Source: Candidatus Moanibacter sp.
Lineage (GTDB): Bacteria > Verrucomicrobiota > Verrucomicrobiia > Opitutales > UBA2987
Length of the DNA: 64,000 nucleotides
NCBI GenBank assembly: GCA_965215885.1
Contig: CBDCEW010000091.1
Location: 32,001-96,000 of the forward strand
Direction of reading: 5' to 3'
The notes under the pieces were generated by a model. That model ran no database searches and was not told where the DNA came from. It saw nothing but the letters and a program-made list of their open reading frames with translations. This document shows, one piece after another, positions 1 through 64,000 of the stretch. Each line of letters opens with the position of its first letter. Positions within the stretch are counted from its first letter, which is position 1. The translations under genes were made by a program, and so were the position numbers.

Positions 1-17
1 TTTCTCGGTTATATTCC

Positions 18-124
18 GATCCCGGCTTGCCCGGACTGGCAATAAGAAAATGAATCCCAATCCCGGCAAGCCGGGATCGCTCGCCCATCGACAAGCTCAG
101 GGTCTTCGACGAGCGAGCTTCCTA
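18..124. repeat. Cluster of REP-like hairpins
   Basis: GATCCCGGCTTGCCCGGA and TCCCGGCAAGCCGGGA (also at ~47590). TCGACAAGCTCAGGGT. GCGAGCTTCCTAC (also at ~50390). Confidence 0.6.
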
Positions 125-280
125 CCCTCACGGTAATTCTACCCAGATTGGCCATTTCCCCGGCCCTCCATTTGCCATCCTCTGGGTCTCTTATTGGGCT
201 TTTTACGGTAATCCGAAAATCTGTTTTAGATCCTGAACGGACCTTGCTTACATGTGAGGCCAGGTTAAGAATATACTCCT

Positions 281-958
281 ATGCGATTGCTGGTGGTGGG
301 GGCGGATCATCCTCTGGGTAGGGCGGTAGTGATACGCTTCGCTCGTGAACATGATGTCAAGAGTGCGACTTGGGCTGGGCCCTACGGGCAGGATAATGCA
401 GCGAAGGACTTAACAGTTGTCCATCACACACGGAAAGCGGAGATCGATTGTCTGGTAGAGGGCGTCGATACGATCGTCTATTTGATCGAATACGAATCGC
501 AAGAGAGCAACGAAGATGAGGCATGGCTAATTGAAAGGGCGACGCTGGCGCCGTATCGCCTCTTACAAGCAGCAAGAGAGGCTGGCGTGACACGGGTTGT
601 CTTAGGAAGCACCTTGCGGCTCTTCGATTCCTACCCGGAGGACTGCGTCATCGACGAGCAATGGATGCCGCGGCCCAAACCTGAAGCGCGGGCGCTCGCT
701 CCACACCTCTGTGAACAGACCTGCCGGGAGTTTGCGCGTGAAGGGCCGATGGCGGTGGTCGCCCTCCGGTTCGATTCATCAGAAATTGAAAATGATGGAA
801 CCGTCGCGCTCTCTGCGATCGAAAAGGCATTAGAGTTACCGATGACGATTCCAGGCTACCGGTGGCAGGTGTTTCATATCGCAAATTTGGACCGTTACGT
901 GACGCGACAGGCACAGATTCGTCTCGGCTGGGCAGGAAGGAAAGGGATTGGAAGTTGA
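281..958 (+). CDS. NAD-dependent epimerase/dehydratase-like protein (extended SDR)
   Basis: N-terminal Rossmann-like VVGADHPLG. LLQAAREAGVTRVVLGST is typical of extended SDRs. Confidence 0.7.
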   Translation: MRLLVVGADHPLGRAVVIRFAREHDVKSATWAGPYGQDNAAKDLTVVHHTRKAEIDCLVEGVDTIVYLIEYESQESNEDEAWLIERATLAPYRLLQAAREAGVTRVVLGSTLRLFDSYPEDCVIDEQWMPRPKPEARALAPHLCEQTCREFAREGPMAVVALRFDSSEIENDGTVALSAIEKALELPMTIPGYRWQVFHIANLDRYVTRQAQIRLGWAGRKGIGS

Positions 959-959
959 T

Positions 960-1760
960 ATGGCGACGGTAAAGAGTGGAACCATTTGTATTTTCGGGGC
1001 AGGCGGTCCGGTTGCGGCGGTCGTCGCGGAGGCGTTGGCTCCCCATTACACCTTGCGTCTCGCCGATGCGCTTACGATAGACGAAATCCTTGCGCGTCCT
1101 TTCCAACACGAAGGGTTTCCGTGTCCACAGAGGCTTGAGTATCCCCATTCCTGGGAGGTGGCGGACATCACGGACTATGCTCAGGTGGGCAAGATTGTCG
1201 AGGGCTGTGATGCCGTAATCAACCTGACGGTGAACCGCGACGTGGAAGGTGCGGCTTTTGCCGTGAACGTGCTCGGGGCCTACCATGTGATGAAGGCGGC
1301 GGTGGAATTCCGTTTGAAACGGGTTATCCATACCGGTCCGGAAGCCGCCCACCCCCAGTTCGAGGGCGACTACTATCACGATTTCCGCATACCCGACGAA
1401 GCTCCCCCCCGCCCCGGCACGGCGCTTTATGCGCTCACCAAATTTCTGGGCCGTGAAGTCGTCGATGTCTTCGCGCGCGAGCGGCCGGAAGTCGAGGTGA
1501 TGACTTTTCTGGTGTCGCGTCTGCGTCCTGCGCACGAAAAGGATGGCCGCGACGATGATGTGGTGGTGGCGTATTCTACGGCATGGGAGGACCTCGGGGA
1601 CGCTTTTTTGTGCGGGTTGCGCGCTCCGTCGATGCCACGTCCGAATGAAGTCTTTCATATCTGCGGCAGGCTTCCCATGGGAAAGTTCTCTCCCGACAAA
1701 GCAGAGCGCCTGCTCGGCTGGAAACCGGAGCATGACTTTAGACGCTTTTACACCCGCTAA
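960..1760 (+). CDS. NAD(P)-dependent oxidoreductase, uronate dehydrogenase-like extended SDR
   Basis: IFGAGGP, ADITD, DAVINL, VNVLG and YALTK (YxxxK). ATG at 960 directly follows the upstream stop. Confidence 0.8.
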   Translation: MATVKSGTICIFGAGGPVAAVVAEALAPHYTLRLADALTIDEILARPFQHEGFPCPQRLEYPHSWEVADITDYAQVGKIVEGCDAVINLTVNRDVEGAAFAVNVLGAYHVMKAAVEFRLKRVIHTGPEAAHPQFEGDYYHDFRIPDEAPPRPGTALYALTKFLGREVVDVFARERPEVEVMTFLVSRLRPAHEKDGRDDDVVVAYSTAWEDLGDAFLCGLRAPSMPRPNEVFHICGRLPMGKFSPDKAERLLGWKPEHDFRRFYTR

Positions 1761-1826
1761 GAGCCTGTCGGACTTTGCCGGCAGGCTCTTAGCGGAGAAT
1801 CTGTCGGACTCCAGGTCCGACAGATT
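1759..1826. repeat. Two short inverted repeats of the CTGTCGG...CCGACAG family
   Basis: AAGAGCCTG...CAGGCTCTT and AATCTGTCGGAC-tccag-GTCCGACAGATT. Related ends occur at 7274-7310, ~28300-28320 and 32116-32212. Confidence 0.6.
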
Positions 1827-1874
1827 TGGAACTTTAAGATTCGCAGATCTTTGGGTTAGCGGAGTAGCAATGGT

Positions 1875-1980
1875 TGTCATCGCGAGCCGACCGAAAGGGA
1901 GGCGCGGCGATCCAGGAAAAGGGATGGGCAGCGAATCCATTTCTGGATTGCTTCTCCCGCTGGGCGGGATCGCAATGACA
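1875..1980. repeat. Inverted-repeat (REP/BIME-like) element
   Basis: TGTCATCGCGA...TCGCAATGACA ends, with an internal palindrome TCCCGC-TGG-GCGGGA at 1955-1969. Confidence 0.65.
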
Positions 1981-2045
1981 GTGATTTCTCTTTGGTCTAT
2001 TTGTCTCAAAGAAATGGACGGCCTTAGTGTCTACAGGATGACCCC

Positions 2046-3131
2046 GTGAATCCTACCCGCATACTGACATTTTTCGCTACCAGTACGAACGGTGAAAGTC
2101 GGGGGATTTACCGTTCGTGGTTTGACGCGACGCGGGGCGCCTTTGCGGAAGTAGAACTGGCGATGGAAGCGCCCAATCCGACCTTCCTTGCTGCGTGCGC
2201 AGGGCGCGGGTTGTTGTACTCAACCAGCGAAGTGCCTGAGACCGAAGGCCGAGCTGAGGGGGCTCTCTACGCCTATTCGGTGGAGGAGGAGAACGGCGCA
2301 CTGGGGCTAATCAACCGTGCCTTCACCGGCGGTATGGGCCCATCCTTCGTCGATTGTGATTGCACCCCGAGGACCGTCATCACGTCGAATATCTGGGGTG
2401 GCAGTGTGGCTTCTTTCCGGATCGAAGACGATGGCCGGCTGTCGGATCCGGTCTCTGTCGTTGAGCACGTTGCTGAGGGGGGCGGTGTGCATCCTCGATT
2501 ACAGGACAGGCCCCATCCGCACTCGATCCGATTCGATCTTTGTGGCCGCTTTGCCCTGGCGTGCGATCGTGGCGCCGATCGCATTTTTATCTACCGGCAC
2601 GAGCCTGAGACCTCCCGCCTGGTTCCGCATGAGCCTTACGAAGTTGTGGCCGCTCACGGAGCGGGGCCGCGGCACCTCTCCTTCCATCCCAACGGCCGTT
2701 TTGTCTTTGTCCTCAATGAATTGAACAGCACGATTACGGTCTACAGCTACGATGCGGATGAGGGAAGGACTCAAGAAGAGGAGACCGTAGGCACCTTGCC
2801 GCACGGGTTCCAGGGCGAGAACATGACCGCCGAAATCGAGGCCAGCGCCTGCGGACGCTTTCTCTACAGTTCCAATCGCGGCCATAACAGTATCGCGATG
2901 TTCCGAGTCGATGCCGACAAAGGGCGCCTCGAACCGCTTGGACATTGCAGCACCCGCGGCGATTGGCCCCGCACATTCAGGATCGACCCCACCGGATCCT
3001 GGCTTGTGGCCGCCAACCAAAGAACCAGTGACGCCTTCGTCTTTCGCATCGATCCGGAAAATGGCGGCCTCACACCGGCGGGTGACCGCCTCGCCGTCAT
3101 CAACCCGACCTGTGTTCGGTTCTTTTGCTGA
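2046..3131 (+). CDS. pgl: Lactonase family (6-phosphogluconolactonase-like beta-propeller)
   Basis: PHPHSI, GAGPRHLSFHPNG, LNEL, LYSSNRGHNSI, PRTF and VAANQ motifs. Confidence 0.85.
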   Translation: MNPTRILTFFATSTNGESRGIYRSWFDATRGAFAEVELAMEAPNPTFLAACAGRGLLYSTSEVPETEGRAEGALYAYSVEEENGALGLINRAFTGGMGPSFVDCDCTPRTVITSNIWGGSVASFRIEDDGRLSDPVSVVEHVAEGGGVHPRLQDRPHPHSIRFDLCGRFALACDRGADRIFIYRHEPETSRLVPHEPYEVVAAHGAGPRHLSFHPNGRFVFVLNELNSTITVYSYDADEGRTQEEETVGTLPHGFQGENMTAEIEASACGRFLYSSNRGHNSIAMFRVDADKGRLEPLGHCSTRGDWPRTFRIDPTGSWLVAANQRTSDAFVFRIDPENGGLTPAGDRLAVINPTCVRFFC

Positions 3132-3190
3132 CCCCAAAAATTGAATGTAGATGTGGTCTGGCGGCCGGAACTTTCAGTGCGAGTTGCCTG

Positions 3191-3310
3191 GTCAGTAGCG
3201 GAAAGCGGGAGCTTTTCGACACGCGGATAAGACTGAGTCGCCGAATTTATTTGCACGAAGGCAGATTTCCCACTGAATGTACGAAAAGCTCCCGCTTTTC
3301 CGCTACTGAC
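3191..3310. repeat. GTAG-type REP pair (REPIN/BIME-like) between convergent genes
   Basis: GTCAGTAGCGGAAAGCGGGAGCTTTTCG (3191-3218) is inverted with CGAAAAGCTCCCGCTTTTCCGCTACTGAC (3282-3310). Confidence 0.75.
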
Positions 3311-3457
3311 GTTTCTCCGTTCAAAGGAAGCAGGACGAACTTTGGTGCCTCACCGGGTTGTCGCGTGGGAGATCCGATAGAGAATCTGGGCGCTACGATT
3401 CTTTTGGGAGTGCCGTAGATTTATATCGTTTGTATTCGAGATTTGAAAGCACGGGCT

Positions 3458-6310
3458 CTACCTATAGGTTTCCTTCAGTTGTCTGACCAATCTGGGGTAT
3501 TCCTCAAGAAGCCGGGTAATCTCTGCAACATTAAGGGCTGAGAGCGGTGCCTTCAGATCTGCGGCGAACCGCGACACTTCATCGCACTGATATTGTTCTC
3601 CCAATACTCCCACTCGATTCGCGAATTTCTCGATCCTCGCGACCCGCCGCCGTTTCGTGCACACTTCGTATTCGCCGGCCAAATCACCTTCAAGGAGAGC
3701 CAGAAGTTCGTCGATTTGGGGAAGTCGGGAGGGCTTCCGCTGGACCGCCTTTTCCGTTCTTTCCCGTATCTCGGCCAGGGCTTGACCTTTTTTCTGTTCC
3801 GATCTGGCTGAGCGGTAGGGAAGGAAACGTTTCAATTCAGCAATCACTTCAGACCGCTGCACTGGTTTGGTAAGAAACCCGTCAGGTTCAAATCCAGGGG
3901 TGATAAACTCTTCCGGCTTGGAAAGGGATGCGGTCAGAATAACGATTGGTATCTGTCCTGTTAGCGGATCGCTACGTATCTCTCTGGACGCCGCTTTACC
4001 GTCCATAACCGGCATCATAATATCCATAAGGATAAGGGCGGGCTGGTGTCTTCTGGCCATAGCTACCCCATCGATGCCGTCCTCGGCTTCAAGCACGGAC
4101 AGACCGGTATTCACCAGGAACTCGCTTAGAACCTGGCGATTAAACTGGTTGTCCTCCACAATCAGTATCGTTGCGGGGTCGAAGACAGACTCATCCTCAG
4201 TGCCGCTCTTATCGGATACGACATCTTTCTCATCAACCGCGGTTACTTCCAACTCTTTAAGTCTGACAATGAAAACTGTACTTTTACCCCGCTCACTTTC
4301 CACTTCAATGGTGCCGCCAATCAGATCGACGAGGCGCTTTGTTATGGCCAGTCCGAGCCCGGTTCCGCCAAATGTGCGAGTACTTTGTCCGCTCTGTTGC
4401 ACAAATTGTTCGAAAATGCGGTCCTTCTCTTCCTCTTTGATTCCTACCCCTGTATCCTCTACTCGAAAGACAAGGTCGATCTTGCCTGGATCACCCTTGA
4501 CGGCTGACTTACTTACGCCCAATCGGACGTGACCGGATTCCGTGAATTTGATCGCATTATCAAGGAGGTTCAGGAGCACCTGCCTTAATCGTACTTCATC
4601 CAGGAGAATCCACTTGGGCAGCGCCGGATCAACCTCAAGAATTAAGTCCAGGCCCTTTTCCTTAGTCTGCAGTTCGAAAATCCTTTCGATCTCATTGATT
4701 ACCGAAGTGACATTGACCGGCTCCCATTCGATACTCAATTTTCCGGCTTCGATCTTGGAGAGATCAAGTAGATCATTAATCAAACCCAACAGGATCTTAC
4801 CGCTCGACGATATAGATGCGAGGTAGCTGCCGAGAACCTCGTCATCTATCTTTTTTTCGAGTAGTTCCGTAAAGCCGAGGATGGCATTCATGGGCGTGCG
4901 AATTTCATGACTCATGTTTGCTAGAAACTGACTTTTTGCACGATTGGCTGCTTCCGCCTCACTGGCCAGTCGGTTAGCCTGACTTTTGGCCGCTTCCAAG
5001 TCACTGTTAGCCTGCCTCATAGCCAGCTCAGCCTGTTTTCGCAGGGTAATGTCCAGGCCGTAGATATTCACACTGGAGGTATCGCTACCCGGACGCGAAA
5101 AAGTAAGTAACATAAAGTGACCATCGTGTTCTATTTCCTCCTTTTGGGTCGTCCCGTTTTGGGATACTTCTCGAACCAGTGGCCTCCACTTCTTCGGGAT
5201 AGTTTTCTCAAAGCCGGTATTCCAGAATCCCAGCAGCGCACTGCTGGATTCATTGGCGTAAGTAACCGTTCCATCAAGAGAGACTTTCATTACAGGATTC
5301 GGATTGTCGCCCGGGAATCGCCCCATGACACGCAGGCGTTCTTCGGTTTTTTCTCGCTCAGCTATCTCCTTAAAGAGACTATTCATCGATTCCCTGAGTT
5401 CTCGCGTTCGCTCCTCTACGGCGGCTTCAAGTTCCGCGCGGTGCGAGGTCAGCTCATCAAGACTGCGCTTGAGCCGCTCCGTCATATTGTTAAAAGCGGT
5501 GGCCAATTCCCCTGTCTCGTCTCTGCGTTTGAAATTGAAGCGATAATCGAGATCGCCTGCTCCTATCTTTTCAGCGCCCTCGGTCAACGCTACGATAGGT
5601 TCTGCCAAGCGCCTTCCCATCCACCAGCCAATCCCGAGAGGAAACGGTATGAGCCCCAGAAAAATCAAGACAGACAGCTTCAGGAAACCCTTCTCTCTCG
5701 CCAGCACGCTTTCGGCCGAGATACTTAGCGAGAGGACGGCTTCCGTCTCCCCACTATGGTCGAAAACGGGAGCAAAGCCAGTCAGGCGCGCTCCCCAGTT
5801 CGTTGTGTGAAAGTCCCTGTTTACGTAGGGTTTCTTCAGGTTAGCAAAATCCGCGATCTGTTCTCGGCTCGCATTCACCCAGACGTCACCCACGTGACCT
5901 ACTCGAGCAGGATCGAACCCCGGAATGCCCTCGTACCACGAATCGGCAACCACCGTGATCTGACCACTTTCATTCTGGCGCAAAGTGACGACCGCGCTGA
6001 TGTCTTCCCCGGAATCGTGGATCTTGCGTAGAATCTGTTCGATTTTAGAATGAGTGGGATTTCCCTCCTGGGAGCGATTAACTATCGTGCTGTGTGCGGC
6101 AGCGTCCACCAGATGGGCGCCGATGCTGACACTTTGCTCCAACCGCTCCCGAAAATCTTCTCGCAATTCGTTGCGCGCGAATTCAAACAGGACAAAAGTC
6201 AGCAGTGCAGCCACCAGAATAGCAAGAGACGCAAACGATAGTCCGAGTTTAGTCTCCAGCTTGATGAAATTCCGCCTTTGCGCGCCACCTCTCGTACGCT
6301 TGCTCATCAT
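3458..6310 (-). CDS. Hybrid sensor histidine kinase/response regulator (TM-sensor-HAMP-PAS-HisKA-HATPase-REC)
   Basis: FLANMSHEIRTPMNAI H-box, NLLDNAIKFT, DTGVGI, GGTGLGL, and REC motifs ILMDIMMP and FLTKP. Confidence 0.95.
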   Translation of the reverse strand: MMSKRTRGGAQRRNFIKLETKLGLSFASLAILVAALLTFVLFEFARNELREDFRERLEQSVSIGAHLVDAAAHSTIVNRSQEGNPTHSKIEQILRKIHDSGEDISAVVTLRQNESGQITVVADSWYEGIPGFDPARVGHVGDVWVNASREQIADFANLKKPYVNRDFHTTNWGARLTGFAPVFDHSGETEAVLSLSISAESVLAREKGFLKLSVLIFLGLIPFPLGIGWWMGRRLAEPIVALTEGAEKIGAGDLDYRFNFKRRDETGELATAFNNMTERLKRSLDELTSHRAELEAAVEERTRELRESMNSLFKEIAEREKTEERLRVMGRFPGDNPNPVMKVSLDGTVTYANESSSALLGFWNTGFEKTIPKKWRPLVREVSQNGTTQKEEIEHDGHFMLLTFSRPGSDTSSVNIYGLDITLRKQAELAMRQANSDLEAAKSQANRLASEAEAANRAKSQFLANMSHEIRTPMNAILGFTELLEKKIDDEVLGSYLASISSSGKILLGLINDLLDLSKIEAGKLSIEWEPVNVTSVINEIERIFELQTKEKGLDLILEVDPALPKWILLDEVRLRQVLLNLLDNAIKFTESGHVRLGVSKSAVKGDPGKIDLVFRVEDTGVGIKEEEKDRIFEQFVQQSGQSTRTFGGTGLGLAITKRLVDLIGGTIEVESERGKSTVFIVRLKELEVTAVDEKDVVSDKSGTEDESVFDPATILIVEDNQFNRQVLSEFLVNTGLSVLEAEDGIDGVAMARRHQPALILMDIMMPVMDGKAASREIRSDPLTGQIPIVILTASLSKPEEFITPGFEPDGFLTKPVQRSEVIAELKRFLPYRSARSEQKKGQALAEIRERTEKAVQRKPSRLPQIDELLALLEGDLAGEYEVCTKRRRVARIEKFANRVGVLGEQYQCDEVSRFAADLKAPLSALNVAEITRLLEEYPRLVRQLKETYR

Positions 6311-6490
6311 CCTGTTGACTCCGTAATTGATACGGAAATATGGGCGAGTTCAAATTGGGCTTCCATGATAGCTAAACAAACATAATTATGGCCTCATCGT
6401 AAGGACAAATATGAGAATAGTCAGTTCATTCTAGACACCGCTCGTAATCCCACACTTGCAATGCCTTAATTGATCCGCGATAAACACCAG

Positions 6491-7276
6491 ATGGCTGAAC
6501 GACTGGAAGGAAAAGTTGCCCTCGTAACTGGCGCCTCGCGTGGGATCGGGCGGGCGATTGCCTTGCGCTTCGCGGCAGAGGGCGCGTCTGTGGCGGTGCA
6601 TTATCGGGCGAATACGGAGATGGCTGAGAGCGTATGCCAGGAAATTGCGGCCGCGGGCGGAACCGCCGTTCCAGTTCAGGGAGATGTTGGCGATGCGGAT
6701 GCCATCCCAGATTTTGTGGAGGCGGTGCATGATCGTTTCCAGCGGATTGACATCCTTGTCAACAACGCCGGGATTTTCCTTCCCTCCTCCTTCGCCGAAG
6801 TATCCCTGGACAACTTTGAACGCCTCATGCGGGTCAACGTTTTCGGGCTGGTCGGTGTCACCCGAGCGGTCATACCGGGTATGATTGAGCGACGTTATGG
6901 AAAGATTGTCAATCTTGCCTCAATCGCTGCCCTCGGCACAAAATTCGAAGGTACCAGCGGCTACGGCGTAGCTAAAGCCGCAGTCGTTGCCGTTACTAAG
7001 CGAACGGCCCGCGATTTAGGACCTCACAATATCAACGTCAACGCCATCGCGCCCGGATTGATCCGAACGGATATGGGAATGCCGGAGGCCGATGAGGCGG
7101 AAAGAGAAGCCAGAGAACAGAGCTTCGCTGGGAATGCGGTCCTTGGAAGGATCGGCGAACCGGAAGAAATCGCGCACGCCGCCGTTTTCCTTGCCTCTGA
7201 CGAGGCGTCATTTATCACGGGACAGGTGCTCGTGATCGACGGCGGCCGCACGGATTACCTGACTCATTCGATGTAG
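6491..7276 (+). CDS. Short-chain dehydrogenase/reductase (FabG-like)
   Basis: TGASRGIG, NNAG, YGVAK, NAIAPG and ITGQVLVIDGG. Confidence 0.92.
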   Translation: MAERLEGKVALVTGASRGIGRAIALRFAAEGASVAVHYRANTEMAESVCQEIAAAGGTAVPVQGDVGDADAIPDFVEAVHDRFQRIDILVNNAGIFLPSSFAEVSLDNFERLMRVNVFGLVGVTRAVIPGMIERRYGKIVNLASIAALGTKFEGTSGYGVAKAAVVAVTKRTARDLGPHNINVNAIAPGLIRTDMGMPEADEAEREAREQSFAGNAVLGRIGEPEEIAHAAVFLASDEASFITGQVLVIDGGRTDYLTHSM

Positions 7277-7485
7277 GAATCTGTCGGACCCAAAGTCCGT
7301 CAAATTCCTAGCCCGGACATTTCACACACTTCGCAGCGAGACAGCGTAGATCGCTGCGTATCAGGGCCTTTCCGCAGTTCGGCGGGCGACAGTGTGTTGG
7401 AACCCTCTGAGGTCGCCGAGCAAGGGAAGGGGTTGAGACGCAGTGATATCCGTGGTCGTAGCAGAAGGTTTGTGAAATTTTCGGG

Positions 7486-8109
7486 CTAGAGTATCTCCTT
7501 ATAGACCTCCCTTACCTCGATTCGGGCATTGCCGGGAGTAGAGTTTCTGATCTCCTCTGCCACGCTGTGCGCCAGGGGCAGCATCACCGATCGCGGATGG
7601 GATCCGGGCACTTCCAGGGACTGACGTTTTGAGCCCAGAATCGTCAACCCCGCCGCGAAATCCTCCGTTTCGAAACTCTTCCCTTCTTCAAGATTCTCAA
7701 GGTTCCGAATTTCTAGACTCTCAATTGATTCGATGGGAATCGAATTTGATTTCTTCACGAATCTGATCTTTTCTGAGGCCGCGAGGATCCCGTCAGAGAT
7801 CCGAATCTCTGTGTGATGCAGGTTCAGCGCGGTGAGAATTCCCATCAGGATGATAAATATGCCAAGCAGAAAGGGTGGTACGCCCAGGAAGGCGAAGCCG
7901 ATGATGATCCACCGGAAAATGCCGGATTCCGGCAAACTCAGGAGTGGAACCGCGATCCATGTGAACATGAAGAGACAGATCATAATCCCGAAAAGAATCA
8001 CCATGATGCCGTTTTTCAAAGATGGCATGGCATCCGCCTTCGGGAGCCTGTAAACGGTTCCTCGTAGCGTTTGCGATTGCACAATCCCAGGGGGCAGATC
8101 GGTTTTCAC
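7486..8109 (-). CDS. Hypothetical membrane protein (2 TM plus possible PH-like domain)
   Basis: Two hydrophobic segments followed by a beta-rich soluble tail. Confidence 0.65.
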   Translation of the reverse strand: MKTDLPPGIVQSQTLRGTVYRLPKADAMPSLKNGIMVILFGIMICLFMFTWIAVPLLSLPESGIFRWIIIGFAFLGVPPFLLGIFIILMGILTALNLHHTEIRISDGILAASEKIRFVKKSNSIPIESIESLEIRNLENLEEGKSFETEDFAAGLTILGSKRQSLEVPGSHPRSVMLPLAHSVAEEIRNSTPGNARIEVREVYKEIL

Positions 8110-8294
8110 GTAAGGATTTCGGGCGTTAGGCCGGGAATGTCGGGGTCGGCGGGGAAGAAGGGACGCTGGAGGCGACTAAAGGAGACGTCTTTGACAGAGG
8201 CCGGCGTCGGTCCTGGAGTGTCGAGGACGAAGATTCCCTTGGCGGTGGAACCATAGGCGTTGCGATAATTCATTGCACTCCGTGAAAATAGCAC
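8106..8294 (-). pseudogene. C-terminal remnant of an MlrC/M81-family metallopeptidase
   Basis: NYRNAY..AKGIFVLDTPGPT...RLQRPFFPAD resembles the MlrC C-terminus. No N-terminal part is present. Confidence 0.55.
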
Positions 8295-8369
8295 CGAGGG
8301 CGATGCGAGGCTGGGATTTCACCATTTGAAAAGTGGATTGTTACGAGTGCAGGGGAAGTGGGGTGCTCG

Positions 8370-10574
8370 TCACGATACGGTCTCCAGGAATTCGCGCCAG
8401 GCTTCGACGAAACGATCGAGCTGATCCTGACCCATGGGCGTAGAGATATTTCCGACCAGTTGGTTGCGCAGGAAGATTCCCCGGTTTAGAAGGAAAAAAA
8501 ACAGCCTTTCCCGAAGTGCTGCGTTCTGCTTGCGCGCGCTTCTATAGTCAACAACAGGATTTTCGGTAAAATGGATACCGAAGAAGGATCCGATTCCCGT
8601 AACTTGAAGAGGAACGTTTCGTTCGGGAGCCTCGGAAGCGAGGCGCTCCCGCAGAGATTCTCCAAGATCGTTCAATCGCGCATAGACCGCTTCGTTCAGT
8701 TTGTGGAGGGCTGCGAGGCCTGCCTGCATCGTCATGGGATTGGCGTTGAACGTGCCGCCGTGAGGAATTCGGGGATGACCCGCGACCCCGTCGAAGGCTT
8801 CCATGATGTCGGCGCGTCCGCCGAACGCTCCAACGGGGAGCCCGCCGCCTATGATTTTTCCGAGACTGGTCAGGTCTGGGATTACTCCGACAAGAGCTTG
8901 CAGGCCTCCAGTCCCCAGGCGGAGTGTTTGCACTTCGTCGAAAATCAGGAGTGTATGCGTTCCGTCGCACGCCTTACGCAAGGTGCCGAGAAATTCAGGG
9001 GTTGCGGAGACGTATCCGATATTGGCCATAGCGGGTTCCACGATGACTGCCGCGAGGTCGTCGCGATGAGACTCGATGATTTGCTTGGCGGCGTCGCAAT
9101 CGTTGAAGGGCACCACCACTACTTCAGCGAGTGTGCTCGCCGTGAGACCTGCGGAGCTGGGCACGGCCAGAGGGGAGTCGGCTGGTCCGGCGTGCGCCAA
9201 GTCGGTGGTTTCACTGACGGACATGAGGTCGGAGGTGCCGTGGTAAGCTCCCTCCATTTTGGCGATCTTTGACTTTCCCGTGAAGGATCGAGCGGCGCGG
9301 ATGGCCATGGCGACGGCTTCAGTGCCGCTGTTGGTGAAACGCAGCTGGTCGAGGGAAGGAATCTCTTCGACAAGAAGCTCAGCCAGATCTATCTCCGGCC
9401 TCGTGGGATGGGTAAAGGCGGTACCTCTAACGGCCTGATCGGTCAGCGTGGCCGTAATGGCCGGGTGGGCGTGGCCGAGTATCAGAGATGACGCGTTATT
9501 GTAGAAATCGATACGCGAATTTCCGTCGACATCGTAGAGCAGGTATCCATCCCCACGTTTCACGTAAAAGGGAAAAGGGCGGAAAAATGCCGTCAGCCGG
9601 GAGTTCCCCCCCGCCAGGAATTGCCGTGCCTCTTGATAGAGCGCATCCGATTTGGAGTTACGCTTTCGATATTCCGCGACTTCGTCCGCAAGGACGGGAC
9701 ACTCGGGGGCGACAAGGGAGGCGGGTGAAGGTGTATTCACCGGATTTGTAAGACCCACACACTTCCTCAGCTTCTCAAGGCCCTCGCGCGCGGCCGTATC
9801 CGGGCCCTGGTCCCAGTAGCTTTGGTTGAACAGCTCCAGGGAAAGCATACCCTCGTATTGAATCGCATTCAAGCTCCCCACGATCCGATCCCATGGGGCT
9901 AATCCATCCCCGGGATAGACACGATCGGCATCCGTCAACGAGTCTCGGCCGGGTATTTCGGGATAGTCATTCACATGAACGAGCCCCAACCGGCCTGCTC
10001 CGAAGTGCTCGAACCCAAAGTAGTGATCGCTCCCCTTATACATGTGGTAGACGTCGGCCAGAAGCTGCACGCCTGATCGCCCACACTCCGCCGCGACAAA
10101 GAGGGCCTCGCCCGTCGTCCCCAACGTTTTCGCGATCCCCCAGAATTCGAGGAGCGGGGTGACACCATACTCTGCAGCCAAGTCGACCAGGACGGCGAAC
10201 CGCTCGGCGACCTGATACAGGTCCACCTTGCGATCGTGGATGCCAAAGGGTGGGGCAGCCAGGTAAGGACAGCCCAGCGCATGCGCCATCTTCAGGCAGC
10301 GCTCAGCTTCTTCGAGACCTTTCGCCCGACAGTCGTCCTCCGGGACTGCCCACTCGGGGAACGCGATCAGGTTCACGATCTGGATGCCGCGAGACTCGGC
10401 TCGATCTTTGATCTCTTCGAGCGAACCGCCGTTTTCGACCCACTGGTCAAGCTCGTTGACCCACGGTTCCAGGCCATCGAATCCGGCGTCCGCTGCCGTA
10501 TCAATCGCATCCAGGACAGACGCCCCTTCACTCCGGATCGTGCTCGTATTCAAGCAGAACTGAAATCGGCTCAT
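8370..10574 (-). CDS. Fusion of sugar-phosphate isomerase/epimerase TIM barrel and class III PLP aminotransferase (GSA-aminomutase-like)
   Basis: N-terminal LEF..DVYH..HVND..LELF metal sites. C-terminal FTNSGTEA, FDEVQT, SLGKIIGGGLPVG and HGGTFNANP. Confidence 0.85.
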   Translation of the reverse strand: MSRFQFCLNTSTIRSEGASVLDAIDTAADAGFDGLEPWVNELDQWVENGGSLEEIKDRAESRGIQIVNLIAFPEWAVPEDDCRAKGLEEAERCLKMAHALGCPYLAAPPFGIHDRKVDLYQVAERFAVLVDLAAEYGVTPLLEFWGIAKTLGTTGEALFVAAECGRSGVQLLADVYHMYKGSDHYFGFEHFGAGRLGLVHVNDYPEIPGRDSLTDADRVYPGDGLAPWDRIVGSLNAIQYEGMLSLELFNQSYWDQGPDTAAREGLEKLRKCVGLTNPVNTPSPASLVAPECPVLADEVAEYRKRNSKSDALYQEARQFLAGGNSRLTAFFRPFPFYVKRGDGYLLYDVDGNSRIDFYNNASSLILGHAHPAITATLTDQAVRGTAFTHPTRPEIDLAELLVEEIPSLDQLRFTNSGTEAVAMAIRAARSFTGKSKIAKMEGAYHGTSDLMSVSETTDLAHAGPADSPLAVPSSAGLTASTLAEVVVVPFNDCDAAKQIIESHRDDLAAVIVEPAMANIGYVSATPEFLGTLRKACDGTHTLLIFDEVQTLRLGTGGLQALVGVIPDLTSLGKIIGGGLPVGAFGGRADIMEAFDGVAGHPRIPHGGTFNANPMTMQAGLAALHKLNEAVYARLNDLGESLRERLASEAPERNVPLQVTGIGSFFGIHFTENPVVDYRSARKQNAALRERLFFFLLNRGIFLRNQLVGNISTPMGQDQLDRFVEAWREFLETVS

Positions 10575-10696
10575 CTGTGACCTTTCTTTTGTGCTGTTTT
10601 CAAGGGAGACTCCTATGTCTTTGGGTGATGCGTTTTCTCATTCATATGGAATGTGTGGATTCAGTTGAATTCGGATCGAGTTCCCTGGGAGTCTTG

Positions 10697-11554
10697 TCAG
10701 ACGCTGTCGCTCCCAAAGTGATACAAAGTGAAGTCACAGACTGGTTTATACCCGATCCGCGCATAAATGGAGTTCGACGTCGGATTTGCCAAGTCGGTAA
10801 ACAAGACGCAGAAGGATTGCCCGTCCTTTAGAAGATGTTCACTCAGCCGGGCAACACATGCGGTTGCAAACCCCTGCCGGCGCCACTTTGGAGGCGTGTA
10901 GACGGCACCTATCGCGATTCCACGCTGCGTAGCCCGTGTGCTCGCCGCCATGCTCCTCGGTTCGTTATCCTCCCAGAAGTAGATCTCTCCACGGTCGATG
11001 CGCCGCTTTGCGGTCTTTCGTGCCTTGTCAAGTGCGTCTTCTTGTAGGACTTCCGTAGCGAAGGCTGCCATCCAACGACTGACCGTATCGAGATCCGTAT
11101 CTCGCGCTCGTCGGAACCCGCCGTCCGGAATCGGTACTTGTCGAAGCTTCGTCAACTTGTAGAGGCGCTGCCGCATGCCGATTCGGACGGGTTTCCCTGA
11201 AGTCTGATTCCACATCCGGGCAAACGACTCGGCTACTGCGTTCGGTGCAATAACGCCGGACACAATAAGATCGGAGGTGAGCAAATATTCGATGACGAAT
11301 TCCAGAGTTTTAGTGTCATCGGACCCCATAGTGGACAATACCAACGGATTAGGCGGAGTCATAAGTACTGTAACCAACACTCCGTCGTCGCTTTGCACCG
11401 TGGCAAAGAACGGGGGGTTATTCGATGCAGTTGGACTTTCCCGAAGGCGGAGGGCGAGACCCAGTATAAGGTTATGCGCGGCCTCGCGCTTCTCCAACTC
11501 CAGTTGCGAATCACCCAGGAACGATTCCGCATCCTCGTATCTGATCAACTGCAT
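10697..11554 (-). CDS. GNAT family N-acetyltransferase
   Basis: VYTPPKWRRQGFA acetyl-CoA motif and LFTDLANPTSNSIYARIGY. Confidence 0.9.
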   Translation of the reverse strand: MQLIRYEDAESFLGDSQLELEKREAAHNLILGLALRLRESPTASNNPPFFATVQSDDGVLVTVLMTPPNPLVLSTMGSDDTKTLEFVIEYLLTSDLIVSGVIAPNAVAESFARMWNQTSGKPVRIGMRQRLYKLTKLRQVPIPDGGFRRARDTDLDTVSRWMAAFATEVLQEDALDKARKTAKRRIDRGEIYFWEDNEPRSMAASTRATQRGIAIGAVYTPPKWRRQGFATACVARLSEHLLKDGQSFCVLFTDLANPTSNSIYARIGYKPVCDFTLYHFGSDSV

Positions 11555-11724
11555 GGTAATCGCTCTCAGGAAATGTCCGAATGATCCTCCCCTTGCAAGT
11601 TCTCATTGGGGTGTGGTCTTACAGTCTGGCTTGAAATTTCAATGTGGAAGCCGGTCTCCGGGCGATGGACTAACGCTATCGCAGGGCAGCAACTTTCGGC
11701 CGGATCGGAGCGCCGATGAAGTTA

Positions 11725-11950
11725 TCGTGCTCGTCCTCGTCCTCGGAGCGCAGCGATCTTTATCGAACGATCTATCCGAGAAATCACTCTTACTACTCTC
11801 CATTTTACTTTGATCGAGCGTCAGCTTTGATTCTTGACCTGTTTCGAGAATCCCCGTGAGCGGGATCCCTCGGAGCGAAGCAATCTTAGCCAGACGTTCT
11901 GAGCAGAGCGAATCGAGGACGAGCATGAGGACGATTACGAGAACGAAAAG
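11725..11950. repeat. Inverted low-complexity repeat pair with nested hairpins
   Basis: TCGTGCTCGTCCTCGTCCTCG is inverted with CGAGGACGAGCATGAGGACGATTACGA. Internal GGAGCGAAGCAATC. Confidence 0.5.
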
Positions 11951-12055
11951 TAGGATACTCCTGTAGAGTAGATTCCCAGCTGGTCGTTCGCCGCCCGCCA
12001 GGGACGGCTTGCAACGCGCCTGGTGGGGTATAACATTTGAGCGACATTCTTTCAA

Positions 12056-12866
12056 ATGAGAACCTTTAAACTGGGATACGCCACCCTGCATTGGCGGAAC
12101 GCGGATCTGGAACCCGCTCTGCGAGAACTACAGGAAGCCGGCTGGGAGGGTTGGGAGGGTAGGATGGGGCAGGAAGCGTTGGGTCCTCCCGAACATCTCA
12201 AGCGGATATGCGAGGATACGGGTATGCCGATGGTGGTGTACACGGCGGCCGGGTCGCCTGACAATCGCGAATCGGAGAACATCGAGCGAAACAAGCGGAG
12301 AATGGATTTCGCCGCTGCCATGGGAGTCGATTGCTTCATGTACATGAGTGGTCGCAGACCGAAGAATTCCATCGTTAGTCGTGATGATATTCAACGAGCG
12401 GCCGAGGATGCTGAAACATGGGCGGAGTACGCGAGTGGTTACGGACTCGAATTGTCTTACCACATCCACACAAATATGCTCGTGGATTCGATCGAGGAGT
12501 GGAAGTTCTATATGAGCTTTCTGGAGAAATCAAAGCTCTGCATCGACGTCTCGCACGCGGAACTGTGGGGTTACGACCCGGTGCAGGCGATCGAGGATTT
12601 CCGTGACCGGCTCAACTATATTCATCTCCAGGACTACTCATCCTGCACCGTGCGGGAAAAAGGAAAGTACAATCCGACTTGGGTGCCTGTGGGAGAGGCG
12701 GAGTGTCTCGATTTCGCAGGAGTATTACGGAAATTGGAAGAGATCGGCTACGATCAGCTGGGTCACGTCGTGTCCCGGAACGCCCCCTCCGTCCGGCGAA
12801 CCGGCCTTCGAGGAAGCACGCCGCAGTCGCGGGATGCGGGAGTATTTGCGCGGGCTGGGATACTAG
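12056..12866 (+). CDS. Sugar phosphate isomerase/epimerase (IolE-like TIM barrel), frameshifted near 12760
   Basis: YHIH, CIDVSH, YIHLQD and VPVGE motifs. The real C-terminus (WVTSCPG...YLRGLGY) lies in another frame. Confidence 0.75.
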
Positions 12867-13110
12867 GTCATTCCGAGATCGGCGAGGGTATTTTGTACAA
12901 CCCATCCGCGGAAAAAGGGATTGTCAAAGGTATACCCCACGGCGCTTTCGGGCGTCTTCATCAGTGTCCCTGCTTCCACCAGAGCAGCGGCAGCGTTCGC
13001 GGTGGTACCGCTGTCGCCAAGGGCAAATTGCTGGCGGATCCGCTTTGTCGTGATACCGGCATCGCCGGCGGCCACAGACCTGAGCACATTCTGCTGGTGA
13101 CGGGTAAAAT
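12863..13110 (-). pseudogene. C-terminal fragment of an ATPase/winged-helix-type protein, truncated at an orphan IS end
   Basis: GYTFDNPFFRGWV tail. The sequence stops at the IS end at 13112. Confidence 0.45.
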
Positions 13111-13111
13111 T

Positions 13112-13162
13112 CAGACCTCACTATATTGCCCCTCTAAAGGCACTATGCAATCGCAAGTTTAA
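13112..13162. mobile_element. Orphan end of the 2.37-kb IS
   Basis: 51 bp identical to 41020-41070 and 53153-53203 (CAGACCTCACTATATTGCCCC...AAGTTTAA). Confidence 0.9.
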
Positions 13163-13300
13163 TTCTTTCGAAGGGTTTACTCGGCTTCATTCCGACAGGC
13201 TGCTAGACCACTTTTTTTCACTAAATTCAGAAGGAAACTTTAAACGCCAAGGCTCAGGGGCACGGTTTACCGCATCCACCGCAGTAATTCGTTAGGCACT

Positions 13301-14467
13301 ATGCAGGGCTCTCGTTACCGATTTATGCGGATGCTGACGGCGGCATGTCTGCCATATAGCATCGCGATAGCTGAAAGTCCGGACACGGAGAAGGGTGCGC
13401 CACCACCTGCCGTAGAGACGGAACCAAAGAGCGTCTACGAGCAGATATGGAGTCTCGCTGAGATCTACAAAGACGAGAAGAATTCTCTACTGCAGTCGTT
13501 CGTCGTAACTGGCCGCGAACAAATTGATTACGCGACATTTGATGCCGAGCAGGGAGATTACGCAGACTGGGTGGTACGCAGGACCAGGCTTGGTTTCGAG
13601 GTAAAGATGCTTGATTCGATTACGCTGCGTTCAGAGGTGGATCTCGATCTGGAGAATGCGGACCCGCTCTATAAGCGCCTGACTGATACTTACGTTGCCT
13701 GGTCGCCAAGTGATACCTTCACGATGAAGATCGGGAAACAGGGCGTCCGGTTCACCCTGGATGGCGCGACCTCGTCGAAAAAGCTGCTCACCATCGACCG
13801 GAGCAACTTGTCGAATAACCTGTGGTTTCCCCAACAATATATGCCTGGGATAACGATTGGCGGCCGGATGGAATCCTGGAATTATCTAACCGGCATATTC
13901 TCCGCGGGAAGCGCTTCACGCGAATTCGGTCACTTTGACGGGAGTTACTTCTTGCTCGTCTCGATCGGCTATGATTTCACAGATGCCTGGGACGTTGAAG
14001 AAGCTCTTTTGTCATTGGATTACGTCTATCAGGACCCGGATGAGAACAACACGTTTACGCGTCCGCTGGGGCACATCGCTTCGCTGAATTTCCGTTACGC
14101 CACGGGAATGTGGGGATTCCGGTCGGACTTGACGCTCGGGGAGGGATACCGAGGTCAGAGTGATCTGTTTGGGTTGGTGGCGATGCCGTCTTACAATATA
14201 AGCGGCAAGGTTCAGATTGTGGGGCGTTACACCTATCTGAACAGTTCGCAGGAAAACGGAGTCCGGCTAGCCCGTTATGAGAACCGAATCGTTTCCGGTC
14301 GCGGCGACGAATACAACGAATTCTATCTCGGGCTGAACTGGCTTCTTTACGGCCATTTGCTGAAGTTACAGAGCGGGATCCAATATGCCACCTTGAACGA
14401 CGGAGCGAATGACGGTGGAGAATATGATGGCTGGGGCTGGACGACGGGTCTGCGAATCAGTTGGTGA
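13301..14467 (+). CDS. Outer-membrane porin (OprO/OprP-like)
   Basis: Signal peptide, VRRTRLG, DTYVAW, alternating beta-strands and C-terminal aromatic GLRISW. Confidence 0.8.
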   Translation: MQGSRYRFMRMLTAACLPYSIAIAESPDTEKGAPPPAVETEPKSVYEQIWSLAEIYKDEKNSLLQSFVVTGREQIDYATFDAEQGDYADWVVRRTRLGFEVKMLDSITLRSEVDLDLENADPLYKRLTDTYVAWSPSDTFTMKIGKQGVRFTLDGATSSKKLLTIDRSNLSNNLWFPQQYMPGITIGGRMESWNYLTGIFSAGSASREFGHFDGSYFLLVSIGYDFTDAWDVEEALLSLDYVYQDPDENNTFTRPLGHIASLNFRYATGMWGFRSDLTLGEGYRGQSDLFGLVAMPSYNISGKVQIVGRYTYLNSSQENGVRLARYENRIVSGRGDEYNEFYLGLNWLLYGHLLKLQSGIQYATLNDGANDGGEYDGWGWTTGLRISW

Positions 14468-14650
14468 TCGATGATCCTGACGATCAGATAGCTTCAATTA
14501 TCCGAAACTGTGTTACGAAGCGAATCGTAAGAGAAACTCCCTCTGAACGAGCACCCTCTACTTCAAACATCTGAAAAACTAACCTGACCGAATTTAGATT
14601 TCCGATGATACCTGATTGATCGCAGCGTTTCGACTATCTAAATTCTCGTT

Positions 14651-14782
14651 ATGCTAAGTACCGGGAAAGGAATCATCCTCCTGGTCAGTTGTTCAATTCT
14701 GGTCATCACTCTCGCTATTGCGTGTCTAATCAGAAAACACCACGTGTCCGCAATCCCTGAAGAAAACCGTGCTTGTCAGTGA
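14651..14782 (+). CDS. Possible small single-TM protein (43 aa)
   Basis: MLSTGKGIILLVSCSILVITLAIACLIRKH... has one hydrophobic stretch. No other support. Confidence 0.25.
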   Translation: MLSTGKGIILLVSCSILVITLAIACLIRKHHVSAIPEENRACQ

Positions 14783-14899
14783 GCCTCGCTCCCCTGATCG
14801 AACAGAGACTCGGTTGAGCTTTCCTCCTTCATCGATCGATCACCACAAGGAACAGTGGTATGGCTACTGCATCAGCGGGATAGGCTCAATCCTTCTCGT

Positions 14900-15723
14900 A
14901 ATCGTCCTCGTGATTCGGCCACCGCACCTCCCATGACGATTGGCCGCCGCTTGCAAAATGGCAGGAGCGCCCGCCCCGCGGGATGTGGAATTACCTGTTC
15001 TGGAGCGACGACAACGGCAGATCCTGGAGCGAGCCGGTAGAATGTGACGAGGTCGGCGGCGAACCGGGATATATCACCGAATTGCACGACGGGACGCTCC
15101 TCTATACCCGAACCGAATCGGCGCGTTCGGACTTGCTGAAAGATGGACCATTGCCCTGGGGCGATGTCTATTATCGCAATCGGGCCGTGTTTTCCGACGA
15201 CGGAGGAAAGAGCTGGGAACGAACGTCGCTGATAACCGACGCGCCGTTCCAAAGCGATTGCGAGACCGGCGTGGTGGAGTTGGAACCCGGTCATCTGCTG
15301 GCGGTGACGCGCATCGGGTTCGGTGGCGGTCGCTTCGGGCAGCCCAGCCGGTTCGTGCACAGTTATGATGGCGGGCGCACCTGGGAGCATCCGACCCTGT
15401 CGCCGATCTACGGCCAGCGGGTGATCGTGCGCATGCTGCGGTCGGGCAGGTTGCTCGCGACCTACCGGAATCGATGGGGAACGCCGGCGAGCTACGCGTT
15501 TGTCTGGGACCCGGACGAGGTTTTTGACTACGAGCCCAGTTCCTACCTTTGGGATGAATCCAGCTGTACCCTGGACGACGGTGTTATGACCTTGAAGACA
15601 AGCGGAACTTCGGAGACGCAGGCGATATTTGGGTTTTACCCGGCGTTGCGCGAGGAATCCGAAGTGGATCTCAGCGTCAACATGCGCTCGTCCGCCTCAA
15701 ACGCATGTTCGGAAAGAAGATGA
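14900..15723 (+). pseudogene. Sialidase-like (BNR/Asp-box) protein fragment
   Basis: Asp-boxes SDDNGRSW, SDDGGKSW and SYDGGRTW. Appears truncated at both ends. Confidence 0.7.
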
Positions 15724-15866
15724 TGATAAAGATTATGATGACGATGATGAGGGTATCCGCCCGGTTTGTGAGATTTGCGGACTAACTGGTACTCCCAGCC
15801 TACCAATTGAAAAGCGTCGAATCGATTTCCTCCTTGGGATGGCCTATTTTTCGAATGCACGTCGCC

Positions 15867-17301
15867 ATGGAATCGGTTACCTATCACAGATCCCTTCCGT
15901 TACTCGACGAATACGAGGTGATCGTTTGCGGGGGCGGACCCTCCGGTATCCCGGCGGCGCTGGCTGCGCGGCGCGCCGGGAAGAAGACGTTTGTTGGTTG
16001 AAGGTACGGGCCAAATGGGCGGGGTGGGGACGTCGGCGGGCGTGTCGCACCTGCTGGCCAGCCGAACGAACGACAACCAGGTCTGCGTGGCGGGAATTTT
16101 CAAGGAGATTACTGAGGAACTGGCGGCGCGGGGCGGAGCCGTCAATCCCGACACCATCGAGACGCCGGGCAAATTCAATCCTCACGGTTGGACGGGGAAG
16201 GTGAGCAACCTCACCTACGGCGTTCCGTTCGACCCCATTCAGATGGCGATTCTTTTGGATGAGAAGATGCTCGAGGCGGGGGTTGATGTGTTGTACTTTA
16301 CGAGCGTCGTGGACGTCCTTCCGGATCCTGGCGGCGGTGAACGACTGGGCGGGATAGTGGTCTCGAACAAATCGGGGCTGCAGGCGGTTACGGGAAGGGT
16401 GTTTGTCGACGCCACGGGAGACGGGGACGTGGCGGCGCGAGCCGGGTGCGAAGTCGTCAAGGGGCGCGCCGAAGACGGCCTTATGACACCGGCTTCATTG
16501 ATCTTTCATGTCGAAAATGTGGATCAGGACGCGCTTTCCGAATACATCCACGACACCGAGGAGAATCGGTTCCGGAATTTGATTGAAGACCTTCGCCGGC
16601 GCGGTGAATGGGATTTCCCCTACGAGATCTTTATCACCGTGCAATTGACGGACAAGGGCACACTCATGGTCAATACGACCCGCATCTGCGACGTTGACGG
16701 AACGGATGGCCGTTCGATTTCGCGGGGCATGATGCAGGGCAGGCGGGAGGTTAACCGGCTCTTCGATCTCATGAAGCGACACTTTCCGGGATTCGCGAAG
16801 GCGCGCATCAAGCTGGTGGCGCCGGTGCTGGGAATCCGCGAAACGCGGCGAATCGTGGGCGATTTCGTGATGACGGTCGAGGACCTCGTTGAAGGCCGCA
16901 ATTTCCCGGACACGATTGGATTCAGTGGTTATGGGTGGGACCTGCCGGACCCGAAAAAACCGAGTATCCAGACAATGCACGGCATAGAGCGGAAGAGGAA
17001 CTACACGCCCATACCGTACCGCGTGATGGTTCCTCAGCCAATAAAGAACATAATCTGCCCGGGCCGGGCAATCAGTGTGGAGCGGCACGTCCTCGGGCCG
17101 TTGCGGGAACAGGGCGCGTGTTACGCCATGGGCCACGCCGCCGGACTGGCGGCTGCGATGGCGGCTGAAAACGGAACTGCTTTTGCCCGGATCGACGTGG
17201 GAGCATTGCGGGACCGCCTCCGGAAGGAAAATGCGAAAGTCGATTGGGACCAGGAGATCCGGCCCACGTGTTGGTCGGTTGATCGGGTGAATTCGGGGTG
17301 A
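15867..17301 (+). CDS. FAD-dependent oxidoreductase (FAD_oxidored/HI0933-like), frameshifted near 15990
   Basis: VCGGGPSG in one frame, then LVE..GQMGG, DATGDGDV, GIRETRRI and IPYRVMVP in the next. Confidence 0.85.
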
Positions 17302-17325
17302 GGGGAATGCGAAAAAGGACAAGCG

Positions 17326-19336
17326 ATGGATAAAAACGATTTCGACCTCGTCGTAGTGGGCGCCACGCCCGGGGGAATCTCCTGTGCGGTCGCGGCGGCT
17401 CGGGCCGGTTTGACGGTCCTATTGACAAACTGGAACGAGCGCCCGGGCGGATTTTTCGTCAATGGCGGCAGTGTCCTCGACACAATATACGAGGGCAACC
17501 GCGCTCCACTTTTCGCGGAGTTCCTGGAGCGCATTCGGGACTTCAACAAATGCAAATACGGCGAAGACTCGGACCGCTACCGCGAAACGTTTTACGGTGA
17601 CCGGCTCGATTCGAGCGCCCGTCCGCGTATTCGCAATGAGGCGGCGGCAACGGTGTTCCGCGAGTGGATTGAAGCGGAACCGAAGTTGTCGCTTTTGAGC
17701 GGGGTGATTCCCGTAGCCGTGGAACGGTCCTGCAGGCACTTGACGGCGGTCTTCCTGAGCGAGTTGGCGAATGGGAAGCGCCGACGGTATTGCGGACGGA
17801 TCTTCGTGGATGCCACCTACGAGGGCGACCTCGCGGCGGTCGCGGGCGTGGAATACCGGGTGGGAAGGGAGTCCCGGCAGGCATTCGGCGAGCCCCACGC
17901 AGGCAAAATCTGGCGCGATTACGTGGAGGGGAGAAGACGGACACTTCCCCCGGGAGGCGGCCGAGGGGCTGATTAACACGCGGATATTCCGCCTCACCAA
18001 TAAGCAGATATTCGCAGGCAGCACGGGTGAGGGCGATGGCGCGATTCAGGCCTATAACTATCGGATGGCCCCCACGAATGACCCGGAGAAAAGGCGCCCC
18101 ATCACGCGTCCGGACAATTACGACCGGGAACGTTATGCCGGGATTACGGGGAGCGAACAGGCCAGATTGGAGAAATCCTTTCCCATCAAATCCGACGCCC
18201 TTTACAACGGGGTGGAGAAAGTCGGGATGGGCGGGCAATATCACTGTTACCCAGGTGGGAACCATGAATATCCGGAAGCTGACTGGCAAGGACGCCGCGA
18301 AATCCTGAAGGCGCACGCGGACCACATGCACGGGTACTTTTATTTTATTCAGAACGACGACTCGGTTCCGGAAGCCATCCGGGAGCGGAATCTGCAGTGG
18401 GGGCTGGACAAGACCCTTTATCCGGATAACGACAACATCCCGTATGAAATCTACGTCCGGGAAGCACGTCGCATCCGGGGCCGTTATGTCTTCCGGGAAC
18501 AGGATGCCACACTGGCGGAGGGGTATGGCCGGGCGCCCGTGCACAGCGATTCCGTCGGAGTCACCGAGTGGCCCATGGATTCCCACGATTGCACTACCGA
18601 GATGGTGCCCGGAAGCCTCCACGACGGTGTCCTGTTGCTGACCGAAGAGACACGCCCGGGACAGATTCCCTATCGCTCCCTCTTGCCGAGGGATATCGAC
18701 AACCTGATCGTACCGGTTTGCCTCTCGGCCACCCACGTGGCCTGGGGCACGGTCCGGCTGGAGCCGGTGTGGATGCCCTTGGGGGAGGTCGCCGCCCACG
18801 CGGCCGCGCTCTCGCTTCAGCTCGGAACAACGCCCGGAGAACTCGACCCGGAGCACCTCCAATTCCGCCTGGTGGAAAATCGGATCATGGTGTCGTTCTT
18901 CAACGAGTTCGATATGGCTACGGAAGAGCCGTGGGTGCCCGCTGTTCAGTATCTCGGAACGAAGGGGTTCTTCGACGAATATGATGCGCGGCCGGAGGCG
19001 CCTCTGACTGGTCCGGTGGCGCGGGAATGGGCGCACGCTTTTGCCGATTTATGCCAGGGAAATTGCGATTCGCACGCAGTCGCAGGAGCGGTTCACCGGG
19101 TAGCCGGCGATTCCGATCCGGCCGTTAGTGTTGCCGAATTTCTGACTCTCCTGGAAAAAGAGGCGGCTTATCGCGGGTTGCCGGATTCGCTCGTAGGTCG
19201 TGAGGCGGAGGCGATAGGATGGAACGAGGAGGAATCTGTTACGCGCAAAGACGCCTGCCGGTTGATCTTTGCTCTCATTCGCCGGATTCTTTACCCGGGT
19301 GAATCGACGATTAGAGAGCCCATTATTGAAAGGTAA
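17326..19336 (+). CDS. FAD-dependent oxidoreductase, frameshifted near 17930
   Basis: VVGATPGG, DATYEGD and GRESR, then IQAYNYR, YVREARR and HVAWGTVRLEP. Paralog of 29935-31935 and 43781-45811. Confidence 0.85.
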
Positions 19337-19371
19337 CCTGGAGAGCAGACATTTTCATCTGTGAAGGTGAG

Positions 19372-20109
19372 ATGATAGACATTCAGGATCGAGTAGTGCA
19401 GGAAAATATGGATACTCTCTCTGCCGCGTTTGATCGCGATGGTTTTGTGATTCTTCGGCAATTCTTCGATGCCTCAGTAATTAAGCGTCTGAATGGTGAA
19501 ATTGAACGCTACCGAGCCGTTCGGCTTCCTGATGGTGCGCCCGCTGGATACGAAAATCCTTCAGTTCCGGATAGCCTGAAGTCGATGCGGCTGATGGAAA
19601 AACACGACCCGTTTTTCCGAGAATTCTTCATCGGAAATGATCGCCTCAGGGAGTTATCACGTGCGCTGTTGCACTATCCCGAGGTTGAACTCGCCTTTGT
19701 GCAATGGTTTGACAAGCCGCCTCGGATTGGGTCACCCACGCCGGCTCATCAGGACAACGTATTTGACCCATTTGAACCTCCCGAAGTGCTCACCTTTTGG
19801 ATCGCACTGGACACAGTCGACGAGGGTAATGCCTGTTTGCGTTACGTTCGCGGTTCGCATCGAGGACCGCTTCGCGAACACGAGGAATCGCCACACTCAG
19901 GTTTCAGTAGAGTGGTCAAAGATTATACTGATCAGGACAGAGCAAATGAAGCCGCCATTCTGCTTCTACCCGGAGACATCGCGGTGCACCATTTTATGAC
20001 CATCCACCGCACGGATCCGAATCGCAGCGACCGTCACCGCCGGGGAATCGGATTTCGGGTCAAAAGCACGCGGGCGAAAGCGCTGAGTGAGCGTCAACTC
20101 GCTGGGTAG
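19372..20109 (+). CDS. Phytanoyl-CoA dioxygenase (PhyH) family Fe(II)/2OG dioxygenase
   Basis: TPAHQD, WIALD, GSH, PGD...H..TIH and NRSDRHRR. Confidence 0.9.
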   Translation: MIDIQDRVVQENMDTLSAAFDRDGFVILRQFFDASVIKRLNGEIERYRAVRLPDGAPAGYENPSVPDSLKSMRLMEKHDPFFREFFIGNDRLRELSRALLHYPEVELAFVQWFDKPPRIGSPTPAHQDNVFDPFEPPEVLTFWIALDTVDEGNACLRYVRGSHRGPLREHEESPHSGFSRVVKDYTDQDRANEAAILLLPGDIAVHHFMTIHRTDPNRSDRHRRGIGFRVKSTRAKALSERQLAG

Positions 20110-20535
20110 TTTGCATTCCGAGGTTGGTCCCGCGTTCTGCCGGACGGCAGAGTGCTACAAACGTGTTTCCCATTGGCGGTCGATCCTTATTTTTTATTTT
20201 CAATAAATTGAAAATAATAGCGAATTATCATTAAGAATTAGAGGCTCGGTGCTAGGAATAAGAAACCGATTTGGATCCGGATGTTGTTACTCCAATTCGT
20301 GATTACGATGCGGTCCCGGAAAACCTACCCTTAACCCGAAAATCTCGCTACCGATCGCGCTCAGCGGCCCTGCAATAGGGCAGGGTCTTGCAATTTTCGG
20401 CTTCTAGTCCGCTTAATCTGCGAAATAAGCGGACTAAATATGCGAAACAGCGCGAAAAAGGGTGGGTTCGAGTCGAGGCCGTGCATGAATTAGTCTTGCA
20501 AGAATGGAATGGCGCAGACAATGGTGGGCAGGCGA

Positions 20536-20775
20536 ATGGATCCCTTGATCAACTTACAAGACCCGGTTGCGAAGGTGGTAGGGAAACGAAGGCCGCCGCG
20601 CGATTCCTTCAGTGCGGGTATGGACCTCCAGGACACCGTGGTGGCGCTCTACCGTTCCCAACGCATGGGCCTAGTGCCGAAGGGAGTATACCGGTTCAAT
20701 TCTCACGAGGAAGCCGACGAATGGATGTGGGCGATGCTGGCAAGGCGCAGGAAACGGGAGCCGACGACGAGCTAG
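20536..20775 (+). CDS. Small hypothetical protein, putative partner/antitoxin of the downstream nucleotidyltransferase
   Basis: 79 aa with PKGVYRFNSHEEADEW. Overlaps the downstream gene start. Confidence 0.6.
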   Translation: MDPLINLQDPVAKVVGKRRPPRDSFSAGMDLQDTVVALYRSQRMGLVPKGVYRFNSHEEADEWMWAMLARRRKREPTTS

Positions 20776-21257
20776 AGTCGCGTGCTCCGCGCGAAGACGA
20801 TCTCGTTCTGATCTGCCGGCGTCTCAACGAACTGGAGGCCGATTACATGGTAATCGGAGGATTCGCGATTATCATGGCTGGATTCCCGCGAGCCACAGTC
20901 GATATCGATCTCCTGGTGGCGACCGATCCGGAAAACGAAGCCCGCGTGCTTGAGGCACTGGAGATCCTTCCCGATCGAGCTGTCAGGGAGCTGAAGATCG
21001 GCGAGATCAACAGTTACGAGGTTGTCCGTGTCGCAGACGAAGTGGTGGTCGATCTTATGAAGAGCGCATGCGGAATCGACTACGCGGAAGCGGCGCGCGA
21101 TGTTGTTATCCGTCAGGTCAAAGGAGTCCCCATCCCATTCGCGTCGCCTCGTCTTCTATTCCGCATGAAAAGAGCAACCCATAGGGAAAAAGATGCCGCC
21201 GATCTTGTTTTTCTTAAACGGTATCTCGCCCAACGCGGCGGCGAGGAATCAGAGTAG
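20721..21257 (+). CDS. Nucleotidyltransferase (Pol-beta/AbiEii-like)
   Basis: VIGGFAI...PRATVDIDLLV and MK...REKDAADL. Confidence 0.8.
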   Translation: MDVGDAGKAQETGADDELESRAPREDDLVLICRRLNELEADYMVIGGFAIIMAGFPRATVDIDLLVATDPENEARVLEALEILPDRAVRELKIGEINSYEVVRVADEVVVDLMKSACGIDYAEAARDVVIRQVKGVPIPFASPRLLFRMKRATHREKDAADLVFLKRYLAQRGGEESE

Positions 21258-21324
21258 GGCGTCCACAGGCCTTCGCCTCAAGAAACTGCGAAGCAGTTTC
21301 CCATAACCGGCGCGCCAGCGCCGG

Positions 21325-22161
21325 TTATCCTTTGACCCCGCCGAGCTGGATACCCGCCACGATCTGTTTCTGCATGAAAACAAAAAAGACCACTAGCGGC
21401 AGGACATACATCACGGTGGCCGCCATGAGCAACTCGGTCTGGGCGGCGTAGTCCGATCGAAAGCTCATGAGGCCGATGGGGAGGGTGCGCAGGTAGTCGT
21501 CCTTGATCATCACCAGGGGCCAGAAGAAACTCTGAAAATTGCCCAGATAAGTGAGGATGGCGAGGGTCACCAATCCTGGCCGGGACAGTGGTAGGATGAC
21601 GTCGAGAAAAATCTGCAGGTGGCTGGCGCCATCCATTTTGGCGGCCTCATCATAGGAGCTCGGTAAAGTGAGCATGAATTGCCTGAGCAAGAACGTGCCG
21701 AAGGTGGTGAAAGCCTGGGGCAGGATCAGACCGGTGTAGGTGTTGACCAAACCAAGGCCCACCATAATTTGGTAATTCGGAATGAGCAGCACGATCCCGG
21801 GAATCATCATAGTCGAGAGGTAGAGGAGGAAAACCTTGTCGCGTCCCGGCCAATGGATGCGCGAGAAGGCGTAGGCGGCCATTGCGCTGGTCAATACCTG
21901 CAGTGCGGTCACCCAGGAAGCGACGAAAAGGCTGTTGAAGTACCATTTGGGAAAATCCAGATCGAGGAACTTCTTCGTGTAGGGTTCGGGGGCCATGCGC
22001 AGGACCACGCCGAAATTCTCGACCTGGGCCGATTCCGGCAGCAACTTCAGGGAGAAAATCTCCGGCCGCGACTTAAGGCTGGCCGCAAGCATCCAGAGAA
22101 ACGGAAAAATCAAGAGGGCCGCGAAAAAGACCATGAGAAGATGTTTGAGCATTATCTTCAT
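21325..22161 (-). CDS. Carbohydrate ABC transporter permease (MalG-like)
   Basis: FNSLFV, EAAKMDGAS EAA loop, FFWPL and C-terminal GGVKG. Confidence 0.95.
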   Translation of the reverse strand: MKIMLKHLLMVFFAALLIFPFLWMLAASLKSRPEIFSLKLLPESAQVENFGVVLRMAPEPYTKKFLDLDFPKWYFNSLFVASWVTALQVLTSAMAAYAFSRIHWPGRDKVFLLYLSTMMIPGIVLLIPNYQIMVGLGLVNTYTGLILPQAFTTFGTFLLRQFMLTLPSSYDEAAKMDGASHLQIFLDVILPLSRPGLVTLAILTYLGNFQSFFWPLVMIKDDYLRTLPIGLMSFRSDYAAQTELLMAATVMYVLPLVVFFVFMQKQIVAGIQLGGVKG

Positions 22162-22564
22162 TGATTTCTTAGCGCATTAAATTCGGAACCAAATTGGAAG
22201 GTCCTTCCGTAGTGAAAAGATTTGAACAGAAGGAAACAGAGATAAACGAAGAGGGATGAGAGAAGAGGAGTAACCCACGGATGGCTCCGCTGTACCACGG
22301 ATGGAAAGAGTGAAATTGGAAAGCGAAAGGGAGCCCTTCATTCATTCGTTGCTGACTCATCTTCCCGCTCAGTGGGATTGCGGCTTTGCGTGAGATTTTT
22401 TCCCTTTTCCTCTCCGTAAACAGATTGGGTTTATCCTCCAGGAGCAATGGGACGATTTCGGGAAGCTGACGATGCTCAAGCGGGGCCGCAAGGCGGCCGA
22501 CTCACTAACGGGGGAACTGAGCCATCTTGAAGAGGGCCTGTCGATGGATTCACTGCCTTGACTC

Positions 22565-22770
22565 TATCGGGTACAAGCCACAACTGGTTCGCAGCGAAAA
22601 CGGTTTTGTCACCAGCCTGATCGTACCGCAAGGCAATGCGGCAGACTCCATTGAGCTGGCGCCGGCCATCGGCGATTCGATCAAGCGCACCGGTGTCATT
22701 GCTGAACTGATCAGCACCGATGACGGATATGCTTCGGCGAAGGGGCGCAAGGAGGTGCTGAGCATGGGGG
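22565..22770 (+). pseudogene. DDE transposase fragment (ISNCY/IS5-like)
   Basis: IGYKPQL..GFVTSLIVPQGNAADS...STDDGYAS resembles a DDE core. No start codon or IS ends are visible. Confidence 0.55.
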
Positions 22771-23043
22771 TAAACGAAGTCGTGCGCTTCGCGGCCGTAG
22801 CGCCAGTTGACCAGGGTGAGCGCGAAAATGATGACAAACAAAACCCAGGCGATAGCGGATCCGTAGGCAAGGTCCAGCCGTTCAAAGCCTCTGTCCTGTT
22901 CAAAATAGCTAAAGGTTTGACTCTAAACGAAGTCGTGCGCTTCGCGGCCGTAGCGCCAGTTGACCAGGGTGAGCGCGAAAATGATGACAAACAAAACCCA
23001 GGCGATAGCGGATCCGTAGGCAAGGTCCAGCCGTTCAAAGCCT
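22771..23043. repeat. Exact 120-bp direct repeat of the permease 3' end with a 33-bp spacer
   Basis: 22771-22890 equals 22924-23043. Confidence 0.95.
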
Positions 23044-24029
23044 TGTTGGTAGATATAGTAAACGAGGGTGGTGGTGGTGCCCGGACCGCCGCCGGTCATG
23101 AGACGGACCGCTTCGAACCCGCCCTGTAAACCGCCGATGACTCCGGTAACAACGAGAAAGAACGTCACCGGGGCGAGTTGCGGGATCGTGATGTAGCGGA
23201 GTTTCTGGAGCCAGTTGGCGCCGTCGATATCCGCCGCTTCGTAGAGTTCCGGCGGGATATTAGCGATACCGGCGAGGTAGAGCAGCATGTGTGTGCCACC
23301 GATGCCGGCCCACAGGCCCATGATCATGATCGCCTCTCGGGCGCCGAGGCCGAAGCCGCCGTTATTGAAATAGTCGGGCAGCGGGAGGAAACCGAGGAGC
23401 GATTTCGTGCTGCGCAGCCAGGTGGGCATGTCCACGTCGAGACCGAAAAAGCCGGTGATAGATCGAAGGACCATGTTGATAAATCCAAAATCCGGGTTGT
23501 AGAGCTGCGCCCAGAGCAGAATCGTGGCGGCGCCGGCGGTGAAATGAGGAAGGTAGAAGACCGTGCGGTAACTGACCGAACCGAAGCGAAATCCCAGAGC
23601 GATGATCAGACCGAGCGCGCAGAGGAAATAACCAACGTCCGCGTAGCCGGCGAGGGCCAATCCGGCGGTGGAGAATAATGCGATCGCCAGACAGATGATG
23701 GCGGAGCTCCGGTTCCGGGAGGGATCCCGAAATTCGAACTTCTCGCTCAAGTAGACCGCGGCAAGAAGGGAACCGAAGATCGACAGGGGCAAGGCGGAAA
23801 GTAGATAAATCGTGTTAAAGAAATAAAAGAGGACATAGCGATCTTGAAAGAGTCGCTTGTAATTCTCCAGACCGACAAACTCCAGCGGCACGGAAACCTG
23901 CAGGCTCCATGTGGAAAAGCTGCCGAGAAAACTCATGATGACCGGCACTGACGTAAAGGCCAGAAACCCAAGGAAATTCGGGGCCAGGAACCCGATGGCG
24001 ATAAGCGTTTCTTTGCTGCGAGTGGTCAT
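22923..24029 (-). CDS. Carbohydrate ABC transporter permease (MalF-like)
   Basis: FLAPN, FVGLENY, YEAADIDGA and MTGGGP. Confidence 0.93.
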   Translation of the reverse strand: MTTRSKETLIAIGFLAPNFLGFLAFTSVPVIMSFLGSFSTWSLQVSVPLEFVGLENYKRLFQDRYVLFYFFNTIYLLSALPLSIFGSLLAAVYLSEKFEFRDPSRNRSSAIICLAIALFSTAGLALAGYADVGYFLCALGLIIALGFRFGSVSYRTVFYLPHFTAGAATILLWAQLYNPDFGFINMVLRSITGFFGLDVDMPTWLRSTKSLLGFLPLPDYFNNGGFGLGAREAIMIMGLWAGIGGTHMLLYLAGIANIPPELYEAADIDGANWLQKLRYITIPQLAPVTFFLVVTGVIGGLQGGFEAVRLMTGGGPGTTTTLVYYIYQQGFERLDLAYGSAIAWVLFVIIFALTLVNWRYGREAHDFV

Positions 24030-25498
24030 GGAGACGACCCCTTTCCGGCAGGGCCAAGGCTTGCGATTTCCTCGGCCCGGCGGCGCGACTCAACCAGGTC
24101 CTGGTAACGCTTTCGCAACCCCGGGTTACGCGACAGGTTCAATGCGATCAGCGCTTCGGCTTCTTGCTTCGCCTGACGTAGCGCTTCGCGCGTGTCGAGC
24201 GCGGGGTTGGCATTCAACCGCTCAAGATGCCTGGTGATGACCCGATTCAGGTCGATAACGGAGAGAAACGGGCTCTTGCGCGGGCTGTAGCCGTAGGCGA
24301 GCGACTCCACGTTGGCCCGGTGTACTTTGATTTCGGACAATTCGGGATAACCTGGGGATAGGCCGGCGTCGACGAATTCCGGGATGGGTGGCAGGTAGTC
24401 GAGGGTCTGGTTTACGATCCGGCAGTATTCCTCGCTCCTGAGAAACGAAAGGAACCGCAGGACGGCTTCGCGTTTCGTGCTTTGCCGGTTCACCGCCACG
24501 GAACGGGCGCCCACCCCGATTGCCGGGGGCAAACCCTCAAAGTGCGGCATGAGAGTCGCTCCCACTCGGATGACCTCGGGGCGCGGCTTGTTCCCGCGGT
24601 CAGGGTCCGCTTGCCATTTCTCGAGCTGGTCCCGCTGATGGTCGACTGCCTGGCGGAGGTAGGCGAGGAGCGATTTCGGGCGCACGATCATGGCGAACCT
24701 CCCCTGGGCGAAGAGTTCCTGGGAGACATCACCCCCGCTTCGGCCCGTCAATTCGGCAAATTCGTCTGCATTCAACCGCACGCCGTGCACGTCGGCGAGG
24801 TCGCGGTAGAGCTGGACGGCCCGTACCATGGCATCGCTGTCCACCAGGACTTCGGTACCGTCCGGCGAGAAGAATTCCCCGCGCAGGGTGTGAAAGATGT
24901 CGGTGTGGCCGAGTTTGACGATCCCGTAAATCGAGTCGTAGGGATTTTCGGCCATGTAGGTGACGTTCTTTGCGATTTCAATAAACTCGCGCCACGTCAA
25001 CGGAGCCTCGGGGTAGGGAACATTGAACCGATCGAAGATATTCTTGTTGTAGAACAGAATTCGCCCGTTAACCGAGAGCGGCACGCCGTACTGTTTACCG
25101 TCAAAACTCACCTGTTCGCGCAGCCCGGGTCACGCGGTCGCATCGTCGATTTCAAGGCCGTATTGGTCCAGGTAGGGGTCGAGTTCAAGAACAATGCCCG
25201 TCTCGGAACCGGCTTGAATGTAGGCGTCGTAAAAGGACTCAAACATATCGGGCCCGACACCGCTGCTGCACTGCAGGATCAGTTTGCGGAAGTCGCCGAA
25301 GTTGGCGAAATCCGCAATGATTTTGAGGTCGGGGTTGGCCTGGTTGAAAGCCGCGATTTGGTCCGCCCGGGCGGGCGTGCTGTTAGTGGCGTAGACGATG
25401 GCGTTTTCGCCGGCGCTTGGGCTCGGAGGTACCAGCAGTTTAGCGATGATGGTCCAGACCGCGAGACCGACAGCAATCGCAGCAAGAACGGTTTTCAT
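24026..25498 (-). pseudogene. ABC transporter extracellular solute-binding protein with an in-frame TGA at 25130-25132
   Basis: ORFs 25130-25498 and 24026-25111 share a frame. GPDMF, LELDPY, FDGKQYGVP, LFYNKNIF and FAQGRFAM. Confidence 0.8.
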
Positions 25499-27054
25499 AA
25501 GTCGTTTCGTGGGCTGAAGGATGCGCGGAACAGGTCATCATCGAGCCATTCCACCACGCGATTGGGATCGCGAGGTATGCCGGCGGCATCTTCAGCAGGA
25601 AGAAACCGCCGCAAACGGTTAATAACCCGCCGATGCTCCCCTTTGGAGGCGACATTCCGCCACTCGTGCGGATCGTCGCTGTGGTCGTACAGTTCCTCGC
25701 TTCCGTCCGCGTACCGGATATACCGCCAACGAGGTGATCTCAACGAATGGTTGCCGCGACCGTAGGTTGTAAGAACGGGGGACCGGCGTCCCTTTCTTGG
25801 TTTTCTGGTCATTGGGGATATGTCCTCGCCTTCAAGCCGGTGGGAAGTCGGATGCGGAAGACCGCACAAACGAGTCAATGTTGGATAGATATCGATGAGA
25901 CTGACAGGCGTCGAACAGTCGGATGGTTCTCTCTGTGTCTGTCCCGGCACGGACACGAGGAGCGGCACACGCGCACTTCGCTCCCAGAGCGTAAATTTGT
26001 TCCAATGCTCTTTTTCTCCGAGATGATAACCGTGATCACTGCACGAAACGATAATGGTGTTGGAATTATGCGGCGAGGCTTCCAGGGCGTCGAGAACGCG
26101 CCCGATTTGCTCGTCTGCGTACGAAATCGATGCGCAGTAGGCTTGGATTGCGTGCAGCCAGAGGCCTTTTTCGACGAGTGTGCGATGTGTGTCGGGCGTA
26201 ACATTGCGGCTCGCCAGCCACCGGGCCGGAGGCGGCAGATCGTCAAGATCACCGTCGGTGTAGCCGGATGGTGTCCTGAGTTCGCTTACCGGATATAGAT
26301 CGAAGTAACGCTTGGGTACGAACCATCTGGAATGCGGCCGAAAAATGCCGAGCGCGGCGAAAAAAGGAGTATCCTGAACCGTTTCGATCACTTCAGCCGT
26401 CCGTATGGCGTAGCGGGTGTCCTGCTGCATCCTGTCTGGGTCTTCCCGATCCCAGCTATCGGGTAGCGCGCCCCAGGAATAAGGCCAGACCGGATCAATG
26501 CTCGTGACGGATTCCGCTTCCGCGTAAAGTCCCCTCTCGCTTCCCTGTCCGGCGTAGTAACCGTCGCTCCAGGAATGGGCGTCCCGGTCCTGGTACCTCC
26601 CGTGAAAGATCTTGCCGTAACCGGCCGCGAGGTAGCCGTTGGCCTTGAAATGCTGCGGAAGGTTGACGACCTCGCCTAACCAACCGCCCGCGTCGCGGTA
26701 GGATTGGTTGTTGAAATATACGCCCGAAGTTGACGGCCGTATGCCGGTCAGAAAACTCGTGCGGGACGGGCCACAGGCTGGGGCCGAACAATAGGCGCGT
26801 GTAAACACGGTGCTGCGCTTGGCCAGTCGTTCGAGATTCGGAGTGTAGACACGGGTATCGCTGAGCAGCGGGGTCCAGTCGTTCATGTCGTCGAATACGA
26901 TCATGAGGACGTTTGGCCTGTTTGCAGAGCCGGTTTTTGGGTTAAGTTTTGACAATCCGAAATGAGGAACCGTGACCACAGCGCCGGCGGTCAATGTAGC
27001 GCGTTTGAGAAACGATCGCCGACTTTCCGATTGCGCCGTGTCCTTAAAATCCAT
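25495..27054 (-). CDS. Sulfatase (iduronate-2-sulfatase/choline-sulfatase-like) with Tat signal
   Basis: SRRSFLK Tat motif, PNVLMIVFDD, CGPSRTSFLTG (CxPxR), GKIFH and SDHG. Confidence 0.93.
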   Translation of the reverse strand: MDFKDTAQSESRRSFLKRATLTAGAVVTVPHFGLSKLNPKTGSANRPNVLMIVFDDMNDWTPLLSDTRVYTPNLERLAKRSTVFTRAYCSAPACGPSRTSFLTGIRPSTSGVYFNNQSYRDAGGWLGEVVNLPQHFKANGYLAAGYGKIFHGRYQDRDAHSWSDGYYAGQGSERGLYAEAESVTSIDPVWPYSWGALPDSWDREDPDRMQQDTRYAIRTAEVIETVQDTPFFAALGIFRPHSRWFVPKRYFDLYPVSELRTPSGYTDGDLDDLPPPARWLASRNVTPDTHRTLVEKGLWLHAIQAYCASISYADEQIGRVLDALEASPHNSNTIIVSCSDHGYHLGEKEHWNKFTLWERSARVPLLVSVPGQTQREPSDCSTPVSLIDIYPTLTRLCGLPHPTSHRLEGEDISPMTRKPRKGRRSPVLTTYGRGNHSLRSPRWRYIRYADGSEELYDHSDDPHEWRNVASKGEHRRVINRLRRFLPAEDAAGIPRDPNRVVEWLDDDLFRASFSPRNDL

Positions 27055-27191
27055 CGGAAGTGAGTGTGTACTACGGGAAGATTGAATCAATAGTCGACGC
27101 GAGGTCAAAAATTGAAACCACGATCTGGCATGGGAGCTGGTCGAAAATTCTTAACGCCCTTCGTTCCTCCCGACTGCGGGGTTTATTCAAC

Positions 27192-28124
27192 TTACTCATC
27201 CAATCCGCTGACTTTGCTTCGCGCGTCAACGTCGGGATAAAATCCGAAGATGCGCAATTTGTCTGACAGCAGCCTGTCCAGGGCTGGAAGGTCGTGTGGA
27301 TACACGGAGATCAGGCGCTTGCCTTCTTGTTGGTAGAGAGTCTGTTTCTTATACATGCTCATCTTGTACTGATGTGTGTCGAGTCCCCAGTACTCAACGT
27401 AGACATCGAGCTCGGGCAGATAAAAGTCGGGCCTGATCTGGAACTCGGCAATGATGCGGAACTTGCCGTCGTAGCGATACCCAAGGCCGTGCGCCGTAAG
27501 CCAAGTCGCGATGCGCCTTTCTCCTTCGGACTGCACTACCGTTCCGTCCCGTGCCTCAATGGTCTTGTTGATCTCGACCTGCGCCTCGAAGTTTCGCCGC
27601 TCAAGGAATACCTCGTCGAAGCACCGGTCGCAGAATACGCGCTGGAATGCCTGTTGCGAGCGCCCAAATTCGTCAGTCGTAACTTGCGCGTTGCATCGCT
27701 GACAGCGTTTCTCGGCGGCGGAAACACTGATTCGCACGGCTTCCTCGATAAATTCCACTGCCCCGGCTGCATCGCGCTGGATGTAGTGCTTTTCAGTAGG
27801 GTTCATTGCCATATCACGTAGATCGGACAGGCATTCTTGCGCCGCCGCGCCGTAAGCTTTCAACGCCTTAATTGCGTATTGGCGGGTCTGTGGATGCGGA
27901 TCCCGACAAGCAACCGATGCAAGCGCTTCTACGGCGGTCGCCTGATCCACTCCCATCCAGGCCAATTTGCCCAGCGCCGAAGCCGATAGCCTACGCACGT
28001 TAGCGGACGAGGACCGCAGCAGCTCAAGCAACTCTTGGAATGCTTCGACCTCACCTTCGCGACCGATCGCTGCGGCGCGGGCCGAAAGCCGCTTGGCAAA
28101 TTGCTTGTCCATGGGATTCTTCAT
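27192..28124 (-). CDS. HEAT-repeat + CxxC/CxxC zinc finger + PD-(D/E)XK-like nuclease protein
   Basis: VRRLSASALG and TRQYAIKAL HEAT repeats, CQRC...CDRC, and SEGE..IA...RPDFYLP..VEYWG. Confidence 0.7.
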   Translation of the reverse strand: MKNPMDKQFAKRLSARAAAIGREGEVEAFQELLELLRSSSANVRRLSASALGKLAWMGVDQATAVEALASVACRDPHPQTRQYAIKALKAYGAAAQECLSDLRDMAMNPTEKHYIQRDAAGAVEFIEEAVRISVSAAEKRCQRCNAQVTTDEFGRSQQAFQRVFCDRCFDEVFLERRNFEAQVEINKTIEARDGTVVQSEGERRIATWLTAHGLGYRYDGKFRIIAEFQIRPDFYLPELDVYVEYWGLDTHQYKMSMYKKQTLYQQEGKRLISVYPHDLPALDRLLSDKLRIFGFYPDVDARSKVSGLDE

Positions 28125-28319
28125 TTGTTCGCCGACATCGGCGTCGACGCGCGTAAGCAAAGTCAGCCGCTGCCGTCCAAGATCTCAATCGGCTTCTTAG
28201 TCACATGGTTAGTCAATGATCCGCGTTTTCATAGAATGCTGTCGTTTGATGAAATGGAAGCAGAAAGTCTGAACCATCTATGAAGAGTTCGAGAATTCCG
28301 GTAGTGGTCCGACAGAATT

Positions 28320-29933
28320 CTAAGCGGTGTATATAGTTAAACCATCCAGCGTTTTTCGGTCACCGCGAAAAGCCAGGCTGGCGACATACCCAATCAGATA
28401 GCAGGAAGCCATTCCCGTGAAAATATAAACAAAGAAGTGCAGAGGGCTATGCATTTTCACAAAGTACTGTATCACACCGCTTGCGAAGAACCCGACGAGT
28501 ACGCCGGCGCCGTTGGCGCGGGTCGTAAGCACGCCGAGCAGGAATACCCCGCCCAGGCCGCCGCCGAAAAGGCCGAAAAATTCCATCGTTTTGTCGAACA
28601 GGGATCGAATCTCGAAGGTTGCGAGGAAGAGCGCGACCCCGGTTCCGAAGAAACCTAGCACCGCGGTCAGTAAACGTCCGGACAAAAGATAAAAGCGTTC
28701 GCTCGCGGGCGGGCGCAAGCGGCGCTGCAAATCTGTGACGATGACCGCCGATGAGCTGTTAATGGCGCTGTCGAGGCTGGACATGGCGGCCGAAAAAATA
28801 GCCGCGATGAGAAGTCCGGCTATTCCTGCCGGCATCTCGTTGACGATGAATGTGGGAAAGATTTCGTCGGGCGTGCCCATGGACGCGTCGGCGCGCTCCG
28901 GAAAAGCGCGGTAGTAGCCGTAGATGGCGGTGCCCACCGCCAGGAGGAGCCAGCTTGTGAGAACACCGACGAACCCGGCAAGCCAGACGCTGCGGGCAGC
29001 CTGTTTTTCGTCCCGCGTCGAGATATACCGCTGAACCAGCGTCTGGTTGGCGATGTAGTTTTTAAACCCGCCGACCCAATGGAGCATGAAGACCCAGACG
29101 GTTGCGGTCGTAAGATCGAGGTTCCAGTCGAACGCCTTGAGTTTTCCGGCTTCCGACGCGGCGGTGATAATCTCCGGCGCGCCACCGGGTACTCGGGAAG
29201 CGACAAGAATAATCGCAAGCAATGCGCCACCCATCATCACCAGAACCTGCACGAAATCGGTCCAAATCACCGCTTCCACGCCCCCCAAGAGGGTGTATAT
29301 TGTCGCGATCACCCCCATGATCGCGATGCAGACAAAAATATTCATGTCCGCGACGACGGCCAGAGCGATCGCGGGAAGCAGGAAGAGGATGCCCATGCGG
29401 GCGATTTCGTATACCAGAAACGCGGTGCTGCCGACGATCCTGACGCTCAGATCAAAACGCGCTTCCAGGTACTCGTAAACGGTGGTGATATTCAGGCGGC
29501 AGTAGAACGGGATGACGAGCTTCGCGACGAACCAGGCGGCCGCCAGATTTCCGACCGGGAGCAGGAAATACAGCCAGTTGGTGTCGAAGGATTTAGCGGG
29601 CAGCGACATGTAGGAGACCGCACTCAGTTTCGTCGCCACGATGCTCAGACCGGCTGCGTACCAGACCACCCTTTTGCCTCCGCGGAAATAGTCATCGGTC
29701 GACTTTTCCCACTTGGAAAAATAAAAACCGACGAGGAGCAGAAAACCGAAGTAAGCGGCCAGCGCGAAATAATCCATCGATCCGAGACCACTCGATTTAA
29801 CATCAGCGACTTCCCCTACAGTCGCGATAGGGGTTACCGCGAGCGCGGGGTCGACGGCTCCGAACGCGCTCGGCACGACCGTGAGACAGAGCAGAAGCCG
29901 GAGAACGAGAGAACGTCGAAGCGAAAGCAGCAC
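28320..29933 (-). CDS. Sodium:solute symporter (SSS; SiaT-like)
   Basis: DDYFRGG, SAVSYMSLP, YEYLEARF, AVIWTD, VQRY and AAMSSLDS. Confidence 0.92.
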   Translation of the reverse strand: MLLSLRRSLVLRLLLCLTVVPSAFGAVDPALAVTPIATVGEVADVKSSGLGSMDYFALAAYFGFLLLVGFYFSKWEKSTDDYFRGGKRVVWYAAGLSIVATKLSAVSYMSLPAKSFDTNWLYFLLPVGNLAAAWFVAKLVIPFYCRLNITTVYEYLEARFDLSVRIVGSTAFLVYEIARMGILFLLPAIALAVVADMNIFVCIAIMGVIATIYTLLGGVEAVIWTDFVQVLVMMGGALLAIILVASRVPGGAPEIITAASEAGKLKAFDWNLDLTTATVWVFMLHWVGGFKNYIANQTLVQRYISTRDEKQAARSVWLAGFVGVLTSWLLLAVGTAIYGYYRAFPERADASMGTPDEIFPTFIVNEMPAGIAGLLIAAIFSAAMSSLDSAINSSSAVIVTDLQRRLRPPASERFYLLSGRLLTAVLGFFGTGVALFLATFEIRSLFDKTMEFFGLFGGGLGGVFLLGVLTTRANGAGVLVGFFASGVIQYFVKMHSPLHFFVYIFTGMASCYLIGYVASLAFRGDRKTLDGLTIYTA

Positions 29934-29934
29934 G

Positions 29935-31935
29935 TCAACTATGGGCGGAAACGCTATACAGAATTGCGCAAGCACGGCCCCTCGTGCAAGGCTGGGTGCC
30001 GTCGCCGGCCCGATCGAACGCGGTTTCACAGGCCTCGCCGAATTCCCCGTAGGGAGCGAACGCCGTCCTCGCGATGGTCCGAAACTGATCCAAAGTAAGC
30101 GTTTCTACGGGATCATCCGACTTGCTGCGCCGGTAAACCTGCGCGTTTTCCGGTTGCTGCCCGCCGCCGGCTATGAGCGCCGCGGTCGTTTTCGCCCATT
30201 GGCTGGCAGTGTCCGCGTTTAAGGGCGCTTCCGGTCGAGCGTTGTAGCCGTGAAAGAATCCTTTCGTTCCGAAATACTGCACCGCCGAAACCCAATCCTC
30301 GCGACAAGCCATATCAAAGTCGTTAAAGAAAGAGATCATGATTCCATTCTCGACAAGCTTGCGTTGAAGTTCGTCGCACTTCAGTTCAGCGGGCGGGCAT
30401 TTCCTGGCCGAGGCCAGGGCGGCGGCGTAACCGGCGGACTCGCCCACGTGCATCATGACCGGCTCTACACGCAGTGTTCCCCAACCGACATGGCTCGAAG
30501 AGAGGCAGCCGGTGACTATCAGATTATCGATCTCCTTCGGAAGCAGTGTCCTGAATGGGATCTGTGACGGACGGGTAAGCTCAGAAAGTAGAATCTTCCC
30601 GTCGCGGCGACTCCCCGGTCGCGCTTCAAAGCTGACGGAATGCGAATCCATCGGGTGTTCGGCAATGGCGATGCTGTCGTGGTGGATGGGCGCGCGTTTC
30701 AAGCCTGGCGCGAGGGTGGCGTCGTGCTCCGTGAATACGTATCTGCCGACAATGCGGCGCGCTTCGCGCACATACAATTCATAGGGGACGTTCTCGTTAT
30801 CGGCGAACTCGTCTTTCGCCAGACCCCACTGCTGCGCTTCTTCGCGAAGCGCTTCTGGAACCGCTTCGTCGTGCTGCAGAAAGTAGAGAAATCCCAATGC
30901 GTGATCTCGATGCCGCTTCAGGATCGCTTTTCTCGTCTCCCAATCACCGTCGGGATAGTCGTCCGCGCCACCTGGAAGATTGGCGGCATTCCATTTCATT
31001 TTTCCGTTGGCCAATCGAGTGCCGAGACCCCACCGGTTTCGCATTTTGAGAAAGACTTCGCGGTCATATTCGTCGGGCTTTGCCGGGAGGACACGGTTGT
31101 CCGGATGAGAACAGAGACATATGCGCAGGTTGTAAGCCTGAACCTTGCTGTCGCCTGTCCCCGTACTGCCGGCGAAGACTTCACCGGTGCATCCGTCGTA
31201 AGGGACCAGGTTCAGCTGACCCTCCACGGCTTCACGTGGATAACCTCCTTGGCCTATGCGTGAGAATTGTAGCGAAGTGAAAATCTTACCAGCGTGAAAC
31301 TCGCCATATTCGCCGCGGCTTTCCCGACCCACACGGTACGGTATCCCTGCCGCCGCCGCAACGTCCCCCTCGTAGGTGGCATCTACGAATAACGGTCCGG
31401 AGACATTCAAGTCGGGCCTGCCATCAAAGTAACGGAAGATGACGGCGTCGATTGCCCGGCCACATCGTATAACGGAAAGGGGGTAGCACCCTCGCTCGAT
31501 TGAAATGAGGCTTTCCGCCTCGACGATTCGGCGGATTGCTGCTTCTCCGACATGCGGTTCGTAGTGGAGCCGCCCGTAGTAGCCTTTTGAGGTATCCTCA
31601 ACAGGGCGGTCTTCTTCTAGAACCGTTGTCGCCTTTTGATCGATCCAGTACTGCGACGGTGCTCGCGTCAGACACGATCGGTATTCATCGGAGTCCTCGC
31701 CATATTTCTTTCGGTAGTGATTAAGCACCCCTTCACAGAACTCACTCAGGACATTGCATCTCCGCCCGGTGAACTGCGTATCCAGGGTACTGAGACCGCT
31801 ACTGAGGATGCCGCCAATATGGTCGTGATAGTGAGTCAGAAGGACCTGTAATCCTTCACGGGCTGCCCGCACCGAGCAAGCAATGCCGCCCGGAGTAGCT
31901 CCCACCACAATGAGGTCGAACTCTTTCCTTTTCAC
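29935..31935 (-). CDS. FAD-dependent oxidoreductase
   Basis: VVGATPGG, DATYEGD, VQAYNLR, YVREARR and HVGWGTLRVEP. Confidence 0.9.
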   Translation of the reverse strand: MKRKEFDLIVVGATPGGIACSVRAAREGLQVLLTHYHDHIGGILSSGLSTLDTQFTGRRCNVLSEFCEGVLNHYRKKYGEDSDEYRSCLTRAPSQYWIDQKATTVLEEDRPVEDTSKGYYGRLHYEPHVGEAAIRRIVEAESLISIERGCYPLSVIRCGRAIDAVIFRYFDGRPDLNVSGPLFVDATYEGDVAAAAGIPYRVGRESRGEYGEFHAGKIFTSLQFSRIGQGGYPREAVEGQLNLVPYDGCTGEVFAGSTGTGDSKVQAYNLRICLCSHPDNRVLPAKPDEYDREVFLKMRNRWGLGTRLANGKMKWNAANLPGGADDYPDGDWETRKAILKRHRDHALGFLYFLQHDEAVPEALREEAQQWGLAKDEFADNENVPYELYVREARRIVGRYVFTEHDATLAPGLKRAPIHHDSIAIAEHPMDSHSVSFEARPGSRRDGKILLSELTRPSQIPFRTLLPKEIDNLIVTGCLSSSHVGWGTLRVEPVMMHVGESAGYAAALASARKCPPAELKCDELQRKLVENGIMISFFNDFDMACREDWVSAVQYFGTKGFFHGYNARPEAPLNADTASQWAKTTAALIAGGGQQPENAQVYRRSKSDDPVETLTLDQFRTIARTAFAPYGEFGEACETAFDRAGDGTQPCTRGRACAILYSVSAHS

Positions 31936-32115
31936 GGATTGGTCGTTAATCCGTCATTCACGATTGGTTGAAGGGAAGGAGAATTCACTGGACCTTATTG
32001 AAGGGTGACCGGAGAAGGAAGCTTGAAGAGAAAATCTGCCGATTTTGATCATCCTTTGAGTGGCAGTGTGATTATGCCGCCAAGACTTCAAGCGAGGCCG
32101 GAGGCCTCGCTGATT

Positions 32116-32212
32116 AGGAATCTGTCGGTGCAAGCTCGACCGGGAAGTAGCCTCGTCACCTCAGATTCCGAACGTCAGCAGTGTAACGAAAATCCAACGC
32201 CGACAGATTCCT
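32116..32212. mobile_element. Putative 97-bp MITE
   Basis: Perfect 13-bp terminal inverted repeats AGGAATCTGTCGG / CCGACAGATTCCT, with no ORF. Confidence 0.55.
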
Positions 32213-32213
32213 C

Positions 32214-34577
32214 CTAGAAGAAGTAGCTGAACTTTACGCGATAGCGGATTCCCGGGCCCGGGCGCATGAATTCGGTGCTGACGGACTCACGCACATACTC
32301 TTCATCGGAGGCGTTTTCAATTGTACCGTGAATGCGCCAGTGCTCGCGACTGTAGGAAAAGAAGAAGCCCAGGAGGTCATAGCCGGGAAGCCGAAAAGTA
32401 TCGCCCGCATCTCCGCCTCTCAGGCCATCGATATTTTCATAATTGAAGCCCGCTGAGAATCCATTGAGGGGTCCATCGAGAAAACTGTACTTTGCAATCG
32501 CTTTGAAAGAACCACCCTGTGGCACGCCTCGTTGACCGATTCCTTGGGGATTGCCCAAACTCTTGGCCAGCGACTCGATATCTTGGAAGGCGAAGAGAAA
32601 ACTGAGATTGTCGATTGGCTGAATAGCGATGTCGAGGTCCACCCCTTTGGTCGTGTTATCCGGAACAAAGGTTGTGATGATGTCGCCGTCATCCGTAATC
32701 TGAATGACGGGGCGATTCTGGAGCAGCATGTCGTAATAAGCTACGGTGGAGACGACTCTCCCCCCGAAGAGGCCGAATTTAACGCCTACTTCGTCGCTTT
32801 CACCGGTCAGTGAAGGAATGATCAGGTCTGCCAGGGTGCGGCCTCCCCCCGGTATGAAGGTCTCGCCGTGATTATAATAGATCGAAACTCCCTCGACCGG
32901 CTTGACGACAACGCCGTAATTGTAAGTCCAGTCGCGGCTCTCCACTTCCGGGCTGGCCGATCCCCGGCCGCTTGGCCATTTGGTTGCCGGGATTCCGTCG
33001 GCGTCGGCTCCGTCGACGATGCAGCTTCTACCTACCGCTTCGCAGTGATTGAAGACGTTGGTTTTCCCATAGTTGTAGCGTGTTCCAATAACGACATTAA
33101 CGCGATTGTCCAGAAAGCTCACATTATCCTGGATGGCCCAGTGAAACCCTTCGCTGTCGGTCGTTCTCCACTCTCCGTTGCGGGTTTGCGGAGCGGAAGT
33201 GAGCACCTCCGAGGGCGGTCGGGAAATCATATCAAAGATACTGCGGTCTTCCAGGTCCCAGTTCTGCCGCGTGCGAAAGATGTTGTTCTCGCCCTGTGTG
33301 TAGCCGGTATAAGTGATAAAATTGTGAGTTATCCCTCCCGTTTCAAATTCGGAAGCCAGATCGAGGGTGAAACTCTGATTATCGATCTCGTCAAAACGGA
33401 GATCCCTGCGCAGGCTACGCATAACGATGTCGTCAAATCCCGCCGCCCTCGCTTCGGCGAAGGTCGTGACACGCCGGGAGTAAAGACAGTTGCTTGCGCT
33501 TGGCGGGTTACAAGCGGACCCCGCCGGATCGAGTTGCAGGCCGACACCCCCTCTGAAGAAATAGCCACCGAAACCTAACCAGACCCGCCTCAACGATTTG
33601 CGCTCGCTGTGCCGGGCGAGGAAACGGGAATTCCAGTCGGTACCGAAGAGATTAAACTGCTGGCGCCATCCCGCCTCGATACTCCACACGTCCTGGCCGC
33701 CCTCGTCGTGCCCCGGATTGCTGTTGTTGTTGTCTACCGGGATAATACCGAAGGGAGGCGTGCCGTCGGCGTCCGCGAACCACGGATTGACCGCGGAAGC
33801 CTCCGTGGTTTCCTGATAGACGAAACGAGCCCAGACGCTGGTCTTTTCGTTGAAATTATAGGTGAACATAGGCGCCACGACCCAGCGGTCATCAGCCCCG
33901 CCGGTCCAGATCTCACTGTCTTGATAGGCTCCGACAACTCGATAGAGAAGCTTGTTGTCCGGGCCAAGCGGCCCCGTCGAATCATACTCGGCTCGAATCC
34001 GGTTGTCGGTCCCGAACTCAATTCCCACTTCCGTCCGTGCCACTGAACTCGGCTTTTTCCCGATTCGATTAATCAGTCCGCCCAATGAATGGGAGCCGTA
34101 GAGTACGCCGTTCGGCCCCTTGATCACTTCAAGACGTTCGGTTAAGATTGGGTCCTCCTTATTCCCTTGAAATCCGCTTTGCGGATCAGCGATACCGTCT
34201 CTGAAGCCAAATATATTCGCTACAATTCCGCGCACCGAAATTCCCGAAGTGACATTGGTGACACCGCTGGCAAAGCGCAGGGCATCTTCCAACTCACGAG
34301 GATTTATATCCTTAATGACCTCTTTATTCAGCGAAATCACGGAAATCGGTACGTCCGCCAGGGCAGAATTGATGCGCGTGCCGCCAACCGTATGCGTGGC
34401 GCCGTAACCGCGATCACCTTCCTCGTTCACCGTAAACGGATCGAGCTCTATCAGTTCGCCTTCCTCTTCGGATTTCGCCTCTTCCGTCTGTGCCGAAAGG
34501 GAGAGCGGAAGGGTGACCAGAGCGAGAATCGAGACGAAATAACGGATTTTCAGTAGTTCTTCATGTAATCGTTTCAT
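32214..34577 (-). CDS. TonB-dependent receptor
   Basis: Signal peptide, ELDPFTV TonB box, GTRIN..L.DVP, ERLEVIKGP.GVLYG plug and C-terminal Phe. Confidence 0.92.
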   Translation of the reverse strand: MKRLHEELLKIRYFVSILALVTLPLSLSAQTEEAKSEEEGELIELDPFTVNEEGDRGYGATHTVGGTRINSALADVPISVISLNKEVIKDINPRELEDALRFASGVTNVTSGISVRGIVANIFGFRDGIADPQSGFQGNKEDPILTERLEVIKGPNGVLYGSHSLGGLINRIGKKPSSVARTEVGIEFGTDNRIRAEYDSTGPLGPDNKLLYRVVGAYQDSEIWTGGADDRWVVAPMFTYNFNEKTSVWARFVYQETTEASAVNPWFADADGTPPFGIIPVDNNNSNPGHDEGGQDVWSIEAGWRQQFNLFGTDWNSRFLARHSERKSLRRVWLGFGGYFFRGGVGLQLDPAGSACNPPSASNCLYSRRVTTFAEARAAGFDDIVMRSLRRDLRFDEIDNQSFTLDLASEFETGGITHNFITYTGYTQGENNIFRTRQNWDLEDRSIFDMISRPPSEVLTSAPQTRNGEWRTTDSEGFHWAIQDNVSFLDNRVNVVIGTRYNYGKTNVFNHCEAVGRSCIVDGADADGIPATKWPSGRGSASPEVESRDWTYNYGVVVKPVEGVSIYYNHGETFIPGGGRTLADLIIPSLTGESDEVGVKFGLFGGRVVSTVAYYDMLLQNRPVIQITDDGDIITTFVPDNTTKGVDLDIAIQPIDNLSFLFAFQDIESLAKSLGNPQGIGQRGVPQGGSFKAIAKYSFLDGPLNGFSAGFNYENIDGLRGGDAGDTFRLPGYDLLGFFFSYSREHWRIHGTIENASDEEYVRESVSTEFMRPGPGIRYRVKFSYFF

Positions 34578-34704
34578 GTTTCGAGAATATCTTTGCGGTT
34601 TATGGTTAGATCTGTTGCTTCGTTGAGGTAGTTGAAGCAAAGGATGCTGGGTTAATTATCCTTGAAAAGGTAGATGTTAAGGCTGCGACTACAATGGGAA
34701 GAGT

Positions 34705-34725
34705 CTGGTATACTTTAAGTACCAG
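34705..34725. promoter_or_regulatory. Candidate GntR-type operator upstream of the TonB receptor
   Basis: CTGGTA-N9-TACCAG inverted repeat, with a further CTGGTAC at ~34748. Confidence 0.35.
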
Positions 34726-34783
34726 CAATCTAAGGCATGACGCTAAACTGGTACAAGCAGAGTCCTACAGGTGCCGATAACGC

Positions 34784-35882
34784 TCAGACGGTAGTTACTT
34801 CACGTGGTCGAGCTAAAGACTGCCCACTCTTAATATCAGGTAAGATGAGCGTTTTACTATTACCCGAGATATCGCCGTCAATGACACCAACAACGGCCCG
34901 AAGAAGCTTTGTAGTATACGTTGCGGGATTGATGCTGTAAAAGGTCGGGACGGGAGTCAGGAACTGCAGAAACGGATCGGCGTCCCGGCAAACAAGGGAA
35001 ACATCTTCCGGAACTCTGAGTCCCAGTTGCGCGGCCCGGCTGACCAGGGTCAGGTATAATATATGATTTCGCGACGAGGATCGCCGTCGGTGGTTGAGGG
35101 GCCTTAAATATGTGGTCAATAGTGAGACAAATTTCCTGAAGCGCATTGCCATGCCGAAGGACAGGTGCAATAATGTCCGGTTGATGCGATAATTCCAGAC
35201 CTTCCTGAAAACCCGCCTCGCCTTCAAGATCGCCAGGGTTCGTGGTCTCAGGGTTGAGCATACAGACCCTTCGGTGGCCCCGGCTCAACATTATTCCGGC
35301 GGCATGCCGGCAGAGCGCCCGGTAGTCGATATCTACCGACGGCAATGCGATTCCCTCGTAGGTTGATCCGGCTATAACACAGGGGATTCGTCTCTCTTCA
35401 AACCATTCCTGCATCGGTCTGGTGGAATTCGGAAGGATCCAGCAAGAGGGGCTATGGTGTTTGTGGAGCGATTCAAGGGCGGGCCCAGGATCCCGTCGGA
35501 AATATTGGCTTCCGTGATAAATTCTCAGAAGAAGACCCGCTTCAAAGAGCCGCTCTCGCAACTCATCGATCCAGATTGCGGTGGTTGGGCGAACCTGCTC
35601 GATCGCTCTTGAGCTAATAAAACCGACGACGGCTTCACGGTTGGGTTCGCGCTCGACCTGCTGAGGCGTCCCGGTGATCCGGGTTCCTTTGCCGTGAACG
35701 GCTGTGAGGACACCTTCCGACTCAAGCCGGTTGAGCGCCGCCCGCAGGGTATTTCGGCTCACTCTGTAAGCTCCACAGAGAGCCCGTTCACCGGGAAGCC
35801 AATCGGTCCACAGCCCTTCGCGAATCCCGTTTCGCAGAATCGATGCCACCTGATGAACCAGACTTTGTTTGCGGGGGATCAT
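34784..35882 (-). CDS. GntR-HTH / LacI-type substrate-binding transcriptional regulator, frameshifted near 35060
   Basis: LPGERAL...VSRNTLRAAL. The C-terminus RVPEDVSLVCRD is in another frame. ATGA overlap with the upstream paralog. Confidence 0.85.
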
Positions 35883-36967
35883 GGCGGCGGTCCCAGCGAG
35901 TTGCCGGGAACGATTTCGGGAACGACCAGCGTGTGCGCTGGTTTGATCGGCTCTTCGTGAATGAGCTTTGTTATCCGTTCGACGAGCAGATCGCCATAGA
36001 CGATAGGACTTTTCTTGAAGCGGGTGGGTTCGGGCAGGAGGTACTCCAGGTAGGGCTCGCTGTCCCGGCAAACAAGAGAAACTTCCTCCGGCACGCGGAT
36101 CCGGCAAGCCATGAGATAGCTTACCGTTCGCAAATACTGATCCGACTCGTTAATAAAAATGGCGGTTGGTGGGTCTCGTCTCTTTAATACCTGTGCGAGA
36201 TTCCGGTGAAAGACATCTGCGTCATCGTGGTATTGAGCCAGACTGAGGTCGATCCCCTCGCAGTGGTGACTCTTCTGAAACGCCTCGATGCCGTGGATGA
36301 ACCCGTTTTCGGCTGCCCCCGGCGTTATCAGAAGAATCCGGCGGTGGCCCGCTTCAAGGATCAGCTCAGCCGCTTTCCGACCGAGCGCTTCGCTGTCTAC
36401 CGATACTGCCGGGAGGGTTACTCGCGGATCTCGGATTCCGGAAACCAGCGTGGGGATGCTTCGTTGTTCGAACCAGCGCTGAGCCCCGTTTGCCAATCCG
36501 CCGCACAGCAACCAGCAGGAATGCGGCGCCCTTTCGATGAGACGCTCAAGGGCTTTGTAGGGGTGCGACTTGGCATATTGCCGCCCTGAGTAGAGCTGCA
36601 TCTCGATCCCCATGTCATAGAGGAGGCTGCGCACCTCATCAATGAACAGGGAGGTAAATTGGCGGGAGCCATGCACCTCCTTCGTTACGAGCACACCTAC
36701 AGTCTTCGTTCTCGGTTCTTTGGCGGCCGCTCCCGCCGCGGAAACGATTCTATGGCCTCGTCCGTGGACCGTTTCGATCAAACCGTCGCTTGCCAACCGC
36801 CGTAAAGCGATGCGAAGCGTGTTTCGGCTTACGTGGAGCCGTTTGCTGAGCGTCCGTTCATCAGCTAGCCAGCCCCTCCATGTTCCCTCAAGGATCTCTC
36901 GCTCCAGGAGGCGGGTAACGTTTTCTGCCAACGACTGTCGACGCGGGATGAGGTCTATTGAGGGCAT
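35879..36967 (-). CDS. GntR-HTH / LacI-type substrate-binding transcriptional regulator
   Basis: ERTL..VSRNTLR, GHRRI, PPTAIF and RVPEEVSLV. Confidence 0.9.
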   Translation of the reverse strand: MPSIDLIPRRQSLAENVTRLLEREILEGTWRGWLADERTLSKRLHVSRNTLRIALRRLASDGLIETVHGRGHRIVSAAGAAAKEPRTKTVGVLVTKEVHGSRQFTSLFIDEVRSLLYDMGIEMQLYSGRQYAKSHPYKALERLIERAPHSCWLLCGGLANGAQRWFEQRSIPTLVSGIRDPRVTLPAVSVDSEALGRKAAELILEAGHRRILLITPGAAENGFIHGIEAFQKSHHCEGIDLSLAQYHDDADVFHRNLAQVLKRRDPPTAIFINESDQYLRTVSYLMACRIRVPEEVSLVCRDSEPYLEYLLPEPTRFKKSPIVYGDLLVERITKLIHEEPIKPAHTLVVPEIVPGNSLGPPP

Positions 36968-37121
36968 GTGTTGAATGAAGCTTCACTTCATAGTTCGACT
37001 AATTTGCCAAATAAGACTCTGCTGAAAAAGTCGTCGCTTCGAACACCACTTTCTGACGAAAGCGGCTACAAATATCAACGACTTACTCTGCCGTACGGCA
37101 GAGTAGCCGTCCCGCTGAGCG

Positions 37122-38727
37122 CATACGCGTAAACCTTATTTTCGCAACTTAGTCAGATTCAAAGACTTGCGAGGTATTTTGCGGCGGAGTATGAGGGTGT
37201 CTCTATCCTCGAGGTTCCACTCCATTTGTTCGCCCTTTTCTATTTGCTTCGTTTCGACCACAGCGGTGAGGAAATTCGCAGTTGAGCGAGTGCATTTTGG
37301 CCGGGTTATCTTCTCTACTTTTACCGTCTACCCCATTTTTTTTCACTTTGGCAGCATTTTATACTGTACATTCGTTCATATATAGGATTTATCCTTCGGA
37401 TGCAAAGTATAAAAAAAGCTGATTGTATCCGTCAAACCTTCCGTAAGTTGAACCTCACAGCCCTCGCTAAACAGAGTGGTTTTAGAGAGAGGAAATCGCG
37501 CAAGATCTCCCCTCTGAACTTTGTTTTGGCTTTGCTGGCGATGGCTTCTAAGGGGGCCTTGTCCCTTGGCAAAGAAGCCGAGCTTATTGGATTCTTAGCC
37601 AACCGCACCATTTCCAGACAAGCGGTCCAAAAGTGCGCCAAAAAAGCCACCGCTTTTATGACCTTAGTGCTCCTGAGGCTTTTAGAACTTAAAGCTTATG
37701 GGCCTGTGGGCAGAGCTGTTCCAAATTGCATGAGGAGCTTTGAACGGGTTCTCATTGCCGACAGCACTTCGATTGGCTTGCCTAAGGTCCTGGCCCCCTT
37801 CTTCCCCGGAGCGTCCAATCAGACAGGCTCCAAACAGGCTCAACTGAAGATTCAGGCCTATTACGATCTGCGCAATGAATCCTTCGTTGACTTCAGCCTC
37901 AGTAGCTTCCGAAAAAACGATCAGGCTGCTTCCAAAGACATTCTCGCTCTCGCTCAACCCAACGACTTGATCCTGCGCGACTTAGGCTATTTTGTCCTCG
38001 ATGTCTTTAAGCAACTCGATCAGCGCGGCTGCTTCTTTGTGAGTCGTTTGAAAACCGGCACTTGCCTTTTAGCCAACGAAGGCGATGAAGAGCTCGATCT
38101 ACGCAAACTTTTACGTGGCCAAAAGCTTCTCGATATGCCCGTTCGGGTGGGTAAAAAAGCCAAGCTTCCGGTTCGTCTGATCGCCGTCAAACTCCCTCAG
38201 AAGGTGGCCCATAAACGCCGCCGCGAGCATAGACAAAACCGCGACAATAGACTTCGATATACCAGCCGCACCAGCTTCCTTCTCGGTTTCCAAATCTTTA
38301 TTACAAACCTCCATCAGAAAGACTTTAGCCCTAAGCAGATTCTGAGCTTTTACGGGCTTCGCTGGCGCATCGAAATTTTCTTTAAGGCCTTTAAGCAACA
38401 TCTTAATCTCGGTCAGGTCAAAGAGACTACTCCCTACCAGGTTGAGCTTCTTATCTACGCCCGTCTCATCCTCATTACCCACTTACTCAACTTCGTCTAT
38501 GGTCCCCTTAGACACTATTCGAATACCAGTTTGTCCTCTCCTCTGAGTATCCTTAAATTCTCCTACTGGTTTGGCTTCTTTGCTCCCTACTTCTTCATCC
38601 TCTCTCACATTCCCAAAGATCAGATCATCCCCCGATGGCTCAAACAAATCCCCAAACACTGCACCTATGAAAAGCGTTCTCGACTTGATTTCCTCTCTTG
38701 TTTCTTCTCCTTAGGTTAACGCAAATG
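37122..38727 (+). mobile_element. IS4-family insertion sequence (CAT...ATG ends)
   Basis: Imperfect TIR CATACGCGTAAACC / (rc) CATTTGCGTTAACC, lower GC, encloses a transposase. Confidence 0.85.
37400..38719 (+). CDS. IS4-family DDE transposase
   Basis: IADST, LRDLGYF and YGLRWRIEIFFK (YREK). Confidence 0.93.
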   Translation: MQSIKKADCIRQTFRKLNLTALAKQSGFRERKSRKISPLNFVLALLAMASKGALSLGKEAELIGFLANRTISRQAVQKCAKKATAFMTLVLLRLLELKAYGPVGRAVPNCMRSFERVLIADSTSIGLPKVLAPFFPGASNQTGSKQAQLKIQAYYDLRNESFVDFSLSSFRKNDQAASKDILALAQPNDLILRDLGYFVLDVFKQLDQRGCFFVSRLKTGTCLLANEGDEELDLRKLLRGQKLLDMPVRVGKKAKLPVRLIAVKLPQKVAHKRRREHRQNRDNRLRYTSRTSFLLGFQIFITNLHQKDFSPKQILSFYGLRWRIEIFFKAFKQHLNLGQVKETTPYQVELLIYARLILITHLLNFVYGPLRHYSNTSLSSPLSILKFSYWFGFFAPYFFILSHIPKDQIIPRWLKQIPKHCTYEKRSRLDFLSCFFSLG

Positions 38728-38944
38728 CGCCCAGCGGGATCAGAACGTGGTGTTTTTTCAGCGGAATTCAAATATGCCGACTGACTGTGGACAATAGCAC
38801 AGGGTGCCCTCCAAGGAAAGGTGAAATCCGGTTTAAAAGTTGAACCAGTGAACCACTTCGAGCAGATCGGGTACTTGTGGTTCCTAAAAGGAACATTTCC
38901 ATTTTTCGTTTTCAAATTCCCGAGCGGCGGCCAGATTGTCCCTC

Positions 38945-40022
38945 ATGAAGGGCGATCACGCAATGCCGGTTGGGATCATCGGATCCGGGTTCATGGCGCG
39001 GACTTACGCGGAGTGCCTTGCGCGATATGTCGAGGGCGTCGAGCTTCGGGTTGTGGCGGGTGGGAGTCGGGCTCCAGGATTGGCCCGCGAGTACGGAATC
39101 GAGCGACTCGACAGGGCCGAGGAGGTGTTTGATAGGGAAGACATCGAGGCAGTGATCATCGCCACACCGGAGACGATTCACCCGGTGCAGGCGATTGCGG
39201 CGGCACAGGCCGGCAAGCATGTTCTTGTAGAAAAGCCCTTGGCGCCGACCCTCGAACAGTGTAACGCCGTGATTGACGCGTGCCGGAATTCGGGGGTGCG
39301 CCTGATGCAGGTTAAGCACTGTCGCTTTCGCGAAGTGCATCGGCGGGCAATCGAATTACTGCGCGAGGGAAACCTTGGGCCTGTGCGGCAGATACATAAT
39401 CGTACAATGGTGCCGGTCCAATCATCGGAAGCGGGCGTGAGAAAGAAGCCGTTTTACCTCGATCCTTCTGGCGGTGGGCTTTTCATGGGATGCTGCACCC
39501 ACAATTTCGACCTCGTCCGATGGTTGGCGGGCAGCGAGCCGAAACGGGTATTTGCTACGGTCACTTCATACGGTGACCATGCCATCCCGGAATTGACATC
39601 GATGGCGCAGATAGGCTTCGCCAATGAAGCGAAGGCTGCAGGTATGGATAACGGCGGAACTGCCGGATCCTGCGTTTGCGCAGAGCTTGTTCCGTACTGA
39701 GCTTGTTTGTGAAAACGGCGTCCTCGATCTTGACGGGGTAGGGCAGATTCAAGTCGGACAGGACGGTGAATGGCGTAGCATCTGGGAAGTAGCGAGGTTT
39801 GATCCGCAAGATCCCCTGGATCCGCGGAGCCTGGAGGGCTTCTCGGCCATGTTGCAGGAGTTCATCGACGCCAGTCGTGAAGACCGTGAACCATTAGTGA
39901 CCGGAGCGGATGGTCGGGCTGCGGTAGAACTCTGCCTGGCGGCGCGTGAGTCGGCGAAAGCAGGGGTGTGCAGTCGATTTGCCGTTGGGTGGTTAACCGA
40001 GAGCATGCGATTCACGCATTAG
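38945..40022 (+). CDS. Gfo/Idh/MocA oxidoreductase, frameshifted near 39635 (possibly again near 39965)
   Basis: GIIGSGFMA, GKHVLVEKP, GGGLF..CTHNFD. The C-terminal half is in another frame. Confidence 0.85.
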
Positions 40023-40165
40023 CGCAGAAACCGTAACTATCCCCCTCCTCAAGATCCTCCGGGCTCGCCCCGGAGAGTCTCAGGTTTTCTGGCTAAAGGG
40101 ACCGAACCTACCTTTCCTCAAGATCCTCCGGGCTTGCCCCGGAGAGTCTCAGGTTTCTTAGCTAC
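40019..40165 (-). repeat. 44-bp TAG-hairpin repeats directly downstream of the Y1 transposase
   Basis: Units at 40053-40096 and 40122-40165 (69-bp period), plus a truncated inverted unit at 40019-40044. Confidence 0.9.
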
Positions 40166-41013
40166 AGCCGCTCCCACCGATCGAGATATCTCTTTAACGC
40201 TCGCGAATTCAGGTCCCCATACCCGCCGACGTAAGCACTTGGCGTAAAGAGACGATCTACTCCTGCTTGAATAACGTGCTCGCTATGCCTTTCCCACATT
40301 ACCTCTTCAGCAAGGTTCATCAATTCGGACACGATTTTTTCCGGTGCAATTGAAGGATGTCCCCGCATCGCCAAATGCACGTGATCCGGCAAAAAGGACA
40401 CCTTGAGGAGCTTAAACTGATTCTCCTGTTCAGCTTTCTGCCAGCATCGGGTCACAGCAGGACCCGATTCCGAACCGAAAATTCCCTTTCGGGCTGTTGT
40501 TGCGATGACAATGTGGTAACGAAGACAAGTCACTGCATTCGGATTGAGCCGCGATTCATCGCCTGCCTCTTCCGGGAACTCCCGTTGAAAGACAGGCGGT
40601 ATGGCTCTGTCTTCATAACCGTGATGGCGGCTCTGCTTGGAAAGGTATCGGATTACTTGCGACTTTATACTCTTCCCGGATGTGGCTGCGAAATAGCCGC
40701 GTGAGAAGAGACGGGATTTCTCCCGTACTTCGTGGTCTGTCCGTAGGAATTTGCTGACTCGGCCCTTCAGTTTACTCGCTGTTGCGGATACGGTATCGGT
40801 TGGTTTCAGGCTCACTAGCGCTAGGCAGTTTCTTTCATCGGCGGAGAATTCGAGAAGGTGAATTCCGTAAGGATCCAGTAGTTTCTCGATGCGTTCTTTG
40901 TCGAGAGATTTCAGCTCGGACACGGACTTACGGCGATGCGTGTTCCACCGCAGGTAGCAGTGAATAGAGTAAGCGAAGGTTAATGATTCGGCTGTGTAGG
41001 GAGTACGGTGCAC
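40162..41013 (-). CDS. tnpA: Tandem two-domain Y1 (IS200/IS605 TnpA / RAYT-like) HUH transposase
   Basis: Domain 1: YLRWNTHRRK...LKG...LFSRGYF...RYLSKQ. Domain 2: YHIVIATTARK...PDHVHL...LFTPSAY...RYL. Confidence 0.85.
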   Translation of the reverse strand: MHRTPYTAESLTFAYSIHCYLRWNTHRRKSVSELKSLDKERIEKLLDPYGIHLLEFSADERNCLALVSLKPTDTVSATASKLKGRVSKFLRTDHEVREKSRLFSRGYFAATSGKSIKSQVIRYLSKQSRHHGYEDRAIPPVFQREFPEEAGDESRLNPNAVTCLRYHIVIATTARKGIFGSESGPAVTRCWQKAEQENQFKLLKVSFLPDHVHLAMRGHPSIAPEKIVSELMNLAEEVMWERHSEHVIQAGVDRLFTPSAYVGGYGDLNSRALKRYLDRWERL

Positions 41014-41019
41014 AAACTT

Positions 41020-43393
41020 CAGACCTCACTATATTGCCCCTCTAAAGGCACTATGCAATCGCAAGTTTAAATCCCTATTTTTTGCCCAGTCGGAAGATGA
41101 TTCTTCGGCCTGAACCGTCGGGCATCAGTAAGGGCTTCTCATTGAGAGTTTGCAGATACTCAAGCACCACCGCTTGCACCCGAGGGGGATAAGTTGCGGT
41201 GGGGAATAAATGCGCTTCGACCGCACAGCCCCTCTCTATAAGAACGCCGTCACTGTGAGTCAAATTGCGAAACAGATCGTGGTCGTCACGATAGTTGTTG
41301 TAGCGAGCTTTAAAGGGTTCGAGCTGCTTGTAGAAGCTGTTACGGGCGAAGATTTTCAAGGCATCCATGAGGGACTTGTTAGCGGTGTCCAGGCGGACAT
41401 AGTTTTCATCAATGAGGCGCTGCAGCCTCGAGCATTCGGTGTCGATTTGCTCCAGTTCGAGTTGGAGGGCTTTGAGGGCCTGATCGAGTCGACGGATCTT
41501 TTCGCCCCTTGAGGCGCTTTTGCCCGGGTGGGCATGCTCGGCCAGGAGCAGTCTTTTCAATTCTTCGGTGCATTGCTGTTTTTGCTTCAGGAGGGCTTTG
41601 GCGGCACCGCTTTTCTCCTGCTTCTCCTCAAGGTGTTGGGCTAATCGCTTGTAGTGGACGGTGCGATAAGAGGTGATCTGATTAATCCCAAAGTGCTTAT
41701 CGAGGTATTTGAAGTCATTCTCCTGAATCCAGCGACTGAACATCCCTTTGATTACCTCTTCATTTCGGGCCTGCTGATCGGTCGCCAGGATGCTCACGGT
41801 AATGGTTCGATTTTTTGGATTGGTCGCCTCCACGATCCACTGCACCAGTTGAGGATTTTTCTTCCAGGGGCCCCGCTGATAGCGAAGATGATACTCCTGG
41901 AGATCTTCGGCATGGTTGCGCGCGCGCTGCAGGCGCAACTGCCCGTCGATCCGTTGGAGGGGCTGGGCGCTGGCCTTGTAACCTTTTTCCCAGGTAATGA
42001 TTTCGAGTTGAGGATGCTCCACGATGGCTTCGTAAAACCACTCCGCGGCGATCGCCCGGTCCACGTAAATGCTCACCTTCTTATCAGCCGGCAACTGCAC
42101 CAGCTCGAGCATCGCTTCGCAGTTGGGGATAAACCGTTCCCTTATATCCTCATAGTTGTCAGTGCTCGCAAAATAGACCGGATAGCCCTTGAGGGTATGA
42201 ATAAAATCGCTGTGGAGCGCTTTGTCGGCCAGACGGATACCCGGACACCATCCCGCCAGCACCTTGCTCATTCCGGTGTAATGTTTGGTGTGCGGATCAT
42301 AATAAAAGCTCTCTTCATCCGAAGCATTCAGGCCCCTCGCGTTCACTCTGAGGATCTCTCTTAAAAGCCCTTCATCGGCCAGGGCGCTAAGGCTTTGGCG
42401 TTGCAGATAGGGGGTATACAGGACTCGCCCGATGAGTTTTTGCAGGTCTTCGAGATCGAGCAGTTTGCTCTGCTCGATATTGACCGCGGCCAACAACCCG
42501 CAAGCCACCCATTGTTTCAAAAGCCAGCCCTCTTCGCGATCAATCTGAGCGACTTCTCTGAGCGCGGCACTGAACAGAAGTACTCCCAGGTGCCGATACC
42601 ATTGCACCGCTTCGGAGCTCTCCCTCGAAAAATCGGGAGACTCCTTGCGATTGTCCCCTTCGCTTTCGGGGCTATTTTCTGCTTCTTGCTCCTGTTCGTC
42701 CCTCCCCGAGTCCTCCGGGCAATCCCAGGGAGTCTCCCGATTTTGCGCCCTCTCGGCTTCGGCCTCCTTTGCCCGGGCCTCTTTAAGCTCCTTAAAGACA
42801 GGGCGCAAAGTTTCCCCACTGAGGTTAACTCCGAACACCTCCTCGATCTCCCCCCGTATCTTCTTGCTGTAGCCATACCGACTCTCCCCATAGATCTGCC
42901 CGAAGCGCACCCGCCCAAAACTCCGGATTTCCCTCGTCAATTTGCGATGAGCGCTGCGTCCCGCCAGCACTCGCGCTAAGGTCTCGGCATCTCCGCTTTG
43001 AAGCGCCTCCCCCCACCGCTTCATCGTTTTGGGGTCAACCTCAAATTGCTTCTCTAAGCGCCCTTTCTTCAACCCCGCATTGTAGAGGCGCCCCACCAAT
43101 AGCTTGAATTCAACTTGCTCCCGATCGTCCTCTACGACTTCAAAAAGCTCATGCCCGTAATAGACGTGCAGTTTGCCTTCGCTCAGATCCCGATAGACCG
43201 TGATCGAGGGATTACCCTTGTCCACTCCAAGGATGCACTGTAAGAAGGTCTCTTCTTTGACGGTAGGTTTCTCCATTTTTCTTCGAATTTGATGGTTCGA
43301 AGATGAAGCCTACCGTTTTCTTTAGCTCTTAAAAGCCGGGAATTGTATCTGCGATTGCCCCCTGCCCGCCAACCCGCATGATAGCGAGTTCTG
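41020..43393 (-). mobile_element. 2374-bp IS, copy 1 (unclassified large DDE transposase)
   Basis: TIR CAGACCTCACTAT / CAGAACTCGCTAT. Near-identical to 53153-55528. Flanks AACTT/TGGTT give no TSD. Confidence 0.9.
41075..43276 (-). CDS. Putative DDE transposase (733 aa)
   Basis: HTH-like VDPKTMKRW, YYDPH, YVDRA and RWIQENDFKYL. Enclosed by TIRs and duplicated in the window. Confidence 0.85.
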   Translation of the reverse strand: MEKPTVKEETFLQCILGVDKGNPSITVYRDLSEGKLHVYYGHELFEVVEDDREQVEFKLLVGRLYNAGLKKGRLEKQFEVDPKTMKRWGEALQSGDAETLARVLAGRSAHRKLTREIRSFGRVRFGQIYGESRYGYSKKIRGEIEEVFGVNLSGETLRPVFKELKEARAKEAEAERAQNRETPWDCPEDSGRDEQEQEAENSPESEGDNRKESPDFSRESSEAVQWYRHLGVLLFSAALREVAQIDREEGWLLKQWVACGLLAAVNIEQSKLLDLEDLQKLIGRVLYTPYLQRQSLSALADEGLLREILRVNARGLNASDEESFYYDPHTKHYTGMSKVLAGWCPGIRLADKALHSDFIHTLKGYPVYFASTDNYEDIRERFIPNCEAMLELVQLPADKKVSIYVDRAIAAEWFYEAIVEHPQLEIITWEKGYKASAQPLQRIDGQLRLQRARNHAEDLQEYHLRYQRGPWKKNPQLVQWIVEATNPKNRTITVSILATDQQARNEEVIKGMFSRWIQENDFKYLDKHFGINQITSYRTVHYKRLAQHLEEKQEKSGAAKALLKQKQQCTEELKRLLLAEHAHPGKSASRGEKIRRLDQALKALQLELEQIDTECSRLQRLIDENYVRLDTANKSLMDALKIFARNSFYKQLEPFKARYNNYRDDHDLFRNLTHSDGVLIERGCAVEAHLFPTATYPPRVQAVVLEYLQTLNEKPLLMPDGSGRRIIFRLGKK

Positions 43394-43396
43394 TGG

Positions 43397-43591
43397 TTAG
43401 CTTAGAAACCTAATAATCCCCAGGGCAAGCCTGGGGGATTTGAAAATATGGGGTCTCCCGAATTAGCGAAGGAAACCTAACCATCCCCGGGACGAGCCCC
43501 GGGGATTGCCCTTCCGACTACCGGCACCGACCCAACCCATTCTCAAAGATCCTCCGGGCTTGCCCCGGAGAGTCTCAGGTTTTCCGGCTAA
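43397..43591. repeat. TAG-hairpin repeat cluster (two + units, one - unit)
   Basis: 43397-43440, 43463-43507 and 43548-43591. Confidence 0.9.
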
Positions 43592-43601
43592 AGAGCCTGT
43601 A

Positions 43602-43664
43602 TCACTTAGACAGTTCGAAACCGGCAATCAGGAAGTGTGGGTGACGATTGAAAGCGCGGGTGAT
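43602..43664 (-). pseudogene. 3' remnant of a vapC-like gene
   Basis: Translates ITRAFNRHPHFLIAGFELSK*, versus ITGAFSFDHHFLIAGFELFE* at 46106. Confidence 0.6.
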
Positions 43665-43780
43665 TCAGTTATTAAACCACGTGTTGACGGTTGCCCTTGG
43701 ATATCTGGCCAGTATAAGTCGGTAGGCATGGAAGTTAATCAGGTTATCGGTGCACAATATAAGGATCCGGGACAGCGCCA

Positions 43781-45811
43781 ATGAGCAAAGAATTTGATCT
43801 GGTAGTAGTCGGCGGCACGCCTGGGGGCGTGGCTGCCGCTATACGCGCGGCCCGGGAAGGCCTGCGTGTTCTTCTCACGCATTATCACGCTCACCTTGGC
43901 GGCCTTCTTTCCAGCGGTATTGGGGCGTTGGATACACAATACGGTGGTAAGCGCGCTCCCATCCATGGCGAATTCTGTGAGCGCCTGATTGACCACTACC
44001 GCGATACCTATGGCGCCGGCTCAGAACAGCTGAAGATCTGCCTTTACCATGGGCATTCCAAGTTCTGGGAGTTGGAAAAAGACCGTGGAGGAAAACTCGT
44101 GGAAGAGGTCGATGAACGCGAAGTGGCGGCGTTGCCGAACGAGTCGGCCTACTACTACGGCAAGATGCGTTTTGAGGCGAAGGTGGCGGAGAAGATCATC
44201 AACGAACTGGTCGCCTCCGAAGAAGGTATCGAGGTCTGGAAGAACTGCTATCCGACGGAGGTGGAACGGACCGGCCGGATGTTAACCGCGGTATACCTGA
44301 AATGGTTCGACGGCCGGGAACGCGCGCGGGTGGAAGCAAAGGCGTTCATCGACGCCTCCTATGAGGGCGACCTCATGGCGGCGGCTGGCGCCCCTTACCG
44401 AGTCGGCCGGGAAAGCCGATCGGAATTTAACGAGATCCATGCCGGCCGGATATTCACGGCTCTGCATTTCGCCGATGATGAGGAAGTCGGCTATCCAAGT
44501 GAGGCTGTCGTGGGCAAGCTGAACCTGGAACCCTACCGGGCCATCTCGCAGCAGATTCTGGCCGGAAGCACGGGCGGTGGAGATCACAGGATTCAAGCTT
44601 ATAACTACCGTGTTAATCTCAGTTCGGATCCCGAAAATCGATTGATGCCGGAGAAACCTGCCAATTATGACCGCGACACCTACCTCGCACTTCGGGATCG
44701 ATGGAGTTTGGGAATGGTGCTCCCAAACAAGAAACGCGGTTGGAATACGGCCAACCTGCCGGGTGGCGGCTATGAGTATCCGGACGGCGATTGGGAGACG
44801 CGCCGAGCGGTCGCACAACGGCATAAGGACCATGCTCTCGGGTTGCTCTATTTCCTGCAGCACGACGAGGAGGTTCCGCAGGCCTTACAGGAACAGTTTC
44901 AGCAACTGGGTTTGCCGGAGGATGAGTTCACGGAGAACGGGAATTTCCCTCACGAAATGTATGTGCGCGAAGGCAGGCGGCTGGAAGGGCGCTACATGCT
45001 CAAGGAATCTGATTGTACGCTCGCCCCGGAACTTGGCCGAGCTCCCATACTTCACGACAGTATCGCGATCTGCGAATGGTCCATGGATTCGCACTCCGTG
45101 AGTTTCGAAAAGATGCCCGGCGGAAGGCACGAAGGTAAAATCCTGCTCACGGAGATGACCCGGCCGTCTCAGGTACCTTACCGCACGCTCCTCCCACCCG
45201 ACATTGATAACTTGCTCGTGCCGGTCTGTCTTTCGGCGACCCATGTCGCATGGGGCACGGTCAGACTGGAACCGACCTGGATGCACATCGGAGAGTCGGC
45301 AGCGCATGCTGTCGTATTGGCTCTGGAGAACGGCGTGGCTCCGGCCCATGTAGATGTTAACGAGCTGCAGAGGCGATTAGTCGAAGCCGGAATAATGATT
45401 TCGTTTTTTAATGAATTCGATATGGCAACCGGGGAACCGTGGGTGCCCGCCGTTCTGTATCTCGGAACGAAGGGATTCTTTGCTGACTACGATGCCCGCC
45501 CGAATGATCCGCTCACTGCCGCCGAGGCCATAGTCTGGGCAAGCGCATTTGCGGAGCTATTGGATGGGAGCCTTGACACGACCAAACTGGCGAGGCGCAT
45601 CCATGGGCTGAGTGAGAAAAGAGATGCCGTAACCGTTACCGAATTCGCCAGGCTTCTCGAGGACGAGCTTCGCTACCGGGACCGGTTGCCTTCGGAAGGC
45701 GTCGCTCGGGGCGTCGGGCGGAACCATGAACCCGACCACCCCATTCTCAGGAAGGAGGCCTGCCGTATATTGTATGACTGGCTGAAACACGTTAATGTAC
45801 GTATTGGTTAG
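43781..45811 (+). CDS. FAD-dependent oxidoreductase
   Basis: VVGGTPGG, DASYEGD, IQAYNYR, YVREGRR and HVAWGTVRLEP. Confidence 0.9.
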   Translation: MSKEFDLVVVGGTPGGVAAAIRAAREGLRVLLTHYHAHLGGLLSSGIGALDTQYGGKRAPIHGEFCERLIDHYRDTYGAGSEQLKICLYHGHSKFWELEKDRGGKLVEEVDEREVAALPNESAYYYGKMRFEAKVAEKIINELVASEEGIEVWKNCYPTEVERTGRMLTAVYLKWFDGRERARVEAKAFIDASYEGDLMAAAGAPYRVGRESRSEFNEIHAGRIFTALHFADDEEVGYPSEAVVGKLNLEPYRAISQQILAGSTGGGDHRIQAYNYRVNLSSDPENRLMPEKPANYDRDTYLALRDRWSLGMVLPNKKRGWNTANLPGGGYEYPDGDWETRRAVAQRHKDHALGLLYFLQHDEEVPQALQEQFQQLGLPEDEFTENGNFPHEMYVREGRRLEGRYMLKESDCTLAPELGRAPILHDSIAICEWSMDSHSVSFEKMPGGRHEGKILLTEMTRPSQVPYRTLLPPDIDNLLVPVCLSATHVAWGTVRLEPTWMHIGESAAHAVVLALENGVAPAHVDVNELQRRLVEAGIMISFFNEFDMATGEPWVPAVLYLGTKGFFADYDARPNDPLTAAEAIVWASAFAELLDGSLDTTKLARRIHGLSEKRDAVTVTEFARLLEDELRYRDRLPSEGVARGVGRNHEPDHPILRKEACRILYDWLKHVNVRIG

Positions 45812-45827
45812 GGTGGGGCCTCGCCGG

Positions 45828-46094
45828 TTAGCATAGGAACCTAACTATCCCCAGGGCAAGCCTGGGGGATTTGATGTTGTGAGGGAGGACTCCTGAAGTA
45901 GCGAAGGTAACATAAGCATCCCCGGGACGAGCCCGTGGGATTGCCCTTCCGGCTACCCGACCGACCCAACCCACTCCAAAAGATCCTCCGGGCTTGTCCC
46001 GGAGAGTCTCAGGTTTTTCGGCTGCCCGGACCGATCGACCCACTCCAAAAGATCCTCCGGGCTTGTCCCGGAGAGTCTCAGGTTTTTCGGCTAA
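45828..46094. repeat. TAG-hairpin repeat cluster (two + units, two - units)
   Basis: 45828-45871, 45898-45942, 45982-46025 and 46051-46094. Confidence 0.9.
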
Positions 46095-46105
46095 AGAACT
46101 CAGAG

Positions 46106-46538
46106 TTACTCAAACAGCTCAAAACCGGCGATCAGGAAGTGATGATCAAAGCTGAAAGCGCCGGTGATTCCCAATTTCTTCATAACGGCGAAGGAAACGC
46201 CATCGACCATGCTGATATCCTGCCCCCGATATTGTGCCATTAGATCGAGGCCGGCCGTCTCATCTTTTCGCGATGAGTCGTGAATCACAAAGGAGCCCGA
46301 TTGGTAAATAGACCGGATTCTCTTAACCGCAACATCGGCGCTGCTTCTCCGCGAAAGGAGGGTTGCTGTCTCAACCAGGACCAGATTCGTCGTCACCAGG
46401 GGTATCGCTTCTTTCCTGATTGATGACCAGCGTGACTGCGCATCATCGAAATATTGATCACGCTTCAGGTAACTGAGGTTAATATTGATCACGCTTCAGG
46501 TAACGAGCAAGAAAAGCGCCTGTGTCTACGAAGATCAT
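46106..46538 (-). pseudogene. vapC: PIN-domain toxin (VapC-like) disrupted by a 31-bp insertion
   Basis: MIFVDTGAFLA start overlaps the antitoxin stop (ATGA). VLVET, SMVDGVSF and FSFDHHF. A 24-bp duplication plus 7 bp shifts the frame. Confidence 0.85.
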
Positions 46539-46771
46539 TCCTTTCTTCCGTAGAGGTATTCATCGTGACTTGCCGCGAAGTCGGTTGGACCGCTGTCGTC
46601 TATGACTTCACTGTCCGCCCAGAATGGATCCGTTTCCGAGGCCGGTTTGAGAGACACCTCTTTCTCAAGGGATCTGCGGATAAGCTGGCTCAAGGAGATT
46701 CCTAGCCGTTTTGCGCGCACCTCCGCTTTGGCTTTGACTTCCGAGTCGAGTAAAATGGTCGTTCTATGCAT
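46535..46771 (-). CDS. vapB: Ribbon-helix-helix antitoxin (VapB/CopG-like)
   Basis: MHRTTILL...GISLSQLIRRSL and C-terminal HDEYLYG. Upstream of the PIN gene. Confidence 0.8.
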   Translation of the reverse strand: MHRTTILLDSEVKAKAEVRAKRLGISLSQLIRRSLEKEVSLKPASETDPFWADSEVIDDSGPTDFAASHDEYLYGRKE

Positions 46772-46857
46772 AGCCATACATATGGCGTAGCAACTAGCTT
46801 CTGTCAAGCGGATCGTAGGAAGCTTATGGAAGAAAGCGGCTGATTCATAAACTGGAC

Positions 46858-47589
46858 TTGCCTTTCATTCGGCTCTTAACTTTTGAGGTCCGGTCTCTTC
46901 ACCATCTGGAGGACGCAATTCTGAACAGCTTATTCGGATTACGATTACTGCGCCGACGCCCGGTTCGACTGATGCTGATTGGGTCAGTGGGAATCCTGCT
47001 CTTCATTTTGGTTGCACAGTTTCGGATTTCGCAACTTCCCGAGCCAGCTCCGGAGAAGTTTCAGGTGTCCGGGAAGGAGGTCATTCGTGACGAATTGGAG
47101 CGTATCCGGGAGTCGTCCTTCGGCGGATCGCCGCGAGGCAGGATCCTCTGTAACAGGGTGGAGAATTTCCTCGAGGAGGGGCGCATTATTTTCAGTTCCA
47201 AACTGGGAGGTCCTCGCGGTGTGTGGCACCAGAGTATTTTCGGGAGAGAGAAAATCTACGTGAGAATCCTTGAAATGAATAACGCCCGCTTTATTCATCA
47301 GCTGCCCTACCAAATGATGGAGGCGATTGTCCATGAAGGCGTGCATTCTGCCCACGGCAGGTTTCACCGCAACAGCATCGAGGAAGAATGCGATGCCTTC
47401 GTCGCGGGCATGACCGTCGAGGCGCTGATTAAGGATGAAGATGTGCCCAACGTGTTCACGATCGATGGCAAGACCCTGGGTAGCTATCTTCTGGCGGCCT
47501 ATTCCGATCTTCGAAGAAACCCTTACTATCGTCCCATCGGCATTTCCCTTGAGGAGATCTACCGTCGCTCGGGCCTAGAGGGGCCTTAG
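46858..47589 (+). CDS. Hypothetical membrane-anchored protein with a zincin HExxH motif
   Basis: N-terminal TM and IVHEGVH...EEECDAF. Start codon uncertain. Confidence 0.55.
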   Translation: MPFIRLLTFEVRSLHHLEDAILNSLFGLRLLRRRPVRLMLIGSVGILLFILVAQFRISQLPEPAPEKFQVSGKEVIRDELERIRESSFGGSPRGRILCNRVENFLEEGRIIFSSKLGGPRGVWHQSIFGREKIYVRILEMNNARFIHQLPYQMMEAIVHEGVHSAHGRFHRNSIEEECDAFVAGMTVEALIKDEDVPNVFTIDGKTLGSYLLAAYSDLRRNPYYRPIGISLEEIYRRSGLEGP

Positions 47590-47766
47590 TCCCGGCAAGC
47601 CGGGATCTGACCGATTCAATTTCTTTTCAATTCCGTCTTGCCGGGAAACTTCGAACACCGAAAGTCCCTACTTCGATGTTGGACGTTGAAAAAATCCGCG
47701 GTATTTTCGACTTTACGACGAGTCCGAATTTTTCACAGATTTGCGGACTGGAAAACGGAGAGCGAT

Positions 47767-48181
47767 ATGGCGTCGAACAATGAATCGAAGAGACAGCCGC
47801 GTAAAGGGCTCGAGCGAATTCTTTTCGCTACTGTTTTCTCTATCGATGGGATTCGTTCGGCGTTTAAGTTGGAGGAAGCGTTTCGCCAGGAAGTTTACCG
47901 GGCCCTCGTTCTAACGGTTGTTGCTGTGATTCTTCCGGTAGGGTTGACGGCGAAAGCAATCCTGCTTGGAAGTGTCTTCCTTGTCCTGATCGTCGAGTTG
48001 CTGAATTCGGGTCTAGAGACGACGATCGATTACATTTCTTCGGAGGAACATCCCTATGCCAAGCGTGTGAAGGACATGGGGAGTGCGGCGGTTCTTCTCA
48101 GCCTGGTAAACCTGTGCGCTCATGTGGGGACTGGGGATCATCGATAACTGGGGTCTCATCGTTAGTCACTGGTCGTTCTGA
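47767..48181 (+). CDS. dgkA: Diacylglycerol kinase, frameshifted near 48115
   Basis: EEAFRQE, ELLNSGLE..D and AKRVKDMGSAAV. The last TM continues in another frame. Confidence 0.88.
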
Positions 48182-48182
48182 C

Positions 48183-48962
48183 ATGACGCCTGACACGTAC
48201 GTCGAAAAGGGATCCGGTCCCGCGGTGGTATTGAGCCACGGGTCGATGATGGCGTATGCCATGTTCGAGCGGCAGATTGAACACCTGGCGTCGCACTATC
48301 GAGTGATCGCCTACAACAATCGGACCTGGTTCCGTCCCGACGAAACCCACAGCCTCGACGATCTGGTGGAGGACTGTCTCGATTTGCTGGATGAACTGAA
48401 TGTTGGCAGTTGCGTCCTCTTCGGGATGTCGATGGGTGGGCACATGGCGATCCCTTTTGCCCTAAAATACCCGGAGCGTCTCGATGGTCTCGTATTGATG
48501 GGCGCGGGAGCGGCCGCTTTTCCACCGGAAATACAAGCCATTACCGGCGGGAGCTTCGCCGAACTCGATATCGACGGGACGGTGCCGCGCGAGTGGGCTG
48601 AACAGACCATCCCAGTCGTCTTCGGAGAGACCACTATGGCAACCAACCGCCCCCTTATCGATCACTGGATCGATCGGTGGACAGCAGCGCCGGCACGTGT
48701 CGTCTATCGCCAGGGTATGAGTTGGATATACAAGGAGGATCTCTCCGGCAGAATGGAAGACATCAAAATTCCCGTTCAAATTATCCACGGGGAGGAGGAG
48801 ACGGCCTTTCTGATGGACTGGGTATTGCCGATGCTGAAGGCGCTCCCGGACTCGGCGTTAGCCCGGATAACCCGAGCCGGACACTTCGCGAACCTCGAAA
48901 ACCCGGATGCGGTCAATGCCGCGCTCTCTTCTTTTCTGGAACGGGTCTATCCAAGCGATTGA
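48183..48962 (+). CDS. Alpha/beta fold hydrolase
   Basis: LSHG, GMSMGG nucleophile elbow and AGHFANLENP. Confidence 0.9.
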   Translation: MTPDTYVEKGSGPAVVLSHGSMMAYAMFERQIEHLASHYRVIAYNNRTWFRPDETHSLDDLVEDCLDLLDELNVGSCVLFGMSMGGHMAIPFALKYPERLDGLVLMGAGAAAFPPEIQAITGGSFAELDIDGTVPREWAEQTIPVVFGETTMATNRPLIDHWIDRWTAAPARVVYRQGMSWIYKEDLSGRMEDIKIPVQIIHGEEETAFLMDWVLPMLKALPDSALARITRAGHFANLENPDAVNAALSSFLERVYPSD

Positions 48963-49230
48963 TCGGACCTCGGTTCTGGTGGGAGTTGAGGCATCTTTTT
49001 CGGTGATTGAACCACCGCCTCGGACCTATTTCCTTGAAACTGAACTTTTGAATCTGCCGGTTAAATTCGTAGTGGTCACCGAGTTCATTGAGGATGAGAT
49101 CAATATTTTTCTTTTTCGTCTTCACTTTGAAGTGTTTCGATAGCAGCCTGATCGATCTTGTGGAATTCAAAGAAGACGTTCATTCAAATTGGTAATTCTC
49201 AGGAGCTTCCTTCACTCCTCGCGTTGCGCG

Positions 49231-50127
49231 TCAGGCTCCTTCCGGCCGCTCCCCAATCGCGGCGAGGCGCCGGGCGGCTTCGGCGTAGACATTCTCCGGC
49301 AGCGGACCGGCCTGTGCCGCCGCGACGTTGGCGCGCAGGTGCTCGAGGTCGGCGGTTCCGACGATGGTAGTGTGACAATCCCGATGGCTTAAAGTGTAGC
49401 GGAGCACGAATTCATGGCGGTTCATGCCGTCAAGGAGATCATCCATTTCCGCCTGCTCCCACTTCGCCCGACGTTCGCCTGATTCCCGGTGCCCTTTGGC
49501 GACCCCTCCCCGAATGATGATCCCGGCTCCCAGACGTGCGGCCTCGCGAATCATATCTTCGTGCTGGCGCTCGAGGAGGGAATAGGGAATCTGAAAGGAG
49601 TCAAATACCCCCATGCGCGCGAATTCCAAAAGGTTAGGAGCAGTCGAGGAGACGCCTATAAACCGCGTCTTTCCGGAGGCCCGGATCTCCTCGAGGGCCT
49701 CGACGAGACCATTCCGCTCGACGTCCTCGACGGACGGGTTGTGCATCTGGAGAATGTCGACATGGTCGACCTTCATCCTTTTGAGGCTATGCTCAATATT
49801 GCGACGGAAAACATCGCCTTGCCACAGGTGGGACGGCTCCTGCCGTAGCCCTTCCGGATAGGTGATGTTGCATCCGCACTTAGTGGAGAGAAAAAATTCG
49901 TCCCTCCGGTGGCTGATGTGCTTGCCGATGCGCTCCTCGCTGAGCCCGTAATCCGGAGAGCTGTCAATAAACGTGATCCCGGAATCGAGGACGGAATTGA
50001 GAACATTTTCGGCGTCCTTCTCGCTAATATCTTCCCGCTTTCCGCGAAGTTCCATCGCCCCGTAACCGAGTTGCGTGACTTCCAGGCCGGTTCGCCCGAG
50101 GGTTCGTTTGTTTAGGTAATTTCCCAT
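49231..50127 (-). CDS. Aldo/keto reductase
   Basis: LGRTGLEV, IDSSPDYG, STKCG, ILQMH and IGVS. Confidence 0.92.
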   Translation of the reverse strand: MGNYLNKRTLGRTGLEVTQLGYGAMELRGKREDISEKDAENVLNSVLDSGITFIDSSPDYGLSEERIGKHISHRRDEFFLSTKCGCNITYPEGLRQEPSHLWQGDVFRRNIEHSLKRMKVDHVDILQMHNPSVEDVERNGLVEALEEIRASGKTRFIGVSSTAPNLLEFARMGVFDSFQIPYSLLERQHEDMIREAARLGAGIIIRGGVAKGHRESGERRAKWEQAEMDDLLDGMNRHEFVLRYTLSHRDCHTTIVGTADLEHLRANVAAAQAGPLPENVYAEAARRLAAIGERPEGA

Positions 50128-50190
50128 AATCCAGACGCTGGGTCAGGGACCCTGTAAAGTCAACCGAACGCGGCGTTCTCGGTAGCGGAA

Positions 50191-50352
50191 CTTCGCCTCG
50201 ACGAGAACAGAATCGTTGAATCCGAAGAGGTGCGTCCAGGGGTGATCCTTGACTTTGACGAAAGCGACCGCGTTGTGGGCGTCGAGTTTCTGAACATTTC
50301 CACTCTCGCTACTCCAGACGAACTCTCGTCGATTCAATTCCAGTCAACCTGA
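50191..50352 (+). pseudogene. DUF2283-like protein, 5'-truncated
   Basis: RLDENRIVESEEVRPGVILDFDESDRVVGVEFL. No start codon upstream in frame. Confidence 0.6.
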
Positions 50353-50696
50353 CTCTGATGGCCCTAAATTGCGGCAGGAATCGCTCGCGAGCGAGCTTCC
50401 TACGATTTGTGTTAGCTGTTGTAGGAAGGCCGCTTGTCGAAGACTCTTCCGTACGGTAGAGCGGCCGAATCGGAAACGTCGGTGATAACTGTGAAGAGTC
50501 CCTAATTTGGCGACGTTCAGGCCTGACCCTTTCGGCCCTGGAACGAACGTTTCAGAATGGACTGGCTAAAATCGGCCGTTTCCTCTTCAGTGCAATGCAC
50601 CGGGTTTGATACACGACATTTAGTCCGGAAATCTCACTGTGAGATAAGCGGGTTAGTGCAGATTCCCTTTCGGCAGCAGACAACGGATAGCGACCG

Positions 50697-53052
50697 ATGA
50701 TTGGCCAGACCATCACCCATTACCGCATTACGGACAGGATCGGCGCAGGTGGCATGGGCGAGGTGTACCGGGCCACCGACACGGTTTTGAAGCGTGAGGT
50801 AGCGCTGAAGTTTTTGCCCGAGGAACTGGCGCGGGATGAGGTGGCCCGCCGTCGCTTCCTGCGGGAAGCCCAATCCGCCGCTGCTCTCGACCACCCGTTT
50901 ATCTGTCACATCCACGAAATTGGTGAAGCCGACGGCAAGGACTTTATCGCCATGGAATATGTCGAGGGCCGGACTCTTAGGGACCGACTGGCTCCGGGGC
51001 CGCTCGCCATTGCAGAGTGCCTCAAGATTGCCCTGGAGATCGCTGAAGCCCTTGAGAAGGCACATCAGAACAGGATTGTACACCGGGATCTCAAACCCTC
51101 CAACATCATGCTGACACCGGACGGGCACGCTAAGGTGATGGATTTTGGTCTGGCCAAGCGTGTGGCGCGAGAGGAGGAAAATAGCGAAGAAGCGACCCTG
51201 ACCGGTCTGACGCGGGAAGGATCGACCGTCGGCACCGTACCCTACATGTCGCCTGAACAACTCAAGGGAGAAGAGGTGGACACCCGATCCGACATCTTCT
51301 CCTTCGGGATCATTCTTTACGAGATGCTGGCCGGGGTGCACCCGTTCCGAAAGCCCGAGGGGATAGAGACGGCGGGAGCGATTCTGCACAATGAGCCGGC
51401 GCCGCCGGCACGTTACCGGGAGGGGGTCTCCGAAGTTCTGGGACACATGCTCAGAAAGATGCTGGCGAAGGATCCCGGCGACCGCTACCAGTCGGTGCAC
51501 GAGGTGCAGACTAACCTCAGGATGGTGAGCGGCGAGTCGGTGCCGCCCGACCGGGATGAAGAGCCGCGACCGGCACTCCGCAGATCGAAAAAGAGTGTCG
51601 TCCTCCTGTCGGTGCTCTCGGTGGTGGTGTTAGCGGGCTGTATTCTGCTTTGGGTGCGTCAGGCTGAGGAGCCGCCAGCGGTCACCGTGGAAGGAAAAGC
51701 CGACTCTGGAAAGGTGACGGTGGCACAGTCGGAACCCACACCGGGCATCGCGGATCACGCATCTCGTATCCCGTCGGAGCGTAGCGCAGACCCTGAGCCT
51801 GCCAGCCCCGAGCCCGGTCGAGGGGTCGAAGGGGATCCCGCATCCCGTCGAAGCGTAGCACAGACCCTGAGCCCGTCGAAGGGCATCGCGCATCCCGCAT
51901 CTCGGGACAGATCCATCGCCGTTCTCCCTTTCGCCAATCGAAGCAACCTTGAGGAGGACCTCTTTTTCACGGACGGGATCCACGACGACCTACTCACCCG
52001 CATCTCGCGCATCCCCGGAATCAGGACGATCTCGCGGACCTCGGTCATGCGTTACCGGAACCCGGTCCAGAACATGCGGACGATTGGAGAGGAACTCGGC
52101 GTAAGTCACATCCTGGAAGGGGGCGTCCAGCGCGCGGGCGACCGGATCCGCATCAACGTGCAGTTGATCGACACTCTGGCCGATGCGCACCTCTGGGCGG
52201 AGACCTACACCAAGGTGCTGACGGCTGGGAACGTCTTTGAAATCCAGAATGAGATCTCCCGGGCGATCGTGGACATCTTACGGGTGATACTGTCTCCCGA
52301 AGACAGGGAACGCATGGATCGATTGCCCACGGAAAACCTCGTGGCCCTCGAGTCCTATTTCAAGGGAAAAGTAGGTTTCTTTTTGTACACCCTCCAGGGA
52401 GCGGAAGAGGCGGTCGTTCATTTCGGAAAGGCGGTCGAGTTGGACCCCGGGTTCGCGTCTGCCCAAGCTATGCTCGGTCGAAGCTTGCTGAGAAAATTCT
52501 TTTATGCCAAAGCTCATTCCGACGATCAGCCGGTCATCGAAGCAGAGTCCCATATCCTGAGGGCGGTGGAGTTGGACGACTCGTTGAGCGAAGCCTATGC
52601 TGCACTGGGAGGCTGCCTTTCCTTCTCTTTTCGATCCGTCGGTTGAGCTCAATTATCGGAATTTCCACGCCGCGAAGGAGGTCGCTCGGGTATTGATGGC
52701 GATGGGCGAAAGCGATCAGGCCAATCAACTGATTGAGAAAGCCCTTCCGCTCGCGAAATCACTTCTGAGAGGGCCTGGCTATTTTGAGATCCCTCGTGTC
52801 TTTGAGGCAACCCTTCGCTCCATTGAGGGCGACGAACGGGAAGCGCTGGACGCGATCAGGCGATCTTGGGGTGGTCGGTGGTCTCCATACGAACTCTTGC
52901 TGATCGATGAGCTGAAGCCAATTCTGGACCATCCCGAGTACCAGGCGATGGCCGCGAAGCGAAAGGCCGAGCTGGCGGTCCAGTTGGAGCGTATCCGGGA
53001 GATGGAGGCCAACGGTGAACTGGCGCGGATTCCGGTGTTGGAAGGGGAATAG
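50697..53052 (+). CDS. Hanks-type Ser/Thr kinase with TM, TolB-N-like domain and TPR tail; frame break near 52620
   Basis: [38 protein letters not shown] and TPR helices. Confidence 0.9.
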
Positions 53053-53152
53053 GGCAATTGCGTGGATCCTTTGTTTTTCACGATTTTTGGAACTACGAAT
53101 AGCGCGAATCTGCGCAAATGGGGAATGAATCCGTCCCGGTCGGACCGAAGCT

Positions 53153-55528
53153 CAGACCTCACTATATTGCCCCTCTAAAGGCACTATGCAATCGCAAGTT
53201 TAAATCCCGATTTTTTGCCCAGTCGGAAGATGATTCTTCGGCCTGAAACCGTCGGGCATCAGTAAGGGCTTCTCATTGAGAGTTTGCAGATACTCAAGCA
53301 CCACCGCCTGCACCCGAGGGGGATAAGTTGCGGTGGGGAATAAATGCGCTTCGACCGCACAGCCCCTCTCTATAAGAAACGCCGTCACTGTGAGTCAAAT
53401 TGCGAAACAGATCGTGGTCGTCACGATAGTTGTTGTAGCGAGCTTTAAAGGGTTCGAGCTGCTTGTAGAAGCTGTTACGGGCGAAGATTTTCAAGGCATC
53501 CATGAGGGACTTGTTAGCGGTGTCCAGGCGGACATAGTTTTCATCAATGAGGCGCTGCAGCCTCGAGCATTCGGTGTCGATTTGCGCCAGTTCGAGTTGG
53601 AGGGCTTTGAGGGCCTGATCGAGTCGACGGATCTTTTCGCCCCTTGAGGCGCTTTTGCCCGGGTGGGCATGCTCGGCCAGGAGCAGTCTTTTCAATTCTT
53701 CGGTGCATTGCTGTTTTTGCTTCAGGAGGGCTTTGGCGGCACCGCTTTTCTCCTGCTTGTCCTCAAGGTGTTGGGCTAATCGCTTGTAGTGGACGGTGCG
53801 ATAAGAGGTGATCTGATTAATCCCAAAGTGCTTATCGAGGTATTTGAAGTCATTCTCCTGAATCCAGCGACTGAACATCCCTTTGATTACCTCTTCATTT
53901 CGGGCCTGCTGATCGGTCGCCAGGATGCTCACGGTAATGGTTCGATTTTTTGGATTGGTCGCCTCCACGATCCACTGCACCAGTTGAGGATTTTTCTTCC
54001 AGGGGCCCCGCTGATAGCGAAGATGATACTCCTGGAGATCTTCGGCATGGTTGCGCGCGCGCTGCAGGCGCAACTGCCCGTCGATCCGTTGGAGGGGCTG
54101 GGCGCTGGCCTTGTAACCTTTTTCCCAGGTAATGATTTCGAGTTGAGGATGCTCCACGATGGCTTCGTAAAACCACTCCGCGGCGATCGCCCGGTCCACG
54201 TAAATGCTCACCTTCTTATCAGCCGGCAACTGCACCAGCTCGAGCATCGCTTCGCAGTTGGGGATAAACCGTTCCCTTATATCCTCATAGTTGTCGGTAC
54301 TCGCAAAATAGATCGGATAGCCCTTGAGGGTATGAATAAAATCGCTGTGGAGCGCTTTGTCGGCCAGACGGATACCCGGACACCATCCCGCCAGCACCTT
54401 GCTCATTCCGGTGTAATGTTTGGTGTGCGGATCATAATAAAAGCTCTCTTCATCCGAAGCATTCAGGCCCCTCGCGTTCACTCTGAGGATCTCTCTTAAA
54501 AGCCCTTCATCGGCCAGGGCGCTAAGGCTTTGGCGTTGCAGATAGGGGGTATACAGGACTCGCCCGATGAGTTTTTGCAGGTCTTCGAGATCGAGCAGTT
54601 TGCTCTGCTCGATATTGACCGCGGCCAACAACCCGCAAGCCACCCATTGTTTCAAAAGCCAGCCCTCTTCGCGATCAATCTGAGCGACTTCTCTGAGCGC
54701 GGCACTGAACAGAAGTACTCCCAGGTGCCGATACCATTGCACCGCTTCGGAGCTCTCCCTCGAAAAATCGGGAGACTCCTTGCGATTGTCCCCTTCGCTT
54801 TCGGGGCTATTTTCTGCTTCTTGCTCCTGTTCGTCCCTCCCCGAGTCCTCCGGGCAATCCCAGGGAGTCTCCCGATTTTGCGCCCTCTCGGCTTCGGCCT
54901 CCTTTGCCCGGGCCTCTTTAAGCTCCTTAAAGACAGGGCGCAAAGTTTCCCCACTGAGGTTAACTCCGAACACCTCCTCGATCTCCCCCCGTATCTTCTT
55001 GCTGTAGCCATACCGACTCTCCCCATAGATCTGCCCGAAGCGCACCCGCCCAAAACTCCGGATTTCCCTCGTCAATTTGCGATGAGCGCTGCGTCCCGCC
55101 AGCACTCGCGCTAAGGTCTCGGCATCTCCGCTTTGAAGCGCCTCCCCCCACCGCTTCATCGTTTTGGGGTCAACCTCAAATTGCTTCTCTAAGCGCCCTT
55201 TCTTCAACCCCGCATTGTAGAGGCGCCCCACCAATAGCTTGAATTCAACTTGCTCCCGATCGTCCTCTACGACTTCAAAAAGCTCATGCCCGTAATAGAC
55301 GTGCAGTTTGCCTTCGCTCAGATCCCGATAGACCGTGATCGAGGGATGACCCTTGTCCACTCCAAGGATGCACTGTAAGAAGGTCTCTTCTTTGACGGTA
55401 GGTTTCTCCATTTTTCTTCGAATTTGATGGTTCGAAGATGAAGCCTACCGTTTTCTTTAGCTCTTAAAAGCCGGGAATTGTATCTGCGATTGCCCCCTGC
55501 CCGCCAACCCGCATGATAGCGAGTTCTG
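53153..55528 (-). mobile_element. 2376-bp IS, copy 2, with 5-bp TSD AAGCT; transposase frameshifted near its 3' end
   Basis: AAGCT at 53148-53152 and 55529-55533. ORF 53294-55411. Two 1-bp insertions relative to copy 1. Confidence 0.92.
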
Positions 55529-55544
55529 AAGCTACTGAACCCCT

Positions 55545-55830
55545 TCATTCATGTTGTTTCATCCAGTAATCTCTAAACGCTCGAAGCCGAGGAAGCGTCT
55601 CGCGATCGCTAATCCGGTCAGCTGCTGTCTTGCTGGCAATTATGTCATCGAGATGACACACCGGGAAGCCCTCCACTTCGACATGCCGATTCCAGGCTTC
55701 CTCGAAATCTTCTATTCCGTCTGGCGCAAATATCAGATCGAGGTCGAAAGGACCATTCTTCAGCTGAACATTGTCTTTACCGCTCTCAATTTCAGCGGCC
55801 TGGACATAATCAAAGCGTGCGGCCATAACC
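55545..55830 (-). pseudogene. Nucleotidyltransferase-like gene with an apparent internal deletion
   Basis: MAARFDYVQAAEI runs straight into GPFDLDLIFAPDGI...LDDIIASK...R..DRETL. The GG/DxD core is missing. Confidence 0.5.
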
Positions 55831-56051
55831 CAACCAATTCGGAAGATTCTCTTCGCATCAGAGCAGGTATTGAGCTGTCGACTCAAATGACCGGAAGGCT
55901 GCATCATCAAGCACAGGTTTATAACTGTTCCTCTCCTTTATTTGATAACTACGAATAGCGCTGCAGTTCGACGGTGCTCACCACAGGCGATCCGGCTACA
56001 CCTATCCGCGTCATAATCTATCTTACTATCTGGACCCCGGCAGGCCGGGGT

Positions 56052-57095
56052 TCAGCGCACCTCTTCCGCTTCCACCTGATCCGGAACCACTACCGTCTTG
56101 ATATGATTACCGGAAGGTGAGGCGACCACTTCCGCGTAGCGCTCGAGATTAACGGTGCGTGTGACGAGAGGGTCGACCTGAATCCTCCGGGAAGTGATGA
56201 GGTCCAGGGCGGCGCCGAAAGTGTTGTTGAAAGAACGTCCGCCGATCAACTGAATCTCCTTGCGCCAGATGATGTGCGGTTCGATTGGAACGGTCTTTCC
56301 CGCGCTCGCGACGCCATAGCAGAGAAGGCGTGCACCGATTGCGCAGAGCTTGAAAGCCAGTTCGGTAAATTCCATCGATCCCCGGGTGTTGATCACGATG
56401 TCGGCTCCCTGTGGAAACTGACGCTCGATTTCCTCGAAAGTTGTGACAGATGTGTCGATAACCTCGTCCGCGCCCAGGGCAGACGCCATTTGCAGCCTTT
56501 CTTTTATGCTGTCGATCAGGACCACCCGTCGGGCTCCCTTGAGATGGGTCAACTGGACAAATACTTGGGCGTTCAAGCCGCCGCCGAGGATTGCGACGCA
56601 GTCTCCCTGCTGGACATTAAGTCGGCTCGTCGAGTGCAGGCAGCAGGCGAGGGGTTCAGTGACGGCGGCTTCGACCAGGCTTGTTCCCTCATCGATGAGG
56701 TAGCACTGCTCGGGAAATACGGCGGTATATTCGGCGAATCCACCACCCTTCAGGCGCGGGTGTGGTACCCGATTTTCGCAGAGGTGGGACATTCCTTTGT
56801 GGCAGGGTGGGCAGCGTCCACAGGGGCGATGCGGACTCACTGCCACCCTGCTGCCGATTGGCAATCCCTGAACTTCCTCACCGCATGCGGCAACGGTACC
56901 CGCCACTTCATGCCCCGCGATAGCCGGCTCCCTGCGGTTTGCCAATTTTTTCGCGCCCGATTTATGGCCGCTGTAATCGCCGCCACAGATCCCGCAACCG
57001 CCCACTTTGACGAGGACCTCTTCCTCACCCGGGACGGGATCGGCCATGGATTCCACGCGAATGTCTCTCGGACCGAAAGTTAGCGCCGCTTTCAT
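56052..57095 (-). CDS. Zinc-dependent (MDR) alcohol/polyol dehydrogenase
   Basis: CGICGGD, GHE, CGRCPPC..GMSHLC and EPLACC. Confidence 0.92.
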   Translation of the reverse strand: MKAALTFGPRDIRVESMADPVPGEEEVLVKVGGCGICGGDYSGHKSGAKKLANRREPAIAGHEVAGTVAACGEEVQGLPIGSRVAVSPHRPCGRCPPCHKGMSHLCENRVPHPRLKGGGFAEYTAVFPEQCYLIDEGTSLVEAAVTEPLACCLHSTSRLNVQQGDCVAILGGGLNAQVFVQLTHLKGARRVVLIDSIKERLQMASALGADEVIDTSVTTFEEIERQFPQGADIVINTRGSMEFTELAFKLCAIGARLLCYGVASAGKTVPIEPHIIWRKEIQLIGGRSFNNTFGAALDLITSRRIQVDPLVTRTVNLERYAEVVASPSGNHIKTVVVPDQVEAEEVR

Positions 57096-57298
57096 ATTCG
57101 TGTACAGAGTAGTGGCTGTTTGAAGCCTCACGCAAGTCTTAGTCTTGCCGAACAGTGGTCCAGACTGTAGGATTCTGCCGTACGGCAGAACGGAGGTTAC
57201 CAAAATGCCACGGTCCTTTGAAAATCCGGCTACAGATGGCGTCATTCTTGTAGCCGCGTTCGCAAGAACGTGGGGTGTTTTCAATAGAATTATTCTTT

Positions 57299-58617
57299 CA
57301 GTACTGTCCGGTTATAAGTCAAACAACTCCAACTGTTTAGGAATGCGGTGTTCATTGAAAGTGTAATCGGTTTCTGTAAGTAGTTCAGTCATAGGAGTTT
57401 TCTCAAATAGGGTGAAGCTGAGAATCTGTAGGATTTTGTGCAAACTGATCTCCAGGCGAAGGCGTTTGCGGATGATGGCGATGAGCACATAGACGCTGAC
57501 GGCAATCCAGATTTGAGTCTTCACAGCATTCTCGGAGGTGCCGAAAAAGCTCTTGATGCGCAAGTGCTGTTTGATCCATTTGAAGAACAATTCGATCTGC
57601 CAGCGTAAACGGTAAATCTGGGTGATGATTATGGCTGGGAGGGCAAACTGGTTGGTGAGAAACACGAAGCGCTCGGAACTGTCGGGATCGAGGTAAGTGA
57701 TACGCCGGAGTCTTTCGGGGTAGGCCTTGGCAGGATAGAAGCTGACCAGGGCAACGGTCTGGTCCGAACGCAGACCGGTTGATTTGTCGACCTTTTGAGA
57801 GTAGAGGCGGCGAAACTGAAAGCCGCGGCGGGCGCGTGTGACGAAGAAAGAACCGCATTGTGCGATCCGATAGAGGCGCTCGTAATGCAGATAGGCTCGG
57901 TCCATTACATAGTAAGCACCGGCCTCGGGGATGATGAGATCCAGAATGTTTACGTCGTGAACTTTTCCATCGGTAATCTCGATAAAATAAGGGATAGAGC
58001 CTCTGAGATCGAGAAGCGTATGGACCTTCACCGCCCCCTTGTGCTTGCGGAAACGTGCCCACGGGAAGAGTGATAGACATAGATCGATCGTGGTGGAGTC
58101 CAGAGCGTAGAGCGTATTGTCCAGGTCGATGCCCAGATCCTCGTTTGAATACAAAGGACGAGCCATTGCGATGAGGACCTGTGCAAAGTCGGCGTAGATG
58201 CGCCAGTCTCGTTTCTCGTTGGCATCGGCGAGCGTGCTTTTGGATACTCCGCTTCGAATCCCTGCGTGGTATAGTTTTGGTTGTACTGCCCGCAGGCAGG
58301 TTTCGATGTCGCGCAGACTCTCCCGGTAGGTCAACTCGGCAAAACCCATGCAGAGAAATTGTTCGAAGCAACTGAACTTTTGAACTTTGTAGTCGCCTCC
58401 GTAGCGTTGGACGCAACGATGGAACTGATGGCGCGGAAGATAATCTATGATTTGAGAAAAAACGAATCGACCTGTATACATGATTTGGACCCTCGAAATT
58501 TTTGAGAGTCCACAAGGCTTTTTGCAATTTCAAGTCGAAAACAGCAGAAATCATATGTAAAATGTTGGTTATCAATCGATTAACCTGCGTTCCTAGAAAA
58601 ACAACCGGACAGTAGTG
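57299..58617 (-). mobile_element. IS4-family insertion sequence with 9-bp TSD TTATTCTTT
   Basis: TIR CAGTACTGTCCGGTT / CACTACTGTCCGGTT. TSD at 57290-57298 and 58618-58626. Confidence 0.95.
57312..58481 (-). CDS. IS4-family transposase (DUF4372 + DDE)
   Basis: LDSTTIDL, MDRAY and YRLRWQIELFFKWIKQHL. Confidence 0.95.
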   Translation of the reverse strand: MYTGRFVFSQIIDYLPRHQFHRCVQRYGGDYKVQKFSCFEQFLCMGFAELTYRESLRDIETCLRAVQPKLYHAGIRSGVSKSTLADANEKRDWRIYADFAQVLIAMARPLYSNEDLGIDLDNTLYALDSTTIDLCLSLFPWARFRKHKGAVKVHTLLDLRGSIPYFIEITDGKVHDVNILDLIIPEAGAYYVMDRAYLHYERLYRIAQCGSFFVTRARRGFQFRRLYSQKVDKSTGLRSDQTVALVSFYPAKAYPERLRRITYLDPDSSERFVFLTNQFALPAIIITQIYRLRWQIELFFKWIKQHLRIKSFFGTSENAVKTQIWIAVSVYVLIAIIRKRLRLEISLHKILQILSFTLFEKTPMTELLTETDYTFNEHRIPKQLELFDL

Positions 58618-58624
58618 TTATTCT

Positions 58625-59030
58625 TTAGCTTAGAAGCCTAACGATCCCCAGGGCAAGCCTGGGGGATTCGAGAGTCTCAAGTTTTTCGGCTACCAAGACC
58701 GATCCAACCTTTCCAGAAGATCCTCCGGGCTCGCCCCGGAGAGTCTCAGGTTTTTCGGCTACCAACGCCGCTCCAACCATTCCAGAAGATCCTCCGGGCT
58801 CGTCCCGGAGAGTCTCAGGTTTTTCGGCTACCAACACCGATCCAACCATTCCAGAAGATCCTCCGGGCTCGCCCCGGAGAGTCTCAGGTTTTTCGGCTAC
58901 CAACGCCGCTCCAACCATTCCAGAAGATCCTCCGGGCTCGCCCCGGAGAGTCTCAGGTTTTTCGGCTACCAGCACCGATCCAACCATTCCAGAAGATCCT
59001 CCGGGCTTGACCTGGAAAGCATTCTGGTTT
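58625..59030. repeat. TAG-hairpin cluster: one + unit and a 69-bp tandem array of - units
   Basis: + unit at 58625-58668. - units at 58719, 58788, 58857 and 58926, with a degenerate one at 58995. Confidence 0.95.
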
Positions 59031-59047
59031 AGACGCTTCAGGCACGT

Positions 59048-59897
59048 ATGAAATTCTCGAGACTTGAAAACGAGCAGAGGGAGTTCTTCGACCAGAACGG
59101 ATACATGGTCGTGCGCAAGGCTTTGGACGCCGATATGTTGGAGCGGGTGACGGCGGCATGTGACGGAGTGGTGGAGAAGAATTACAAGGATCTCGGCTCC
59201 CGTCGTGCTAGCCTATTAAACGTCCTTCCCGAGGATGATGTCTTCCTGACCCTCCTTACGTGGGAAAAAACCGTGCCGCTGGTTGTCCAGTTGCTGAGTT
59301 TCGACCTTCGCCTCGCAAAGTCACACCTCATCTACAACTTCCCGGACCCTCCGAATGCCAAACCGCCGACCAACTGGCACCGCGATTTCACGGAGAGTCC
59401 ATTTGATCTCGGTCCCCACCGCTACCCGCGTCTGCTCATCAAGATCGCCTATCAGTTGACCGACACGACTTCGCTCAGCGGGAATACGATTCTTGTGCCC
59501 GGGAGCAATAACTACAACCGGCGACTCGAAATTCCAGAGGGGCAGAACGACCCGGATGGCGCCGTCGAGCTCGAACTTCAAGCGGGCGACGCCTTTCTCT
59601 TCGAGAGCCGTACTTTCCACCGAATCGGGCTCAATCGAAGCGAAGTCCCCAGAAAATGCCTGATGATGGGATACTCCTATGGCTGGATCAGTCCGCTCGA
59701 CTACGACGTGCAGCCGGATTGGCTGTTGGAGAAGGTAACCGACCCCATTGCGCGGCAACTCATCGGCGCCAATAAAAGGCGGGAGTACGGAAGTAGACCC
59801 ATGGGCGCTTAGAGAATGGGCTGAAGAGCACGGCATCGAGCGTTCCTCTGATATCGAGTACGAGCGGGTGATGGCGAGCGCCGCGCCAGGGCCGTAG
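59048..59897 (+). CDS. PhyH family Fe(II)/2OG dioxygenase, probable frameshift near 59790
   Basis: FFDQNGY, WHRD, VPGS, AGDAFLF..RTFH and NRS..PRK. Confidence 0.88.
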
Positions 59898-60055
59898 CTC
59901 TTTGAGGGGGTTTTTCCGGAGGCGTTATCGGAGAGCTTGATCGCCTTACCCAAAAGAAGAGGTAAGGTACCAGACTTATTTGCGCTAAGAAAAGGGTCTA
60001 TCACTCGCGAGCGAAGGTTAGTTATTCGGAGGTATAGTTAGTACGGTAGACGTCT

Positions 60056-60099
60056 TTAGCGTAGATACCTAGCTATCCCCAGGGTAAGCCTGGGGGATT
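60056..60099 (+). repeat. Single TAG-hairpin repeat unit
   Basis: TTAGCGTAGATACCTAGCTAT-CCCCAGGGTAAGCCTGGGGGATT. Confidence 0.85.
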
Positions 60100-60219
60100 T
60101 GAGATTATGGGGGGAGACTGCCGACACGGCTTCTCTTCTCCACGGATGGACTTACCAGTTTAGATGCGGCTTCCCCTATATGTTACACTAACGCGGGTGC
60201 AGGAACGTTCGAAGCAAAC

Positions 60220-62016
60220 ATGAAGATCATTCTGCGTATCATCGGCATCGCGCTCCAGCACCGCTGGTATATGGTGGCGGCGTTTACGGCCATGTGTGGG
60301 GCAACAACGGCCTACATGTTCCTGCCGAAGTACATCGGAGCCGCGGTTGACAAGCTCGCAGAGATCTTCCGGGACGGGGGCGGTTCCCCATCCGATCTGT
60401 TTTCCATAGCGTTGACGATAGTGGTTCTCTACGTCGTGAGAGGGCTTCTTTCCTATTTGCAGATGTACTTCGGCGACGCTCTGTCGCAGTATGTGGCCTA
60501 CGACATTCGCAACAAGTTCTACGATCATGTTCAGCACCTGAGCTTCGGAAGCCACGATCGGCTCCATACTGGGAATCTGATGTCGCGCGCCATTGTGGAT
60601 GTGGAGAACATCCGGCGATTCATCAACATGGGATTGGTTCGGGCTCCCTATTACGGCGCGCTATTCCTCATTATCGCGATCATCCTGATTCGGCTCGATT
60701 GGCTCCTTGGACTGGCCAGTGTCAGTTTCCTTCCCCTGGTTGCCTACCAATCCGGGTCGGTTCGTTTAAAAATGAGGAAGTTGTGGCTCGTCGCCCAGGA
60801 GAAGATGGCCGATTTGACCACTGTTCTGCAGGAGAACCTCACCGGAGTGCGGGTGGTGAAGGCATTCGCATCGGAAAGCTATGAGGAGGCGCAGTTCGAC
60901 TCCCGGAACGTGGAAGTCGCCACCGGAATGGTGGCGGCGGAGAAGCTTCGCGCCGAGAATATGGCGTTTACCCTGTTCACCTTTCAAGTCTCTCTGGGGC
61001 TGATCCTCTGGTTTGGCGGTTGGCGGGTCATGAATGGGCACCTGTCGCTCGGTGGGCTGACGCAGTTCATCATCTACATGCAAATGATGGCACTGCCGGT
61101 ACGATTGATCGGGTGGATCGTGAACGCTTACGCTCGAGCGGTCTCAGCTGGGGAGCGGTTTTTTGAGATTCTCGATGCCGAATCGGAGGTCAGGGAGCTG
61201 CCAGGCGCCGCGGAGATGCCTCGAGTGAGCGGTCATGTTCAGTTCAACAATCTGAATTTTGAATACGACCGTGGCGCGACGGTACTCAACGGGATCGACA
61301 TCGATGCGAGTCCGGGAAATGTAGTCGCGCTCCTGGGACCACCGGGAAGTGGAAAGACAACAATTGTAAACCTCCTTTCGCGTTTTTACGAAATCGGGCC
61401 GGGCGAGATCACGATCGACGGCATCGACATCAGAACCGTCACGCTCGAATCATTGCGTCGCAATATTGGAATCGTTCATCAGGACGTTTTTCTATTCTCC
61501 ACTTCGATACGGGAGAACATCGCCTACGGACGTGCCAACGCTTCCATGGAAGCTATCATTCGGGCAGCCAAAATCGCACAGCTCCACGATTTCATCGAGA
61601 GTCTCGACGAGGGTTACGACACGGTCATCGGCGAACGTGGCTCAACTCTATCCGGCGGACAACGACAGCGGCTATCGATCGCCCGTGCGATCTTGCTCGA
61701 TCCCCCGATATTGGTCCTCGACGATTCAACCTCAAGCGTCGATGCCGAGACCGAGCACCTCATTCGCCAGGCGATGGAATCGGTCATGCGGAACCGAACA
61801 ACCTTCGTCATCGCGCATCGGCTGAGTACGATTCATCGGTCAGATATCATTTTGGTTTTACGAAACGGCTCAATCGTGGAACGAGGCACGCATCGGGAAC
61901 TCCTCGCAGCCGACGGTCTTTACCGTGAGATCTATGAGCTGCAGCTGCGTCCACAGGAAGAGGTGATGCGCGATTTCGAAGTCCCGGTCGCGATTCCAGG
62001 GGAGGCAACCGGATGA
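60220..62016 (+). CDS. ABC exporter TMD-NBD half transporter (subunit 1 of heterodimer)
   Basis: GPPGSGKT, LSGGQRQR and LDDSTS (degenerate catalytic Glu). Confidence 0.95.
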   Translation: MKIILRIIGIALQHRWYMVAAFTAMCGATTAYMFLPKYIGAAVDKLAEIFRDGGGSPSDLFSIALTIVVLYVVRGLLSYLQMYFGDALSQYVAYDIRNKFYDHVQHLSFGSHDRLHTGNLMSRAIVDVENIRRFINMGLVRAPYYGALFLIIAIILIRLDWLLGLASVSFLPLVAYQSGSVRLKMRKLWLVAQEKMADLTTVLQENLTGVRVVKAFASESYEEAQFDSRNVEVATGMVAAEKLRAENMAFTLFTFQVSLGLILWFGGWRVMNGHLSLGGLTQFIIYMQMMALPVRLIGWIVNAYARAVSAGERFFEILDAESEVRELPGAAEMPRVSGHVQFNNLNFEYDRGATVLNGIDIDASPGNVVALLGPPGSGKTTIVNLLSRFYEIGPGEITIDGIDIRTVTLESLRRNIGIVHQDVFLFSTSIRENIAYGRANASMEAIIRAAKIAQLHDFIESLDEGYDTVIGERGSTLSGGQRQRLSIARAILLDPPILVLDDSTSSVDAETEHLIRQAMESVMRNRTTFVIAHRLSTIHRSDIILVLRNGSIVERGTHRELLAADGLYREIYELQLRPQEEVMRDFEVPVAIPGEATG

Positions 62017-63854
62017 GAATGAGCGGCAGCATGTTTCACGGTGTCCGGGATGGACCGGCGGACGAAGATATTTTCGGCCAGGTCTATGACCGCAGAGTGG
62101 TTGCGAGGATGCTCCCCTACCTGCGTCCCTATGTGGGTCTGGCGGCGCTTGCGACTGTGGCCATGCTGATCTATACGGCCACACTGGTCGCGATTCCCTA
62201 CCTTATAAAATACGGCATCGACGGATTCATTGTGGGAGGAAATCGATCCGACTTCTCGGGATTAACTCTGGTATTTGCGTACTTTCTCCTCACTGCAGTG
62301 GCCAACTGGGCGAGCAACTACACCCAACAGTGGGCCATGATCAGAGTCGGACAGGGCGTTCTCTACAGCATGCGCCGGGACATGTTCAGCCACTTGCAGA
62401 AGCTGTCGCTGCGCTACTTCGACAGGACCGAAGTGGGCCGCATCATTTCCCGGGTAATGGGCGACGTATATCAGCTGCAGGAATTCATGTCGCTTGTCGT
62501 GACCACCCTGGGCGACTTCCTCGCCCTCATCGGTGTCGTCACTATGCTGTTGGTGCTGAATCTGAAGCTCGGCCTGATTTCCATGGCCGTCGTGCCGGTA
62601 CTGGTGCTGATCATGGCGGTTTGGCAAACCTATGCCAGGCGGGCATTCATGCGCGTTCGACGGTCAATTGCCATCGTAAACTCCGCCCTGAACGAAAACA
62701 TCAGCGGTGTCCGCGTGGTTCAGAGCATGAATCGCCAGAAGCGCAACATGGAGATTTTCGACGAAAAAAACTCGGAGAATCTGCATGCTTCTTTGTCCGC
62801 CATCCGTCTCAGCGCCATCCTCATGACACCGGTCGATATCCTCACGGGAATCGCCATCGCTTCGGTCCTTTACTTCGGCGCAGGCATGGTTACCGGCGAG
62901 ACACTGGGAATTGGTGGGTTGATCGCTTTCGTCCTCTACATCCAAAGGTTCTTTGACCCGATCCGAAACTTGACCATGCAATACAGCCAGTTCCAACGGT
63001 CGATGGCATCTGGGATTCGTATATTCGAACTTCTGGATACCGAAATGGACATAACGGATGCCGACAATGCGGAAGCGATTCCTCCAATGAAAGGCGGCGT
63101 GGAATTTCGGGAGGTCAGCTTTGGGTACGATTCGGGTGAGGATGTGCTCAGGAAGGTCAATCTGAAGATAGAGGCCGGCGAAACGGTGGCGATCGTGGGT
63201 CCCACTGGCGCCGGGAAGACAACCCTGGTTTCGCTCATCGCGCGTTTTTACGATGTCCCGCCCGGCCGCGGCGCAATTCTCGTGGACGGTTTTGACATAC
63301 GGGACGTAAAACGGGACTCGCTCGCGGGACAGATGAGCATGGTCTTGCAGGAGCCGTTCCTGTTCTCCGGAACGGTCGCTGAGAATATCCGATACAACCG
63401 CGTGGACGCCAGTGACGAGCAGGTGGTCCGGGCGGCCAAAGCGGTTGATGCCCATGGATTCATTGCCGATCTGGAGAATGGCTATGATACACTCCTGGCG
63501 GAGCGAGGTGTCAACCTCAGTGTGGGGCAACGCCAGTTATTGAGTTTTGCCAGAGCCATTGTGGCCGACCCGCGCATCCTCATCCTCGACGAAGCTACCG
63601 CCAACATCGACAGCCACACCGAGCTGCTCATTCAGAGAGCCCTGCGGAAACTCTTGCAAAACCGAACCGCGATTGTTATCGCGCACCGCCTCTCGACCAT
63701 TCGCGGGGCGGACAAGATTGTGGTACTGCATCACGGTGAGGTCGTGGAAACAGGCACTCATTCGGAACTGGTGTCGAAGAGTGGACTCTATCAGCACCTT
63801 TACCAGATGAATTACGCCGCTATCGAGGAGCCGCTAGCCCAAACATCTCGCTAG
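62013..63854 (+). CDS. ABC exporter TMD-NBD half transporter (subunit 2 of heterodimer)
   Basis: GPTGAGKT, LSVGQRQ, LDEAT and IAHRLST. ATGA overlap with subunit 1. Confidence 0.95.
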   Translation: MRMSGSMFHGVRDGPADEDIFGQVYDRRVVARMLPYLRPYVGLAALATVAMLIYTATLVAIPYLIKYGIDGFIVGGNRSDFSGLTLVFAYFLLTAVANWASNYTQQWAMIRVGQGVLYSMRRDMFSHLQKLSLRYFDRTEVGRIISRVMGDVYQLQEFMSLVVTTLGDFLALIGVVTMLLVLNLKLGLISMAVVPVLVLIMAVWQTYARRAFMRVRRSIAIVNSALNENISGVRVVQSMNRQKRNMEIFDEKNSENLHASLSAIRLSAILMTPVDILTGIAIASVLYFGAGMVTGETLGIGGLIAFVLYIQRFFDPIRNLTMQYSQFQRSMASGIRIFELLDTEMDITDADNAEAIPPMKGGVEFREVSFGYDSGEDVLRKVNLKIEAGETVAIVGPTGAGKTTLVSLIARFYDVPPGRGAILVDGFDIRDVKRDSLAGQMSMVLQEPFLFSGTVAENIRYNRVDASDEQVVRAAKAVDAHGFIADLENGYDTLLAERGVNLSVGQRQLLSFARAIVADPRILILDEATANIDSHTELLIQRALRKLLQNRTAIVIAHRLSTIRGADKIVVLHHGEVVETGTHSELVSKSGLYQHLYQMNYAAIEEPLAQTSR

Positions 63855-63986
63855 CCCGCATGTCTCATGTACTTGATCATTCCCTGTCTCGGCATGCCGG
63901 AACACGGTTCCGAAAAATCACCTCGTGAGACAACACTCAGTCCCGAAGAGTAACAGGCCGTAGATTCCCCGTAGTCCCGCTGAGCG

Positions 63987-64000
63987 CATTTGCGTTAACC
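63987..64000 (-). mobile_element. Right end of another copy of the 37122-38727 IS4 element (runs off the window)
   Basis: CATTTGCGTTAACC is the exact reverse complement of 38714-38727. Confidence 0.7.

What the first reader, a model, noticed from the sequence alone, without database searches (positions are those of the whole stretch)
40019..60099. Two-domain Y1 transposase with its own family of dispersed TAG-N17-hairpin repeats: candidate new RAYT/REP-like system
Seen: at least 15 complete ~44-bp units with consensus (T/G)TAGC-N3-4-AAACCT-N6-C(C/T)CCRGGRCRAGCCYGGRGGAT. They start at 40053, 40122, 43397, 43463, 43548, 45828, 45898, 45982, 46051, 58625, 58719, 58788, 58857, 58926 and 60056. 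Two subtypes are used: CCCC(A/G)GG stems on + and CTCCGGG stems on -. They form convergent clusters. I found none in the first 40 kb. The TAG of the unit at 40122-40165 is the stop codon of the tnpA-like gene, and the cluster at 43397 flanks the other side once the intervening IS is removed. Established: RAYT/TnpA(REP) genes are flanked by their cognate REPs, and IS608-type left ends have a tetranucleotide roughly 20 nt 5' of a subterminal hairpin. Inference: this is a domesticated IS200-like enzyme that spreads IS-end-shaped repeats. The layout differs from classical REPs, where GTAG sits at the foot of the hairpin. No tnpB is present.
Basis: partly seen in the sequence, partly recalled or inferred. 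Interest (0 to 1): 0.85.

Follow-up and report, generated by a model that had tools for sequence, protein, structure and literature searches.

The report
Fused transposase with transposon-end repeats
This gene fuses two IS200-type transposase domains that each keep only half of the catalytic site, and it sits among about 90 dispersed hairpin repeats built like IS200 right ends, which it likely nicks at a site spelled out by the repeat's own DNA, pointing to a likely second, independent origin of a REP-like enzyme-repeat partnership.

Summary
In detail: all 15 units are there, and reads show an allele without the intervening IS. The genome has about 94 units and one copy of the gene.

Protein: two Y1 domains; the N half keeps Tyr123/Gln127 (95 of 95 homologues) but no HUH, the C half keeps HUH (95 of 95) but no dependable Tyr. 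One composite site is inferred.

On the opposite strand each unit reads guide, hairpin, 4 nt, cut tetranucleotide, conserved tail. Guide and cut covary by the IS608 right-end pairing rule (273 of 340 held-out units; shuffles at most 126), base triples included. A resident IS200 with the same end geometry stops exactly at the predicted cut.

Gene and repeat co-occur across phyla; both domains group with IS200 TnpA, not RAYT.

Not shown: cutting, and how repeats spread; three sequence tests for strand transfer at the cut were negative.

The scan noted this fusion before in other genomes (five notes); I found no paper on it.

The parts
40162..41013 (-). Gene for the 283-aa fused two-domain Y1 (IS200-type HUH) protein; single copy in the assembly
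   Evidence: model pLDDT 89.9; fold closest to IS608 TnpA, Z 11.1
40621..40986 (-). N-terminal Y1 domain (about residues 10-131): no HUH; keeps Tyr123, Gln127, Lys81/Lys83
   Evidence: (Y123 and Q127 in 95 of 95)
40174..40542 (-). C-terminal Y1 domain (about residues 158-280): keeps Asp210-His211-Val-His213; Tyr276 has no Gln at +4 and is replaced or absent in divergent clades
40053..40096 (+). Repeat unit, working strand +: guide GATC, hairpin, cut motif TCAG, predicted nick after 40083
40122..40165 (+). Repeat unit, guide GATC / cut TCAG, predicted nick after 40152; its tail overlaps the gene's stop codon
41015..43393 (-). Unrelated multicopy IS (733-aa Transposase_29-like ORF) inserted between the gene start and the upstream repeat cluster; not part of the system
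   Evidence: IS-free allele in X2 and X13
43397..43440 (-). Repeat unit, working strand -: guide AATC / cut TTAG, predicted nick between 43410 and 43409; tail faces the gene
43463..43507 (-). Repeat unit, guide AATC / cut TTAG
43548..43591 (+). Repeat unit, guide GATC / cut TCAG
45828..45942 (-). Two repeat units (45828-45871 guide AATC / cut TTAG; 45898-45942 with cut motif TTAT, off-rule)
45982..46094 (+). Two repeat units (45982-46025, 46051-46094), guide GATC / cut TCAG
58625..58668 (-). Repeat unit, guide AATC / cut TTAG, 7 nt from the end of an IS4-type element
58669..59040 (+). Tandem array, 69-nt period: a half unit, four full units (58719, 58788, 58857, 58926; guide GATC / cut TCAG) and a degenerate last unit
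60056..60099 (-). Solo, slightly decayed repeat unit (cut motif CTAG, off-rule)

Best explanation
The gene encodes two IS200-type domains in one chain, one keeping the tyrosine and the other the two histidines, which likely form a single active site that likely nicks single-stranded copies of the flanking hairpin repeats and so likely maintains and spreads them, as RAYT enzymes are thought to do for REPs. Shown: the complementary loss of motifs; the repeat's layout on its working strand (4-nt guide, 7-bp stem with a CTYG loop and one bulged base, 4-nt spacer, 4-nt cut motif, then G-Y-T-N4-5-GCTAC); the covariation of guide and cut motif; the association of gene and repeat. Inferred from IS608 work: the chain folds as a locked heterodimer in which Tyr123 and Gln127 of the N half complete the HUH site of the C half; the guide pairs with the cut motif and places the nick just 3' of it; the tyrosine becomes linked to the conserved tail, which is probably read by the protein. 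With one site it would not do the paired excision of a normal IS200. Most weakly inferred: the 3'-OH left on the hairpin side primes local copying or rejoining that seeds inward-facing pairs and arrays.
For: Motifs: Y123, Q127, H211, H213 each in 95 of 95 homologues, no His pair in the N half, Y276 in 87 of 95; Y276 often F/W/L/M in a distant clade and absent in a third clade, 6 of 6 aligned. An engineered IS608 H64A + Y127F heterodimer cleaves the right end but fails at strand transfer (PMC3597680, passages). Covariation: g1:c2 complementary in 328 and g4:c4 in 327 of 358 distinct units from 51 sources; within-source permutation 306 against mean 238, maximum 254. Held-out set: 273 of 340 units in 68 of 80 loci, shuffle maximum 126. 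The third pair switches from A:T to C:G in a subfamily of this genome. Triple-forming base: T after guide A in 204, G after guide G in 78 of 358, as at the IS608 left and right ends. Control: the genome's own IS200 ends at the motif the rule predicts in 9 of 9 intact right ends, with the same loop and 4-nt spacer, and in 8 of 9 left ends. Association: units within 600 bp of 50 of 57 homologues; only the 2 of 41 related genomes with the gene have the pattern; all 4 gene-bearing genomes of another 101 have it and 86 have neither. dN/dS 0.12-0.31 in 7 pairs.
Against: No footprint of strand transfer at the cut: in 52 arrays the tail follows the preceding hairpin more often than the next one (40 against 24); none of 47 perfect rule-obeying hairpins ends at the cut; orphan tails are not above chance. 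One allele in X1 lacks exactly one unit with the crossover in a 9-nt window that holds the predicted cut, but slippage explains that equally. Some copies travelled inside IS4-type miniature elements. Five of 101 genomes have 2-6 copies with no gene found by two queries. The rule is not evident by eye in L029, L034 or the third clade. The conserved tail has no tested function.
Confidence: 0.68

Rival explanations
1. The repeats are decayed or non-autonomous right ends handled by an ordinary IS200 transposase, and the two-domain gene is only a neighbour.
For: The resident IS200 right end has the same loop, spacer and pairing rule. Some copies lie inside miniature elements with IS4-type ends.
Against: No unit lies within 6 kb of any other Y1 match in the genome. 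Relatives with IS200 matches but no two-domain gene (G003, G020) have 0 copies. Units flank 50 of 57 homologues. The IS200 stem is a perfect 8 bp and ends at the cut, whereas units have a bulge and always continue into the tail.
Confidence: 0.07
2. The enzyme cuts the repeats as predicted, but its job is a host function (nicking or marking single-stranded DNA); the repeats spread mainly by slippage, recombination and hitch-hiking in other elements.
For: One to three diverged copies per genome, purifying selection, no strand-transfer footprints, trans-only IS608 heterodimer cannot rejoin.
Against: Dispersed copies (23-131 per genome) track the gene; neighbours are not conserved; patchy distribution (2 of 41, 4 of 101); coordinated guide/cut changes have been amplified as whole subfamilies.
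Confidence: 0.17
3. One reading: units act as IS608-type left ends on the TAG strand, with TAG marking a cut about 20 nt before the hairpin.
For: TAG at a fixed distance is well conserved (258 of 463 candidate hairpins at one distance).
Against: The bases around TAG do not covary with the hairpin foot; no rule-obeying motif stands at a fixed distance upstream of the guide; all strong non-stem covariation fits right-end geometry on the other strand.
Confidence: 0.04
4. Two tyrosines (123 and 276) take turns at the one HUH site, as in two-tyrosine rolling-circle initiators, allowing excision of circles.
For: Tyr276 is kept in 87 of 95 close homologues.
Against: Phe in an 80%-identical homologue, F/W/L/M in the distant clade, absent in the third clade, no Gln at +4; arrays show no circle-type breakpoints.
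Confidence: 0.04

Closest known systems
IS200/IS605 TnpA (IS608, ISDra2; Quentin et al. 2018 subclass 1.1, PMC6006769)
   Same: Y1 fold (Z 11.1, rmsd 2.3 over 125 residues to 2vhg); NF033573 above cut-off; both domains group with subclass 1.1; Y-x-x-x-Q helix; guide/cut pairing and base triples as at the IS608 right end.
   Different: Two domains in one chain with one inferred site rather than a homodimer with two; one to three diverged copies; no left end, no element boundary at the cut; tens of dispersed units on both strands; a conserved 12-13 nt tail beyond the cut.
REPtron: TnpA-REP / RAYT with REP, BIME and REPIN (PMC8266576, PMC6006769, bioRxiv 10.1101/2021.07.10.451892)
   Same: Low-copy gene under purifying selection, flanked by clusters of a cognate hairpin repeat that is dispersed in the genome as arrays and inverted pairs; a GTAG-like block occurs in the unit.
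   Different: NF047646 26.2 bits against a cut-off of 80; no Y-x-x-x-NP motif; outside class 2 in the tree; Z 5.4 to 4er8. The guide is variable, not a fixed GTAG foot; the cut motif is 4 nt, built into the unit at a fixed place; the GTAG block lies on the other strand, 16-17 nt from the stem.
Engineered IS608 TnpA H64A + Y127F trans-active heterodimer (He et al. 2013, PMC3597680)
   Same: Same division of labour: tyrosine from one half, HUH from the other.
   Different: Natural, covalently linked, conserved across phyla, with a cognate repeat.
TnpA-Y1 subclass 1.2 and class 3 (Quentin et al. 2018)
   Same: The N half ends in Y-x-x-x-Q-x-x-HH like subclass 1.2; class 3 is an IS-like, repeat-flanked group in Planctomycetes and Acidobacteria.
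   Different: Both are single-domain (median 148 and 178 aa). The tree separates the fused domains from subclass 1.2, whose flanks looked different. Class 3 has NHVH and a CnGA foot; no class 3 sequence was in my tree.

Membership tests
IS200/IS605 insertion sequence | Y1 HUH transposase domain | tested here: met
   PF01797 twice, NF033573 104.4 bits
IS200/IS605 insertion sequence | HUH and catalytic Y-x-x-x-Q in the same ~150-aa domain | tested here: not met
   split between two fused domains
IS200/IS605 insertion sequence | One left and one right end on the same strand, element boundary at the cut sites | tested here: not met
   flanking units face the gene from opposite strands in 27 of 43 loci; conservation continues past the cut
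IS200/IS605 insertion sequence | Guide tetranucleotide at hairpin foot complementary to cut motif, with base triples | tested here: met
IS200/IS605 insertion sequence | Multiple near-identical copies of the gene | tested here: not met
   one copy in G000; paralogues 53% and 92% identical in G043 and G044
IS605 / IS1341 group | tnpB next to tnpA | tested here: not met
   no TnpB family among 55 neighbour ORFs scanned, of 70 listed, nor in the window
RAYT / TnpA-REP (class 2) | Class 2 sequence signature (Y-x-x-x-NP; NF047646) | tested here: not met
RAYT / TnpA-REP (class 2) | Low copy, purifying selection, flanked by a cognate dispersed palindromic repeat | tested here: met
REP (GTAG-tagged) | GT[AG]G at, or within 1-2 nt of, the 5' foot of the stem | tested here: not met
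   the block is 16-17 nt from the stem; none of six 8-nt core motifs found a matching layout in Quentin Table S1
RAYT / TnpA-REP (class 2) | Strand-specific binding and cleavage of the cognate repeat | not testable with these tools
   needs purified protein
TnpA-Y1 class 3 | NHVH motif, single domain, CnGA-footed structures | tested here: not met
   DHVH in 95 of 95, two domains; class 3 features from PMC6006769

The most novel reading that the evidence does not exclude
A second, independent origin of a REP/RAYT-type partnership: an IS200 transposase duplicated and fused into a one-site enzyme, while its right end became a self-contained, DNA-programmed nicking site whose guide and cut motif have been rewritten together many times. 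It would be a natural single-chain, reprogrammable single-strand nickase and a living intermediate between IS200 elements and REPtrons.
Probability: 0.55. Interest if true: 0.86.

Novelty: new variant of a known kind. Interest (0 to 1): 0.76.

Why it matters
REPIN-RAYT systems are argued to have arisen rarely, possibly once, from an IS200-like ancestor (bioRxiv 10.1101/2021.07.10.451892, section 5 read). This family appears to show the same step taken separately, with the IS200 ancestry still legible in protein and DNA. The predicted cut is fixed to the base, so the open question of how such repeats are cut and spread becomes directly testable with short oligonucleotides. The protein is a natural version of the one-site IS608 heterodimer, and natural guide/cut pairs give a ready set for testing reprogramming.

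Tried and rejected
Left-end model on the TAG strand: no covariation. Circle excision and reinsertion at the cut as the way arrays grow: linkage 40 against 24 in the wrong direction for the tail, 36 against 28 for the spacer. Units ending at the cut: 0 of 47. Orphan cut-plus-tail halves: 3 with TTAG against 18 in the reversed control. A second laying of reads on 58560-60300 gave no informative joint. A first profile used the wrong offset and was redone; the apparent 22-nt peak was noise. Direct N-against-C profile comparison was weak (probability 1.2%), so the duplication rests on Pfam matches and the tree. Origin from subclass 1.2, suggested by the HH motif, was not supported by the tree. A metagenome scan with the single protein and a viral scan with the alignment found nothing. 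Rfam: no match in 39900-60200. Single-strand folding z-scores were modest (-1.4 to -2.9) and do not tell the strands apart. The careful tree and clade tests did not finish. RNA run X13 covers the gene only in short pieces; expression is not shown.
Full report
OBSERVATION. All 15 units are at the stated places, with a degenerate sixteenth and a half unit in the 58.6-59.0 kb array. The ORF at 40162-41013 (-) encodes 283 aa with two Y1_Tnp matches, and its stop codon is the TAG of unit 40122-40165; the same holds in 14 of 47 homologue loci. Contigs from runs X2 and X13 join 41014 to 43394, so the IS between gene and upstream cluster is a later insertion. Genome-wide, a profile trained on homologue loci found 58 units against 0 in the reversed genome, a structure-only detector 76 against 4 in each of two controls, and their union is 94 units in 63 clusters on 34 contigs. 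Only one two-domain gene is in the assembly, which is 90% complete, and no unit lies within 6 kb of any other Y1 match listed.

PROTEIN. There are 95 close homologues and 101 clusters at 50% identity with E up to 1e-30; record titles of the loci are mostly Planctomycetota and Acidobacteriota, with some Lentisphaerae, Verrucomicrobia and others. In the 95, Tyr123, Gln127, His211 and His213 are invariant, the N half has no His pair at the HUH position, and Tyr276 is kept in 87 and has no Gln four residues on. A distant clade shows the same split, with F, W, L or M often in place of Tyr276. A third clade ends before that position in 6 of 6 proteins aligned. IS608 TnpA builds each site from the tyrosine helix of one monomer and the HUH of the other, and an H64A + Y127F heterodimer cleaves the right end but fails at strand transfer (PMC3597680, abstract and passages). 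I infer that the fusion is a natural form of that heterodimer. The model is confident (pLDDT 89.9, pTM 0.88) and closest to IS608 and ISDra2 TnpA (Z 10-11) rather than E. coli TnpA-REP (Z 5.4), but I could not read its coordinates, so the composite site is inferred. NCBIfam gives IS200 above cut-off and RAYT far below. In a quick tree of 96 rows and 143 columns, the N and C domains are each one group (support 99, 98) and join subclass 1.1 IS200 TnpA (98), apart from subclass 1.2 and class 2. Limits: the careful search did not finish, seven rows were dropped beforehand (three third-clade proteins, four broken or partial), two class-2-like rows were mislabelled by my script, class 2 was thinly sampled and class 3 absent. 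dN/dS was 0.12-0.31 in 7 pairs and saturated in an eighth. No TnpB and no recurring partner appeared among 55 of 70 neighbour ORFs scanned.

REPEAT. At IS608 ends the first two guide bases pair crosswise with the first two bases of the cut motif and form triples with the two bases just 3' of the stem (PMC3201880 and PMC5934647, passages); the pairing of the fourth bases is recalled and fits the AAAG/TTAC pair seen there. In 358 distinct units from 51 sources, g1:c2 was complementary in 328 and g4:c4 in 327, ranking among the stem pairs, and all three pairs held in 285. Permuting within sources gave 238 on average and 254 at most, against 306 observed for the two variable pairs (those columns were neutralised in the scan, the g2:c1 columns were not). 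The rule-blind detector found 67 of 76 genome units on-rule and exposed a subfamily with guide GCTG and cut GCAC or GCGC, where g2:c1 is C:G instead of A:T. In 80 held-out metagenome loci, 68 had units and 273 of 340 obeyed at fixed spacing (315 allowing one extra base), against a shuffle maximum of 126. The second base after the stem was T when g1 was A (204) and G when g1 was G (78), of 358, the IS608 left- and right-end triples. The base after the predicted cut was G in 540 and the third T in 525 of 546. As an internal control, the genome's multicopy IS200 has a right end with guide AATG, a CTTG-loop stem, a 4-nt spacer and TTAC, and 9 of 9 intact copies diverge after that motif (8 share one further T; a tenth is interrupted); 8 of 9 left ends also follow the rule. 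Exceptions: L029, L034 and the third clade have related hairpins ending in GCTA where I could not see the rule by eye; L042 and L054, missed by the profile, obey it by eye.

ASSOCIATION. Units lie within 600 bp of 50 of 57 homologues, on both sides in 43, with tails facing the gene from both sides in 27 of those. Of 41 related genomes only G000 and G006 have the full-length gene and only they have the pattern (33 and 13 copies with a strict pattern, 67 and 107 with a loose one). Five homologue-bearing genomes hold 23-131 copies. In 101 genomes of the order of G041, four have a two-domain gene and all four have the pattern (70, 45, 5, 2); five more have 2-6 copies with no gene found by these queries, six have one match (control level), and 86 have none. 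Kin are not independent and many assemblies are incomplete.

HOW IT SPREADS. This is the weak step. Dispersed copies come as arrays, as inward-facing pairs around a long palindrome (about 260 bp, roughly 30 sites), and in a few cases inside 610-bp elements with IS4-type ends. One allele in X1 lacks exactly one unit, with the crossover in a 9-nt window holding the predicted cut, which slippage explains as well. Three tests for strand transfer at the cut were negative. The whole unit, tail included, therefore behaves as a fixed recognition site and not as the boundary of a freshly moved element. My best reading is a one-site nicking and rejoining enzyme that starts local copying from the 3'-OH on the hairpin side; a host function with passive spread is the main rival.

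COMPARISON AND NOVELTY. It works like a REPtron but is not a member by sequence or repeat layout, and it is not an IS200 element. Quentin et al. 2018 (PMC6006769; abstract, sections 11, 12, 15, 34, passages, part 1 of 7 of Table S1 plus a motif search; supplement 1 not read) describe no tandem form and say they discarded unexpectedly long proteins as fusions or errors. Di Nocera 2013 (PMC3733652; abstract, section 5, passages; Figure 1 with the family consensus sequences is not held, so I could not check them) describes GTAG repeats with at most a dinucleotide before the stem. Bertels 2017 (PMC5581495, term search) had no hit for fusion or tandem. PMC8266576 was read in passages and the REPIN preprint in passages and section 5. 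Searches listed no paper on a fused two-domain TnpA or these repeats; subscription journals and ISfinder were not searchable. Five earlier notes of this scan describe the fused protein with hairpin repeats in other genomes; I had written that reading down before seeing them, and a word search for the right-end covariation returned none.

VERDICT. A real, widespread enzyme-repeat family; new variant of the REP/RAYT kind, apparently of separate origin from IS200, with a base-exact testable cut prediction. Interest 0.76.

Noticed in passing
G000:C98:90130-90330, C89:17290-17490, C100:187420-187610 and about 30 more sites: About 260-bp inward-facing pairs of the GCTG-guide subfamily around a long central palindrome, with conserved outer ends starting near GTAC; same family in G006. 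Whether GTAC is an end or a target is open.
   Followed up: partly
G000:C4:32540, C38:3874, C83:39043, C85:71335, C97:118505, C102:47606: Several unrelated insertion sequences have landed at the same position in the 5' arm of the GCTG-subfamily hairpin.
   Followed up: no
G000:C78:10900-11030, C88:7250-7350, C105:169627-169750, C105:231000-231130; L059:1140-1210: A ~35-bp sequence is inserted in the loop of some units, in this genome and in G006.
   Followed up: no
G000:C80:24851-25459, C85:38282-38890, C100:195992-196433, C94:13109-13318: A ~610-bp element with IS4-type inverted ends (like the end at window 38714-38739) carries four repeat units of three guide types.
   Followed up: partly
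window 43397-43720 and 45828-46170: The repeat cluster plus the 3' end of a PIN-domain gene is present twice, bracketing an FAD oxidoreductase gene (43781-45811); the intact PIN/RHH pair is at 46106-46807.
   Followed up: partly
L161, L166, L171, L210-L214 (G042, G044, G200, G260): A third, distant clade of two-domain Y1 proteins that ends without a second tyrosine, flanked by related hairpin repeats ending in GCTA; guide rule unclear.
   Followed up: partly
L143, L145-L149, L200-L202, L205, L209: Single-domain subclass 1.2 genes (Y-x-x-x-Q-x-x-HH) are flanked by their own multi-hairpin repeats, although the 2018 classification lists none for this subclass.
   Followed up: no
window 1793-1826, 7273-7307, 20133-20159, 57166-57192: Classical GTAG-footed REP-like hairpins of other families.
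   Followed up: no
window 38936-40022: A Gfo/Idh/MocA oxidoreductase gene is split by a frameshift near 39637; reads X1 and X2 lack one base there.
   Followed up: no
window 41015-43393, 53152-55530, 57312-58615, 37400-38739: Several insertion sequences; two of them end within 3-7 nt of a repeat unit's tail.
   Followed up: partly

Follow-up and report, generated by a model that had tools for sequence, protein, structure and literature searches.

A conserved single-chain Y1 fusion with split catalytic motifs and flanking inverted hairpins: a candidate one-site HUH enzyme of REP-like repeats

In Candidatus Moanibacter sp., a single ORF codes for two TnpA-like Y1 domains, with the tyrosine helix of an IS200/IS605 transposase retained in the first domain and the HUH motif in the second. 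This tandem-Y1 protein is a real, conserved new variant of the Y1 HUH systems. We consider it probable (roughly two chances in three) that the conserved fusion, together with the inverted hairpins that flank its gene, represents a one-active-site HUH nickase and strand-transferase which recognises and spreads those repeats. By homology, nicking by the protein is well supported, and we infer that it also joins and spreads the repeats. The flanking repeat system and an IS just upstream of the start codon are additions beyond a preliminary description of the protein. Positions are those of the window, i.e. the whole stretch of 64,000 nt that was analysed.

The tandem-Y1 protein and its divided catalytic motifs

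The gene and the parts of its product are as follows.

40162..41013, minus strand: tandem-Y1 gene, single-chain TnpA pseudo-dimer, 283 aa, GTG start
40612..40986, minus strand: domain 1, residues ~10-134, without HUH, Tyr helix present
40819..40830, minus strand: dead HUH position of domain 1 (N62-C63-L64-A65; ERNCLAL)
40621..40647, minus strand: Y123-x3-Q127-x2-H130-H131 of domain 1, predicted nucleophile and metal ligands
40165..40545, minus strand: domain 2, the HUH donor, residues ~157-283
40375..40386, minus strand: HUH of domain 2, D210-H211-V-H213
40174..40188, minus strand: degenerate helix D of domain 2, Y276-x3-W280, without Gln

The reading of this ORF as two TnpA-like Y1 domains, already given in the preliminary description, was confirmed: PF01797 matches the protein in two stretches, and each half separately matches solved TnpA chains. 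By NCBIfam the protein is an IS200/IS605 transposase (104 bits, cut-off 55), and the RAYT model NF047646 reaches 26.2 bits at a cut-off of 80. The two halves appear to be old repeats; in a direct BLASTP comparison they align with an E value of 0.15 over 29 residues only. Domain 1 retains the dimer proline P71 and the helix K81-x-K83-G-x-x-S87, and its C-terminal helix reads Y123-L-S-K-Q127-S-R-H130-H131. Domain 2 retains R175, P220 and the W/F256 position and ends with K-R-Y276-L-D-R-W280, which has a Trp where Gln is expected.

A sequence search retrieved 95 proteins, nearly all of them 40-57% identical and four closer, and a profile search of 50%-identity representatives gave 105 matches at 1e-30, including fragments. 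Among the 150 profile-search matches listed, the maximum length is 368 aa; 47 of these 150 were aligned together with five loci. An alignment of 100 full-length homologues, from which partial sequences, apparently frameshifted ones and the pair P0214 and P0222 were excluded, shows that the division of motifs belongs to the whole family. Y123, Q127, H131 and H211 occur in 100 of 100 sequences each and H213 in 99 of 100, while HxH at the domain-1 HUH position is found in none of the 100 and Gln at the position of W280, four residues after the domain-2 Tyr, in none of 99. The complementary losses in the two domains, as described before for the single protein, thus recur throughout, and they persist among homologues down to ~20% identity. 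An HUH motif in both domains of the homologues, which had been named as the sign of simple decay, did not occur. Values of dN/dS are 0.05-0.39 in both halves for 10 pairs (a simple codon count, with several pairs near saturation), which places both halves under purifying selection. Because of this selection, and because the losses are family-wide, the split is not a matter of decay. The earlier interpretation as an asymmetric enzyme with one site gains support from the preservation of the motif split across 100 homologues.

In a quick tree, all 40 domain-2 rows form one clade (SH-aLRT 99) and the domain-1 rows lie on one side of a weak branch (66). Both halves group with two single-domain proteins of IS200 type, not with rows that resemble subclass 1.2 (SH-aLRT 97), for an outgroup that is thin, with 8 single or symmetric rows of which one (L058) was read in the wrong frame. 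P0214 and P0222 are symmetric tandem fusions with both Y1 domains intact and similar to subclass 1.2. They group with a single-domain protein outside the family (SH-aLRT 97; one outgroup row mistranslated), and their fusion is apparently independent of the split-motif family. Single-domain relatives, sought with domain 2 alone, were found in none of 4 candidates, and no relatives were found in viral contigs. The signal of residue coevolution (202 sequences, effective number 145) was too noisy for contacts between the domains to be read from it.

According to record titles, the hosts of the homologues are mostly Planctomycetota, and also Acidobacteriota and others. The family has stayed hidden because the records label these genes as ordinary IS200 or RAYT transposases. 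In its own genome (G000) the tandem-Y1 gene is single-copy. A short N-terminal remnant of a second tandem-Y1 gene was found at G000:C78:20736-20877, directly beside a GATC/TCAG repeat unit.

The AlphaFold2 model of the protein is one compact unit (pLDDT 93.3, pTM 0.90), with IS608 and ISDra2 TnpA as its closest structural matches. Model residues 157-281 superpose on residues 10-132 of the trans-form chain 2vju_A with 1.6 A over 123 residues (Z 11.5), helix D included. The chain 2fyx_A, the cis form according to the available text of PMC3597680, aligns with the model only up to residue 269. As the trans-form chain covers helix D and the cis-form chain stops short of it, the domain-2 helix of the model is in the swapped position, as in IS608. 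Monomeric 4er8_A aligns to chain residue 122 with the domain-2 helix and to residue 106 without it (Z only 5.6), as would be expected if this helix covered the dead domain-1 site. Another model, built without the domain-2 helix so as to force an alignment of domain 1, aligned again through domain 2 only. On the proposal that a structure would bring the domain-1 Tyr near the domain-2 HUH, the model offers a confident single unit and the placement of the domain-2 helix on the trans-form IS608 chain, and by its pseudo-symmetry Tyr123 would be positioned over His211/His213. Both halves have a proline after the HUH strand, as in IS200 dimers, which is absent from TnpAREP. Our guess, after helix C of TnpAREP, is that domain 1 might bind the hairpin through its K-x-K-G-x-x-S helix.

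Repeat units with the grammar of an IS200/IS605 right end

The gene is accompanied by hairpin-forming repeat units, which also occur elsewhere in the window.

40122..40164, plus strand: unit adjoining the 3' end of the gene, with GATC as guide, then hairpin, linker and TCAG; cut predicted after 40152
40053..40095, plus strand: second downstream unit, GATC/TCAG, 69 nt period
41015..43393, minus strand: unrelated multicopy IS between the upstream repeat unit and the start codon, absent from related strains
43398..43440, minus strand: upstream unit, AATC/TTAG; predicted cut after 43410
43465..43507, minus strand: second upstream unit, AATC/TTAG, one stem mismatch
43548..43590, plus strand: oppositely oriented unit of the upstream cluster, GATC/TCAG
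45829..46093: dispersed cluster of four units, two per strand
58626..58968: dispersed cluster of one AATC/TTAG unit (minus strand) and four tandem GATC/TCAG units (plus strand), 69 nt period
60057..60099, minus strand: single degenerate unit, two of three guide pairs

Read on the strand with the CTTGY loop, a unit comprises, in this order, a guide of 4 nt, a stem of 7 bp, a linker of 4 nt, the tetranucleotide and G-N6-GCTA. With this order of parts the REP-like units reproduce the grammar of an IS200/IS605 right end. The guide at the foot of the unit is variable (AATC, GATG, AATG, GATC), and at 16 nt from the stem the opposite strand has a GTAG/TTAG motif. In the units' own genome the pairing rule set out below holds for 93 of 158 candidate hairpins, as opposed to 2 of 160 on the opposite strand with the RCAAG loop; a reading of the repeats as GTAG-type REPs or as a left end, which would use that opposite strand, was rejected on these counts.

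The strongest covariation outside the stem is that of the guide with the tetranucleotide, where two pairs are Watson-Crick in 92% of 59 types. Guide bases 1 and 2 pair crosswise with site bases 2 and 1, guide base 4 pairs with site base 4, and site base 3 is free. For IS608, the available text of PMC3201880 and PMC5934647 gives the first two of these pairs, leaves the third base unpaired, and describes base triplets that involve the two bases following the hairpin; a third guide pair would follow from the same two sources together with PMC3479197. All three pairs are present in 178 of 232 units. At the level of locus types they are found in 48 of 70, compared with 15.0 +/- 3.1 after shuffling and with none of 10,000 shuffles as high, a figure which is no true probability since the loci are related. 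The 48 of 70 were obtained with a linker of 4 nt, and other offsets gave at most 8 of 70. Furthermore, the second linker base tracks guide base 1 (A with T in 35 and G with G in 14 of 70), like the triplets of IS608. Guide and predicted cleavage site thus change together as the published IS608 pairing rule demands, and such compensatory changes would point to selection for being cut.

An internal control is provided by a single-domain IS200 that ends with guide AATG, hairpin, 4-nt linker and TTAC. Eight of its nine copies diverge right behind TTAC, which is the site predicted by the same pairing rule. This IS200 is active and near-identical in all its copies, and has no tnpB (G000:C2:12509-12871 and 8 further sites, L061-L069). 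Its hairpins are similar to the repeat units except for an additional base in the loop, and its left end lies after TT[AG]A.

A family of units with the guide GCTG and GC[AG]C as tetranucleotide differs in both partners of a pair that is otherwise constant, and its members occur as inverted pairs of ~250 bp. It makes up about half of the 93 units, and none of its members is adjacent to the tandem-Y1 gene. In these REPIN-like elements two inverted GCTG units surround a long internal hairpin (for example at G000 C98:56816-57011 and C75:53811-54006); 12 pairs could be aligned and several others are split by IS insertions. In units with a CATC guide, the tetranucleotide is apparently shifted by one base, behind a 5-nt linker (G000:C32:23295, C80:25272, C85:38703). 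The third pair does not hold at the distant loci L045, L077, L083 and L085, where AATC is opposite TTCA. The repeat units are extragenic, with 8 of the 93 rule-meeting units inside long ORFs.

Hairpins occur within 1 kb of the gene at 42 of 46 homologous loci, and 4 of 46 have no perfect unit nearby. Near the gene 233 hairpins were counted in 83,655 nt, versus 16 in 263,944 nt further off. They are often tandem arrays with a period of roughly 60-75 nt. Most of the distant-group loci examined carry similar arrays with other loops; these are clear at 9 of 11 loci, with close-group loci and a repeat of L011 among the 11. For three new loci from the host phylum, one has no unit and one has a single unit with two of the three pairs. 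When 41 related genomes were searched with the unit pattern of the own genome, it matched in two (38 and 21 copies), and these are the only two of the 41 that carry the tandem-Y1 gene. A looser pattern has 46 matches in four of five gene-bearing genomes, two of which had already contributed loci; here the fourth pair is present in 46 of 46 and the first in 43 of 46. Empty sites gave no example of a move, by a unit or by the gene, at the predicted cut, and no joint at a predicted cut was seen when four runs were compared over the array at 57800-60800. The own genome has 29 Y1 (PF01797) matches, and other Y1 genes of the genome could serve some of the units. About 19 further PF01797 matches are longer class-2 proteins (YxxxNP-type) and fragments (for example C30:23356, C59:10306 and C105:427749).

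The stop codon of the gene overlaps the GCTA tail of the adjoining downstream unit. Its start codon is separated from the upstream units by the IS, which has 42 alignments over 1.5 kb in the genome. In contigs from two runs of one study the IS is absent and the gene start is joined to the repeat cluster. This IS-free allele has the gene bracketed by two repeat units in inverted orientation, and its start codon comes 17 nt after the cut predicted in the upstream one. The IS itself has a 733-aa ORF that barely meets PF21804 (27.1 bits), and most of its ~40 copies are flanked by 5-bp direct repeats. The copy upstream of the gene has unlike 5-mers on its two sides, the left one missing from the IS-free allele; other copies may have caused this as an artefact of polishing. 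One more copy of the IS is located at ~53150-55530.

On the other side of the gene, an IS4-family transposase is encoded at 37400-38719 and is followed by an oxidoreductase gene (38936-40022) that is split over two frames, at which related runs differ by single-base gaps. Neither a conserved partner gene nor TnpB was found at E 1e-8 when the largest ORF on each side of the loci was compared (95 ORFs). One distant locus, L045, lies between TIR and NACHT genes (L045:1572-3671, 7150-9249), and another, L047, beside a reverse transcriptase (L047:6476-8197); neither arrangement recurs at other loci. Rfam has no match over 39500-46500.

Proposed mechanism and alternatives

The chain is predicted to fold like an IS608 dimer, in which Tyr123, Gln127 and His131 of domain 1 would join His211/His213 of domain 2 to make up one complete metal site. 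The reciprocal site is predicted to be dead. We propose that the protein would bind a folded repeat unit on single-stranded DNA, where the 4-nt guide would pair with the tetranucleotide located 4 nt behind the hairpin. Tyr123 would then cut 3' of the tetranucleotide, between TYAS and G; the hairpin side would end in a 3'-OH, and the side of G-N6-GCTA would carry the 5'-phosphotyrosine. As there is no second site for a helix swap in the style of IS608, resolution of this adduct would take place where it formed, through religation or attack by an incoming 3'-OH. Same-site resolution has been proposed for monomeric TnpAREP, according to the available text of Messing et al. One-ended events of nick-and-copy would generate tandem arrays and dispersed units, and rarely would the gene be moved along with its adjacent units.

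In the available text of He et al. 2013 (PMC3597680), the H64A/Y127F heterodimer of IS608 cleaves the right end without strand transfer, and strand transfer in IS608 requires rotation to the cis site. In the natural protein, Tyr123 cannot have such a cis site. Given that the trans-only heterodimer shows no strand transfer, the joining step would require an adaptation or a second molecule. We put forward, tentatively and at somewhat less than even odds, that with this family an IS200 transposase became a REP-spreading enzyme for a second time, independently: a single-chain frozen dimer that cuts and rejoins single-stranded DNA at the guided tetranucleotide, performs one-ended nick-and-copy of its hairpin units without a helix swap and at times copies its own gene.

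The preliminary description had also held that the enzyme does not act as a symmetric IS, and the single copy of the gene and the inverted, right-end-like units around it argue in the same direction. It is nevertheless conceivable that the gene is an autonomous element, in which two fused molecules cut inward-facing units on opposite strands and so move the gene like an IS. We regard this as unlikely. Related copies share the gene and its adjacent units amid different neighbouring genes, as such an element would, but the shared sequence extends to units outside the predicted cuts. The predicted cuts face the gene upstream at 25 of 36 loci and downstream at 27 of 37, yet the nearest units face it on both sides at only 18 of 31. 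The distribution is patchy across phyla and genomes elsewhere carry 1-4 divergent paralogues; however, near-identical copies occur in no genome examined, unlike the 9-copy IS200, and a left-end-type unit is not seen at the gene.

In Y2 HUH enzymes, which include IS91 transposases, relaxases and Rep proteins, a single HUH is served by a pair of catalytic tyrosines. The tandem-Y1 protein might likewise have two tyrosines for its one metal site, Tyr123 in trans and Tyr276 in cis, which flip-flop as in Y2 Rep proteins and relaxases and so start and end a rolling-circle copy. This would supply the joining step that a one-tyrosine enzyme is missing, and we consider it a little less likely still. Tyr276 is frequent among the relatives (87 of 95 proteins of the first homologue set, 74 of 79 close homologues), but among distant members only 8 of 20 have Tyr and 7 have Phe. 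It is absent in the Planctomycete subgroup L047-L053, where units still flank the gene, and Gln never occurs four residues behind it. A cis state is documented for IS608 TnpA in the available text of PMC3597680, whereas our model places the domain-2 helix in the trans position.

It is rather improbable that the protein has been domesticated for binding or nicking hairpins in a host role (regulation, RNA stability or fork processing), with the repeats spread by host recombination or by another Y1 enzyme. Single copy, purifying selection and extragenic units would all be compatible with such a role, as would the presence of other Y1 genes and the inability of the engineered one-site heterodimer to join strands (PMC3597680, as far as its available text goes). 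The gene is, however, rare and patchy, with one copy each in 3 of 400 further genomes from the host phylum, and has no conserved neighbour; the repeats track the gene among relatives, and the compensatory changes in guide and cleavage site would imply selection for being cut. Finally, that a duplicated IS200 tnpA has simply decayed, or is read through by chance, is very improbable and refuted by conservation: although IS200 genes often decay (PMC6006769, in its available text) and the genome is IS-rich with an IS directly upstream, the same complementary losses recur in every aligned homologue, dN/dS is well below 1 in both halves, and the joint fold is predicted with high confidence.

Relation to known systems and significance

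The tandem-Y1 family is placed outside IS200/IS605, class-2 RAYTs, subclass 1.2 and class 3 on their defining features. With IS200/IS605 TnpA (IS608, ISDra2, Sulfolobus IS200; PDB 2vju, 2xqc, 2f4f) it shares the fold of each half, the dimer proline, in the model the swapped helix D, HUH and YxxxQ chemistry split over two subunit-equivalents, and probably the guide-directed grammar of the cleavage site including the two bases 3' of the hairpin. IS200/IS605 transposases, however, are homodimers with two sites and with HUH and YxxxQ in each domain of ~140 aa, while the tandem-Y1 protein is one chain with one predicted site. IS200/IS605 elements have a left and a right end on the same strand and exist as multiple near-identical copies, in contrast to the right-end-like arrays, mostly on opposite strands, of a gene that has one copy and a short remnant and no adjacent tnpB. 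The same division of labour is found in the engineered TnpA(H64A)-TnpA(Y127F), where, in the available text of PMC3597680, one subunit has the Tyr without HUH and the other HUH without a working Tyr helix. That pair is a two-chain laboratory construct, whereas the tandem-Y1 protein is natural, single-chain and conserved across phyla; by this analogy the latter is probably best read as a natural version of the trans-active IS608 heterodimer.

RAYT/TnpAREP REPtrons (E. coli 4ER8; class 2 of Quentin) are similar in having a low-copy gene, flanking and dispersed extragenic hairpins with some inverted pairs, one active site per molecule and ligands spaced as Tyr-x3-(N/Q)-x3-His. In E. coli TnpAREP, Y115 and the metal ligands N119 and H123 (PMC3479197, from its available text) are spaced as Y123, Q127 and H131. 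RAYTs differ in being one-domain monomers with a cis site and YxxxNP, as opposed to two domains and YxxxQxxHH, and in a GT[AG]G foot with CT cleavage at a distance, as opposed to a variable guide and a predicted fixed 4-nt site. The tandem-Y1 system is best read as REPtron-like, with site selection of the IS608 type and an origin separate from that of RAYTs.

As far as the available text of Quentin et al. 2018 describes it, subclass 1.2 also has YxxxQxxHH, a signature which the tandem-Y1 protein carries only in its HUH-less domain. Proteins of that subclass have a single domain (median 148 aa) with HUH and Tyr together and generally no flanking structures, unlike the flanked tandem-Y1 gene and its 283-aa product. 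Class 3 in the same text shares REP-like flanks and Planctomycete and Acidobacterial hosts, but has NHVH and YV-x-x-EQ in a single domain (median 178 aa) and CnGA-footed structures, in place of DHVH and split motifs. By its description in the available part of Bertels et al. 2017, IS200 Group 3 is similar in being IS200-like, non-duplicating and repeat-associated. Unexpectedly long proteins were discarded by Quentin et al. 2018, going by the available text. No tandem form is mentioned there, nor in the available text of Bertels 2017/2022, Di Nocera 2013, Corneloup 2021 and Altae-Tran 2023, and five taxon names gave no match in a keyword search of the two Quentin supplements. Our literature search, with subscription papers and ISfinder beyond its reach, found no description of a split tandem-Y1 family.

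How REP and REPIN repeats multiply is not yet settled, one reason being that TnpAREP of E. coli, a monomer, has only a loose cleavage preference for CT. The tandem-Y1 family likewise has one predicted site, but since its repeats retain the full guide and cleavage code of IS608, the cut can be predicted to the exact base and the joining of strands becomes directly testable. The protein would be a natural counterpart of the cleave-only, one-site heterodimer, with which the cis/trans rotation model and Y1 chemistry without rotation could be tested. If the proposed function is true, it would provide a 283-aa single-chain ssDNA nickase/ligase that can be retargeted by a DNA guide, and a tractable model for the multiplication of REP sequences.
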